Source of the DNA: Perkinsus chesapeaki ATCC PRA-425
Taxonomy: Eukaryota > Protista > Perkinsozoa
Length of the DNA: 57,229 bases
Assembly: GCA_013115145.1 (NCBI GenBank)
Contig: JAAPAO010000180.1
Coordinates: 1 to 57,229, forward strand
Direction of reading: 5' to 3'
In this document: piece by piece, positions 1-57,229 of the stretch
Layout of the letters: the number at the start of each line of letters is the position of its first letter
Position numbering within the stretch: position 1 is the stretch's first letter
Made by a program: the position numbers and the translations under genes
Notes under the pieces: generated by a model
What the model was told of the DNA's origin: nothing
Databases searched by the model: none
The model's input: the letters and a program-made list of their open reading frames with translations, nothing else

Positions 1-374
1 ATTGTCTGCGCAGATACACTATTAGTCACAGTATTAATACAATGTACAGGCGACATAGCAATTTTGCTTGCAACATGGTAGCACTTCTTCTCCTTCTTCT
101 TCATCATCTTTACTACCACTACTACATCGCCAATTCGGATGAAACCAGCTACATTTCAGATGCTCACCACGTGGATTTACTAAATCAATATCTTCACGAT
201 AAACCTAGAAAGATTCCAAATCATTTCGATCAATAATCCTTCCCGGTGCGGTCGTACTGGAACTCCACGAATCCTGAATTTGTGTGGTCCTAGGTCATGT
301 TCATCATAAAGATCCCTCGAAGGTCGAATGATTGCCTTCCATAATGCATTGTATTCGGGTAAAATCATAATCAA
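1..374 (-). CDS. alpha/beta hydrolase family protein, N-terminal part (runs off window)
   Basis: YNALWKAIIRPSRDLYDEHDLGPHKF, then after a GTACGA..CTAG intron VYREDIDLVNPRGEHLKCSWF; typical N-terminus of a protist ABHD-type hydrolase family. Confidence 0.65.
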
Positions 375-823
375 CCAATAACAACACTATTTCAATTCAA
401 ATCTTCTTATTTTTCCTGTGGCGTAGCGACATTCTCAGGGCGAGCGAGACATGGGGTCCGCGTCGAAATTATTAATATTACAGTCACAACTGTCACAGTC
501 ATAGTATACCATCGTGTCATGTATATATTATTGACATGCCATTAAATAAGAACATCATCATCATCTGCCTATCGCTACTATTCAACAACAGGGCCGCCGT
601 TGTAACGCACTCCCGCGATCCATGTAGCAGTGTGATGATCGTTAGGACTCGTAAACACAAGATTGTTATTATCGACTTGCATCATTATGAATGTAGTGAA
701 TGATTATAATATTACGGATCACAAGTGATAAGAAGGCTAATAGCAGTATCAACATGACCTGCTAATTCATCACGAGTTTTAGTCATTTGTATATCATCCA
801 GGAAGGAGGATAGCTTATCAACA

Positions 824-3026
824 TCAGTAGTCGGTAGTCTCCGGCACAGGAACTAACAAGTGACATAAACTTGCCTCCATCTTATTCCCAGTACATGTTG
901 AATTGACATAAGTATAGCTCCAAGCGCTCGCCTGTTTGCTGTTACTTCTGAGTCCTCCTGTCTTAAGGCATCTCGACACTCTCTCAACGTTTGTAATGTT
1001 GATGCTTCCTTCTACACCACACTTCACGGTGCCACTTTTTACCTATTCTACAACTTACCAGACAACTCAGGTGCCAAAATGCCTCTCCTTGAGCGTCAAG
1101 TTCCGCAATCCGCGCTTTAACCTTAGATTCCAGATCTTCAATACCTGCTAGCTTCCTCTTCTTCTTACCGAGTAGTGTACTAAGTATCAATCACCACAAA
1201 GTTGCCAATCTACCCCACTATCTCACTCTTCTTCAATCCCAAAATATTCAGCATCTTCGTGTCCTCCTACGCTATTGCGTGTTGGACGTCGCCTACTGGT
1301 TGCTGCTATTTTTGGGGATATCGACATAGGAACTGATATCAAAAGCAGCATTGCTGCTGCTGCTGCAGTGTCATGATCTCCTACCAGCGGCCGAGCTATC
1401 GGACAATCTTCGATTAACAGGCGGTGTTCGTCCAACACTATTGCTGCTCCTACGAACCCTCTTCCTCCCCTTTGGATACTTCACACTAGTAGTAATAACC
1501 CTTGTGGGATAAGATGGTCGAGTAGTAAGGTAACTGCTGGATTCACCTCAGTTTAAAAGAGAACGTATCCTTCTCCTACCCATTGCTTGATATTGTTGTC
1601 GTTGCTGAGGACATTCTACTACCCCTGTTCAGTGTAGTAGGGGTACCCTCCGGTGACACTAACAAAGAGTAACTCATTCATCATCTTAAGTTCAACAACA
1701 ACAACAACTCACCACCTCTTAGACGTTTAACATTATCAACTGGAGATATTGTTATTTGATCCAGCGGTAAAGGTACGGTTATTATTGAATGACTCGCTTC
1801 CTTAGTTCTTCTGTCATTTTGGTAGTGACATGCATCGATACGAGAGAAGACTGCCTTAAAAGGGACAGTCGTCACAACAATGAAGGCAGCAGCAACAACA
1901 CCACCACCTCAACGAGCCAATCAATTAGTAACTTTCTGGATCCTCTTACTTCTTGCCTGCTACCGTACTCGATCCTAATAAAGATCACTACAAGTAGCAG
2001 ATCTACCTCAGTAGTATGCGGCGGTAGTATCGATGATGCCCTCCGCTTAACTACCTCAAGTTGTCTAAATCTATGCAATCCAATTTAACCTGTTCCTTGC
2101 TGGCAGCGTCATTTAGGAAAAGCTCTTTCTTCCTTATCGAGTCTAAGAGCCCTTCATCCACCTACCGAGGAACAGCTACTACAAAATAACTCCGAAAACG
2201 AGAGACCAACAACTCTTTACGGAGAAATGAACAACTGAATGAGACCTCAATCGAATGTGACTGAGGGGATCGATCTAGCACGAGAATTAGGGTGCAAATT
2301 CATACCCTCCCGGACCGACTTCTTCTCTGCCTTTGTTTGATATGTTCTTAATTGTTTCAGCAATGAGTCCATTCAGCATTGGTACAATGGATTTACGTAT
2401 TGTCATAAGAGTTGATATTATCTAAGTACAATATTACACAACGCCATTCACTCTTGGTCCCGGCTGGCTACTTGAGGATGTCTGGAGAAGCTCCGACATT
2501 TACCTTCTAGTGCATCGATCTCTGACGTAGCTATCGGTATTATTAAATCACAACCATTACCACCTGATACATGACCACGCTGATCATGCCGCCCAACTCC
2601 TCAGCGCCTCAACTTACCTTTCTTAACTTCAGCTACTTCAGTTACACGAATAGTTGGACAACTCTTTCGACTACCTCCGTTTGGATCACCACTGAGGTTA
2701 CCAAACGGTGGTCGGGGCGTCGAAAAGCTAACCGTTGGTAGAGTCCTCTTTCGAAGTGTTTGCACACAATGTAAAGGAGGATGAGGACGAGCCTATAATC
2801 AAATATTGCTGCTAGTAACCAACACTTATACCTCTCTTGTAACATTTGGGGTGAAGTCAGTGTCGTCTTCCAGTCTTCTCTTTCTGGACGAACTCTCACT
2901 ACAAGTACCGGGAGTCTCACCAGCTGGCGTCGAATTGCGGTGCAACAGACCACTTAATCGACGGAACAACGATAACATTTTTACAAAAATATATGACAGA
3001 AGACCGAGGAGTACACTGGACGTCAT
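824..3026 (-). CDS. multi-exon hypothetical protein (may be more than one gene)
   Basis: Series of minus-strand ORF pieces bounded by GT/AG (RKRRLEDDTDF..., KKKRKLAGIEDLESKVKARIAELDAQGEAFWHL); no family recognised. Confidence 0.35.
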
Positions 3027-3176
3027 CTAACCCCCAAACTTTGAAAACCTATCTTATGTTTGGATGAGACTTTATCTTTACCACCGCCAGACACTAAAAC
3101 AAATACAGTGTTCTCTAGACGTACGTTACTGGTTATCAATCGTCCTTTCGGATATATAATAGACGATGCTTAGATT

Positions 3177-3214
<38 letters not shown>

Positions 3215-3238
3215 TGAGGTGAATGTGATGATGATGAT
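3177..3238. repeat. (ATG/GAT)n microsatellite
   Basis: about 12 perfect tga/gat units followed by a degenerate tail. Confidence 0.9.
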
Positions 3239-3578
3239 AACTGGCTTTAGCCAGAATGCATATTAATTACATTAGAATGACCTGAAAAAGACATCTATGA
3301 TGATGATCCATGGTTGCAACACATTCTTAATAAACGAGTAAGAGGACCTGCATGACTAAGTTGCAGTGTAATATGCGAATATGGTATGTACTTCCACTCT
3401 TTCACTCAAACGGACAGGTTGTTCTGGCGGTGACAACTATCGAAGAGAAAACTCACCAAGAAAGCAGATCGAGGTTTCGCATTGCTTTGCTTAGTTCTTC
3501 TGCTTGGAGCATTCAGACTTGGATGAATCTGAGGTTAAAGGTAGAAAAAGCAAGAGTGCTAATTGACTAGAAGCAAAT

Positions 3579-3650
3579 GGTTCTATGGTGTAACGGTTAG
3601 CACTCCAGACTCTGAATCTGGCGATCTGGGTTCAAATCCCGGTAGAACCT
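3579..3650 (+). tRNA. trnQ-CTG: tRNA-Gln (CTG)
   Basis: GGTTCTA..TAGAACC acceptor stem, CCAGA-CTCTGAA-TCTGG anticodon arm, GGTTCAAATCC T-loop, followed by TTTT. Confidence 0.95.
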
Positions 3651-3699
3651 TTTCCGGAAATTCCCAGCGCAAGATTCACAATTTTTCGTGAACTCGCAG

Positions 3700-4867
3700 G
3701 AAACCGTGAATTCTTACTCTCTGTTCTGGAGGGTGGATGATCTGGTGGGACTGTAGCCAAATGTACATCTTCAATATCGATTCGATGTTGAATGTAGCAG
3801 TTGAACTCTCTAAACAATACAAAGATGATTTTATAAGACAAGTTAACCAGGGAAATATTCACACTCATCATCAACCTGCTTGGACTTCATCAAATCCATC
3901 CACTACGAATAAGCACACAATTAACAAGTGTACCGCATCTGCAGTTGACTGCTAGAGTTGTGGCTTATACCCGAAACCTTCCCTCTAGACATTCCCTCGA
4001 TATAAACTATGTAATATGCGTTGGAAATGCTGCAAGACTGCAATTTGTTCCTTATAATGGTCCCACTCTAAGCAGTTGACTACACACATACGAGCGCAGT
4101 CCGCTCTGCCAAGTGGTCTACATTTAATATACCATAAATGAATATCACCATTCATGCATACTTACTTCCTCCGTCTCTCTTCTGTTTCTACTTTCCGAGA
4201 TCTCTCTGTCTGCTGTAGTTGATGAGACATATCCCATTGCCTGCAAATATTAATTACTCATAAGTTCAACTAGTAGAGTATCATCACTTTCTACGATCCA
4301 TTTCATGCTCCCAAGCTGCAAGGCATCTTTTATCCCACTCAAGTTGAGCTTCGTCAACCTTCTGTCGTCCTATAACAAGCACCATACCATCCGAGTTCGA
4401 TCCCTGCATCCGGTACATTACTTTTATTTTCACTTTCAATCAGAGCCTGTAAATGAGCAGCTGCAACAGACGAAGGATCCATTTGAGGTGTTATATAAAC
4501 TGATGGTTGAGTGGATTCTGAAAAAAGTGAAATACCCTCCCTGGGGTTCGAACCTTCGACCTCCTCCATTGCCCCTGCCTTTACCTTCTTTCATTGGTGT
4601 ATCCACATCAGTTATCCTTTTCGCAGTTTGCCTTCCCTGTGTATGCCTTACTTTATTCGGACTACATGGCATCGGAGCAGTTGCCGCGCTAGTGCTGCTG
4701 CTCCCACCAGATGATCCAAACATAATCGGTGGGATGTGGAACTCTCCACACGGTCCCATTCTGAAGAATCCGAGGTCGAAGCAAGTAAGATACAAAATAG
4801 GTTGGACTGACCCATAACGGTCAGTATCCCTGTGCCTAAATAAATAGTCTTGTTGCATCATTTGCAT
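3700..4867 (-). CDS. multi-exon hypothetical coiled-coil-rich protein
   Basis: Frame is continuous across short introns: ..TPMKE|ESTQPSV..ESENK|RRQKVDEAQLEWDKRCLAAWEHEMDRRK|QWDMSHQLQQTERSRK; ends approximate. Confidence 0.5.
4390..4417 (+). repeat. tRNA 3'-half-like element, antisense in intron 4370-4421
   Basis: ATCCGAGTTCGATCCCTGCATCCGGTACA. Confidence 0.7.
4533..4561 (-). repeat. tRNA 3'-half-like element, sense in intron
   Basis: rc GGTCGAAGGTTCGAACCCCAGGGAGGGTA followed by TTTCACTTTTTTCAG acceptor. Confidence 0.75.
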
Positions 4868-5399
4868 CCTCTTCTCCTTCTCTCTTTTACGAACTTCTCG
4901 CTTATATAACCTAAAATATAACCTTTATCATCAACACTCTTCTCTCCTCGTTCCCAACACCGTCACAGTCGATTATACTATTCAACCCTACCGACCCTCC
5001 CTCTCCCTGTAGCCCTAGTAAACTTTAGAGCCTCGTTTATGGGTTGTGATACCTCTGCCAATCCTTCTGACGTGCCTCTTTAGCCTTTTCAACTGCTAAT
5101 GTCATCGCAGAGGCATTCACAGACCGATCTACTATTGACAAGTCGATTACATCCACTGGTCGAGCAGTCATTATAAGGTATAATATTATTACCAGCAACG
5201 CATTAATTGACTACTTAACGATTGAACAACAATAATACTATGGTAACAACAGCAACATCATCATCATGTATAATACGCTAAGTTCTCAATACTGCTAATC
5301 GACCAAACAACTGCTTCAATGTTAATCGGGTTTATGCTCATGACTGCCCTAAATCAAAAGACCCTTCGAAAAAACTGCGAATAAACGGCAGTTACTTCG

Positions 5400-6290
5400 C
5401 TCTTATGATGCTGGTGATGGTGATGGGTCGTGCTCTTAGTCTGACCCACTTCGTATCTTGCGTGGTCAAGTTCAGGATTCTCTTCGGCTTTATTGGCTCC
5501 CTTACGAGGTTTCTCTTCCTCCGCGGTCTGAATAAGAATATAAGTATCTTCTAGTGCGTCGCGGAGCTACCAAGGATTCTCACCTTTTGAAATCGACTAT
5601 AAGGATCATGCTGCAATTCTGGTAACTTAGGCTGTTCCTTACTATCTACAAACGCGTACGTTTCAAAAACCTCCACAGTGCGCAAAGATACCTTCTTCCC
5701 GAGTGTGGTCCTTCTTCCAGATCGGTCGACCTTTAATCGACTTAAGATATTCCTTCGCTCGTTTGTGGACTGAACTTCGCCGATTACCTCTTCGACGATT
5801 ATACCACATCACAATAAGACTGAGTGGGACAGCAATATCATCTATGTTATATACCGAGTAGACATGCTTTCGGCAGGGGCGGCGGTGGTCAAATGAGACT
5901 GGTTTGATTTTTGTAAATCGAATAATTTACTATCATTCAGACAATAGGCACTTTAGTAGTGTCAATAGGGGTAATGAGAATTTTGCGCTGACGTCGGCAA
6001 GGTTTCATCCTCCTTTATAAATTTGCATTATTTTGGCAGATTTACTACCTCGATATTAAGCATCGGTACCAACTACATATTTGACGGTAATCGATATGAG
6101 AAAAGAGCGGTATGAAAAAACTCACCTCAAAGAGAAACTAATAAACCCTAATATTCCCCAAGTTATTATGATGATGCTCCAAGATGGTACCAAATGTAAG
6201 AAGAGTACCTGCGCACTATAAAGAATATCTTTGGAAGATACCCTTACGTGAGATGAACGGGATGAACCTGTCGCCGATCTAAGATACATT
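5400..6290 (-). CDS. hypothetical membrane protein exons
   Basis: Exon-like pieces including hydrophobic LVPSWSIIIITWGILGFISFSLR; may be the 5' part of the 3700-4867 gene. Confidence 0.25.
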
Positions 6291-6843
6291 ATGGTTAATT
6301 AAAAGCGACATTATTACAACTGAAAATGCAGGACTGTTGAATTGTTAATATTAATATGTTGTTAATATTGTTAATATGTTGAACATATTATTAATATTAA
6401 CCAATTAAGATATAGGCACCTTGTCCGAAGATTTCGAAGTAATCGATTAGATGGGCGAGCGCTTATTTTCGTGGCGCATCTTTGAACCTGAAGTTAAGCC
6501 AAAATTGTCACGGTACTGTTTCTTCAGTGCCGTATTTCGAAAGCTACGGCCAGAAACCTACCTACGGACTAGCTCGTCTTCGCCACTGTTAATGGTTCGT
6601 AGTTTTCTGAGTCAAGTTTTTGCGGTACTTGGTGTTTGAGGACTTAGTATGCCACAGTTGGCTAGTGATCATATAGGCAATTGCAGTATTATAACTATCA
6701 TTGGTATTATCAACAATAGGCTTGAAGCAATGGGAGAATACGGTTTGTTACTGAACCATACATGTTCCTTTACGGTTTGAGTATAGGCCTATCTCATAGT
6801 AAATTCTTATTGCCGTAGTAGTGGATTTGATAGTCGCCAACAG

Positions 6844-9083
6844 ATGTCTATAGTTGATAATGCTAACCCATTAGTGTACTCAACTGACTCAGAGGTTGAA
6901 GATATACTATATGGGCTTACATTAGATGACATTGATAAATGGGATAATACTGATGAACAATTAGATGAACCAATGACATCAGCAGAGGTAATATGGAAGG
7001 GTTACAAATGATCGAACAAACTATATTATTAAACATAGTACAATATATTCGATATTATTATATACAAATTGATATATTATTATAATTAATTGGTCGAATT
7101 CCACTCAAGCAGGAGATAATAGGAAGCAACTTACGCATTAATCGACACTGCAGAACTTCACACTGAGTTGGATTCACTCATTCCAGGAAGTCTTGTTCGG
7201 TTTTGGCACCGACCCCCTTCTACTTGTTTGCTTTTACCATCTTATAAACCGCATGCAGTAGCCAGAAGGTGTGCCATTGCACCCATGAAAATTGATCAAT
7301 CGTTTATTATTATGAGTAAATTAGACAACGCATTTGGAATGACGTTGGAGAATTCGGGCTTTCATTTACATAATTTATTCCGGTAATTATATGATTACAG
7401 TTTAGAGACCAAAGTTCTCCAAGTATGATTGCGTTTTCCCCGTTCCCTCGGTGATATGCATATTGTCCACTTCCTGATTAATAATAAAGCTCCTCTCGAT
7501 AGATGTATTCAAAACACGTTTATTACTTATAAATGTTAGCAAGCACTGGAATGTAGCATGTAGAACCCGAGCAACAATTTTACAATATATATGTATATGA
7601 TTAATATATGTATATACTTGTGAACGCAATTAAGGGTGTCTCGAAACCAGACTGTTGAAAGCTTAAAGTCATCGACAATAATAATGCATTCCTTTTGCTG
7701 TAGTCGGCAATGCAGATGGAAGTTCACCCTAAAACCGCACCGAATTATAACATCGCTCCCAGTGACACGCTGAAGCTGATTATTAGTGGTGTTCTGCTCA
7801 ATCGCAGCTAATCCGAATCTCACCGAACCTTCTTTCAGCTGATAACTACTGTTCACGAGGTTTTGAAACAGTATTGAGCCCGGATTACCTTCAATAGGAC
7901 GATTGTTGATCTCACAAAATTCAATACTATTCCCCATTATGTTGGTGAAATACGACAGCTGACCCATATATCGGCAGTTTGCGGCTTTCTCTCTCCGCAT
8001 AGTCATTCAAGTGAGCATTATTAACCCATCAGGTCTTTGAGATCATTCGAGGCTTGCGTGATCCAGAGCATCCAACATTATCATTGGAGCAATTAAGGGT
8101 AGTTACTGCAGATCAGGTAGTAATAAAGTAGATATTCTTGCGCGCCGCGAAAAACAACAATAATGCAGCGCCTAATTTACCATCTTGCTCGAGTCATTAC
8201 GGTTTTCAAAATCTATGCTATTATAAGATGGGGGTTATTGATAATATTTTAGATATCAGTGACGAAAGGATCTGATGGAATAACGCGGATAGATGTCGAA
8301 TTCACTCCAACGGTAATATGGATATCGATTACATGATCGATTTGGTCCTCAATGTAGATACCAACGTGTTCAGTCGCCACTTTAATTGGCTTAACTATCC
8401 GAACGAAATTGCAAAAATGCATCTGTGCGGCAAATGGAGATATTAAGATAAACGTAAATATTAAAGAAGGTATTATGGGTCATGCGTCACGCGCCACAAA
8501 ATTATCGCGTTATTCGGCTCGTCTATCGAACTTTGGCAAGACTGGTGCTGAGCTCATTTTTGAATTCCCATTTGATGGACACAAGTCTCGTGGAAGCAGT
8601 TGTAGAATCGGTTGGCTTCCAAAGCCAGTTGGTTGCTAACCAAATGGATGGCTATCTTACCACATATGTTCGAAAGTGTTAAATTGTAGAGATTATCACG
8701 GATAGGCCGATGTTGATGGTATATTATAGAATTAGAGGGTGAAGCAGAGGTTGGGTGGAGACAGAGAAGCAATTATTCGGTCAGGCCATCTAGCTTCCCG
8801 CTATATGTTAATAAAATAGCCCATCCAGGGATGGAACCTGAGACCGGTTTGATTATTAACCATGATTTAGGCACACATGACCAGGAGCAACAAGTTAATA
8901 AACAATTAAATGATAAAGAAAGATGTCAAGCCGCAATAGAAAACCCCAATCTACAGAAGGTAATATATTGAAATCTGAATACCACTTGCATTTTCTCAAC
9001 GTGAAATTCAGGTTATTCGACAAGGCATATTTGACAGTGACCCTCCTTTACCTTCGGAACTGCAGCTTATTCCTGTGGGTTGA
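6844..9083 (+). CDS. CIAO2B: MIP18/FAM96B family cytosolic Fe-S assembly component (CIA2)
   Basis: MSIVDNANPLVY..|VFEIIRGLRDPEHPTLSLEQLRVV..|VEFTPT|IPTCSVATLIGLTIRTKL..|GTHDQEQQVNKQLNDKERCQAAIENPNLQK|VIRQ..*. Confidence 0.9.
8817..8845 (-). repeat. tRNA 3'-half-like element, antisense in MIP18 intron
   Basis: rc GGTCTCAGGTTCCATCCCTGGATGGGCTA + TTTT. Confidence 0.7.
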
Positions 9084-9156
9084 AAGGCGGAGCGAAGCTG
9101 TAACTTAAGCACATTTTCAACTTGTCTTCAAGGTGCTTGAGTTTTAACTGTTAAAT

Positions 9157-9185
9157 GCATTCACGGGGAATCGAACCTGCGACCT
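9157..9185 (-). repeat. tRNA 3'-half-like element downstream of MIP18 stop
   Basis: rc AGGTCGCAGGTTCGATTCCCCGTGAATGCA + TTT. Confidence 0.7.
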
Positions 9186-9602
9186 GTTGAGGAGATAGAT
9201 TGAACTATAAGTTCTACTGGTACATGTGAGCGAGGTTTTTGTATGCTTTATGATAAAGCGGGCGACATTCGGATCGAGTACGAGCTCGCTTTTAGGGGAG
9301 GATGAGCCACTTAAAAGAAGGTAGGTGGTGAAGTGTTATTTACTGATCGACACTTTATGCGGTTTGAAAGGCTACAATATTGCACTACTACTACCACCAC
9401 AGTAGAGTGATAACCTCATCTAGCGCTTTTTAAGTATACCAAATATCCACATTGGCTACATTTAATGTGTATATGCTGTGTAATGATTGTAATGATCGAG
9501 TTCTGAGGCAGGATAAGACTCCATATTTTCCACAGCTAGCTCATTGAGGTTAATTATGGCGTGATGTATGAATCGTTATTTATAATTGTATTTTTCAGAG
9601 CA

Positions 9603-12600
9603 ATGAGCCTATCAATAGTTGATGAAGACTTTGATGTCTATGATAGTAATCCTTATCATCATCCGCTCGGAAAGAGACGTAAGTGGCGGACTCGTCGTTG
9701 TATTAGCCCACCGCTTATTTCGGAACTATCCCAGCATTTTGGCGCAAGGTGATTTACTGTGTAGTGATGATCGTGATGATGATGCTATATAGATATATTC
9801 TCAATAGTAATTCCGATACACAATGGTCAGTGGTAGGTTAGAATAAGTTGAACATGCTAGCACTTCGCTATACAAATAAGCACCTGGTTGTACACTTACG
9901 ATGTTGTGTATAACACATATCTTAAACAGTTTGCTAATATATATGTTTTTGACGCATCAATAAGTTGTGGAGAAATAGCGTTGAGGAAGAATGCTGGTAC
10001 ATCTGTTAAGTATCTTAACGAAGGTACTTCCCAATTTATAACCTATTTTGCTGTAATAGATATCAACTTACCTACACGTTCCTTTTACAGTAGCATTAGT
10101 GGATCGTTTTTTTTGGTTAGACCCTGATAGACGTGTCCGCAGACTCTCCAGTGTATCGCTGTCGAGGCTCATGACTTGCCCAATATCACAAGTCTTTGTT
10201 GTTACTCAAGATGTAAGGTGACGGGCATAGGGATTGAACCGGGGACTGCGGACCTTACAATATGCGGACCTTAACGTCTAAGCTATTCCGCCTTTGCTAG
10301 GAATTGGGGCACGGAGCGACAGCGACGGTTCGAAAAGTCATTCATAAAAGAACAGGAGAAGAGTGAGTTCCATCACCAATTCTGCGGCGCGTGCCACTTG
10401 GCTTGGTAATCTCAGGTTTGCGCTGAAGTCTCTACCGAAAAGGGACCTCACGCCTTTGCAGAAAAAGATATTATTGAACGAAGTTGAAATATTCCTGTCA
10501 GTGGATCATCCAAATATTTGCCGATTAGCTTACGTATTCGAAGCCCCTAGCATGGTGACCTTACCGGGAATCGAACCAGGGACCTCTCAATTACCAGATT
10601 TCGTAGGTACATTTAGTAATGGAACTATGCAGAGGTCCAGACTTACATACAATGATCCATCAAAGGTCGATGGTTCGATCCTCGGTTGTAGCATTTTATC
10701 AATAGGTTCAATTCTGGGCGTCATTTTAATGAGTTAGAGGTAGCCGACATCATAGCACAAGTGCTGTATGCTATCAATTACCTTCATACGTCTAACATAG
10801 TAAGGTCGTGGGTTCGATCCCTGGTGAAGGTATTATTAGGTTCATCGGGACATCAAACCTAGCCACTTTATTTTCACTTGTGGATGTCCCGTTGTCACCG
10901 GTAAGTTGGCGTCAATGCATATTGGATAAAAAATGATTGATAGTGTCTCTACTGGGAATCGAACCTGCGGTATTTGTCAGATGCCGCTCATGTTTATGAG
11001 TGCCCCGATCGTCGACTTAAACTATTTGACTTTGGCCTGGCCCGTCGAATTGGTTCCAGCAAATTTATTGGAGTAATGTCTTGACCAGGATTCGAACCTG
11101 AGTGTTTGGATTCCAAATCTTCAGGGCGGAACCTTGTCGTATATGGCACCTGAATGTTTGGAGGTTGAATGGGAGTCACGTAAACCTATACAAAGAAGAG
11201 TTAGTGTTTTTGGAGATGATGATCTGGATGAACAGTTAAGGAGTGGAAAAGATTCAGAGTAGGTTGGCCGCAGGCTGATGGGTATATTGACTTCAATGCT
11301 GAATTGAGAAGTTGATACTAAACTCAACATTTAATTTGATAACTCCTGCTTGAACGAAGGCATCCATAAACGACTTTAACGTGCTGCTGCATTCGGAAAC
11401 GAAGTAGCAATATTTATGTCATTGGATCTGTGTGGCTTCTTCCTCTTGCTCAGGTGTCTCATAATGCTGCCATTGTATGAGTTCTAAGACTCGGATTTCG
11501 TTATAACTATTCATCTTCGAGGTCCCCTCGAATGGGCTGTATGAGGCTGCTGTTTCCGCTTTAGTTACGAAAATAACATATTTCCGTAAATAAGGGTCAA
11601 ACATGTTTTTCACCACTGCGTGGTGCGATTTTACTGACTTAAAATAATTAAAATCGCACCACGCAGTTCTGAACCTTGGTCTTTAACTAATTCAGTGGAT
11701 GTGATAGTTGAATTTTTTGATGTCTTTGACAATACTGTTCGTATCTCTTTCATCTCGGGAACAGTTTTTTGTATCAGAGCTCCAACGGCAACTGAGTTGG
11801 ATGAAAAAGCAGCAAAATGCGACATATGGGGTGTTGGTGTTATTTGTTATCTCTTATTGACGGGCAAGATGCCATTTGAGTCGCCAAACGTCGGGGATGT
11901 TCTCAGAGAAATGAGGAAGATCGATCGAGGGAGAAGCCGTGCTAAGTCAGCAATATCGATCACGTGATCGATTTGGATATTGTCACAGCAGGTTTCTGAG
12001 CGATGATCGAGTTACTCATATATCAGAGCTCGCTCAGTCATTTCTGGGAGGTTGTCTGCAAGTCCGACCCTCCGAACGCTTCACCGCTCGACAAGCACTT
12101 GATCATCCATGGCTGACAGACATGCTTAAATCAGGTGAAAGAGAGGCAGCACAAAATGCAGGTTAGTGTATTCTATTGGCTAATCCTTTCTCTGTTGAAT
12201 TTATTTGAAGCTTATGAGGTAACAAGTATCGTCACGTATTCTCTTCGATAGCGACCAATTTTATAAGTATTAATAGAACGGCCTTCAGCTTTACAAGATA
12301 TAACTCTCCAGTGAACAGTTTTATATATAAATATTAAACGGATCCTTTAACGAGTATAGTTTAGCGAGTGGTTCGATAAACATAACCAAGAATACGGACA
12401 TAGTTCCAATACGGACTCATATCAATAAGTTGAAACTTATTGTTAGACTATACCTCAAAAGGTTACCGTCTTCAGTTTCGGAAGTTTTGCCGTGGAATGT
12501 GATTGAGAGTATGAGAAGGTATGCTGTAGCGAGTTCATTGAGGAAGGCCGCCTTAAACATGGTGGCATCGGGGCTTACATCGAGAGAAGTGCGTAATCGA

Positions 12601-13518
12601 AAGGTCTCCGGTTCGAATACCCCTAGCGACTTCCCCCACAGGTGCACGATCTCGAGAAGGCCTTCGTTAAGATAGATATAGACCACGATGGAGTAGTGCA
12701 GTTCTCTGAGTTACTCAGGGTTATCGCTCCAGCACATCGAGGAGACCTCCAGTCGGTCTTTCGTACATTCGCCAAAAGTCACAACAACTCAGGCGGGGGA
12801 GAGGTTCCAACCGAAGGGTCGCAGGTTCAATTCCAAGATGCGTTGTTTTAGGTACCAGAAAATGATCATGATTTTGAAGTTGAATATTCGCAGTTCTTGG
12901 CCGCTGCGGTTCACATGCGATCTGAAATGTTTCGAGATAAGATGAGAGAAATCTTTGGACGATTTGACATCGATGGAAATGGCACAATTTCCGAGGATGA
13001 ATTAAAGTAGGTGTCGCGCGCCACGAAATTATGAGATCATTGGCATTTTAGGATGATTCTCTCACACAGTCCGTCTACAAATAATGATGACCTCGACGCT
13101 GAAGTGGCCGAACTTTTAGCAAAGTTCGACAAGGATGGAAATGGTGTGATAGATTATGAGGAGTTCCTCACAGCTATGGATGACGATGAGGGAAGTCGAG
13201 ACAAGACCTGGATATGGGCACAACGCCACGAAATTCACTCTGTACGTTTACTCCTTTCCGCCTATTTTAGTTGTTGTTTAGGCACCACTGTTAGACAAGC
13301 ATAGCCCTTATGTTGGAACATTCGCCCATGCACCAGGTGGATCACCGTTATCGAGAGGATCATTATCCACTCTACCGAGGGACCTGGCATCATCATCACC
13401 ACGAATGAGTGCATACCACCAGAGCCCAGTGACCAGTGTTGTACGGGCAGTTCACCCACTTCCAAAGCCCATGCGATCTGCTGCGGTTTGTTGTGACCGA
13501 GGGTGTAACGTCATGTGA
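9603..13518 (+). CDS. CDPK: calcium-dependent protein kinase (kinase + EF-hands), many short introns
   Basis: ELGHGATATVRK, FALKSL, NEVEIFLSVDHPNI, VHRDIKP, DFGLA, GTLSYMAPE, CDIWGVGVI, RFTARQALDHPW, EF loops DIDHDGVVQFSE, DIDGNGTISEDE, DKDGNGVIDYEEF; start and last exon less certain. Confidence 0.92.
10219..10292 (-). pseudogene. degenerate full-length tRNA filling CDPK intron 10213-10300
   Basis: rc GGCGGAATAGCTTAGACGTTAAGGTCCGCATATTGTAAGGTCCGCAGTCCCCGGTTCAATCCCTATGCCCGTCA; TAGCT A-box start and GGTTCAATCC B-box, stems broken. Confidence 0.65.
10556..10590 (-). repeat. tRNA 3'-half-like element, antisense in CDPK intron 10555-10606
   Basis: rc AGAGGTCCCTGGTTCGATTCCCGGTAAGGTCA. Confidence 0.8.
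10665..10693 (+). repeat. tRNA 3'-half-like element forming most of 40-nt CDPK intron 10666-10705
   Basis: AG|GTCGATGGTTCGATCCTCGGTTGTAGCA TTTT..AG. Confidence 0.8.
10803..10832 (+). repeat. tRNA 3'-half-like element in 40-nt CDPK intron 10800-10839
   Basis: AGGTCGTGGGTTCGATCCCTGGTGAAGGTA. Confidence 0.8.
10944..10970 (-). repeat. tRNA 3'-half-like element, antisense in CDPK intron 10901-10980
   Basis: rc CCGCAGGTTCGATTCCCAGTAGAGACA. Confidence 0.7.
11077..11122 (-). repeat. tRNA 3'-half-like element, antisense in CDPK intron 11073-11124
   Basis: rc GATTTGGAATCCAAACACTCAGGTTCGAATCCTGGTCAAGACA. Confidence 0.7.
12591..12630 (+). repeat. tRNA 3'-half-like element in CDPK intron 12589-12641
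   Basis: CGTAATCGAAAGGTCTCCGGTTCGAATACCCCTAGCGAC. Confidence 0.7.
12805..12842 (+). repeat. tRNA 3'-half-like element in CDPK intron 12804-12851
   Basis: TTCCAACCGAAGGGTCGCAGGTTCAATTCCAAGATGCG. Confidence 0.7.
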
Positions 13519-13568
13519 CCTTTGTATTGTTCATTTCTCATCTTCTCGGGCTAATTCGGTTTCTTTCA

Positions 13569-16500
13569 ATGAACATGCTGAGTCGCCAGTTGAATACCAT
13601 GGTAGAGTAAGCGGTAGATCGCAATACAAGGCTAAGGTTTATCTCGCAAAACGGAGTCAGCACCTCTTATGCGAGCTATAATCAAAACCCCACCCGATCT
13701 GCCGTTTAAAATATTCACTGAGTGTAGTTTAGAATTGTTAGTCTCAATCTTCTGGTCAAGTTGTTCATTAATCAATGTGTCAGCCGTGAAAGATATGCTT
13801 ATACGAATAGTAAGGAAGTTCATACTTAACTATGACGGAATGATGCATAATAATCGCTTTGAAGTAATTCAGTTAATAACCTCGAGGACCACCTCACCCA
13901 ATGCCCACTATGAGAGACTGTACATTCGTATTACCACCATTGACACGTAGTGTTCTTCATGGCTTCGGCTATACCATCAATCGATCGCATCACCATTCGC
14001 ATTCACGTACACGACGATTCGCCTGCATGCGAAGAATATGAAGCTCTTAAGAAGATACTCTCACTATGGCGTTCATTAGCCGCTATGGAAGCCCGAATGA
14101 CGGCTCGCTCCTGGAGAGTTGAACGTTACAATCTCGAGTTGGTTACAGCGAGACACTTCAAGGATTGGCTGAAGCTAGCCAGAATTATCAAGTGGTCACG
14201 CAATGATCGATTGTTGAAAAGATGCGCCTGGAGGCCTCAGCTAGCCAACGCTTGCTCGAGGACAGTCCTAAAGGGTGTCTGTTTGATGGAATGGAAGAAA
14301 AGAACGCAAAGGGTAACGGAGACCATCGACAGGCTGTCTGGAAGAGTACAAGCTCACTCATACCTACAAGTTGACGTTCCTTCGTATTCTAGGCTCATCT
14401 AATTGCCCGAGTCATCCATCCTGTAGTCCTTCCGGCTTGGAAACAATTTGCTCAACATGCGTATCTCATTCGAGCTCGTGTCGATGCATTACATCGTCAG
14501 TACACCCAGCATTTATTAACTGAATTCTTTAACTCTTGGTGAGGCTCAGACCAAAGCAGTAGAAGCCTATATCACTTTTATTAGGGCCTTCGAGGCCTTC
14601 CACCTAAGAGTATTCATATTGCGAATCGAGCGACGTTTACTATGGGAATACTCGATATCTTGGAAGAGCACAGCCTCGCATAGGAGCGCCAGGCGAGAAG
14701 CGCTTCTTGAAGAATGGAAAGAACGCAAAGTCAAACACATTAGCGATACATTTCCAGCCTGTGTAAGAGAACAATAGCATAAAATGGAGTATACCGCTCT
14801 GGCAGATTAACATCCCTTTGGTGGCCCGGGCGGAACCAAGCATTGTTGTGCGTGCTGTATTCTACTTACTTCTGTCGAAGACAGCTGCTCGTCGGCAGTT
14901 GCGATACTCCTCTGCTCTTGTTGTTACCGTTACTGGCCGCAGACTGATATCGAAGGTATTACTTAACATTAAGAGGCTCTATAAAACTAACCAACAATAT
15001 CGGCTTAATCTCCCACGAAAATGCTTGAGAAGTTGGTTACGTGCAACCAGCTGTGCCGTAGTACTTCGCAGCATCAATAACGAACTGAGCCGAAAGGTTC
15101 TAAGTAAGAGGCTCCGCGCATGGAAAAGGCTGGCTGAACGCCGCTACCGAGCGAAGTAACGCTCATTGACCGGCATAGTGGCCGACCGTTTCCTCAGACT
15201 GCTTCTTGCCAGCGCTTTCATGCCGTATGCTACCAGAGGGCCATCAGGGGGTTCTCTCAAGCATGTCATCTTGAGACCGATTGTCTGCAGTTGGCATGCT
15301 ATAATGCTTTCCCGCAAAGAAACGCGATCATCAGGGGAGTTGGTAAATATACTGTTTTATACTCCACTTTTCTCATTCTTCCAGGTCACATTTCTGTGTC
15401 GCAATCGAGTCTCCCCTACGCGCATAGTAGCACTACATTTCACAGCTTGGCTCGTTACTTCCCGTCAACATCAGCGTTTGGCTGCTTTACGACGCCTACG
15501 AGATAGGATGGGACTTCATAGTGCTCTAGATGCGTGGGCTAGATGGAGCCTATTCATCCGCAAAGCCGGTAATGTAGCCACTGCCAAACGACACGGGGCT
15601 ACTCTCAAAATATTTCTCAAAGAATGGAGAAGAAAGTATATAAACAACCTTCTCGCTGAAAGAGGTAAAACGGTCATTGTTGAGTGAGCAGCCATTTCCC
15701 TTCGTTAAGTTGCCTCCCTATCTTATCACTACGAGGTCGCTGCACTCGTCGAAGGCTGGCGAAGGTGGAAATTCACGATTGCCATTGCCCGACTTATTGA
15801 ACGAACGTCGCTGAGATACCAACGAAACGCCTTCCGGTGACCTCTACTCAACTCCGCGGACCTTTAGCTTTCTTGTAGGCTTTGGCACCATCGTCGAGCC
15901 GTTGCGGCTTTCCTCCGAAAATCTGCTTCAGCGCGGTCTAGCACCGCCCTCCTCCAGACTCTAAGACCTTGGCATAACCTTATTGCCAGAACCATTGCTG
16001 GCCGCCAGATGGCTCAAATAATATCATTCAATCGACGATCTTGTCGCATTAGGAGTATAATGGAAAGATGGAATTGCCACGTCAGACAAAAGCTGACCGT
16101 CAAAGAGAAAGTAGAGACCTTCGATGCATACCTCGGTCTCTTTTCAGCGTTAAGAGAATATCACCTCAGTTGCGCCTTTGTCTTCTTTTGAGCGAAGTTT
16201 GGGTTCCCACTTGCTTGGAAATTCCTTTTTGTTACGTCCATACGTGGGAGACCACTTTACTTGTCTCTCTCTAGGGACACGCGCTGGTTGCCAAGATGAA
16301 TTCCGTCCGATATGCCTGGCGGCGTTGGCGATATCGTCTAAAGAGCACCCGAGATCTGTGGGAGTCTGTTCAAGCTGCTGTCATCATGAAGTAGCGTCAG
16401 CGGAACTAGTTATCAGAAATAATCGTCCTATGCTCAGGTTCACGAGAAATAAACTTGCGATGATCGCAGCGGCATGGCTTCATCAAGCTAGTATGACTAA

Positions 16501-18226
16501 ACGCTTGAACGTCCTGGCTGACCAGCATGATAATAGTTTCGTCAAAAGTGCTTTCAGTGGCTGGTTGAAGCTGATACGTGCTAGGCTATTGTATCATATT
16601 TGGGATTCCGAGCGATCACTGAGGATGACGCAACGTTGTTGGATGGCCTGGAATACACATCGCCGAGTGCGGTGCAGGTCACCGGATATGGGAGATTCTA
16701 CATTCCAAACCTCTCTGACAGATACTCTAATAATTTCCGTCTGCTTTGTGTCGCTAGACGCTTGACATATTTTTCGGCGTGGTATAAAGCTGCCAAATTG
16801 ACCCGGACTGCTCAGATGGCGGTATGCTAGACACTCGAATGCACCGAAAGCAATGTTTATCAGGAATATCTGCTCACTCCAGCTCGCATTGCTCCGGTCT
16901 TCAATGCATGGAGAGCCCATCATCGACTACAGCGGCCCAAACGGCTTCTGAGGTGTTTATTTAGGTGACTCAGACGCTAATTGGTCAACTTAAATTGACA
17001 CTTCCTTTCTTCTAGGCTCTGGCGTTGCTTTTCGCGAGCATCAACAGACCTCATTCACTGTGCTGGTCGAGTTGAAGCTATGCGCCAGAGGAACCTACTC
17101 CGGCGCGCACTCTGGCAATGGGCCAATCGAGTCGTCTCATTCGATCATCTCACTCGAACGCAAGCCGACGTCCTGGATATCTGCTCACTCTATATGAACA
17201 ATGCCAGACGTTTGACAGAGTCGATCACAGATAGGGTGCAAATTGATTGGTACCGTCTACTAAACACCATGAATAGTCACTCGATAGACGCTAACTCCGA
17301 TGGTCGGGAGGGCCTCAGAAGCTCAATGCATGAGTGGCAGCGGTAGAGAAGCATCGTTCCCCCAATTTTGACATCTTGTGCTGTTTCAGGCTATCAGGGA
17401 TGCTCCGTGAGGGAGAGCTTCCGCGATCTTATGAGCTGGAATGCCCATCATTATTTGGATCCTTGAGACGTACCGGAGAAGATCTGATTTCTCATGCTAC
17501 CGAAACTCTCTGACATTCTGGGGTTGCTTTGTTGTTCCCAGTGTCTGCAGCATCATTCTGGCATAACAAGGAAAAGCAGGTTGAGATACCTGCTGGGCGT
17601 AGCCTACATGATACATACTGGAACGATTGGAAATCTATTCACCCCGACCACACTCAAATGTGACAGCGCGCGCTCGAAAGTGTGGTAGTTTTACAGCAAA
17701 CTACTTGTCGGCAGATCCCGTTGCCATCCGATCTACTTCTATCCCTCATCTATTGGTCAGAAATTCTGACTCAGAGCTACAGTCGCGGGAGGGCCCGGTC
17801 CATGCCACGGTTGGTGTGGGCAACGGGTATCACGCTTCCGTGCCGCACCGAAGCGTGATACCCTTTGCCCACACCGCACATTTGAAACGGGTGTCTTTCA
17901 ATCGTGGGAAGGCGCTTGCAGCCGTACAGAAATCAGGAGCATACGTGTGTACGTTTTCTCTCGAGCTATCGATGCTAATTATTCAACCTTATTCCCACCT
18001 CCTCCCTAAACTCGCGTACTTCAATAAGAACTTAACGAGCTCCATGCTTGAGAGAGATATTACTGGACTTCCTATTAAACGCAACCTGCAGGAACCGAAA
18101 TTGATCAAAAGGAATATTCTCATTCCAGAGTCGTCTAAAACATTCCGGGCTCCCGGGGGATCATTAAAGCGATCAACCTCGGTACCGCAATGGTGTCGCG
18201 TTCTACAAGTACGGACAGCGACATAG
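13569..18226 (+). CDS. Sfi1-like centrin-binding repeat protein (multi-exon)
   Basis: Many basic helical repeats ending F/L-x2-W-K/R (HFKDWLK, LMEWKKR, LRAWKR, FTAWL, LDAWARW, FLKEWRRK, FSGWLK, FSAWYK, VFNAWRA, LWQWANR); boundaries approximate. Confidence 0.6.
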
Positions 18227-18425
18227 ACAAATACAGGGCTGAAATAGTATTGCCGACGGGGGTTACGAATCACAGCATATAAGAAAATGGTGATTAACCC
18301 CATGATAGATCCTGTCGATGACAGCTGAAGGCTGGCAGTGATCGCGGTAGAGCACACGTGAACACAGAGTTGGAGAGTCACAGTAACTGGACTATCATGC
18401 GTTAATATCTGTACCAGGGAAGCCA

Positions 18426-19529
18426 CTATGCCGTATACTCCTGCACCTGCATTACTCCAGCCGGTAGGTCAAAGCCGGTCGCATAGGTTGTGAAGAAAGG
18501 TCTTCCTAATATAATTCCTGCAGCGGGCGAAGGGTAGAGCCAGAGTGTACACCAAGATTCATCACACGGAGTGGCATATTTCTTCAGGGGTATGCGGATA
18601 GTGAACGGTGCTCCCCCTGAGGTGCCAACAGTAAAAGTTAGAGTCGGTAGGTGATCAAAACCCTTCTTTTGAACGTACCAGACCACACCGGAAGTCTTGA
18701 CGTGTATGTCTTGTCCAGAATCTTTACTTGCTAACTCCACCATCTTGTTGAGGACAATTTCGAATATACTTCGCGGTAGAACGATTGGGTGTGCTCCAGT
18801 ATCATACACAATAGTTACTTGAGTCACCGGTTGACTGAATGTGGCACCTTTCGAGCTCACCATCCCAAAGGTGGCCAGGGATGAATCTAGTTTCGCCGTC
18901 ACAGACGGTCCCCTCAATTGTATTTCGGTTACCGGCTGTCTAGCTGGGCATGCTCCTTGAGAAACTCCTAGTATTAGATTCCCCTTGAATTCATGTGGCT
19001 GGCCAGGAGAGCATATGCGAAAAGCCCATTCATCGATGACACCATTTATATAGAGTTGACGGTGTATCGGATAACGGCCTTGTTGAGAACCATAGTCAAG
19101 CCCCATGATATTAAATGGTGGCTCATTAGGATAAGCTTGTCTAGGACTATAACCGATAATTAAGCCGAATTCGACAGTTCCCACAGATTCCCCATTCAAC
19201 ACCAGATTCCCTTTCTGAAGGGAATATTCATACATCATACCGCTAGCGAATGCCACTGTATACTTCTCCTTCTTGTAAGGATTGCATTTAGTTGGACAAG
19301 TATAACAGCCGGAAGGGAGACTCTTGCATGCACCTTTTCCATACTTCTTCTCATACCAATCGCTGTAGACAACGTAGGTAAACCCATCGCCACTGTCCAT
19401 CGTAAACTTTAAGGGATTCTCGTCTATGGCCGTCGAGCTGATCACTCCATCCACGAAGGGAAGGTTAATGTTGCCGTGGACAAGCAAAGCCGTAGTCGTT
19501 ACAATGTGATAAACTTGAAGTAAGCTCAT
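18426..19529 (-). CDS. secreted pepsin-like (A1) aspartic protease, intronless
   Basis: 367-aa single ORF, hydrophobic N-terminus, FTMDSGDG and IVYDTGAH catalytic motifs, IILGRPFFTTYATGFD C-terminal signature. Confidence 0.85.
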   Translation of the reverse strand: MSLLQVYHIVTTTALLVHGNINLPFVDGVISSTAIDENPLKFTMDSGDGFTYVVYSDWYEKKYGKGACKSLPSGCYTCPTKCNPYKKEKYTVAFASGMMYEYSLQKGNLVLNGESVGTVEFGLIIGYSPRQAYPNEPPFNIMGLDYGSQQGRYPIHRQLYINGVIDEWAFRICSPGQPHEFKGNLILGVSQGACPARQPVTEIQLRGPSVTAKLDSSLATFGMVSSKGATFSQPVTQVTIVYDTGAHPIVLPRSIFEIVLNKMVELASKDSGQDIHVKTSGVVWYVQKKGFDHLPTLTFTVGTSGGAPFTIRIPLKKYATPCDESWCTLWLYPSPAAGIILGRPFFTTYATGFDLPAGVMQVQEYTA

Positions 19530-20699
19530 GAACAGAGTTTGAAATGATAACTTATGAATGCTCTACTGAAGGCGACTTGTTTATAGATAAACCCCGCACA
19601 CACAAAACGAAGTCGAACTTACCTATCGTTACGCTACGAATCCGTAGCCTACGATCGTCGAGCAACTTGTGTGAGCAGGCGTGCGTTTCCTGTACTGTGT
19701 GTCACGCAGCCCGTGAGAGAACCCCCGATACTTGAGGGCAATAAGTCTGTTTTCAGGCCAGTTCGCTTTTTGATGAACCCTTTATCAGAACAAAAGCCGT
19801 ACTGTCTAGGGGAGCAAACTTCCTCCTTACCCGTTCAGTCCGGGCGGTTATCTCTGGAGAATGTGTGTTTCCGTTGCTACCTGTCACAGTGACCGTGATT
19901 GTCACTCATTGGGAGGGAAACAGTGGGGAATTCCCACTCTCCCACTTTCAATATTTCTCAAGTATACTTTACTACAATTTCTACTGGGAATCGACGCCAG
20001 GTGGCTTTGTTGCCCATCAGGGGTTCTGTGCAATCGAGGGGGTAAAAAGTCATTTTGCAGCGAGAGAGGGTTAGCTGGCTCGTACCCCGCGCTCTAAACT
20101 GAACTTGAGACGCCGAATCTCCTTGCTTTCCTACCCTGTACTACGACGAATTTCCGTCCTTGCGACGGATGCTTTCCGTCTTTTTTGCTGATAACTATAA
20201 TTTTCTTAACTTTAGTATTTCGATGCTTTCCTTTACACTGGCCGGTGCTGGAAAGCGCTTGCCCACCGCGTCGTTCCGGCAGGAATGCGCCTTGGACGAA
20301 GGAACTCCCGCAGGAAGATTTTTCGCTTAGGCGGTACCACTTTTTGAGGCTTTTCACGAGTTGAACTCATTGAGTTCAGTCGAGTAGGTGTGATTATCTC
20401 GTGCCCGTTGTATCTCTTTATAGTACTAAGCTGACATTTTCTGATGGTTAATCCTTCTTCGTCTGATGCCCCGACTGTTGGGTTTGCACCAGAAAACGAG
20501 TGGCTTGATCCCGCTATGGCTACAATTTCTTCAGAATCTCAAGTTCAGATGATTTCTTTTTTTCAGAAAAGAAGAAATTCAGAAATTTTGCAGATTTTTT
20601 TTCCTAGCAAAAATGCTCGCATATACACTGGGACAACCAAACGGTCACAACGGCGCTGATGTCACAGTAAAAACCATATGGCGTAAGCCTTATATTCTT

Positions 20700-21205
20700 A
20701 CCGACTGTGGTGCATGGCTTACGCCGTTGCCACCCTCCGAACTGGTTCCCAACGACTTGAACTGTGAGCTACGCCCGCTGATTCAATACTCCATGGGGAC
20801 CGCTATAGAATTCCACCTCAGCGAAGTATCTATCCTTACGCTCCCTTTGCAAAACAACACATGTGCTCGTGGACTTGACGAATCACCAGGCTGCATCTGG
20901 CGGAGCTCAAGCCGATCCCGCTATCAAGTGAGCAGCTCATTTTGAGCTTGTTGAATGATAATTGAGCTCGGTGTCAGTTATAACCACAGTTTACGTAATA
21001 TGCGCCCTGAATGCAACCTGGGCGGTTTAGTACCAAGTCGTGAACACGAAGGAAGCGCTAGTAGAGGTAAAGCAGTAATGTTACTACCAGCGAGTACTAC
21101 TATCGTTGTTAGCCGTCCTCGCCTAATTGAAATTAGGAGTGGTGAATTCCGTGCTAAGTCTCGGGCAGCCAAGTAATTATCCTCTACACGACGCTCTGCT
21201 GCCAT
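20700..21205 (-). CDS. small hypothetical protein
   Basis: MAAERRVEDNYLAARDLARN.. plus downstream exon-like RDRLELRQMQPGD..; not recognised. Confidence 0.2.
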
Positions 21206-21651
21206 TTTCTCTCATGGCAGTTGTTACAGTTGGTGACTGCTCTCGGTAACTGCCTACTATTCAGTCGACAGTTCACAGTATCTCGCGGGGGACTCCTCCA
21301 CACTGGTATTGCGAGCCGCAGAAATGTCCACTTAATGCCTTCCTTCTCAATTTGTTTGTCCCGTGTCCTATGACAAATCTTGTCTTATCTAGGCTTCTCA
21401 AGCCGTGTTTGCCCTTGAGCTTAATCATGATGGTTATTCACTATGAGTACATAACGCAAGCCCGTAGTTATGAGCACAACTTGGTAAATGTTGCATGAAT
21501 TCATCACTTCTTACTTCCGAAGCTGCTGAATATTCGACCCTTCAAAGCAGATAACGCTAAAGTGGGACCACTAGCAGGTTTCGATCTCGGGACGATCTCT
21601 CTCATCCTAAACACCATAACATATTCTTGCAGTGCAAGCTCATGCTACTGC

Positions 21652-23800
21652 TTACCCTCCAACTTCAGCGTAAGGTGGAGGCGTTAAGCTCCCTGACAAG
21701 AGGAAATAATTTATCATATCATCGCTCGATCCTTTGCTCACTTGGTTGGTGTTCGAAGTCCGCATGGCGGTATGGCCGCGCTGGAGGAGTGAGATCCCGT
21801 CTAAAGGATCCAACGTGACGCGGTGGCGTGCCTGATCATGTCTGATATAAGCGGATTCAGATAAGGTGTACTTACGATGAACAGCACTCTGAACTGGTGG
21901 ACTTGGAGGAGCTGCATTTATTGATCTGATCCACACTTAGCCCCCCCCTGCAGTAGTATGCTACTTATGTCCAGGTGGCATTGGTGGTGGAGGCTGCCAT
22001 ACTGGCTGCTGTGATGAGGATGATGATGTTGCTGCTGCACTTCTTCTGTAAGTCGACGTTTGACTACTCTCCGTCACAGGCGATACTGATACTGGAGCTC
22101 CGGTTACCTAACAACACTTCAGTAAACATTGTAGTATAACTTAAGACTCACTGGATTGATGGCTGGCTTCATTTGCCTAAGTCGGGCAGCAAGAGGTGGA
22201 AGTTTAGGACCTTCTGTATGCCGATCTATAACCTGAAATTATCCACATTATTTGGCACCATTGCTACAATTCTGCCGATAAAATCGTTGGTCCTGTAGCT
22301 CAGTGGTTAGAGCGACGGTCTTATGAGCCGTAGGTCGTGGGTTCGACCCCCGCCGGGACTATTAATACCTCGTCATATACGGGCATGCCGAACGTAGCTG
22401 TCTGTTCCAGGTGTCCTTCATGAGCATCAAACAGTGTTCCTCCTCCACCCTACAGACCGGTTACTTTGTGAAACGTGAATGTTGTACTCCTGCTACCCTC
22501 ACAAGCGATGTCGATTTGCCGAAGTTAGCGGTTGCCTCCAAATCATCAACTTCCTGATATTTACTTCGTGAATAATTCAGATCGTTGGATTCTAAGCTTA
22601 CTCCCCGTTGTGGCGTTGAGTCTCTAACAAGTGATCGGCTCCGCGGTGGTGTTAAACTCGACAACCGGCTGGATGAATGCTGAGAATGAATCCCATAAAC
22701 ATCCTATCTTGCCGTTCTTTCATATGCGCGCGATACGGATGTAGCCCCTTTTCGTGGCGCGTGAATGAGTACACGCTCCAACCTTTTGAGCTGCTTCTGC
22801 AGTGTGTGTGTGACCGTGTTGCCTATCTATCAGATCCTTCATTCCGCATGTATGACTGGCTCCACTCGCTAGACTAATGAGCAGCCTCACCGCTAATGGT
22901 GGTGTAGATGACCGAGAGAGTGAGGTGTATATTTCCGCTCTCAATTTAATTAAATCCGTATCATGAGGGAACTTGTTCAACGCTATCGTTAGAGCCTTCT
23001 GAGCATTGCCTGACATACCAGGCTGAAGTTTACGCTGTTGAGACTCACAAAAACTTACTCAGATATCCTGTCTTAACTTGAGCCCTCACTAAATTATAAT
23101 GTGCACGAACTGACTGCTGATTGATGTCAAGCTAAATGAGCAATTAACCTCAAAACTCAAACCCATCTTACGCATTTCTCAGCATCCTCTTGGCTCTCAC
23201 TCCACTTTCCCAGTGCAGCATACGCTGTGGATCGATTACTAACACGGCCATGGATTTAGAAAAGTGCACCCCCGCCTGATGAGCCAATCATTACCTATAA
23301 TATACGTGATTAGTATTGTCGAGTTCAATTGCCACACTATAATGTTTAATAGCTTCTTCGAAGTTCGATGAACGATAGCAAATGTTCCCATTTTCCTTCT
23401 CCGCCTGTCAAGCGTCACTGCGCCACAAAACTACCATACACTCCTCCGGTACATCAGCCCGAATACGTTGGTTTTTAAGGAGCTCAATATCGAACTTCTG
23501 TCTCTTATCAGGGTCTCGCAGAACCTTGAAAGATTGAAATGTTGCTCGCCGGGATCGAACCCACGACCCTAGTACAGCATAAGCCTCGTTTATCGCTTGA
23601 CTCTTTTCCAGGACTTTATCTCTACTCTCATCCTGATGCTTGTCAGGATGCCACTGTTTCATCAACTCTCGATATCTAAACATTCTAATCTATCCACTGT
23701 CGTACGAGCGAAGGCGAGTCTGCGTAAACACCAGAGGGCCGTCATATATTATTATTTCGTACGTTGGCCAACCTTCGTTGGCAACTTCGAAAGATCCCCA
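21652..23800 (-). CDS. DnaJ (J-domain) protein with low-complexity C-terminus
   Basis: YRELMKQWHPDK..SQAINEAYA|VLRDPDKRQKFD; downstream exons in frame; ends approximate. Confidence 0.75.
22289..22361 (+). tRNA. trnI-TAT: tRNA-Ile (TAT), intronless, antisense in an intron of the DnaJ gene
   Basis: GGTCCTG..CGGGACT acceptor, GCTC-AGTGGTTA-GAGC D arm, ACGGT-CTTATGA-GCCGT anticodon arm, GGTTCGACCC. Confidence 0.93.
23540..23569 (-). repeat. tRNA 3'-half-like element in 51-nt J-domain intron 23525-23575
   Basis: rc GGGTCGTGGGTTCGATCCCGGCGAGCAACA + TTTC. Confidence 0.8.
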
Positions 23801-24222
23801 GTAATCCACCACTCGCTACCGTAGTCTCAGACTATATGCATGTGCTTGTACTGTGAACATCCTATACGTAACATAAGTTGAAGGATTTTATGAAATTCTG
23901 GAAGACTTTTGTCTCTCCCATGAGTAGTATGTTTGCTAATCCAGTCAGTAAAGCCCACACGAGGAAAACCAATAGATAGCCCAACCCCGGGCGGCGGCGG
24001 CGGCTCTCTCAGTATTACGATGATTTAATATCGTTCTCCGAGGCATTCGGGGATACCCCCAAAACATCATAAAGATTCTTGAACTCGGTGGAGGTCATGC
24101 ATCAATTATAAACTGAGGTATAATTTTGTGGCGCAGTGACGCGTTCCCATTATTAACAACTCGAAGAGTGTATTTTGTTTGTATTGCATTAATCCGAAAT
24201 GATATTAGTGAAGTGATGAGAC

Positions 24223-24434
24223 TTATTTGATGCTCTTCTTCTTTGACATCAAAGCTTTAGCAGCGGCCTTCTCAGCAGCCTTCTTTTCGCTCTGAAAAAT
24301 AAATTGTTAGCGGAGCGAAGCAAACTAAATCTTACCATTTGTTTCTTCATAGCGACGGTATCAGCATCCTCTTCCTTATGGGACTTGGCGGCCTTGAGTG
24401 GCTTAGCCTTTCCACCTTGAATATGACGACTCAT
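24223..24434 (-). CDS. TMA7: translation machinery-associated protein 7 (2 exons)
   Basis: MSRHIQGGKAKPLKAAKSHKEEDADTVAMKKQM|SEKKAAEKAAAKALMSKKKSIK*; GGK-KPLK signature. Confidence 0.75.
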
Positions 24435-24878
24435 ACTAACTCTGGGAGAACCCAAACACTGATAAATCAACCTTCAACGTATCCTACTAGCTTCAAGCGA
24501 AGATACCCCCTCAAACACAAGACTACCAACAATGAACTATATGTATTCAGCTGAGAGACATCCCATCATCATAGAAGCGTATCTTAGGTTGATGGTGATG
24601 ATATCTACAGCTGGGTGATGATGGTTATGTTGCTGAACGACTATAAGGTAGTAGTAGTTCAGCAACGTCAGTAATTGTGACGACGTTAACAATGATTAGT
24701 ATTTTGGAAGGTACCAAAAATAATCATTGAAGAGGAAGTGTTATTATCCAGTTATGGTTATTATAGAAGACGTTCTGGTATAAATTACAGTAGAAAGGAA
24801 CAATAACAACAATAGCCGCAACGGATAAAATGGTCTAGAGGATAATAAAGTCCTATCCATAATCAAACTTTCATCCCA

Positions 24879-24910
24879 AAGGTCTCGGGTTCGATCTCCA
24901 GATGGACTTA
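24879..24910 (+). repeat. tRNA 3'-half-like element just downstream of DBP2 stop
   Basis: AAGGTCTCGGGTTCGATCTCCAGATGGACTTA. Confidence 0.7.
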
Positions 24911-24953
24911 TTCTACCTCGTTAGCGGCAGTCATCGTTCGCAAAAAGAGGCGC

Positions 24954-27239
<2,286 letters not shown>

Positions 27240-27410
27240 TGTGGAAAAAGAAGATAGAAAGAAGAAGAATAACTAAGAATTATCAATGGGTTATATAAGG
27301 ATCACGTCTACGTGCTGTTGACCAATCGCAGCGGTTAAGTAGCGCACGCCCAGGTGATCGATTTGGCGCAAGATCTACTGAAGTGGTTGGTAGGCATCGT
27401 GGGTGGTTTA

Positions 27411-29298
27411 ATGGCTGATATTGGATCAACAGGAGCTCGATCGATACGAAGATCTTTAGCGGTGATGTTGCTAAGGCGAATGAGGAAAAGTAGAAATCGG
27501 ATAGAGATTCATTCTTGACCTATTTTGTATCTTATGTGGTCTAGAGCATGAATTCAGGTGGGAGAATTGTGCAGCTCGTGGACGGCAGGCAACTATTGGA
27601 GACCAGTTACCCTTGCCAAATAGATTTCTGGGGGAGAGGTGAAGCTGACCCATTCAGTATCTTGCATGGTTGAGTTCAAGATCCTCTTTAGGGTACTCGA
27701 TGACCACTAATGTCGTAAGAGTGTCTGAACTTGCATACACCGCTGAAAAAGCTCTCAAATTTCATGTAAAATCCGAGGTTGGAGCGTGCATCATTGACTG
27801 CCAAAGATTCCTTTCAGCTTGTTTCGCGTTTCTATCCAGAAACTTGCGAAACAGCGAACCCAGCGAGAGTGTCCGGCCTAGCTCTCGGCAAACTGAAGGA
27901 TCGATTATTACGGTAATATAATAAAATGATCCATCTAGGGATTGAGCCGAGGACCTTCCGATTACCTCAGGCCCTTACTAACCGAAAATGATGATAAAGT
28001 AGTTGTGGCTCCCAAAGAGGAGGAAGACACACTTTTCGAGACTGTAAAGTAATTTGTATCATGACAATTTGCACGCATGCGCAAGACGTTCAGATATATC
28101 TCAGAACAGTCATTGCTGAACGCTAGCAACTTTCAGCGAGTGGATCCTGAATCGGGAATAATGATACAAGTAATCGATCTCCCGATCGATGGATTCAAGA
28201 AATACTGCTCTAAGGTCGCGACCGGCTATTGTCAAGATGCCCCCCAACCCGCTGATCCATCCAAGAAAAATTATGTATTATTGGTCCCTGGTTCGATTCC
28301 CGGCTTGGGTATTATTGCTGCAGGTTTACACTTATCGTATTACACTACAGAATCTCCATAAAGATAAGGAGTATCGAATACTTGGCCGAAGTTATACTTT
28401 TCGCGACGCTGACGGCCACGTAATCCCCATGACTTCTTAAGCAGGAAATTTCTCAGTTCTCTCCGGGCAGTCTACCGAGTGCCATAGTTCCAATCAGGTT
28501 TTCGCGAACATTAGTACCGGTAGTGAGGAGGCCATGGGTGTGGTGGGCTTAACGGTGAGACGTGAATTTCTTGGCGCGTGACCATCTACTATGCGATCCA
28601 TTTGCAGCCATTACTACGAGCTGGCGAATCTTTCATATTTCACAGTGGAGTGAGGATACCAACGACCGAGGTGCGATTCGAACTCGGGACCTCTTGGTTA
28701 CGAAAAATGTTTCAGACTGGTACGTTCACGGGAGCCCTCGAAATAGGCTGTGGTAAAAAGGCAAAAGATGATGATGCAGAAGTGATAAATGCGACACCCC
28801 GAACTCGATCTCGACGCCTTTCGATTAGGCTTCTGATGAGGCTGATGTTGTCAAACGTGAACGTTTGGATGTCCGATATCGGAAGTGGGAATATTTCGCT
28901 CATATCGAGCCAAATCATTTATTATTAGGCATAAAGACGAATCAAAAGATGTCTTCTTCCTATCACTTCCAGATGTCGCCTTCAAACCGACAGCGGTCGC
29001 CGTGAAATTGCAAGACAACTTCGACAGGTATTTTCTTCCAATAGAATCACTACACCTGTTTTTCACACCTTGGGCTCTTGGATTGCATTCTTTCAACTTT
29101 GACATTGCAGATTTCGCTACTTTGCCGAACGTGTGGAGCATCTGTCCGCACTTGGCTACATCGATGAGACCGCAGAGGGCTTCCCTCCGGGGTATTGGAC
29201 GAAGCGTCGGAAACCTGTAGGAGAGAAAACCCAAAGTATCTTGACTGGCGTTATTTCGTGGCGCAGCGGTCGTTTTTTAGAAGGAAAGGTGGAGGCCC
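27411..29298 (+). CDS. ApaG-domain protein with N-terminal extension
   Basis: SGIMIQ|VATGY..NY|VYTYRITLQN..ILGRSYTFRDADGH|..EEAMGVVGLT|PLLRAGESFIFHSG..|TGTFTGALEI..FFLSLPDVAFKP; start and end approximate. Confidence 0.75.
27927..27965 (-). repeat. tRNA 3'-half-like element, antisense in intron 27913-27970
   Basis: rc GTAATCGGAAGGTCCTCGGCTCAATCCCTAGATGGATCA + TTTT. Confidence 0.7.
28283..28311 (+). repeat. tRNA 3'-half-like element in intron 28275-28323
   Basis: GGTCCCTGGTTCGATTCCCGGCTTGGGTA. Confidence 0.85.
28663..28702 (-). repeat. tRNA 3'-half-like element, antisense in in-frame intron 28671-28715
   Basis: rc CGTAACCAAGAGGTCCCGAGTTCGAATCGCACCTCGGTCG. Confidence 0.7.
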
Positions 29299-29404
29299 CA
29301 GATGACCCGATGGATTGATTTTCTTTTTGTCGGTACCGTTTGAGTTCTCAGTTGCAAAGCGGAACTTTGAGCTGCCGTCAAGTTGCGAAATACGATGGTG
29401 TAGC

Positions 29405-29476
29405 GGTTCTATGGTGTAACGGTTAGCACTCCAGACTCTGAATCTGGCGATCTGGGTTCGAATCCCGGTAGAACCT
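29405..29476 (+). tRNA. trnQ-CTG: tRNA-Gln (CTG)
   Basis: Identical to the 3579-3650 copy except T-loop TTCGAAT versus TTCAAAT. Confidence 0.95.
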
Positions 29477-29991
29477 GTTTTAACATCCCCATCATTCGTG
29501 CATATTTCGAGACCGAAAGTCAGAGGCTCCTTTGAGAGCTGATACCCATCCCCTACCAGAAGTTACACTAATAAACTGGTCAAATAACGCGACAGCGATC
29601 AGCAGTCGTGAAGCTGTTGTTGTTGTGTCATGGATGATCGATTTCAATCACATACCATTCGAAGGCAAACTATCCGTGTCCCACCCATCTAGTTCTTCAA
29701 GAGCCACACGAGCCATAACCTATTATACTAAGTATTTCTACCCACGTTAGCATGTACTAACATACCTCAATACTGTCATCCGCTTGGGCAACCGGTTCCC
29801 TAAATAAACACGATCTATTATTTATCAATAATATTCATCCATGTTGAACGTCACTCGTTTTTACATGGGGAAACAAACTATTAAATTACGAGTAACCGTA
29901 TTTTCGACCAATAATGTTGGTATCAACAGTGTCACGCAGCGAATGCAATTATACGGTTTCGATGAAGCCTCACCTTGCCGAAGACACTCCA

Positions 29992-32900
29992 TCACTGGAC
30001 CGGTCGACTGAAGTGGAGGTAGCACCACCAACTATTGGCTGAAGGTAGAGTCTGGAAAAGCAGTAGCGAGAGTGACCCTACCGACTGCCTTGGCGGTGCC
30101 CGACGTGGTCCTCTGGAAGCTGGGAGTGGTATGAATACTGTACTTGCTGTCATCGGATCACCGTTATTGTCAGAGCTCTGCGATACATCACCACACAGAG
30201 TGGCATCCTTATCAACAACTGCATGAGAAACAGCCACAACATCTTACCAGCTTATGGGCAGCGACAGGGCTCGTCAGACCTGATAGTTCATCGTAATCAA
30301 CTCTCTTCATTCTCTCCTCTCGAATTTCATCAGCGACCGAACGAGACAACTGAGAATGAACTAATGATGCCAAAATGTCAGTTAGCGCATACTCGATCCA
30401 CAAAATGCTCAGCTTCATTTCTGGTGAAATCGCCAGGACTGCGGTCCTCTCGGCCATCATTGCTTTCCACTCTATTCAAACGGCCTGTATGCTGCAATTT
30501 GCCATCAATATCACTGTCACACTACTCTCATGGTCTTTCACAGTGTTCTCCATTTCCTTCACTTGCCCTAAACACAACGGCTGCCACCTGGCGCCATCTG
30601 CACCACTTTACCTTCGACGGTTGCTAGTCTGTCTGAATAGCCTGTCTCACTCAAGAGGATTTGAATACCGATTTTATCATCTTCCTAAGTACATTCAAGA
30701 TCACTTGAGGTTCCGGCTGTAACGATAGCTAACTTCGCGTATCCGAGCTTGAACTCGGTTCCCATCGACTTCAACCACTTGGATTCGTTCCAGAATATCG
30801 CCTAATCATCAAGATTCACAACGATAGTTTTCCAATTCACCTACTCGCACTCAGATCACCCACAGCTTCTCCGTTCGAGGTCGATGACGGTAAACCTGAT
30901 AAGACGAAAGTTTTTAGCTGGGCTTTGTAAAACCGTTGAACTAGTTTCTCTCAGAGGGGCGAAACGATTTTCTGAATTGTTCGTGATCAAATTGACGAGT
31001 GAGATAGGGCTGAGGCCGCAGCCCAGGCTCGAGCTTACCCGCACTTTCCACCTTATCCATTCGCCGACTGAGATCCTCCAATCCTAAGAGTAAGGTTCTT
31101 ATAACATGCAAGATTTGAATAGTTCTACGATAGGAGAGGCCAGCAACGTCATCAGATCGATGCCGGGCAGGATCTTCACCACGTAACTCTGCTATCTGAA
31201 CGCCGACTCAGTCTCTCACAGATTTCGTGCCTCACGTTTCTTCTAAGATCTTCGATATGTTCGTAGAAGTCTCTGAGCATCTCCCCGTAGTATTCACCAT
31301 CAACTTTACTCTTTACTAAAATAGCACCAACCAGGGATCGAACTTGACACCTTCAACCCATACCATCTTCAACAGTCTTCATTTTCTCTGCCTCCACGAA
31401 TTCGCGTAGCATCCCATGCATCTGAGCAGTGCAATATAGGGCCCAGCTAGCCTACGCCAGTGGCACTAGTAACTCCTGGAATCTACACAGTGTAGCACAC
31501 ACTCTCAGTTCAATCAGCGCTTAATGAGTGTCACCAGTAAAGAGTTAGACCTAGAAGGTTCTGAGTCCCACGATACATACAAGATGCTTTATATTTTTTT
31601 TCTGCGAGGAATTACACTGTTCATGATTCCCGAATGTACTCGAATGTACCTCAGCCACAGTGGATGCAAGACTTCCTATCCTAATATCATGCTCGTCTAC
31701 TTGGAATCTTGTTTCGTGTAGCGCTACCTGATGGACGTAGCTGAAAAAGATACTCTCACATCCAACCTACATTCAACTTTTTAACCGCATCGTGAATCTC
31801 ATCAATCACGCGCTGTGAGCTTTCCTGTCTTGCGCACGCATTTCCACGCGGTTCATTATTTTTGCTATTGGCCCGTTCTGAGTATCTTTGTGTATCGGTA
31901 CTTATCGTCATATTTACCTTCGAGTCTGAATATCCTATCAGAAGCTTGTCGTATCACCTTGTTGACCTCTTCAAGGCTATTGTGAAGATGCTACGGAACA
32001 GAAAGATTGACAGTGCAGTATCATCGCTCACATTTTGCTCGGCAAGAATCTCTTCAACTCTAACATCAAGCCGCTCATGATGGCTGTTGGTTTCCACCAT
32101 AAGTTGCTTCCTTGCCGAAACCACAGCCTGGCTAATCTGGTCAAATGAAAGTGTCCGAGGGATAACCCGACGGTCGACCTTCTCCTTTATATCATCTACA
32201 CTTTCATTGCCAAACTTCGTTGAGGCCATTTGCTCGCTGGAAAGCTTGTCAATTCTCGCCCGAGCCTGCCAGTGCGCTACTATCATGGGATTGACTCAAT
32301 TGGGTTACATCATTAATCCCATTGTACATATCATCACAGCGAGAATCGAACTTCTTAGCTACCTCATCAACGACATTCTCGAGCTCGGAATTGGGTACGA
32401 ATTTTTTGCACATCTGACAATCTTGAAAACTTCACAGTTCGCAGTAGTCATATCGAAAAGGAAGTCACCTCGCGTAGCCGCCCCTCCAGCTGGTCGATCT
32501 GGTTGCCCTTGCTCCGTTCGAAGCTCTTCTGCCATTTATTTATACTCTCCGTGATTTCACGATGGCCGTCACTCAACCTCACAGGAAACAAGTAACACCA
32601 ATGTCGATGTGATGACCTCACTTTGCTCTTAGTGCATCCTCCACATCACGTACTGCATCATTAACAATACAATGTGTTCCATCAATCGTTTGAGCTTCAC
32701 GAAGTGCAACTTTGACGTCTCTTGGCAAGGGTATTTACTTTAGGAACTGGCGTATATTATTCACCTCATTTCAGCTGTTAAGGTCTCCATCCTTTTCCGC
32801 AAATCTTGAGCCTACGTAAGTGTTTTTGAACTACTGTGACAGAATGTCTCACTGTAGATTTGAGCTTCGATAAAGATTCTGCGTCACTTCTGAAGCCGGC

Positions 32901-34159
32901 CATTTGATCTAGACTTTTCTTCTGCTGCCGGATTTCCTCTCGCATGGCCGTCATCTCGCTGATCAAGAACCGACTACTCCGGTCACCCCCGGGGCAGATA
33001 TTAAATGCAAAAATATACCACGAGCCGAGCTTGTTTAGTGGCTATGAAGACTGCCTCAAACGCGGAAGGTCACGGGTTCGATCCCCGCCCACTCCCTACT
33101 TCCGGCATAATGCGAGATTATCGGCCAACCTTTGATCTGCAGTAGCCAGCCAAGCTTGCAGTTCCCTTCTCATATCCTCACTCATGCTGTCTTGAATCTG
33201 ATCATTTGAGTGTGCTGTCCTTTCAACGCCAATTGGTACTGATTTCATATTCCTCATGGTGAATGTAAGACCATCGAGAGCTTCCTGTTGTTTCAACAAT
33301 GCTGTGGTTACATCAAACCTATCGAACAATACAACTCAGTAATTGGAATGTTAAGGTCACTAATCGACGGGTAGACCGCGAGGAATCTAATGTCGCATCA
33401 TAATGCTCGGCTACATACCGAGCTTGACCTACTACTAGTCTGAATTGAGCACTTTGACTACAAACAATGGTCAAAGTAGCAAGTGTTACTCACTATTGGT
33501 GATACAATAGATACCTACCTTGGTGGTTCTGTTGGATGCCCACATTCTGAAGTTGTGTACATATTACGATCAGCTGAGGCTGGAGTAGGAACCCATTGTA
33601 TCATACCACGAGATGGCTGAAAACAGGTATCGTAAACGATAACGTCAATGCTTCAAGCCAAATACTGTCAGGATCGGCGGCATTCAAAATCATATACCCG
33701 ATAAGATATCATTTATGGCAGTTGTATCGTATTCCGCCGAGCAATAACAAATGATGAGAATCTGTTGTCACCCTCTGTAATCAAATGCTGACACTTCAAC
33801 TGCTAGCGTTATGCGTACAGCTGGGGAAGCACTCCGGAATCCGGTAATATATTCTCCTGATCTTCCTATGCTTGATAAGTGCTTATCAGTCTCAGCCAAG
33901 ATGGCAGCCACTACCGAAGGATCATATCTAGAAGGAGGTATAAAAGAGCACTTTGCAGCTAAAGTTACCTCCTATTTGATACAGCTAAGCCAGCCCTAGG
34001 TGTGGACATGAAGCTTTCTGGCAGTGCACTAAACAAACTGGGTAGATCACTCATTAGGCCGCCTTCTCTATCCAGTGTTCCTCTTATCGAAGAAAACCCT
34101 GTACGAATCGCTCCCGCATTCCAGCGATTCTGGCTGGTACAGTTAAGTGTACTGTGCAT
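29992..34159 (-). CDS. multi-exon coiled-coil hypothetical protein
   Basis: Heptad-rich exons (MISEMTAMREEIRQQKKSLDQM.., RRELQAWLATADQRLADNL.., DDIKEKVDRR..ARKQLMVETN..); boundaries approximate. Confidence 0.45.
31322..31354 (-). repeat. tRNA 3'-half-like element abutting a 3' splice site
   Basis: rc GAAGGTGTCAAGTTCGATCCCTGGTTGGTGCTA + TTTTAG. Confidence 0.7.
33066..33097 (+). repeat. tRNA 3'-half-like element, antisense in intron
   Basis: AAGGTCACGGGTTCGATCCCCGCCACTCCCTA. Confidence 0.8.
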
Positions 34160-34390
34160 CCCAATGTAACACCCCTTGACGCATACTAGTAAGAGTTTCC
34201 CACTAAGTGGTTCAACGACTCGAGTGGCATTAGGTTGACGTTCGATTCATATTGAATACAACGCGATAGCCACTGGTAGTGCTCAACACAAGTGCATATA
34301 TCTCGTATTCGTAAAATTTCATGTATAATTCGTTATACACAACGACAAACCAAGTGACTGTGTAATCGTAACTGGATACTGAAGTGCTAC

Positions 34391-35459
34391 TCAAGGTAAC
34401 TCAGACTCGGGAGGAATAACGTCAGGGAGGACCTTGCCAGGGTTAAGTATCCCACGAGGATCAAATAGCCCCTTCAAATGTTTCATATAATCGACAGCCA
34501 ATGCTGGTTTGCTATAGAAGATCTGATTCCTCTTAAGTGTACCTGAGATAGAAATGAATGACATGCTATGTTTAAGACCAACCCAGGTATAAAATCAGCC
34601 CGACCAAGAGCACTTATCAAAAACTAGAGTTTCATCGCTGCTGCTTTTGTAGCAGCGGGTATACACGATAGACATTCCAACAAGAAAAGCAGGGGCTCGG
34701 TAAGGCTAAAGAATACGTTGAAGATGGACACAATTATGGCAACAATCGCATATTCCTTCTATGAACGCTGACCTAGTCCATGCTCTCCACTTATGCTGCC
34801 TCGCATTTCTTGTACGTAATCGAAGACAACAGTATCTATCTCTTCATGAACGAGAGCCTAAAAAGTAAAAATACCCAACTTGGGGATCGAACCATGGACC
34901 AATCGGGAGCTTAGCAGTGCTAAGAGAATTTACTACAAAGGTCGCTCGTATCGCGAAACTGGAATAAATGCATGGGCGGCCTGTGGCATGACGACCCCGC
35001 GTTATTGAGCGTGGGCATCTATGAATAGGAGCGAAGTTGTCCTCGTTATAAGACATACCTCGCTATCAACAGGAACACTGCCACCAGCTACTCCAGTGTT
35101 GCCGCCTTGTATCGATATTGGTATATAGTTAGCATTGCAATACTTAACAGCTTTGGCAACCTCTTGAGTATTATTCGGTCGCAATACAACATTTGAGTGA
35201 CCTGAGGGTATTGTGACATTACTACTTCACATGAGCGATTCTCACCGGAAACCGTGTGGAACCAGTCATTATTGTAATGAGACAGATCGTCCTTATCAGC
35301 CACCAACACATTCGATACCAAATCTTGCAGATGGGATATATCGCTGGCAGTGGGTGGACGAAGGTTCGAGGATGTAGCCGCTGATGAGAAATGGCGTGCT
35401 AGTGAGGCGGACCATCTCAGCTGACAACTTGAGACATGTGAAGAGCGCGTTAGAATCAT
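34391..35459 (-). pseudogene. internally deleted, mosaic D-2-hydroxyglutarate dehydrogenase paralog
   Basis: First two exons and last exon nearly identical to 36858-39093; diverged exon ALVHEEIDTVVFDYVQEMRGSISGEHGLG; central catalytic exons not found. Confidence 0.7.
34872..34900 (-). repeat. tRNA 3'-half-like element upstream of a splice acceptor
   Basis: rc GGTCCATGGTTCGATCCCCAAGTTGGGTA + TTTTTACTTTTTAG. Confidence 0.8.
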
Positions 35460-36857
35460 TCTAGTCCATTGAATAAAATTGAATGCCGATCCAGTAACTT
35501 TGAGCACACATTGATGTACACACATTTGAGAATACATATCCTCGATGCCTGGTGCGTTGATATCCCTCGTATCACGGAAATGAAGCGTGACATCTCGCCG
35601 ATGCGCATGCGTGCGTGACCGAGAAGCGGACTAGCCTACATTTACTTCGAAACACTTCGTGTGCCGAATATTAAAATCCTGAATGTTCGTCCGCGAACTA
35701 GCTACTCAAGACAATGGGAAGGTGAGCTCGTATCATGGAAAGCGAACAGCTCAGACGAAATGATACAGGTAATGATCAATCGTGTCACGAGCTGGACATC
35801 CCCATTGTGGATTTCCGTCATTCGAGCGAGTCCCGCCCATCCGAAGCCGAATAGAAAGCTACAATCCGTTTTAACTGGGCTACATTGGAGATGCATTTCG
35901 AGACCATCGATTTGGTAGTTATTTGCATAATCCTACCAACATCGGCAGTAGGCGATAAAATATGAAAGAGACGCCGAACCTTTAGTGTAGCTTAGTTTTA
36001 GGTCAAGTGGAAGATCCCGGCGGTCTGTGTATATATAGGCTGTCCCCACAAATCTCTACATGTTTCGAAGTCAATACTCGCCAGGTCGACTACCACGGTT
36101 GAGACAATTAACTCTCAGCCACCCGTTCTGGTCGCATTCTGTTGGTCTATCGTATTTATGTTACATTTTCCGTAATGTGGAGCAAGTGCACAGTGACGCT
36201 CACACATGCTACCCTCGGAGTCTTACTTCCGTCACACCGGACTTGGGTCTCGAACACGGGATTTAAAAACTGGCTTCAATATCCATTATAGATTCAAGGT
36301 GATGGTCCTGTATTGGACACCAAAGAGTGTGCTACCAAATGCAGAATTAAAGTCAAACTCTGTTGGCTGGAGGATGCCATAGACAACTTCATACATAGCA
36401 TCAAAACACCATTATCTGTATTGTCGGTCTGCAACGACACGATTACAGTTCGCGTGTGAGACCCTCTTAGCAACACATTACTGTAAATTCCACAGTGCCT
36501 ATGAACCTCAGTTTGGCAGGCTGCTGCTTGTTAAGCGTCTCCCGAGATAATTACGACATTTAAACGCAAGTGCCATAATATATAACTAGGATGATTATGA
36601 TGATATAAACTGCTTCTTGTTGTTTTACCACAGTGTCTTAACAGTAGTCGTAATATGAAATAATATCTCGATAGGAGTTATGATGAAGTTGTACACAACA
36701 ATAACTACGACATCAATGACAGTAAACAGGTAGCATCAATATCACTAAACACGCTCCTCCGGTCAGCATTCCTGCATTTTATGTTTGCAATGAACAACAA
36801 CAGTGCGATTATTTAGCGAGTTTTACGATGAACCTCTTGTCAATACTGAAGTGCTAC

Positions 36858-39093
36858 TCAAGGTAACTCAGACTCGGGAGGAATAACGTCAGGGAGGACC
36901 TTGCCAGGGTTAAGTATCCCACGAGGATCAAATAGCCCCTTCAAATTTTTCATATAATCGACAGCCAATGCTGGTTTGCTATAGAAGATCTGATTCCTCT
37001 TAAGTGTACCTGAGATATCAAATAACAGACGACAAGCTTTGAGTCGCGACATACCTAGACCATGCTCGCCGGCTATACTTCCTCGCATGTCCTTAACGTA
37101 TTCATAAATCTCGGTATCCAATTCCTTATGGATGGGAGTCTGAGGAAATGACAATTGCCAAGGTTGGGAATCGAACTTGGGTTGGCTTACCGCGTAACTC
37201 ACAGTGGGATCCGAAACGATGTTGAGATGCAGGTTGCCATCTCCAACATGACCATAACCGACAACGCGACGAATCTGGAAAGAGCATTATGTCGCGCGCC
37301 ACGAAAATACATACCTCTCCTCTGCGGTGGAACTCTCTGCGAACGTGGCGCACTAAATCATCCATGGCACTCACTGGCAACGATACATCATATCTGAAAA
37401 GATACGAAATAGGTTGAGTTGGGAGCGACTCGATGCCCACTACTTATGGAGCACGCCTTCTCTGTTCAATGCAACGGGGATGTTCTCACGAATCCTCCAC
37501 AAGTCCTGAAGATTAGACACTGATGCAGCAAAACGATCACGTGATCGATTGCCCTACCCTCTCCTGTTTACTGTCATGAGATAGCATTCCTTCCACTGGC
37601 ACGCCGCCATGTGACTCTGCCTCTTCAACAAAGTTGTTAATCTTCAACTCGATATTGTGCGGGTTGTTTCCGTTAACCTATTCGAACGAAGCATGTTTTA
37701 ATTTCATCGGGGTCAATTGAAGCTCACCTCGACTAGTGCATAGTAGTCCTGTTCCTCACTTCTCCTTCCTGGGGGAAGATTCTTCAATAAATCGTTAAAA
37801 CCGTTTTCTTGGAGGCACTTCACACATTGACCATCGAAATACTCAAAAGCACTAAGTGACTCGCCAAGTGCAGCCTTTGCAACCGACAATAAACGAATAA
37901 CTTCATTAAATGAAGATACTCGTAATAATGCAGCCTAAATAGGAGGCGAAAGATATCATCCAACGCACTGTGAAGAATATCCACTCACTTGAGAAGCTCT
38001 TGGAATTGGATAACATAACATAGCGACTTTCGTAATAATACCAAGAGTGCCTTCTGATCCGATAAAAAGTTGCTTCAGATCATATCCTTAGAAGGAAGAC
38101 AATAAGATAACACATGCTGCTAGAAACTCCTTACCTGTGTTATCCTTCCTAAGAGCTCTCATCAAATCAAGAATCTTCCCTTCGGCTGTTACAACTTCAA
38201 GTCCAAGAATAGTTCCTCTTAATGAACCATAACGTAATAATCGAAGGCCACCAGCATTAGTGGCAACATTACCTAATCAAATGTATTATCAGTCATTTAT
38301 GTAATTCTTACCTCCAACGAGGCATTGTGCCTTCGAGCCGATATCATAAGGTGGCATTAATCCATAGTTCTCCAACTCATCCATTAAATTCTGTAGGATT
38401 ACTCCAGATTCGCAAGTAGCAATAGAGTCCGCTGTATTAACCGAGAGTATCTTATTAAGCCTCTCTAAGCTCATCACAACCTAAACAAAACAGCGATCTG
38501 ACTTCGATAGGCATGCATACAGTAGCTACCAGCAATTCTAGGATGGGAACGAAACACTCAATTCCATAAAGTTAAATAACATCAAGAGTACGACCTCAAG
38601 AGCATTCTCGATATTCTCGTCACACCCATAGAAGAGATACCAAGAAGTAACTATAACTTACCTCGCTATCAACAGGAACACTCCCTCCAACTAGCCCAGT
38701 GTTGCCACCTTGTATCGATATTGGTATATAATTATCATTGCAATACTTAACAGCTTTGGCAACCTCTTGAGTAGTCTTCGGTCGCAATACAACATTTGAG
38801 TGACCTGAGGTGGAGGAGAAGTAACATGACAATTTAGAAGTGAACTAACCTGATCGAGTTCGCAACCAGTCATTATTGTAATGAGACAGATCATCCTTAT
38901 CAGCCACCAACACATTCGATACCAAATCTTGCAGATGGGATATATCGCTGGCAGTGGGTGGACGAAGGTTCGAGGATGTAGCCGCTGATGAGAAATGACG
39001 AGCCACAGCCGCGGAGAGGGTCGGGACTCCGACTGCCAAAGCTGGCCGTGCCAAAGAGCTCATCGCTCCCCGGAAAAGTTGCGGGCTCAACAT
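36858..39093 (-). CDS. D2HGDH: mitochondrial D-2-hydroxyglutarate dehydrogenase (FAD-linked oxidase)
   Basis: [102 protein letters not shown]; transit-peptide-like N-terminus. Confidence 0.93.
37156..37181 (-). repeat. tRNA T-arm/B-box element in D2HGDH intron 37140-37190
   Basis: rc CCCAAGTTCGATTCCCAACCTTGGCA. Confidence 0.65.
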
Positions 39094-39331
39094 TTGATAA
39101 AAGTTATTGACGGGAGAAAAATAACTGCAGAAATTAGGCAAGTGGCAAAATACAATCACTGGATTATAATGTGTGAAATTTATTGGTATTTTTGGTACTA
39201 ATCAACTTCTGGTGGATCGTTTTGATTATTCATATTTCTCGCCAAGTTCATGAACGTATGGGCGGCCCACTCATCGAATGCTGTCTGAATAACAAACACA
39301 TGCCCGCAAGCTGACCTATTCTGTATCTTAT

Positions 39332-40900
39332 CTAGTTTACCTCCTCAGAAGGATTTGCCTTCCGTCGCTGACGTTCCTTCCTCTCATTTCGCTCCCTCCG
39401 GAGCTTCTCGGCAGATTCTAAAATACGACGCTGCGACACGCAACTCTCCTTATCTCGTGCTGCTATCAAAGCCGCTTGGTTGAGAATCTGAGCTCGATGC
39501 ATGCAAAATACTTACTAGGTTAACCCATACGCATTACATGTTCTATGTCAGCACCGGTCATTCCTTCAGTAGCGGCCGCTAATTTAGCATTGTCGACATC
39601 TTCGCCCAATTTCAATTTTCTCCCGTGGATAGCGAAGCACTGCTCTCGTGCAGCAGAGTCGGGCAAAGATACATGAATACAACGATCAAATCTGAAAGCG
39701 AGAAAGATACTAAATAGGTTGCCTCGAGTACACCTACCTCCCTGGGCGAGTAAGGGAGGAATCCAAACCATCAAATCTGTTAGTTGCTGCCATAACCACT
39801 ACTCCATCACGATCGGATATGCCATCCTAACATCACAAGCACTTAACAATCCAACAGCCGCTGGTAAAAGATTCCATAATAGACGACACACCAAAAGGGG
39901 TTGGAAGAATTGACCAATCATTGTTCAGATTACCGATACTTCTCGTACAATATTCCAGACCGCGTTAATTATGAAAGTGTTACTACCATCTCAATTAACA
40001 ATTGATTAATTGTTTGTGTGTATTCTTGACCATCTCCTCCTCTGAAGTCTAACATAAGACAGTTAATGCTTTCTCATCAACAATCTTCCTACTTCGACTT
40101 CCAATAGCATCCAGTTCATCTATAAATAAGATACACGGAGATACAGCCCGCGCCTGAATGGAGAATGAAGGTGGCTTTATTACCACTCCCAATGAAACAT
40201 CACCTGTGCGAAGACCTCTCTCACACGTTTAGCGCCCTGACCAACATACACCTCAACAAACTCCGATCCGCTTGCATATAAGAATGGGATATCACTGAAT
40301 AATACATTCCAAGGATTAGCCGAGTTAACCAGCAGCTTACTTAGCCTCACCAGCAGTCGCTCGACCAAGCAGTGTCTTACCAACTCCACTAGGTCCTTCT
40401 AACAGAACTCCTAATGGCGGCCTCGCTCCCAAGGAACTGACAAGAAGGAGATGTGAAGCGACGGAAAAATGGCTTACGAAAATGACTGAGGGTCTCGGAG
40501 GTATTGAACTATCTCTCGTAGCTCAACTTTTGTTTGTTCATGACCGGCCACGTCGGCGAACTTTGTGACATTCTTAGTAGTGGAAGCAGTTGGTGCTGAA
40601 AAAGATACGCTTGTCGAGAGGAAAACTGGCTAACAACCCTAGCTGAACCTTCCCCGAGAGGCTGTCCCCATAATTGTGTCAAAGACGCGACTTTTAGCTT
40701 CTTGATTCTCGACGGTAGTTTCCACAGTAGAGATATGAAGCCTATCCGTGCGGTTGATAACAGTGCTTAAGACCGTGCTAGAGGTGACTGGGCAGTTCCT
40801 CTGGCTAGCACACACGTCCCAAATCGATGGGAGTATAATAATAATGAGTCTATTGTTGATAGTATGCCAATGAGAGCAGCAAGCAAGGATCAACAGCCTC
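39332..40900 (-). CDS. FtsH-type AAA+ ATPase lacking a protease domain
   Basis: [65 protein letters not shown]|[13 protein letters not shown]; stop soon after the AAA lid; start approximate. Confidence 0.8.
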
Positions 40901-41060
40901 ATCCATACCAACTTATCACAGTGCCGTACAATATAGTACATAGAACACTATAATATATAGTATTACAATGGTTAACTTACTAAGGGCGCAACACACACAC
41001 TAGTAATAACGGTTTGTACGCTCATGCTCAGGTAGCTATCAAGTCAAGATCCTGTCCACA

Positions 41061-41975
41061 TCAGACAGACGCATTCAATTGTGTATGGTCAAGAAGGCAG
41101 CTTTTGTACAGCATCCCATTCATAGTAATCTCTGTTCGCGCGCTAATACTAGAGGGCGCGCTAGCCTGGTAAAGGTTGCCCCGCGCGATATGTGACCGCC
41201 AAAGGGACAGCGTTACACAAGCTGCGGTAAGCAAACAAATGAACACCCACCGTGGGGCTCGAACCCACGACCACAAGGTTAAGAGCCTTGCGCTCTACCG
41301 ACTGAGCTAGACGGGCAATTGATGAATACAGGAGTCCCAAAACGCCTACAAAGCAGCGTCGTACTTTTCTTAGCCCCGAATACTCCGTTGACTCCGTCGC
41401 CAGAGTACATTCGATACAGTATGAGAAAGCCCGCCAGAGATGCCGTCCATCCAATCAAGTCAGCCATCATTTGCAGCATAGCCAACTGAATAGTGACATT
41501 AAGTCACGCGCCACAAAATCATCACTATATCATACTGAAGCCTCGGCCTCTGTGCTAGTGTAACACTTAACGCCCTTTTCCATTGCTTCATTTGCGACCA
41601 TCTCGCTGCTGCCCGGCAAAGCAATCGTTAATGCCTCACAACTGCTGCCTGTCTTATCTCCACCATCAACTATACGATAACGTATCATCGGTGGCATCGT
41701 ACCATCCCTACGAAGACTAATGCATGCTACCGTGGAAGGAGCCGCTGTCTTACATTGATGGAACAAACGCAATCTCATTGACCTTCGAGTCCTTCAGTTG
41801 TTTCCAAAAGCTAGAAAACGGTACCTGTAATAGGTTCTATGGCAATAAGCTCCACCAGATGCCACCTTTACTTCGGATACCTCGCTTCTCGTCGCTGGTG
41901 GTGGACTCGCTCTATGTCCTTCCAAACGGTTAACAAGCACAAAAGCCAACCCGAAACCCGCCATTGTACCGCTCA
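41061..41975 (-). CDS. hypothetical membrane protein
   Basis: Exons including [14 protein letters not shown] and [24 protein letters not shown]; hosts tRNA-Lys in a short intron. Confidence 0.4.
41244..41316 (-). tRNA. trnK-CTT: tRNA-Lys (CTT)
   Basis: rc GCCCGTCTAGCTCAGTCGGTAGAGCGCAAGGCTCTTAACCTTGTGGTCGTGGGTTCGAGCCCCACGGTGGGTG. Confidence 0.95.
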
Positions 41976-42384
41976 ACCGAAGCGGGTCGATGTCGAAAGT
42001 CCATCGACCTTCCCTGACAAGCAACCATACATTATGCTCTATACCTCTAAGAGCAACGATCGTAATGCTAAAGCCTTGATCACCACTTGAGCATTATTAT
42101 ACGACGCAATGGATGTTTCTCGGATTCAGAGTCATAATTAAGGCATGAACTATTAAGTATTGCAACAGCCAAGTGAATGCTCCCCTATTACTTTTCATCC
42201 TTGTGAATATTGACTCCTATAACTCCCAAGGCTGAAGTAAGGAAGTCCATCGTGCAAGGCTCCACAAAAGACTTTCTGAAACGCCTTGGCGTAGAACTCA
42301 ACAATGAAGGCTGATAGGAAAGTCTCGTTACTGGACACTTTTACGGCCTAATCGTTCTTGTCGAAACCTGGAGTAGGAATGACA

Positions 42385-44254
42385 TTAACCCACAACCACA
42401 CCCACTGATCGGAAAAACAGCGGCAAGCAAATGCATATTATGAAGCATACAAGAAGCGAGTTCAATAGAGCAAAATCAGGGTATTGGTAATCGAGACGAC
42501 TTAACCCACCTGGTCGGAAACCTCCTGGCAAGAAGCTTGAGTTGAGCGTTGAAACTTGGAAGTAGTCACCACGTGTAAGGAAGAGCGTAGTTAACCATAG
42601 AAAGACACTCAACTTGACCAGAAAGTCACCAATCAACATAACCTAAAGAATCGACTCATCGAGCAACGGAATAATATGTAAAAAAGCGTCAGCCTGGGAT
42701 TCGAACTCGAGCCCTACACTAGAGACTTAGAGTATAATAACGGCAGCCCGATGCCATCCTTATTACCTTATACCGATAATGTGGAGACCAAAGGTTGGTC
42801 ATTACGACCAGTATGGGGTAGGAGAGGAAGTAAAGGATTCCAACAGCGCAGAACTTGTTGAGAAAATACTTCAATTTAGGACCTACAATGTGCAACTGAG
42901 CATAATGCAACAACGATACACCTCCGGTGGGGCTCGAACCCTCGACCATGGCGCTCTACCGAACTGAGCTACGCAGGCTTATATACCACCAAACGGAAAC
43001 TCCCATTACTACTAGCCTGTTTTCCTGTATTGTTGATGGCCCAGAGAAACCATGCCAGAAGACACAATCTCATAGCGCATAACAAATACCCCGTTAAACC
43101 TGAACACGACCAAATGAAAAGACATCGATACAAATAGAAAGTAGACGACACAAGAAGGACAAAGCGCCGTTTGTGACCGTCACCTGCAGACTAATGAAAT
43201 TGCAGCATCGATAGATGGAGTTAACCGTGAATTTATTACCTTCATTTTCATAGAACTTATAAGATGCATCATCCTTTATTTTACCAAATCCAACAATTAA
43301 TATATGTATTATCTAAACAACCAAGTTATATACAAGCAATTGCGAACTTTCATGTGAGTGTAATCCTCCAACGCTAATAAGAAGCATCGGTGATATTTCA
43401 AGTAGGTCGGGATGAACTCGCATACGGAGTTCGGCATCGCCAATATTACCGCAACCATAAACACTATTGGAATAACAATATCCAAGTCGCCCAAATCTCT
43501 CTGTAACAGTGTGTAGCCCGACGCGATTAGAATGAGCAGTGAAGTAACTGCAGAACAGCTCAGTCAGTATGTATTCGTACTTCTTATATTAACAACCCAG
43601 GTTCGATTCCTCCCTCCTCTATATTACCCACAACTTCATCCACTACACTTAACATCTGCGATATCACATCCAAAGCCTTCAAACCATACCCATTCGACGC
43701 ATACTTCCAAATATGAAGAACTTCAAATAGAATTACCAACGCCTGAAGCACTCATGAAAGAGAAATACCGTTCCTTAAATTATTCAGAGTATTAGCCGAT
43801 CGCCACATCCTTGTTGAACGTGCAAGGGAAACCAACGATAAGGAGATGTTATCGAACGAGCAGCACTGCTATTTGTAGTGCAGCCCGAGACAGTAATTAA
43901 GTCAGGTGTAATATTCTCCAATTACCTGTATAGCAATTATACATGCTAAAGTTATCACGACAGGGTGAAGAGATTCCGCTGACTTAACGAATCTTACACA
44001 AGCCTTACAGAAGTAGTACATAAATGCCCCTGATAAAATATATGCCCAGCTAGAGGTATCAGAAATAACTACTTACCATATATAATAACTTCGAGTAGGA
44101 AAATCCACTGCACCCCACTCCGTTCCACCGAAAATTCACTGCCATCTGGCTGGTGCGCCACAAACTCGAACCTGATTGACTTTCTGTTAAAAACCCCTAC
44201 GTAGGTCTCACCTAAGCCTCGCCGGTGAATTACCAAACTTTGGCGGATTGTCAC
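42385..44254 (-). CDS. GPR180/TMEM145-like multi-pass membrane protein
   Basis: Several TM exons (GDLDIVIPIVFMVAVIL, RLCLLAWFLWAINNT, LKYFLNKFCAVGILYFLSYPILVV, FLWLTTLFLTRGDYFQVSTLNSSFLPGG); boundaries approximate. Confidence 0.65.
42686..42714 (-). repeat. tRNA 3'-half-like element in intron
   Basis: rc GGGCTCGAGTTCGAATCCCAGGCTGACGC + TTTTTT. Confidence 0.7.
42919..42978 (-). pseudogene. 60-nt tRNA-like element lacking the anticodon arm, intronic
   Basis: rc GCCTGCGTAGCTCAGTTCGGTAGAGCGCCATGGTCGAGGGTTCGAGCCCCACCGGAGGTG. Confidence 0.8.
43596..43621 (+). repeat. tRNA T-arm/B-box element, antisense in intron
   Basis: CCCAGGTTCGATTCCTCCCTCCTCTA. Confidence 0.6.
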
Positions 44255-46519
44255 AATCGCTTATAGCGAAATACCATACTTGAGGTCGATTGAGTGTATA
44301 TAGATCACTCTGAAAAACACATTGAATGCTTTTATACATACATTATCCAACATCAGAAGAGGATGAAGCGTGAGAGCTGGAAAAGTTAGATCACCTGCTC
44401 AATTGTTGGGAAAGGTATCATCAAAATAATTATGATGAATTTGCACATCAAGTCCCTTGCCATTAATACTTATTCCAACCGTATCACACACATCCGCCCG
44501 ATTCGAGCATCGATAACCGATTGGACTAGCTACTAATCCTTGCTGTTGTAATAATAATGTATTAATACATGTTACCGAATGACCGTTTAGCTGCTCACGG
44601 ACGTTACCTCCAACCATTGAGACCATTCCCCATCGGCTGGTAACGTTATCATTGCACTGGAATGCCGCAAAGACCTTTTTTCACATTCTTCGAGAGCATC
44701 AACTTTAGCGAAGGCTTTTTCTTGATAACTGAATTGAAATTGCGCCTGTTTAGATGGGAAAGTATTACATGTCTATTGGGAGTAGCACTGGAGCTTCTGT
44801 ATGATTTCTCGTGGTTCGAATCCGCAATTTCCAAGTTCCTCTTCCTGATACAGCGACACACCAATTAACCTCCTGCGTATCTTTCATGCTCAACCTTAGA
44901 CACCTCTACTTAGTTTAATCAAGCATAGAGGTAGTTACACGCACCCTGTTCGACGGATGCAACACCGATGTCGGAATCAAATTGTTTGTATTGAAAACAC
45001 GTCTGAAATCGACTCGGTTTTAAATGCTTTCTATATTGATATATTGATTATGCTTTTTTTCATTTTGAGCCCAAAATTTTGTACCCATAATCATATTTTA
45101 GAACGTCATAATACCTGTATAATATCCGAACTTCGATAAATATCTCCATTTAGAATCAGTTGTCCTATTCCCACCAAGCAGAATTGGTCCTGTCTGGAAT
45201 TTACCATAAACCACCACGAGCAATGTTTGAATAAATACAAGTAAATAACATATCATTTGATAAACCAACTATAATAAACTATCACATATACGGATTGTCC
45301 GATATACACCTCTATTCCGCAAGCAATCTATTTCACAACCACATAATGTGAAGAATCTACCAAAGTAAAAGGATGCGCATGCGTGCAAAAATATAAATCT
45401 CACTGGGCTGGTTGGGAACTCTTCACTGAACTTCTTTGGCGGGATCATTCACCTTTTATAATTAATAATATGATTATGATCTTATACAATTATAACATAA
45501 CGATTGTCCATACGGAGTTAGTTTGATGGACAGTTAAATGGTAAAGTGAATGGTTAAGAAAATATCATCTTGGAAGTTGCTATGACATTCTCAATAGTTT
45601 AAATGTCTCAACCAGCAGCCAAAAAAATGCGCTTGGAGGTTAATAAAGGTCGAGGGTTTAAAAGAGATATCTTGAGGTCCAAGCTTGCTTCTCGTACATA
45701 CTTTAGATACGCCGTTGTTTCGCACAAGTTTCTTGCCGAAATTTTTGTGCCTATATTTGAACAGCCATGAGCTTATGACGTTCACTTCTACTTGCAAGAG
45801 TATCTTTATCGAATGTCAACCTCAACGTGATGCAGTATTGGATGCCAATAGGATATGTGTAATAACCGGGATATTATAGAATTCTATAAAGGGTGCTTTT
45901 CAATTGAGATGTATTTTCTAGGGCATACTTTATAGGAACACTCGAGGAGCACTATATAGTGATTATTAATATATTAATAATTACGAGTACAGTAAGTTGA
46001 TCGACCTCATTTTGTATCTATTATTATTCAAGTAAAATAAATTCACTTGAGTACCTTCACTAGCCTCATTACCAAAACTGACGGCGTGCATTGTGAGGGG
46101 AATATGAAGCAAAAACCAAACGGGCTATGTTGATATTGGAGAGATTTGACGCGGTAGAGGAGTACAAAATAGAGTCGGAAAGAGCTAGGATATTTTGCTT
46201 ATCACTGGGACTTCGTTGGGAAAATATTGTGTGATTATTCGGACAGCATAAATTACGAATCTCTCTGGGGCGAACTTTCATATGTGATAGGACCGACAAA
46301 ACAGATACGAACGCGTCCGTTAATTAGATCTTAATAAATGTTTAGCGCAACGTTACGTGTGTTGGGTAACGCAATTGCTGATAATTGTTCTGTTAAATTT
46401 AAAACGATGCGCGCCGACGTGAAGCCCACACTCATTACTTCCTATTGTCGATCGCTCATATGAAGCACAGGGACTTGAGAATGCCATAATGTTTATATGA
46501 ACACTTTTTACTATTAATA

Positions 46520-47340
46520 ATGTATGGTATTATCAGTAGTAGAGTAAACCATATGCGTTATATTATCCATATAATATTAGACTGGCCATATATAACCTAG
46601 TATCTTTCCAATAGGATACATTATAGAGGGTATTGCATTTAGTATTTACTATCAGAGTCGTTGCGGTTTGGGTTTCACACTTCGTAGCCGATCAAGCTCA
46701 TGTTATGGTCATACAACTGGTGGAGAAGTTGATGTTATTGAGCCACAATTATTAGTTGAAGAAATGTGCTCTAATTGTGGAAAACCCGTACGGTAAGTAT
46801 CTAACCTCGAGGGTATCTTTACATTTCTAACCTTAAGAGTATCTTTACATTTCTAACCTTGAGAGTATCTTTACATTTCTAACCTTGAGAGTATCTCTAC
46901 GTTTCTAACCTTGAGAGTATCTTCACATTTCTAACCTTGAGAGTATCTTTACATTTCTAACCTTGAGAGTATCTCTACGTTTCTAACCTTGAGAATATCT
47001 TTACATTTCTAACCTTAAGAGTATCTTTACATTTCTAACCTTAAGAGTATCTTTTCATTTCTAACCTTGAGAGTATCTTCAGATATGCTGAACATGATGG
47101 TAAATGTTGGTCGGTGATGATATACCCCGACAAGGAGCCATGCGATCCACCTCGATTGCACACCTTGAAAAGGAGGGATAGTCAAGTAGAGGCCGGTGCC
47201 TTTGTGGCACGGATACTATGTAATTATATTCATACCAACTTTCCCTCGATCATTTGAATAATGTTAAATGATAGCTTTGTCATTAGGTAATAAAGCGGCA
47301 ATGAGGAAGTCCTCGGAGGACCTGAGCTCATCTGGTACGT
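46520..47340 (+). CDS. small hypothetical protein (CxxC-containing) with minisatellite intron
   Basis: ..EEMCSNCGKPVR|YAEHDGKCWSV.. joined in frame across intron 46793-47082. Confidence 0.3.
46809..47082. repeat. 26-bp minisatellite, about 10.5 copies
   Basis: Unit GAGAGTATCTTTACATTTCTAACCTT with 0-2 substitutions per copy. Confidence 0.95.
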
Positions 47341-48339
47341 ATAATTATATCCATCCAATTGGTTATTACTCTGATGATGATTCCAGTAGTGATAGCGATG
47401 CATTCTTTTAGTATACTTACGTTTCTACCGATTATTCAAGGTATTGTTTTATAGTGGTGGAAATTATTAATGTATTTATAACATATTTATACTGCTTTAC
47501 TGGCTCTATTTGAACGTGCTGTATCATGCCCTGGTTAATAGCAAGGCTTTCATAACTATTAACCTTCAATATAAACTTATGAAGTAATTTGGGAGATGCA
47601 CAACATTTACAAAGTGCAAGTCTTGAGGAGCCCTTCGCGCTTTCCTTTTATGAGAAGGCTGGACTCACGTCAATTCCAATCAGAGAGTCGCAGGGCAATA
47701 TCTAATACTTCGGAAATTCACCTTGATGCTCGAACCTATTGTATCTCTATCGCGCTTTGAAACGCTTGTTTTTCCAGTAAGCAGTTCCTTCATTATCATA
47801 TGCCTCCATCGCGATCTAAACGTTCAAGTGCCAACTCATCGCACGGTATCATCGGCAACACGTTTGACAACGTGAGCGATATATTCATGCAGTTCGGTGG
47901 GGGGATGACAAATACTGGGTAATACGGGAAAAGGGACTCTCTATACCTAATGTCGACAGAGAGCAGATTTTCCTGTTATAACAAGTTTTACCTCATCAAA
48001 TTCCATTTTTACCATTTGTGCTCCAATTATCTCCTGTGTCACATTATTGGTGAATCTCTTCTCGCAGTGTTGGACTGTTTCTTCGTTGAACCATACTAAC
48101 AGTGGAGATATTCTTAATAATTGCTAGACCGGTGGGATTAGTTGTGAACCTACTAGATAGCTGTGTGGGTGGATTGAAGATATGAGGAGGGAGTGGTATC
48201 AGGTTCATGTCGGGCAGCACATTACTGACACTACAAGTACTAGTCCCTTCTGGAATGACGTTGCATATTCGTTATATTTGTTATTATCGTTTATATTATT
48301 GTATTTAATTAACTACGCATCGCAACTTTACAGCTTCTA

Positions 48340-51300
48340 ATGGCGGTGTTCCTCGAGCCCTCCATTTTTGAGAAAGTGAGGAGAACTACGTATATTCTGT
48401 CTGTGAGATTCGAGCCGGGGACCTTTCGATTGTTAGGGGCACTGGTTTTGGTCGAAGTAGTGCAGCAGTTATCTATTGCGGACCAGACCCGAGCATCGGA
48501 CAATTGTTCCGGAAGTTTGGCAAAAAAGATTCATTAACGAGAATAAAGGCGTTGGAGGAATTGCGTAGTAGGATTGAAAGCAGTGATGGTACGGGCGTGG
48601 GTTCGAACCCAGGATGAGACACTTTTTATTTCAGAAATAAACTCGAGTGGACTAGCAAGCATATTGGAACCATTTGCGGCACATTATAAGAGGTCGGCAT
48701 TGTTGGACCCCGGTAGTATCTTAGGTTGTTGCGTGCAACATACTGCTTCGGTCAGATTGGCGTTGTCGAGCAGCGATGCACGGCATAGTAGCGTTGTTGG
48801 TGCAGAAGCTTAAAAAGGAAGCTGTCGCATATCTTCCAGAAATACTACCTTCACTTTACTTGGCGTCATTGTAAGCTCGTGAGACATTAAGTATCGATTC
48901 GACCGTCTTGCAACACATCCGAGTATTACCACAAATTAGCAAATTTCCGGTTTGTTGGAAACTTTCACCGGAAGTAAATAAAGGCATTGATGATTGCTAT
49001 TCTGGCGGTGGACTGAACGGGCTTTCAACTCAACCTTCGAAATATCTTTTCAGATATGACACGCACTATGAAGTTTGCCGTTCAGCAAGCGCTGCTTTAT
49101 CGTTGATGTTCCCTCACGAAAATAAACGGAGAATGGCAATCTTTGACAACTTCCGAGACCCTGTCCGGAAGCAGGTACGTACAATAATTTCGTGGCGCGT
49201 GAAATATCGTCTGGGCAGATATGCTGGTTGTTATCAGAAGAATGCACTCCACAAGAGCTGGATGATATATTTGGTGCGGGAGCATCCAAGGTTGACGCAC
49301 GAGATGAAAGCGAGGAAAGATACGATCGCGCTTTATGTGCAGCTCTCACTGCGGTACCGAGGTAAATACATTCGCGCATCATCGTTGATAATCTTGCCCG
49401 TTTCGTCACATTAATTCCATTCGACACCGAAACCGAATGAAGGAGAGCCAGTACGTATCTAATCACCCTTCAAGGTCGAGGTGCCCTGTTTGAGGCTTCG
49501 TTAATTATAAACGATTACTTGACACTCTCCTTCGCTTGTTAATATCTATTCACAGTGTGCAGCACTACAGTGTTAAAATCAACGCATTTGGCACGCTTTC
49601 GAATTTCCGTTGCCTTCACAGCAGCAAGAAGGCATAAAACGGTTCTTGCAAGTACTATATGTTCATTAAGAGCGCTGAAAGTACAATATTTTTATTAATG
49701 TGGTCCAAATCATAGTATCGGTCATCCATTTCGTGTTTTAGATTCTCATTGGCCTATAATTCCAAGACAGACGTCGACCCAGCAATAGCGTCGTTGGACC
49801 TCACGAAGTTCTCATTGCCACCTTATCGCTCCGTGGTAATTATATATCAGATAATCGATCAACTGATCGATTTGGGGAGCGAGATTTCGATAATACCTTC
49901 TGTCATAGGTCCGTACAGCTGCTTTGGCACGGTGTTTGGTACCCCTTTTCAAGGATGGTATATTGAGGTCGAAGATACGGAATGAGCTCGATGCGCAAAA
50001 GATACTCAACTTGCTTTCCGCCACTATTGGCGATCTTACAGTCGGGAGGTCCACTGCAGATTTCATACAGCTTCTGGCTGAAGACAGGTAGTTCACTAAA
50101 ATGCCCGCGCCCTGGCGATCGATTTTGTATTTTTTCTTTAGTGATTTTTGCTCGGAACTGGAAGCAAATCGTAAATTACGCCAAGCAGTGTGCTCGACAG
50201 TTTCAGGTGGAAGTGACACTGTTAAAGCGATGCCGAGCATTATTGCTGGAGTGAATAAATCTGAGGTGGGTTGTAGGGAATCTTGGACTTCTGTCGTTCA
50301 GTGGTATGGTGGATTGTGGATAAGCGAGGAGGCAGAGATAGGCGAAAGTCGAACCGCGTCGAATATCAAATGAGGATCAGATGCCATCACAAAACCTCTC
50401 TTAAAGGCCTCTCTCTCGAACGCCCCATGTGTCGCCAAAATATTAGAAGAGCGCCCTGGAGTCTCCCTGAAGTTCAGTCTGATACACATTCTTCTATCAT
50501 TTCTGGAAATCCATAGCGTGAGAGATAATACCGAGGAAGCCTATGGCAACAGCTGTCGAGGTGGACACAAGTGAAATCACGGGGACTCGCACTTGGGTGA
50601 CCATCGAACCGTTTACCAATTCCACGACTTCGATAATGGTTTACCATCCCTTATATCAATAAGGGATGTGTTTCAGGTGTTACTAAGATGGAGTGTAGAA
50701 GAATTGATGCCGAGCATTCTGAAGGCATTGGGAGCACCACAGCCAGCGCCACCACCAAGAGTTATATATCAAGTATGAGATTACCGCGCGCCAAGAAATA
50801 TTGATGTCTCGTAACAGGTTTTCGGTGATTGCTTGGGTGTGATGGCGAGCAGTGAGGAATTCGTGGCGAGTTACAGCAATGAGATCGCTGAGCTTTTTAT
50901 GGAGTTGGCGCGGCATTATGTTTATTCAGGTAAGTGTACCATCCGGGGTTCGAACCTGCGACTTTACATTTCAAAACCCATCTGATTCGACTTCATATGA
51001 ATCGATGAATCCAAAGACACGCGCTTGTGTTAATTTGAGCGGCTGAATCTTTCAATGATGTATATGTGACGGCCGACGACCGAAAATAAGCTATAAAATC
51101 GAGGCGACTCGTTGAGCTCGACCGTTAAAATTTGCAGAAATGATAAAGTGCTGCCCCAATGAAAAATAAAATTTGCGAGCATACACCAATTCTAAGGAGA
51201 GCATTGATCGTGTAAGGGCGTTCAAAGGATTGAGGAACAAGTTCAACTTATATCCCAGCTAACACATTCCTAAGTGCGAATCAACGTGATGAAGGCCCTT

Positions 51301-54153
51301 CGCGCGTTAGACTCGGAATGACCTTCACACTGGGACGAATAATTTTGATGGAAACCCCTCGAAGTTTTACTTGACTCATTTGACGTAGCGACCAATTGTC
51401 CCGACTCCTATATCATCTATTTTCAGGCATCGATGATGCTTTACCACCACCAAGTTCAACATCGAAGATCCCACAAGTTTTAGATCGGTCCCTCAGCAAG
51501 TTGCCATCGAAGTTAGCTGATGCTATCCTTGAGGCGGCCGAAAAGGAGTTCCACGTGTATCCACGATTCCCGCAAATACTGGTGCGATGGCCGCGCTCAC
51601 AATGTGTTGTGAAGGGCCTTTACGAGGAGAATTTGCGGCAAGAGCGCTGGGAGGAGGTAAAAGCGCTCGCCCAGATGATCGATTCGGTGAAAGTTGTGGA
51701 GGATTTGGTTGTAGAGGAGAATCTGCCAGAGGGAATGTGGGGAGTAGTGTATGAGAATTTGGAGGAGATTGAAGTCGAAAAACGTGAAGAAGTCTACATA
51801 CTAATCTCAGATGTATTGAAGAGTCGTGGAGACTTTGAACGCTTGATTGATATACGGGATAGAACCAAGTGGCCAGAAGTCACTACCGCTTACCTTGATG
51901 ATGCCGACACTGACGTTTTGGTAGAAGCAGTCGGGATATGTGCCCCTTGTCAAACACACTACAGCAACGGTTTGGTGTCCTTCGACTCGTGGTGTGAAAA
52001 GATAGCGCCTACTGGCCAATGCGAGAATTTGTTCACAACGGAGGAGTTTTGCACCAACTGGGGAGGAGGGGATATTGAAACTGCGCGCCGCGTTCGGGCG
52101 CAGGTTCTATCCCGGGCTGTGTCGATTTGCCTTTCCGAAAATGAAGAGGAACATTCATTCTGGCTCGATGTCATCGACCAAATTGCTACAAACGATCCTG
52201 ACTCTTGCAACATCAGTAGACCGACCTGTGTGAAGGCTCTCATCGAAGATGGATTATTCTCCTCGCTTTGTAAGGTTTCTGATTGTTGGGCTCCGATGGC
52301 AAGCCTCTTTGGCGTATCTTGGCAAGACTTAGCCAACTCCTCATCCTTGAACCAGCTTCACTGCATTGGACCGATTAAAGCGCGAACTCTCTTGGAACAG
52401 GTCGGCCCTGTACATGATTTCGCGCGCCACGAAATTATACAGGCCGTCTTGGAAGTCACGCAGGCTCTTGGTGGGAGAATGAATAGCGGAATTGAAGACT
52501 TGATCGAAGGAGCTGAAAGCTATGAACAGCAAGAAGATATCTTCGCCGTTTTGGTTGAGCTTGTCGGGAAAGATCCTTCGGCTGATTGGAGGAGCTTGGT
52601 GGCACTCTTATTGGGGAAATTACGCAACATAGGAGTTGATGGTCTCGCTGAAAGCCTCATTGCAAACCCGCGGTTACTACAGATCGTTTTGAAAAAGAGA
52701 AGGGGTGAGATAACTGAGGAAACTCGGAAAGAAATACTAACTTACTGGTCGCCTAAGTTGTGTTCACGAACGCGAAGTACGGCAACTGACGCGGCGAGGG
52801 TGGTGGAAGCCCTGGGCGAAGGTGCTGAGATTGACGCGGACGTAGTGGAGAGGTTCGCCCATCTTCAAGAGAACGATGATCAGGGCGGAGTTGCATGCAT
52901 ATGGAAAATGGAAGGGATGGCGGAAAGTTGCGAAAAGATAAGTCAATTGAGTGTTGTGGATGATGACACCGTTGAACTGTTCATGAGATGCGGAAAGGAA
53001 GGTTTGGACCTTCTGGAGAACGCAGTGCTGAGAATGCCATGCGATGCCCAAATACCAGAGATTGCACTTGACGGACTTGAGACGGCTGCATCATCAGACT
53101 GGGTTATCAGGCTTTTGTCTGGTCGCCAGGGATGCTCCGAAGAACTAGTGAAATCTGGATGCCGACGCCTTGAGTCGTTCGAGGCTGGCGACGTGGCTAT
53201 CAATAATAAATCTAGGAAGCTGCTTACTGATGGGTGTCTTGAACTCTGGTTATGGGCACTGCACAAGGACCCAGATTTTCTGTTTGAATCTGATACACGA
53301 AGTGTTTTTCAAGAAGTTATATCGGAGATTAGCGCGCATCCGATGACCGCTCCTATCAACGGCGAACTTGGACGGAAACTGCTTAAATTGGATTTGGTTG
53401 ATGACGATCTGCTGCTTGGATGGAGAACGCTCACCATGTTATGTATGCGAGGATTCGAACCTTTAGACGAGAACAGTTCTCGTTGGTTGCTTCCGCAAGT
53501 TAAATCTGTTGTTGGTCCAATACTTATTGAATGGGAAGCCAATGAATGCAAAGAAGTGTCCGAGGTTGAATCGCAGTATACACCATCTATTAGGGAGCTA
53601 CTAGCAACAAAGGAAGCCGCCGATGGCCTTAGAACTGAACTTAGAATCACATTGCCACAAGATTGGCCATTGGCTAAAGCTCATGTGAAGGTACCACCGA
53701 GGTTTGAGATAGATAGGGAATTCTATGGTCATTCGTTTACTACGTTTCCGCCTAAATAAAAATGTCATGAACTTCCATGTAGAATGATTCGGTGGAGCTT
53801 ATCAGGATAGATGATTACCGTCACAATGTTGTTTGAGTACACTTACTGTTTAGGTATCCCCGATACCAGGCGTGCCGTCATCTCGTAACAATAAGCTAGC
53901 CCTTGCTGTTCTCCGTGAGATGACCAAGAGTGGCATGAGTTCGACGCTCAAGATTTGGTCAGGGAATGTTGATAGAATATTTGACGGTGTTGAGCCATGT
54001 GTTATCTGTTATAGTATTGTTAGCATAGATAGCAACAGTCTGCCTAATAAACAGTGTAGAACTTGTAAGAATAAGTTCCACAGTGATTGCATATATCGGT
54101 GGTTTCGGACCAGTCAAAAGACAACTTGCCCTCTCTGTCAGAGTCTCTTTTAA
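48340..54153 (+). CDS. LTN1: E3 ubiquitin ligase Listerin
   Basis: N-terminal DPSIGQLFRKFGKKDSLTRIKALEEL, long helical body, RWD-like LRITLPQDWPL, C-terminal IWSGNVDRIFDGVEPCVICYSIV..KQCRTCKNKFHSDCIYRWFRTSQKTTCPLCQSLF RING. Confidence 0.92.
48396..48430 (-). repeat. tRNA 3'-half-like element, antisense in LTN1 intron 48390-48436
   Basis: rc AATCGAAAGGTCCCCGGCTCGAATCTCACAGACAGA. Confidence 0.7.
48593..48621 (+). repeat. tRNA 3'-half-like element in LTN1 intron 48589-48634
   Basis: GGGCGTGGGTTCGAACCCAGGATGAGACA + CTTTTT. Confidence 0.8.
50572..50602 (-). repeat. degenerate tRNA 3'-half-like element, antisense at an LTN1 donor site
   Basis: rc GGTCACCCAAGTGCGAGTCCCCGTGATTTCA (one mismatch in the T-loop). 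Confidence 0.5.
50936..50965 (-). repeat. tRNA 3'-half-like element, antisense in LTN1 intron
   Basis: rc AAAGTCGCAGGTTCGAACCCCGGATGGTACA. Confidence 0.8.
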
Positions 54154-54569
54154 TAGTCTCTTCTACCATTTGTATCCACTGTTCATGCGCAATTTGGTGT
54201 TATTGTTATAAATTGTGCAGAGTGATATTTGGGGATCAGAAGGGCTTCTACAGGGCTGGTGTACTTGGGTTTTTACTCTTTGAAAAACGATTGAGTAGGC
54301 TTTTGTAAGAGCGCTTTCTGGGGGAGTACAGAGCCTCTACAGAGAAATGTTCTTTTTTGACTATCCTTCTCGACAAAGCGAGTGAGGTGGTGACTTTTCG
54401 GTAGCGGTGGCAACTCAAAGTGGTCCTACAACCACTCGTATCAGCGAGGTGTCCTATTTAGGGAATGTCAGCTTATCTGTAGTGGTTGAAAGCTTCGCGA
54501 ACTTATTCGAATCTTAAGGGAAAGCTAGTCTCCTCCATTATAACCGCTTTTTGAATTTTAGAGCTGGAA

Positions 54570-55097
54570 GCGCAGTAGAGATGCAACATAGTGGCGGCTA
54601 TTCAAGGCTCCTTCCTTGAGGAGCACCTCGAAGAAGGTGATCGGTGCGTGCTCTCAGTTCATTTTAGTGATATTAAAGGTTTCAAGAAATATTTGCGGGT
54701 TCGATTCCATGCAGCTGCAGTTCTACTTCAATTGCCGTACGGAGACCCAAAGAAGGGTCTGAGCAGGGAGTAAGCTCGGTCCGAATGAGTTTATGCCGAA
54801 AAGTTCAAAAAGCCGATTAGAAAGCACCCATACATGCTACAAGCATCTTCCACTCCTCCGTTGGGGAGCTTTGCTTAGGGCCTATATGTTCCGCCCATCT
54901 TGGAGTCCTTTCTAAGAGAGCCTCTACTTTATCACACTCAGTGTTATCAGGAAGCTGTTCACAGAATCTTCGGACACCATACGGCTCATCAGCAAGTTTG
55001 CCTTGCTCAAAAAGCTATACGAGAATTTAAATTGTCCAAGTCGACCCTGCAAAATGGTCAGCTGCGTCGCGCTGTACAACTGGCATTTTGGTGCTAA
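54570..55097 (+). CDS. hypothetical protein exons
   Basis: Exon-like pieces (AAIQGSFLEEHLEE; ESFLREPLLYHTQCYQEAVHRIF..); not recognised. Confidence 0.25.
54695..54719 (+). repeat. tRNA T-arm/B-box element in candidate 42-nt intron 54679-54720
   Basis: GCGGGTTCGATTCCATGCAGCTGCA. Confidence 0.55.
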
Positions 55098-56141
55098 TCG
55101 AGTATAATGGTTTCAAGACCGCAGACTACAGTAACAGATTGATGATTTGCGTTTGTCTATCCAAGCTGATACACAGCCGCCATCCATCCAAAGTGGGGCG
55201 GCATCATTCTCAAACCTTTTACATCATTCTCTTAACCTTATGTAATTACACGCCCCCTGTGATGGGAGATAAATGTTCATAGAGAACACCCTGTATCACA
55301 TCAGGCTCTTAATCGCTTAGCTTGACATGTACGACCACTAGTTGTGCGTATTGCAGGTCGACAAGCGAAAGTATTAGAGAATTTTGTAGAGACGTTAGCG
55401 CCAAAAAAAGTAGCGATCGCATCTAGAGATGCGTTATCACTCCTGTGCGATGAGTGAGCAACAGAAACCACTGCGTGGGGTGAGCGAACACCCCTGTGGC
55501 GGACTAGTCGCACCGTGTGCAAACACACGTAGCAATTTAGACGCTGACTGATTTTACAGATTGACAATATATTCCTCGCCAATGAACTATCAGCTACATC
55601 ATTCATTAACAATGACGCTTCTGCCTGTTGATTGATTCACGAGATATCTTCCTTTGTGTCGTGGAGCGATTTTCCGTGTCGATAAATTCAAAGGCTGACT
55701 TTCGTGCCCGTTGCGTACAAACTCTGGTTGCAGCTTCTTTTATTGACCTCACACAGCTTGACTAATGTCTTATCCCATACTGGTCAATGACCAGTGGTCA
55801 TCACTCATAACCTTCATGATGGGCTGATATACGCCATGGTAAGCTGTTTGTGTTGTGGAGCGTATCACGTCTAGTTGCTTGAGCGCCTTTGTGGAGCTCC
55901 AGAATTGGAGCTGGAATCTGTGTTATGGAGCCGTACAGGATTACCAATTATAGCTTGGGCATGCTAGTATCAATATATGTTAGTGCTACAATGCATCCTT
56001 GCGGACTGGAATGCTGTATTTTTTTGTAATCTAGTAGTCGCGTGACGTGAATTCTTCTGTGAGGCTTATACGTTGGCTCTGAGTGCACTTCTAATGTTAT
56101 TCAATCTTTTTTCAGATTTTTAACTTCCCTGGAGTTATTTT

Positions 56142-57229
56142 ATGCCAAGAGCAAGTAATCCAAGGTGGTTGGTTTTATTTTCTTTGGTGTGGTCTGTACT
56201 ATCTACTCCGGCCGACTGGTGTGAAAAGCATAATGCAACTGATATTATTGATTCTATATGTTATCCCAATATGCTTCCACCAGGGCATATCACTGTAGAT
56301 GCCTTCAGCATCGATTCGCAAAGCCGATGGTATGTTGCTGGTTCTTCTGATATCGACAATAAACCTACTTTATGGCGAGTGGCAAGTACGCTCGACTCTT
56401 ATGAAATAATCGCTGAAGGTGATAGGCTTATTGACGTCCAAGTTACCCTGGACGGTTCCAACGTTTTCGCGGTTACAGCGAATTCTGCAATTCGGTCCTA
56501 TCACACAGATGTTAAAGATACATTTGATATCATCGAACCGGAAGATGCCAGTTTCTCTTGGAGTGGTGTTGCATATGATGACTCTTCAAATACCCTTTAT
56601 GCTACTGCTTCTAAAAAGAATGTTGTTTATCAATATACCAAAATTGGTGATTCCTGGTCTTCTCGCACTCTAGTAGCCGGAAAACCATCATTTGAAGCAT
56701 CTGATGGTGCTGATGGTTTAGACACTCCTACTGTGGTACGCTGGCATGATGGTTTCTTGTTTATTCGTGTGCATTCTGGAAACGATGGCATATGGCAATG
56801 GAAGCCCTTTGATTCAGAGGCCACTCAGACCTTCACTGACATTTATGTTTATGGTTCCCGGGGTCTAGCGATCTCCCCCGATAATTATGTTTATTATAGT
56901 AAAACTAATAATAAAGTTTACAGAAAGCCAATTGTTAACCCTCCCATTGGCCCCGGGGAGATATTCGCAGGTGCATGTGGCTGTGGGTCAGCTCCAAATC
57001 AGTTCTGTAACAGCAAGAATAGTAATCTGGTGACCTTCCTTCCGAGTGGTCAGATTATCATTCAAGATTATCCTGATTTGTATGGTAACCCCGACGACCT
57101 GCGTTATCGATGGGTTAGCTGGGACCCTGAGAAGCTCCCTATTCCTGCGTGTAGTTCCAGTACAACTACTACTAGTGGTCCTGTGACCAGTACAACTACT
57201 ACTAGTGGTCCTGTGACCAGTACAACTAC
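56142..57229 (+). CDS. secreted beta-propeller-like protein with Thr-rich mucin-like repeats (3' partial, intronless so far)
   Basis: Open frame MPRASNPRWLVLFSLVWSVLS..WSGVAYDDSSNTLY..GSRGLAISPDNYVYY..CSSSTTTTSGPVT to the window end; absent from the ORF track, probably because no stop is reached. Confidence 0.75.
   Translation, partial: MPRASNPRWLVLFSLVWSVLSTPADWCEKHNATDIIDSICYPNMLPPGHITVDAFSIDSQSRWYVAGSSDIDNKPTLWRVASTLDSYEIIAEGDRLIDVQVTLDGSNVFAVTANSAIRSYHTDVKDTFDIIEPEDASFSWSGVAYDDSSNTLYATASKKNVVYQYTKIGDSWSSRTLVAGKPSFEASDGADGLDTPTVVRWHDGFLFIRVHSGNDGIWQWKPFDSEATQTFTDIYVYGSRGLAISPDNYVYYSKTNNKVYRKPIVNPPIGPGEIFAGACGCGSAPNQFCNSKNSNLVTFLPSGQIIIQDYPDLYGNPDDLRYRWVSWDPEKLPIPACSSSTTTTSGPVTSTTTTSGPVTSTT
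57157..57229 (+). repeat. 30-bp coding tandem repeat (STTTTSGPVT)
   Basis: agtacaactactactagtggtcctgtgacc x2.4, runs off window. Confidence 0.9.

Follow-up and report, generated by a model that had tools for sequence, protein, structure and literature searches.

Elements resembling tRNA-gene tails in short introns of Perkinsus chesapeaki, and a B-box that may be under selection

We analyzed the whole of contig JAAPAO010000180.1 (57 kb, hereafter the window) of Perkinsus chesapeaki, a parasite of shellfish whose lineage lies near dinoflagellates and apicomplexans. Its genes include a CDPK, a DEAD helicase, a DnaJ gene, two copies of D2HGDH, and listerin. There are also two intronless stretches, 51429-53756 and 18426-19529, the latter a 367-amino-acid open reading frame with no relatives and hence no syntenic locus. 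ARAGORN and Rfam found four tRNAs and one tRNA that lacks the anticodon arm (Table 1). Throughout the window, the motif GGTTCGANNCC had 22 matches against 0.17 expected, with shuffled sequences never giving more than 2; among these matches, only four were the tRNA genes and one the arm-less gene. Using an nhmmer profile of tRNA positions 44 to 73 plus the tail, in which detection rests mostly on the B-box columns, we obtained 29 non-tRNA matches of at least 10 bits, ca. one per 2 kb, the chance ceiling being 9.5 bits (top match over 10 shuffles). The first-pass annotation, made from the sequence alone, had described about 30 elements in both orientations, and these figures bear it out; the elements occupy both strands, with the two orientations in about equal number. 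It had also extended them up to 54719, but the site at 54698 is a bare B-box match under the chance ceiling, as is that at 53451 within a long listerin exon, and the elements span 4386 to 50964. None lies between 13 and 23 kb, and the distribution tracks that of introns, without regular spacing.

The elements are only ca. 30 to 35 nt long, with the consensus aAGGTC-N3-GG-TTCGAT(C/T)-CC(C/T)NG-N7(ending Y)-A-TTTT, that is, the variable-loop AGGTC, the B-box/T-loop, ten bases, Y-A, and a T-rich tail; the gap from GGTC to GG measures 3 bases, rather than the 4 to 5 first reported. The tails are short T-rich runs that stop at the splice site. Across elements, there is no conservation 5' of tRNA position 43 and no single consensus beyond the tRNA-invariant positions. 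The closest pairs in the window have 18 to 26 identical bases in common and then diverge, and near-identical full-length copies are absent from it. Subfamilies can be recognized, with the 5' part and the T-loop in common and the 7 bases before A73 different.

TABLE 1 Elements and tRNA genes of the window
Feature	Position	Strand	Orientation and context
tRNA-Gln(CTG) gene	3579..3650	+	tRNA finders
Element (tRNA positions 44-73)	4386..4415	+	Antisense; predicted minus-strand intron 4370-4421 (52 nt), reading-frame continuity only; donor GTAATG adjoins its 3' end
Element	4533..4562	-	Sense; predicted intron 4518-4584 (67 nt)
Element with T-run	8817..8846	-	Profile match
Element	9156..9185	-	Profile match
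Element	10219..10248	-	Antisense to CDPK gene; D-arm-like sequence upstream, therefore possibly a near-full-length pseudo-tRNA
Element	10556..10585	-	Antisense; CDPK intron 10555-10606 (52 nt), continuous kinase domain; donor GT is the complement of A73-C74
Element	10664..10693	+	Sense; CDPK intron 10666-10705 (40 nt), which begins at the GT of variable-loop AG|GTC
Element	10803..10832	+	Sense; CDPK intron 10800-10839 (40 nt), made of the element plus TTATTAG, directly 5' of the VHRDIKP codons
Element	10944..10973	-	Antisense; 3' part of CDPK intron 10901-10980 (80 nt); single case away from the donor
Element	11077..11106	-	Antisense; CDPK intron 11073-11124 (52 nt), donor GTAATG
Element	12602..12631	+	Sense; CDPK intron 12589-12641 (53 nt), next exon an EF-hand (DIDHDG)
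Element	12816..12845	+	Sense; CDPK intron of ca. 96 nt ending at 12851 (TTTTAG) or 12858, candidates scoring about equally
Complete tRNA-Ile(TAT) gene	22288..22362	+	Antisense; 5' end of predicted DnaJ-gene intron 22233-22368
Element	23540..23569	-	Sense; DnaJ-gene intron 23525-23575 (51 nt), J domain split
Element	24880..24909	+	Antisense; close to 3' end of DEAD-helicase gene
Element	25185..25214	+	Antisense; 5' end of DEAD-helicase intron 25117-25220 (104 nt), donor GTAATA
Element	25341..25370	-	Sense; DEAD-helicase intron 25331-25377 (47 nt), motif VI
Element with T-run	27927..27956	-	Antisense; predicted plus-strand intron 27913-27970 (58 nt)
Element	28282..28311	+	Sense; predicted intron from 28275
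Element	28663..28692	-	Antisense; predicted intron 28650-28715 (66 nt)
tRNA-Gln(CTG) gene	29405..29476	+	tRNA finders
Element	31323..31352	-	Sense; predicted intron 31316-31363 (48 nt)
Element	33067..33096	+	Antisense; predicted intron 32974-33099; tRNA-like sequence upstream (relaxed ARAGORN, 33022-33096)
Element	34872..34901	-	Sense; intron 3' end before exon starting at 34857, truncated D2HGDH copy A
Weak element (11.6 bits)	36235..36264	-	Between the two D2HGDH copies, outside known introns
Element	37156..37185	-	Sense; D2HGDH copy B intron 37140-37190 (51 nt)
Complete tRNA-Lys(CTT) gene	41243..41317	-	Sense; within annotated minus-strand gene range
Element	42686..42715	-	Sense; predicted intron 42643-42766, GPR180-like part
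tRNA-like gene without anticodon arm	42919..42978	-	Sense; predicted intron of ca. 118 nt
Element	43592..43621	+	Antisense; predicted intron 43497-43627, donor GTAATA
Element, weak B-box GGCTCGAATCT	48395..48424	-	Antisense; listerin intron 48390-48436 (47 nt)
Element	48592..48621	+	Sense; entire listerin intron 48589-48634 (46 nt)
Element	50935..50964	-	Antisense; 5' end of listerin intron 50930-51426, donor GTAAGT

Conserved protein motifs or exon conservation across species fix the introns that hold 15 of the 29 elements, in the CDPK, DEAD helicase, DnaJ, D2HGDH, and listerin genes. Removing six introns from the CDPK gene, five of them with elements, yields a continuous kinase domain, and element introns split motif VI of the DEAD helicase (HRIG|RTGR) and the J domain of the DnaJ gene (HPD...AYA|VLRDPDKR). 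The alignment with D2HGDH homologues has a gap exactly at the element, and the listerin exons are conserved with Perkinsus olseni. For another nine elements, reading-frame continuity is compatible with short GT-AG introns; the other five (8817, 9156, 10219, 24880, and 36235) are outside both sets. No element could be assigned to an exon, and neither intronless stretch contains one of at least 10 bits, so that the original description of nearly all elements as intronic, with none in the intronless genes, stands. In the mapped parts of three genes, 9 of ca. 20 introns carry an element. A second family of recurrent intron motifs is also present. Local GT-AG scoring by codon usage was noisy, and its refined version was counted as weak support only. 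A longest-open-frame cover test for intron location gave no information, since most short introns are read through in one frame or another, and dynamic-programming gene models constrained by gene range and product length were kept only as a hint because their listerin result deviated from the true annotated model.

As a rule, a splice site lies within 0 to 16 nt of the tRNA-like 3' end. Sense copies use the element trailer as the polypyrimidine tract with its final AG, while in antisense copies the trailer reads GTAA(N)T and is the donor. Several sense copies have the donor within or just 5' of the variable-loop AGGTC, so that the resulting intron of 40 to 53 nt is the element and nothing more. 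The whole tRNA-Ile, the tRNA-Lys, and the arm-less tRNA in predicted introns have the same kind of geometry: the trailer of tRNA-Ile(TAT), read backwards, is the donor GTATTA of the predicted intron, and tRNA-Lys(CTT) is followed by a T-rich tail with CAG 22 nt past the gene end. The arm-less gene is a possible intermediate form. At element introns, we detected neither target-site duplications (intron ends slide by at most 4 nt) nor terminal inverted repeats or tails, which agrees with the first report of no duplications and no poly-A. A single CCA had been listed there as a possible exception; it is real (10553-10555), but it spans the exon/intron junction ATG|GTGACC and is therefore probably a coincidence.

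None of the 29 elements gave a call with ARAGORN or Rfam. At relaxed thresholds, Rfam matched only a plastid 5'UTR model resembling antisense tRNA, the halves being too short, and relaxed ARAGORN returned noise for the most part. There were no orphan 5' halves, and A-box motifs in the window numbered 10 against 7.4 expected, as anticipated by the claim that the elements lack the 5' half and A-box. The idea that they differ from one another as isoacceptors would did not survive: the T stem forms a mean of 2.97 of 5 pairs versus 3.14 after strands were permuted between elements, and no covarying helix was found in any register. These values bear directly on whether the elements act as structured tRNA-like RNA, with excised introns cut to small RNAs by tRNA-processing enzymes. 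Elements 10803 and 28282 do have a perfect 7-bp acceptor-strand partner 25 nt upstream, but over the whole set, a search for the acceptor 5' strand gave partners no better than permutation (5.70 versus 5.64). With the T stem unpaired, covariation in no register, ordinary intron folding z-scores (about -0.9 to +1.7), and half of the copies in antisense orientation, this explanation is largely refuted and has hardly any probability left.

Conservation at orthologous introns was checked in P. olseni and P. marinus. Four element introns could be tested, three of listerin and one of D2HGDH, and all are at positions common to one or the other species; in two of the four, the relative's intron also holds an element. 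In listerin, 11 of 11 intron positions correspond one to one with P. olseni (where contig L002 has the 3' part only), and the P. olseni ortholog of intron 48589-48634 (L004 11574-11626) carries a decayed copy. The P. marinus ortholog of the D2HGDH copy B intron 37140-37190 (L005 857-906) has a 20-bit element, and the element is present in both D2HGDH paralogues. Some elements are older than the split of Perkinsus species. Given that all testable positions are common to relatives, intron gain finds no support here, and neither does the tRNA-driven route of intron origin offered in the first-pass annotation. On the other side, two of the three listerin elements, that at 50935 among them, are missing from the same-position P. 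olseni introns. In a P. olseni locus that spans 27 kb and contains dozens of introns, no element reaches 10 bits, and tRNA genes are nearly absent as well. Any function must then be dispensable there, or the abundance is lineage specific. Synteny between P. olseni locus L004 and the window is limited to listerin.

This comparison also weighs on an active introner-like element, a short tRNA-derived mobile unit with splice signals both ways that would make introns where it lands. Complete introns of 40 to 53 nt that equal the element, both orientations, element ends that are intron ends, the 18 to 26 identical bases common within subfamilies, the second recurrent motif family, and a frequency in P. 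chesapeaki far above that of the P. olseni sample would all suit such a unit. The intron positions, four of four common to another species, speak against it, as do the lack of target-site duplications, terminal inverted repeats, and tails and the absence of near-identical full-length copies within the window, and we rate it as distinctly unlikely. Three Perkinsus species figure in the species table of the supplement to Gozashti et al. 2022 (PMC9860276), and none of them is among the introner-bearing species in the part of the supplement examined.

Over orthologous and paralogous copies, B-box identity was 28/33 versus 28/54 in the flanks (Fisher p=0.002; three independent contrasts from only four intron comparisons, aligned by hand). 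By our own count, the B-box has no mismatch in 15 elements, one in 12, and two in 2, which amounts to ca. 8% divergence per site even though stem complementarity is at chance, a contrast that a noncanonical tRNA source would make less telling. In copies that predate the species split, the B-box is intact both in P. marinus and in the two P. chesapeaki paralogues. Could the elements nevertheless be neutral relics, left behind by tRNA genes or 5'-truncated tRNA retro-copies, that decay within introns and have no host function? The apparent conservation would then arise because the search finds intact copies and many copies are young. The density of tRNA genes (4 to 5 in 57 kb), the P. olseni locus nearly devoid of both tRNA genes and elements, the two of three listerin elements missing in that species, TCGA-rich introns that hint at many more decayed copies, and a detection that leans mostly on B-box columns are all compatible with this. 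We nonetheless consider neutral decay unlikely, as the 15:12 ratio of B-boxes with zero and one mismatch is independent of the detection cutoff, ca. 8% divergence is at odds with stems at chance-level pairing, the presplit copies keep their B-boxes, and B-box and flank identities differ.

A different kind of constraint would be an RNA-level splicing signal, a half-palindromic UUCGAA/AUCGAA read in the pre-mRNA, whichever its orientation, as an enhancer within the intron or as an atypical branch region, whose core resembles a B-box and nothing more. The TTCGAA core is palindromic and thus presents UCGA in both orientations, it lies 22 to 31 nt 5' of the acceptor in sense copies, and TCGA reaches 3.6 times its expectation in P. 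chesapeaki listerin introns, element-free ones included. Yet AGGTC, G52-G53, C61-C62, and Y72-A73 are conserved too, at tRNA spacing, which a short splicing motif would not need, and P. olseni introns splice without TCGA enrichment. In addition, the branch consensus is yUnAy, which UCGA does not fit. Such a signal appears very improbable.

The explanation that we favor, with confidence evenly balanced between acceptance and doubt, is that the elements are tRNA-gene tails kept as intron bodies, with the B-box selected, probably as a TFIIIC site. The elements would represent the terminal third of a tRNA gene, from the variable loop through the B-box/T-loop, 3' acceptor strand, and discriminator to the T-rich trailer, and these tails would form a whole short spliceosomal intron or its end nearest a splice site. 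Transfer RNA genes, which are abundant here, may have ended up directly beside a splice site; once the gene was dead, deletions would have trimmed the intron to a minimum of ca. 40 to 50 nt, sparing the third nearest the splice site, a course of events that we infer from the series of forms. The B-box is far less changed than neighboring positions, which suggests that it is selected as double-stranded DNA, and the likeliest cause would be that the Pol III factor TFIIIC docks there, as it does at B-box-only ETC and COC sites. Of the TFIIIC-site reading already present in the first-pass annotation, preferential retention of the B-box and indifference to orientation fit, but the almost element-free P. 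olseni locus does not. A density of ca. one site per 2 kb is far higher than that of known ETC sites. A broader proposal is doubtful, namely, that P. chesapeaki, and to a lesser extent P. marinus, might keep tens of thousands of B-boxes within introns, recruited from dead intron-resident tRNA genes, as a TFIIIC landing system across the genome. If it were true, a Pol III factor would be coupled to Pol II gene bodies, for example, through polymerase pausing at ultra-short introns or through chromatin organization.

Under the favored explanation, a considerable part of the short introns of a eukaryote would be tRNA-gene tails, linking tRNA genes to intron make-up and providing a concrete non-transposon source for intron sequence, and a tRNA gene trailer could act as a splice signal either way round. 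Were the B-box truly selected, this would be an unusually dense system of TFIIIC-type sites within genes, and a testable one, since P. marinus is culturable and transfectable. A full-text literature search found no paper describing tRNA-gene tails in short introns. Among known systems, introners and introner-like elements (in Micromonas, Aureococcus, dinoflagellates, and fungi) likewise supply unrelated genes with families of introns alike in sequence, in either orientation and with splice sites at the element ends, but the elements described here are much shorter, lack target-site duplications and terminal repeats, and, where tested, are at intron positions common between species. With tRNA-derived SINEs, they have in common dispersed tRNA-related sequence, a retained Pol III promoter box, and a decayed cloverleaf; unlike SINEs, they have no A-box head, body, tail, or target-site duplications, measure ca. 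30 to 35 nt, and follow no single consensus outside tRNA-invariant positions. In antisense Alu, too, a repeat of Pol III origin offers its T- or A-rich end as a splice signal, in one orientation, whereas here the signal works in both, the element can be the whole intron, and it supplies intron body and no new exon. A likeness in function would exist with the B-box-only TFIIIC sites, i.e., the ETC sites of yeast and humans and the COC sites of Schizosaccharomyces pombe, which also consist of an isolated B-box consensus without A-box or tRNA fold, are indifferent to orientation, and are more conserved than their surroundings (in a small sample here). Compared with these, the P. chesapeaki elements are candidate sites that lie within introns at ca. 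one per 2 kb, and they keep the AGGTC, the Y72-A73, and the trailer that show descent from tRNA genes.

Within the window, which covers contig JAAPAO010000180.1 (GCA_013115145.1) completely, GGTTCGANNCC occurred 22 times against 0.17 expected, and only four tRNA genes plus one tRNA without an anticodon arm were detected (ARAGORN and Rfam). With a profile derived from 24 anchored copies, 29 non-tRNA elements were recovered at a cutoff of ≥10 bits, while the best score in ten shuffles of the window was at most 9.5 bits, so the B-box motif described in the first-pass annotation is real. The consensus of the aligned copies was aAGGTC-N3-GGTTCGAT(C/T)CC(C/T)NG, followed by seven variable bases (the last a pyrimidine), an A, and a T-rich run, with no conservation upstream of the position equivalent to tRNA base 43. 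Both the landmarks and the distances between them match, by sequence, tRNA positions 44 to 73 plus the gene trailer. Motifs of the A box and D arm were at chance level (10 versus 7.4 expected), indicating that there are no orphan 5' halves in the window. The elements were, as had been claimed, devoid of a 5' half and A box and present in both orientations, with sense and antisense copies relative to the host gene in about equal numbers.

Introns were assigned on the basis of protein conservation (CDPK, helicase, DnaJ, listerin, and D2HGDH). Once six GT-AG introns were removed from the CDPK gene, the kinase domain read through without a break and showed the GxGxxG, HRD, DFG, and APE motifs; five of these six introns carry an element, and two further elements flank the EF-hand exons. 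In the helicase, intron 25331-25377 splits motif VI between HRIG and RTGR, and intron 25117-25220 comes after ...REAEQA, while intron 23525-23575 of the DnaJ gene splits the J domain past the HPD motif. Mapping of the annotated listerin protein to the DNA gave 11 introns, three of them with elements, and the exons were supported by tblastx against Perkinsus olseni. Comparison of D2HGDH with the P. marinus protein and with distant homologues placed a gap exactly at the element. The earlier claim that nearly all elements are intronic held for 15 of the 29 by protein conservation, another 9 are compatible with short introns by reading-frame continuity, and by these two approaches no element could be assigned to an exon; the remaining 5 have no assigned intron. 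Two bare B-box matches in a long listerin exon scored under the chance ceiling set by the shuffles. The exon directly after CDPK intron 10666-10705 starts with GGTTCAATTCTGGGCGTCATTTTAAT (10706-10735), which resembles a weak element yet codes for the kinase sequence RFNSGRHFNE.

Features of the window (annotated gene ranges are database loci converted to window coordinates)
Feature	Position	Strand	Remark
CDPK gene	9603-13518	plus	annotated
CDPK introns	10363-10415, 10555-10606, 10666-10705, 10800-10839, 10901-10980, 11073-11124		continuous kinase domain
622-aa gene			annotated
367-aa gene, single exon			annotated
DnaJ/TPR gene	21504-24098	minus	annotated
DEAD-box helicase gene	24223-27239	minus	annotated
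Fused 2258-aa model (GPR180-like, AAA, two D2HGDH parts)	end at 44652	minus	annotated
Listerin gene	48340-53759	plus	annotated
AATTTCGTGGCGCGYG sites	8495, 10386, 13022, 22756, 25991, 28573, 37300, 41512, 49194, 50792, 52428

Some gene models deserve comment. The longest open frame matched the P. chesapeaki protein FOL47_002800, and past the stop of this listerin model at 53759, an exon at 53854-54153 shared 93% protein identity with the terminal (RING) exon of P. olseni listerin; truncation of the model is probable. Unrelated parts are fused in the annotated 2258-aa gene. In its D2HGDH section (34394-39036), copy A (34394-35429) is without the central part of the enzyme and copy B (36861-39036) is complete. 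The two copies were 99.4% identical over a 175-nt stretch, which suggests recent gene conversion between them. A subthreshold Rfam match to mir-5918 in the region of the 622-aa gene (17812-17876; 41.8 bits versus a gathering score of 69) is probably spurious.

In sense copies, the acceptor AG (read from the tails) lies 6 to 16 nt past the base equivalent to A73, so that the tRNA trailer is the polypyrimidine tract, and the donor lies 0 to 25 nt ahead of AGGTC, being once the GT of AG/GTC itself. With both sites so close, introns of 40, 40, 46, 47, 51, and 53 nt are made of the element alone. Antisense copies take their donor from the reverse complement of the trailer (GTAAGT, GTAATG, or GTAATA) or of A73-C74 itself. 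Only the element at 10944 departed from this pattern, lying in the 3' portion of an 80-nt intron. Whole tRNA genes in predicted introns have the same layout: a tRNA-Ile gene is antisense in predicted intron 22233-22368, its trailer supplying the donor GTATTA, and tRNA-Lys and the armless tRNA are sense, followed 22 to 25 nt downstream by a T-rich tail and CAG. No target-site duplications were found, as noted previously, since intron ends can slide by 4 nt at most.

The first-pass annotation had also proposed that copies differ as isoacceptors would, and this was not borne out by the RNA folding tests. A mean of 2.97 of 5 T-stem pairs formed, compared with 3.14 when strands were exchanged between elements, a scan of all 4-bp registers found no covariation, the acceptor-strand partner was not enriched among elements, and whole introns folded no better than shuffles. 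The elements preserve sequence, not structure. Two of them have, exactly 25 nt upstream of G53, a perfect 7-bp complement to the acceptor-like strand (10780-10786 and 28261-28267), the former in an exon coding for YLH; across all elements, such complements were not above chance.

Mismatches to GGTTCRANNCC, counted by hand, numbered zero in 15 elements, one in 12, and two in 2. The 0:1 ratio, which is independent of the detection cutoff, gives a B-box divergence of ca. 8% per site, with stem complementarity already at chance. In three independent hand-aligned contrasts (P. marinus versus copy A, copy A versus copy B, and P. chesapeaki versus P. olseni listerin), identity was 28/33 at the 11 B-box positions versus 28/54 at 18 flanking element positions (Fisher P = 0.002; small sample).

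Each of the 11 P. chesapeaki listerin introns has a one-to-one counterpart in P. olseni. The orthologue of intron 48589-48634 (11574-11626 of the 27-kb P. olseni locus) is a recognizable decayed element, and no element was seen in the P. olseni introns that match the other two listerin element positions. The D2HGDH element intron is found in both P. chesapeaki paralogues, and its P. marinus orthologue (857-906 of the P. marinus locus) holds a 20-bit element. These shared elements indicate that some are older than the divergence of the species, and no new intron position was seen among the four testable element introns. The 27-kb P. olseni locus contained no element of ≥10 bits and no tRNA genes, compared with 29 elements and 4 to 5 tRNA genes in the window. 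TCGA reached 3.6 times expectation in the P. chesapeaki listerin introns (48390-51426), with 13.7 per kb versus 5.8 in exons, and was not over expectation in the P. olseni orthologue; the excess may be decayed elements.

A second motif, AATTTCGTGGCGCGYG, occurred 11 times against 0.9 expected. Five occurrences are in mapped or predicted introns (CDPK 10363-10415, DEAD 25969-26013, D2HGDH copy B near 37300, and listerin 49175-49218 and 50773-50817), and one is antisense within the long listerin exon. Its core also occurs in the P. marinus orthologue of the D2HGDH intron (722-772 of the P. marinus locus), and the motif resembles a further conserved module of introns or a putative factor-binding site.

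Full-text literature searches turned up no account of tRNA-like sequence in the introns of Perkinsus or of any other organism. Zhang et al. 2011 (PMC3101222) deals with intron frequency and length only, and Kojima and Jurka 2013 (PMC3706591) reports that Dada transposons target the numerous tRNA genes of P. marinus. In the accessible parts of Gozashti et al. 2022 (PMC9860276), the supplementary species table includes three Perkinsus species, and no Perkinsus figures among the introner-bearing ones.

Descent from tRNA genes and location in introns are well supported. Whole tRNA genes, the armless tRNA, near-full-length pseudo-tRNAs (10219 and 33067), and bare tails would form a trimming series, which, we infer, fits a relic next to a fixed splice site, where trimming of a tRNA gene would leave the part beside that site, better than a mobile half-tRNA. 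What is preferentially retained is a motif that works in both orientations and not through RNA folding, which suggests a factor that binds DNA and reads the B box, with TFIIIC as a candidate. That the elements are scarce in P. olseni and very dense in the window calls for caution. TFIIIC is the known B-box reader, and sites with a B box only have been described in yeasts and humans.

What the first reader, a model, noticed from the sequence alone, without database searches (positions are those of the whole stretch)
10555..11124. Five consecutive CDPK introns are tRNA fragments, with tRNA sequence supplying splice signals
Seen: introns 10555-10606, 10666-10705, 10800-10839, 10901-10980 and 11073-11124 each contain a tRNA 3'-half. 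Their boundaries are fixed by kinase frame continuity (PSM|VHLVMEL, HQR|FNSG, NI|VHRDIKP, FIG|GGTLSYMAPE). In 10666-10705 the donor AG|GTC is the tRNA variable-loop AGGTC itself and the TTTT terminator feeds the acceptor tract. In antisense copies the donor GT overlaps or abuts the reverse complement of the tRNA 3' end (GTGACC, GTAATGTC). Inference: a tRNA 3'-half is a pre-built minimal spliceosomal intron, an introner-like mechanism without a transposon consensus.
Basis: partly seen in the sequence, partly recalled or inferred. Interest (0 to 1): 0.8.

Follow-up and report, generated by a model that had tools for sequence, protein, structure and literature searches.

The report
tRNA-gene relics forming Perkinsus kinase introns
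In a calcium-dependent protein kinase gene of the shellfish parasite Perkinsus chesapeaki, eight of about thirteen tiny introns are worn-down tail ends of tRNA genes at positions that no related kinase gene examined uses; their tRNA promoter motif has survived since before the split from P. marinus, which points to an undescribed source of introns and a retained use.

Summary
All five stretches are GT..AG introns that restore a kinase frame, and each carries a tRNA T-arm/B-box motif with further tRNA features. The same gene holds three more such introns (10213-10300, 12589-12641, 12804-12851).

The genome is Perkinsus chesapeaki. This scan has already reported the same phenomenon many times on other DNA of this genome.

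New here:
- The P. marinus ortholog has introns 1-4 at identical positions. The B-box is 82% identical between the species, while four-fold sites are saturated at 22%. The introns are therefore old and constrained, not recent gains.
- Paralogs in the same genome and a Vitrella homolog share older intron positions (MEAC|, HR|DLK) that this gene lacks. One paralog has no introns. The relic introns sit at new positions, which favours intron gain over later insertion into old introns.
- The relics resemble different tRNAs (Thr, Gln, Arg-like). Their 3' end is fixed (A73 plus T-run) and their 5' end varies. They lie in both orientations.
- The variable-loop GT is the donor in only one of four sense introns.

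Best reading: captured, 5'-truncated tRNA-gene copies became introns, and the B-box is now kept as a DNA site, most plausibly for TFIIIC. No RNA data could be laid, and I found no paper describing this.

The parts
10099..13241 (+). Calcium-dependent protein kinase gene (kinase domain followed by EF hands). The true start lies further upstream and was not determined.
   Evidence: Exon-by-exon Pfam hits are colinear on Pkinase, then EF-hand families. Frame continuity shown.
10213..10300 (+). Intron IA (88 nt). It holds a nearly whole decayed tRNA-Thr(TGT)-like gene in antisense, with B-box GGTTCAATCCC (one mismatch).
   Evidence: Joins VVTQD|ELGHG. 45/60 identical to tRNA-Thr over positions 1-62. 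Same position in P. marinus, but the B-box has decayed there.
10363..10415 (+). Intron IB (53 nt). No B-box. Carries the second motif CGCGCCGCAGAA on the minus strand.
   Evidence: Joins TGE(E)|FALK. The P. marinus counterpart is 172 nt and cannot be aligned. Motif found.
10555..10606 (+). Intron 1 (52 nt). Antisense tRNA relic covering positions ~31-74. The donor GTGACC overlaps A73.
   Evidence: The P. marinus ortholog is 47 nt at the same position; its B-box is 7/11 identical and the core GTTCGA is kept.
10666..10705 (+). Intron 2 (40 nt). Sense relic from tRNA position 46 to the T-run. The donor GT is G46-T47 of AGGTC.
   Evidence: P. marinus has the same donor AG|GTC; its B-box is 8/11 identical and the T-run is kept.
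10800..10839 (+). Intron 3 (40 nt). Sense relic. The donor lies 4 nt upstream of AGGTC, and A73 lies 7 nt before the acceptor.
   Evidence: In P. marinus the B-box is 11/11 identical and AGGTC 5/5, with intron lengths 51 vs 40 nt. It lies 3 codons upstream of the old HR|D intron of paralogs and Vitrella.
10901..10980 (+). Intron 4 (80 nt). Antisense relic: T arm, acceptor strand, A73, trailer and a T6 run. The donor lies 25 nt beyond the T-run.
   Evidence: In P. marinus the B-box is 10/11 identical; that contig ends inside the intron.
11073..11124 (+). Intron 5 (52 nt). Antisense relic of a tRNA-Gln(TTG)-like gene, positions 30-73, with an intact T arm. The donor GTAA is the reverse complement of the 4 nt after A73.
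   Evidence: No ortholog sequence was available.
12589..12641 (+). Intron (53 nt). Sense relic, Arg(TCT)-like, from the anticodon loop onward. B-box GGTTCGAATAC.
   Evidence: Joins TSRE|VHDLEKAF. 25/33 identical to tRNA positions 37-70.
12804..12851 (+). Intron (48 nt). Sense relic from the anticodon loop to TTTT, immediately followed by AG. B-box GGTTCAATTCC.
   Evidence: Joins GGGE|VPEND. 23/30 identical to tRNA positions 34-63.
13007..13051 (+). Intron (45 nt) without a B-box. Carries CGCGCCACGAAA.
11164..11796 (+). Long intron (~520-630 nt; exact ends not determined), with a single-copy 65-nt hairpin at 11606-11676.
   Evidence: Several GT/AG pairs keep the frame open. Hairpin.

Best explanation
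These are old spliceosomal introns, specific to the Perkinsus lineage, that arose when 5'-truncated copies of tRNA genes or of Pol III primary transcripts of several isotypes were captured in either orientation inside an intron-poor kinase gene.

Each copy runs from a variable internal point, often the anticodon loop, to the fixed gene end (A73, trailer, T-run). Each inserted piece became an intron because usable GT and AG lay at or next to its edges. In sense copies the T-run serves as the pyrimidine tract.

Since then the tRNA structure has decayed. The B-box, above all G53-A58, has been kept by purifying selection in both orientations. It therefore acts as a DNA site, most plausibly an orphan binding site for TFIIIC, like the extra-TFIIIC (ETC) sites of yeast.

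Shown:
- The intron structure.
- The tRNA derivation.
- Sharing with P. marinus.
- The constraint on the B-box.
- Intron positions not used in the related genes examined.

Inferred:
- That insertion and intron birth were one event.
- The capture mechanism.
- TFIIIC binding.
For: Structure:
- GT..AG ends, a restored kinase frame and colinear Pfam hits.
- Intron lengths differ between species by non-multiples of three (52/47, 40/47, 40/51), while flanking exons are 84% identical in protein.

tRNA derivation:
- B-box 19 vs 0.08 expected in the window, and 1821 vs 61 for the reversed control in the genome.
- In 54 sampled relics, A73 in 41/54, a T-run right after it in 29/54, and C48 in 83%, all in tRNA register.
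- Matches to Thr, Gln and Arg-like tRNAs out to the anticodon loop or beyond.

Age and constraint:
- Introns 1-4 are at identical positions in P. marinus.
- B-box 36/44 identical against 12/55 at four-fold sites, Fisher p = 2e-9; core G53-A58 24/24.
- The outer T-stem pairs are near random in relics (1.37/3, against 3.0 in real tRNAs), so the motif is kept and the hairpin is not.

Gain:
- Paralogs L033/L035 and the Vitrella homolog share introns at MEAC|/CSG| and HR|DLK. This gene lacks those and has relic introns 3-11 codons away.
- Paralog L034 has no introns, and none of these loci has a B-box.

Orientation:
- 4 sense and 4 antisense in this gene.
- 15 sense and 21 antisense in the genome sample by a codon-usage strand call.
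Against: - No RNA evidence for the junctions; none was listed.
- The comparison genes are paralogs or homologs, not orthologs, so loss of old introns and gain of new ones are inferred by parsimony.
- Only one other Perkinsus species, and only four of the eight relic introns, could be compared. In IA, and partly in I1, the B-box is not kept in P. marinus.
- AGGTC (44-48) and A73 are also conserved, which a plain B-box/TFIIIC site does not obviously explain.
- A six-frame search for the TFIIIC B-block-binding domain PF04182 found nothing in the genome. This is inconclusive because exons are short.
- No target-site duplications or young copies were shown, so the capture mechanism is untested.
Confidence: 0.5

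Rival explanations
1. Secondary insertion. The introns existed first. tRNA-gene fragments landed in them later, and deletion bias shrank each intron around the selected B-box until the relic filled it.
For: - Perkinsus introns are mostly tiny (PMC3101222), so shrinkage is plausible.
- I4 has 25 nt beyond the relic.
- Intron 12589-12641 lies only 2 codons from a Vitrella intron, and I3 only 3 codons from the old HR|D intron.
Against: - None of the relic positions coincides exactly with an intron in Vitrella, Amoebophrya or the three paralogs.
- The two old positions shared by the paralogs and Vitrella are empty in this gene.
- In seven of the eight relic introns both edges lie within a few bases of the relic edges. 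I4 is the exception.
Confidence: 0.2
2. The conserved motif works at the RNA or splicing level, for example as a T-arm-like hairpin, a protein-binding site in the pre-mRNA or an intron-definition signal. It would then not be a TFIIIC DNA site.
For: - AGGTC and A73/T-run are conserved along with the B-box.
- In sense copies the T-run sits where a pyrimidine tract is needed.
Against: - The relics lie in both orientations (4:4 in this gene; 15:21 in the sample), and the B-box is conserved in both (I1 and I4 antisense, I2 and I3 sense).
- T-stem pairing has been lost (1.37/3).
- The motif contains no branch-point-like yUnAy.
Confidence: 0.15
3. One reading: an introner-like process that is recent or still active and is creating new introns now.
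For: - ~1,600 orphan B-boxes genome-wide, extrapolated from 54 of 61 sampled loci not being tRNA genes.
- Eight relics cluster in 3.3 kb of one gene.
Against: - Introns 1-4 predate the P. chesapeaki/P. marinus split, across which four-fold sites are saturated.
- The relics are heavily decayed and come from different isotypes.
- No near-identical copies were seen.
Confidence: 0.07
4. The motif is not tRNA-derived. It is a convergent regulatory 11-mer that happens to resemble a B-box.
For: The Rfam tRNA model does not hit any of the introns at E<=10.
Against: - In-register C48, A73 and T-run, plus matches out to the anticodon loop.
- One nearly whole tRNA-Thr-like copy.
Confidence: 0.03

Closest known systems
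Introner elements / transposon-derived introns (Micromonas, Aureococcus, fungi, Symbiodinium, Polarella, Amoebophrya; review PMC11282704, Farhat et al. PMC7789003)
   Same: Inserted repetitive DNA becomes a spliceosomal intron. The insert's edges or the target supply GT/AG. Many introns in a genome share one kind of source.
   Different: - No family consensus, no terminal repeats and no transposase link.
- The sources are ordinary tRNA genes of several isotypes.
- The copies are ancient and shared between species.
- An internal motif is under selection.
Extra-TFIIIC (ETC) sites / chromosome-organising clamps of yeasts (orphan B-boxes bound by TFIIIC without Pol III; from my own knowledge, and mentioned in PMC5391098)
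   Same: An isolated B-box without an A-box, conserved between species, with no tRNA product.
   Different: - Here the sites lie inside tiny introns of protein genes and are visibly derived from tRNA-gene tails with A73 and a terminator.
- They number in the order of a thousand.
- Occupancy by TFIIIC is untested.
tRNA-derived SINEs
   Same: tRNA-derived sequence dispersed in genes. 5' truncation is typical of retrocopies.
   Different: - No A-box head, body or tail.
- Only the 3' part of the tRNA gene plus its own terminator.
- Many isotypes rather than one master copy.
Intron gain by capture of filler DNA at double-strand breaks (Daphnia model, Li et al. 2009; from my own knowledge)
   Same: Unrelated short DNA is inserted at a break and spliced out, with short repeats such as AGGT at both edges. 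Here: I2 AGGT, and 12804 AGGTNCCA with 7/8 matching.
   Different: The filler here is always one kind of sequence, a tRNA-gene tail. The repeats seen here do not exceed chance plus the splice consensus.
Dada DNA transposons that target tRNA genes in P. marinus (PMC3706591)
   Same: Same genus. [quoted passage not shown]
   Different: Dada elements insert into tRNA genes. They are 4.7-11 kb and have not been reported in introns of protein genes. No Dada sequence was seen next to the relics.

Membership tests
Spliceosomal (U2-type) intron | GT..AG ends and removal restores the reading frame of a conserved protein | tested here: met
   Between-species length differences are not multiples of 3.
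Spliceosomal (U2-type) intron | Junctions seen in RNA | not testable with these tools
   No RNA run was listed, so read laying could not be used.
tRNA-gene relic (pseudo-tRNA fragment) | B-box/T loop with variable loop, acceptor 3' strand, discriminator and Pol III T-run at tRNA spacing | tested here: met
   A73 in 41/54, a T-run directly after it in 29/54, and alignments to Thr, Gln and Arg-like tRNAs.
Functional tRNA gene | Cloverleaf recognised by ARAGORN or the Rfam RF00005 model | tested here: not met
   ARAGORN calls only 4 tRNAs in the window, none in this gene. No RF00005 hit at E<=10 in 9500-12500.
Introner / introner-like element | Many copies that share one element consensus | tested here: not met
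   Acceptor strands and anticodon parts differ, and the best matches are to different isotypes.
Introner / introner-like element | Recent, lineage-specific insertions (absent from close relatives) | tested here: not met
   Introns 1-4 are shared with P. marinus at identical positions.
Introner / introner-like element | Intron positions new relative to homologous genes | tested here: met
   Absent from three paralogs, Vitrella and Amoebophrya. The old positions are empty in this gene.
ETC-like orphan TFIIIC site | B-box without an A-box or tRNA product | tested here: met
   An A-box-like motif is present upstream of only 4/54 relics.
ETC-like orphan TFIIIC site | B-box conserved between species beyond the neutral level | tested here: met
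   36/44 vs 12/55 identical, p = 2e-9; core 24/24.
ETC-like orphan TFIIIC site | Bound by TFIIIC, not by Pol III | not testable with these tools
   Needs ChIP. The six-frame search for PF04182 gave no hit, which is inconclusive.
tRNA-derived SINE | tRNA-related head with A and B boxes, plus body and tail | tested here: not met
   Only the 3' part and the gene's own terminator are present.
Calcium-dependent protein kinase | Ser/Thr kinase domain followed by EF hands | tested here: met
   Paralog L034 is identical to an NCBI P. chesapeaki hypothetical protein (FOL47_001064) that UniRef names a calcium-dependent protein kinase.

The most novel reading that the evidence does not exclude
Perkinsus carries on the order of a thousand or more orphan B-box relics. 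Many of them are whole introns born from captured tRNA-gene or pre-tRNA 3' fragments. They now serve as a genome-wide set of intragenic TFIIIC sites that cluster in particular genes. That would be both a new route of intron gain and a new use of introns.
Probability: 0.3. Interest if true: 0.85.

Novelty: new variant of a known kind. Interest (0 to 1): 0.75.

Why it matters
Where new spliceosomal introns come from is a long-standing question. The known large-scale source is transposon-like introners. Here ordinary tRNA-gene tails appear to have seeded introns at new positions in a gene that had lost its old ones. A Pol III promoter element inside them has then been kept for a very long time.

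If TFIIIC binds these sites, Perkinsus would link intron content to Pol III-factor-based chromosome organisation. The idea can be tested directly in a culturable, transfectable parasite of oysters and clams.

On the practical side, gene models in Perkinsus go wrong at these tiny introns. The P. marinus GenBank model reads through intron 1 and drops an exon.

Tried and rejected
- **RNA support:** The look-up of sequencing runs listed no RNA run.
- **Relatives:** The genome search has no relatives for this genome.
- Exons were searched one by one by reference, and joining was done only inside local scripts for translation and counting. As a result, full-length orthologs (P. olseni, the P. chesapeaki annotation, transcriptome proteins) could not be fetched.
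- **Representative search:** exon 11993-12163 gave only distant kinases.
- **Synteny route:** the neighbouring 367-aa ORF found only itself.
- **Automatic intron caller:** a caller based on open frames across GT..AG pairs had no discriminating power. Random sites passed as often as motif sites, so it was dropped.
- **Strand call from ORF coverage:** too weak. It was replaced by a codon-usage score checked on the known exons. That score is still noisy, with 18 of 54 unclear, and T-run+AG patterns often disagree with it.
- **TFIIIC domain:** PF04182 gave no hit in six frames.
- **Target-site duplications:** short repeats at the intron edges (AGGT at I2, GTGC at 12589, 7/8 at 12804) do not exceed what the splice consensus plus chance gives, and they are not kept in P. 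marinus.
- **Intron sliding:** I considered whether I3 is the old HR|D intron shifted by 9 nt. I rejected this as unlikely, because it would need both splice sites to move together.
- **Long-intron hairpin as a repeat:** it is single-copy in the genome.

Full report
**What is there**

Window 10099-13241 (+) encodes a calcium-dependent protein kinase. All five stretches begin with GT and end with AG.

Searched exon by exon, by reference, the pieces hit Pfam Pkinase in order (profile positions 27-70, 93-119, 134-152, 175-204, 227-263). EF-hand families follow.

The genome is Perkinsus chesapeaki. A paralog on contig C256 is 100% identical to the NCBI protein FOL47_001064 of that species.

No RNA run was listed for this stretch. 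The junctions therefore rest on frame, on profile colinearity and on comparison between species.

**The tRNA content is real**

- GGTTCGAWYCC occurs 19 times in the window against 0.08 expected from shuffles.
- It occurs 1821 times in the 41.7-Mb genome against 61 for the reversed pattern.
- Four of the five introns hold an exact copy. The fifth has one mismatch.
- Aligned to real tRNAs of this genome, the introns score 14-21 against 8-10 for motif-free introns of the same gene.
  - I1 covers tRNA positions 31-63.
  - I5 covers positions 30-70 of tRNA-Gln(TTG), 32/41 identical.
  - I2, I3 and I4 cover the T arm.
  - 10213-10300 is a nearly whole tRNA-Thr-like copy in antisense (45/60 identical).
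  - 12589-12641 and 12804-12851 are sense copies that start in the anticodon loop.
- Eight of about thirteen introns in this gene are relics, four sense and four antisense.
- Neither ARAGORN nor Rfam's tRNA model calls any of them.

**A wider sample**

I took 61 exact B-box loci: 40 unselected genome places plus the window. Only 7 lie in ARAGORN tRNAs.

The 54 others show the following, all in tRNA register:
- A at position 73 in 41/54 (binomial p = 1e-12).
- A T-run directly after position 73 in 29/54.
- C48 in 83%.
- An A-box-like motif upstream in only 4.

The three outer T-stem pairs are near random (1.37 of 3, against 3.0 in real tRNAs). The relics are therefore tails of tRNA genes that include the Pol III terminator and lack CCA. 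They come from gene DNA or primary transcripts, not from mature tRNA.

**Age and constraint**

A word search with ORF 10363-10734 found one partial P. marinus kinase, P0055, on the 942-bp contig GG685013.1.

- That contig carries introns IA, IB and 1-4 at identical positions.
- Exons are 84% identical in protein (133/159).
- Four-fold degenerate sites are only 12/55 identical, which means they are saturated.
- Intron lengths differ by non-multiples of three (52/47, 40/47, 40/51). This again shows they are not coding.
- The B-box is 36/44 identical over introns 1-4 (Fisher p = 2e-9 against four-fold sites).
- The core G53-A58 is 24/24 identical.
- Four of the eight differences fall at positions 59-60, the variable NN of the B-box; the rest are at 52, 61 and 62.
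- AGGTC (positions 44-48) is also kept in I1-I3.
- The B-box of IA has decayed in P. marinus, and that of I1 partly has.

These introns therefore predate the split of the two species, and their core is under purifying selection. 'Recent gain' is not supported.

**Are the positions old or new?**

- Paralog L034 is an intronless 615-aa CDPK.
- Paralogs L033 and L035 have introns after MEAC, between HR and DLK, and after APE.
- A Vitrella brassicaformis homolog has introns after CSG (the same place as MEAC within an indel) and exactly between HR and DLK.
- An Amoebophrya homolog has none of the relic positions.
- This gene lacks both old positions. It has relic introns 7 codons upstream (I1), about 11 codons downstream (I2) and 3 codons upstream (I3) of them.
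- None of the comparison loci contains a B-box.

The simplest reading is that the gene's ancestor had lost its old introns and later gained new ones made of tRNA tails. The caveat is that these are paralogs and homologs, not orthologs.

**Splice signals**

- In I2 the donor GT is G46-T47 of AGGTC at the exact tRNA spacing, in both species. The preceding AG is part of a conserved Arg codon.
- In the other three sense introns the donor lies 4-14 nt upstream of AGGTC, at the 5' edge of the relic.
- In sense copies the acceptor follows A73 by 7-13 nt, after the T-run or a pyrimidine stretch.
- Within this gene the donor lies 0-6 nt beyond A73 in three of four antisense copies (I1, I5, IA); in I4 it lies 25 nt beyond the T-run. 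The antisense relic at window 50946, outside the gene, shows the same close spacing.

In both orientations one intron edge therefore sits at the fixed 3' end of the tRNA gene. The other edge sits at a variable internal point. This is what 5'-truncated copies would give.

**Orientation and level of function**

A codon-usage strand score, checked on the 14 known exons, relics sense, 21 antisense and 18 unclear. Within this gene the split is 4:4. The B-box is conserved in both orientations.

Taken with the loss of T-stem pairing, this favours a DNA-level site over an RNA structure. The obvious candidate is TFIIIC binding to an orphan B-box, as at yeast ETC sites. That is inference only. A six-frame search for the B-block-binding domain gave no hit, which is inconclusive.

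**Literature**

Full-text searches and three papers read (PMC3101222, PMC7789003, PMC11282704) gave no description of tRNA-derived spliceosomal introns in Perkinsus or elsewhere.

**Earlier notes of this scan**

The same phenomenon has been reported many times on other pieces of this genome. I re-tested its main claims here.

**Verdict**

The phenomenon appears undescribed in the searched literature and is of high interest.

Noticed in passing
window 8141, 8490, 10380(-), 13017, 22750(-), 37295, 41507, 49188(-), 52423 and others: A second recurring motif, CGCGCCRCRAAA, has 15 matches (up to 1 mismatch) against 0.45 expected. Several lie in short introns, including intron IB and intron 13007-13051 of the kinase gene. 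The IB copy is not conserved in P. marinus. Its meaning is unknown.
   Followed up: partly
window 11606-11676: A near-perfect 65-nt hairpin (about 25-bp stem) sits inside the long kinase intron. It gives weak sub-threshold microRNA-family hits only, and it is single-copy in the genome.
   Followed up: partly
window 42880-42960 (-): A tRNA-like sequence with acceptor, D arm and T arm that seems to lack the anticodon arm (a truncated tRNA gene). ARAGORN does not call it.
   Followed up: no
L031 (P. marinus GG685013.1) 521-673: The GenBank protein model P0055 reads through intron 1 and skips the exon encoding VHLVMELCRGPDLHEVIHQR. The model is wrong at these tiny relic introns.
   Followed up: yes
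L034 (G000 contig C256): An intronless 615-aa CDPK paralog with an N-terminal MGCNGS acylation-type start. It has orthologs in P. olseni (80% identity) and P. marinus (77%).
   Followed up: partly
whole window: The density of exact B-boxes here (19 in 57 kb) is about 7-8 times the genome mean (1821 in 41.7 Mb). Eight relics cluster within 3.3 kb of one gene.
   Followed up: partly
window 12796-12859: AGGTTCCA at the 5' edge and AGGTACCA at the 3' edge of intron 12804-12851 form a 7/8 direct repeat. This could be a trace of a target duplication or it could be chance.
   Followed up: partly
window 18429-19529 (-): A 367-aa ORF with no Pfam family and no relative other than itself in the 5.8-billion-protein word search.
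   Followed up: partly
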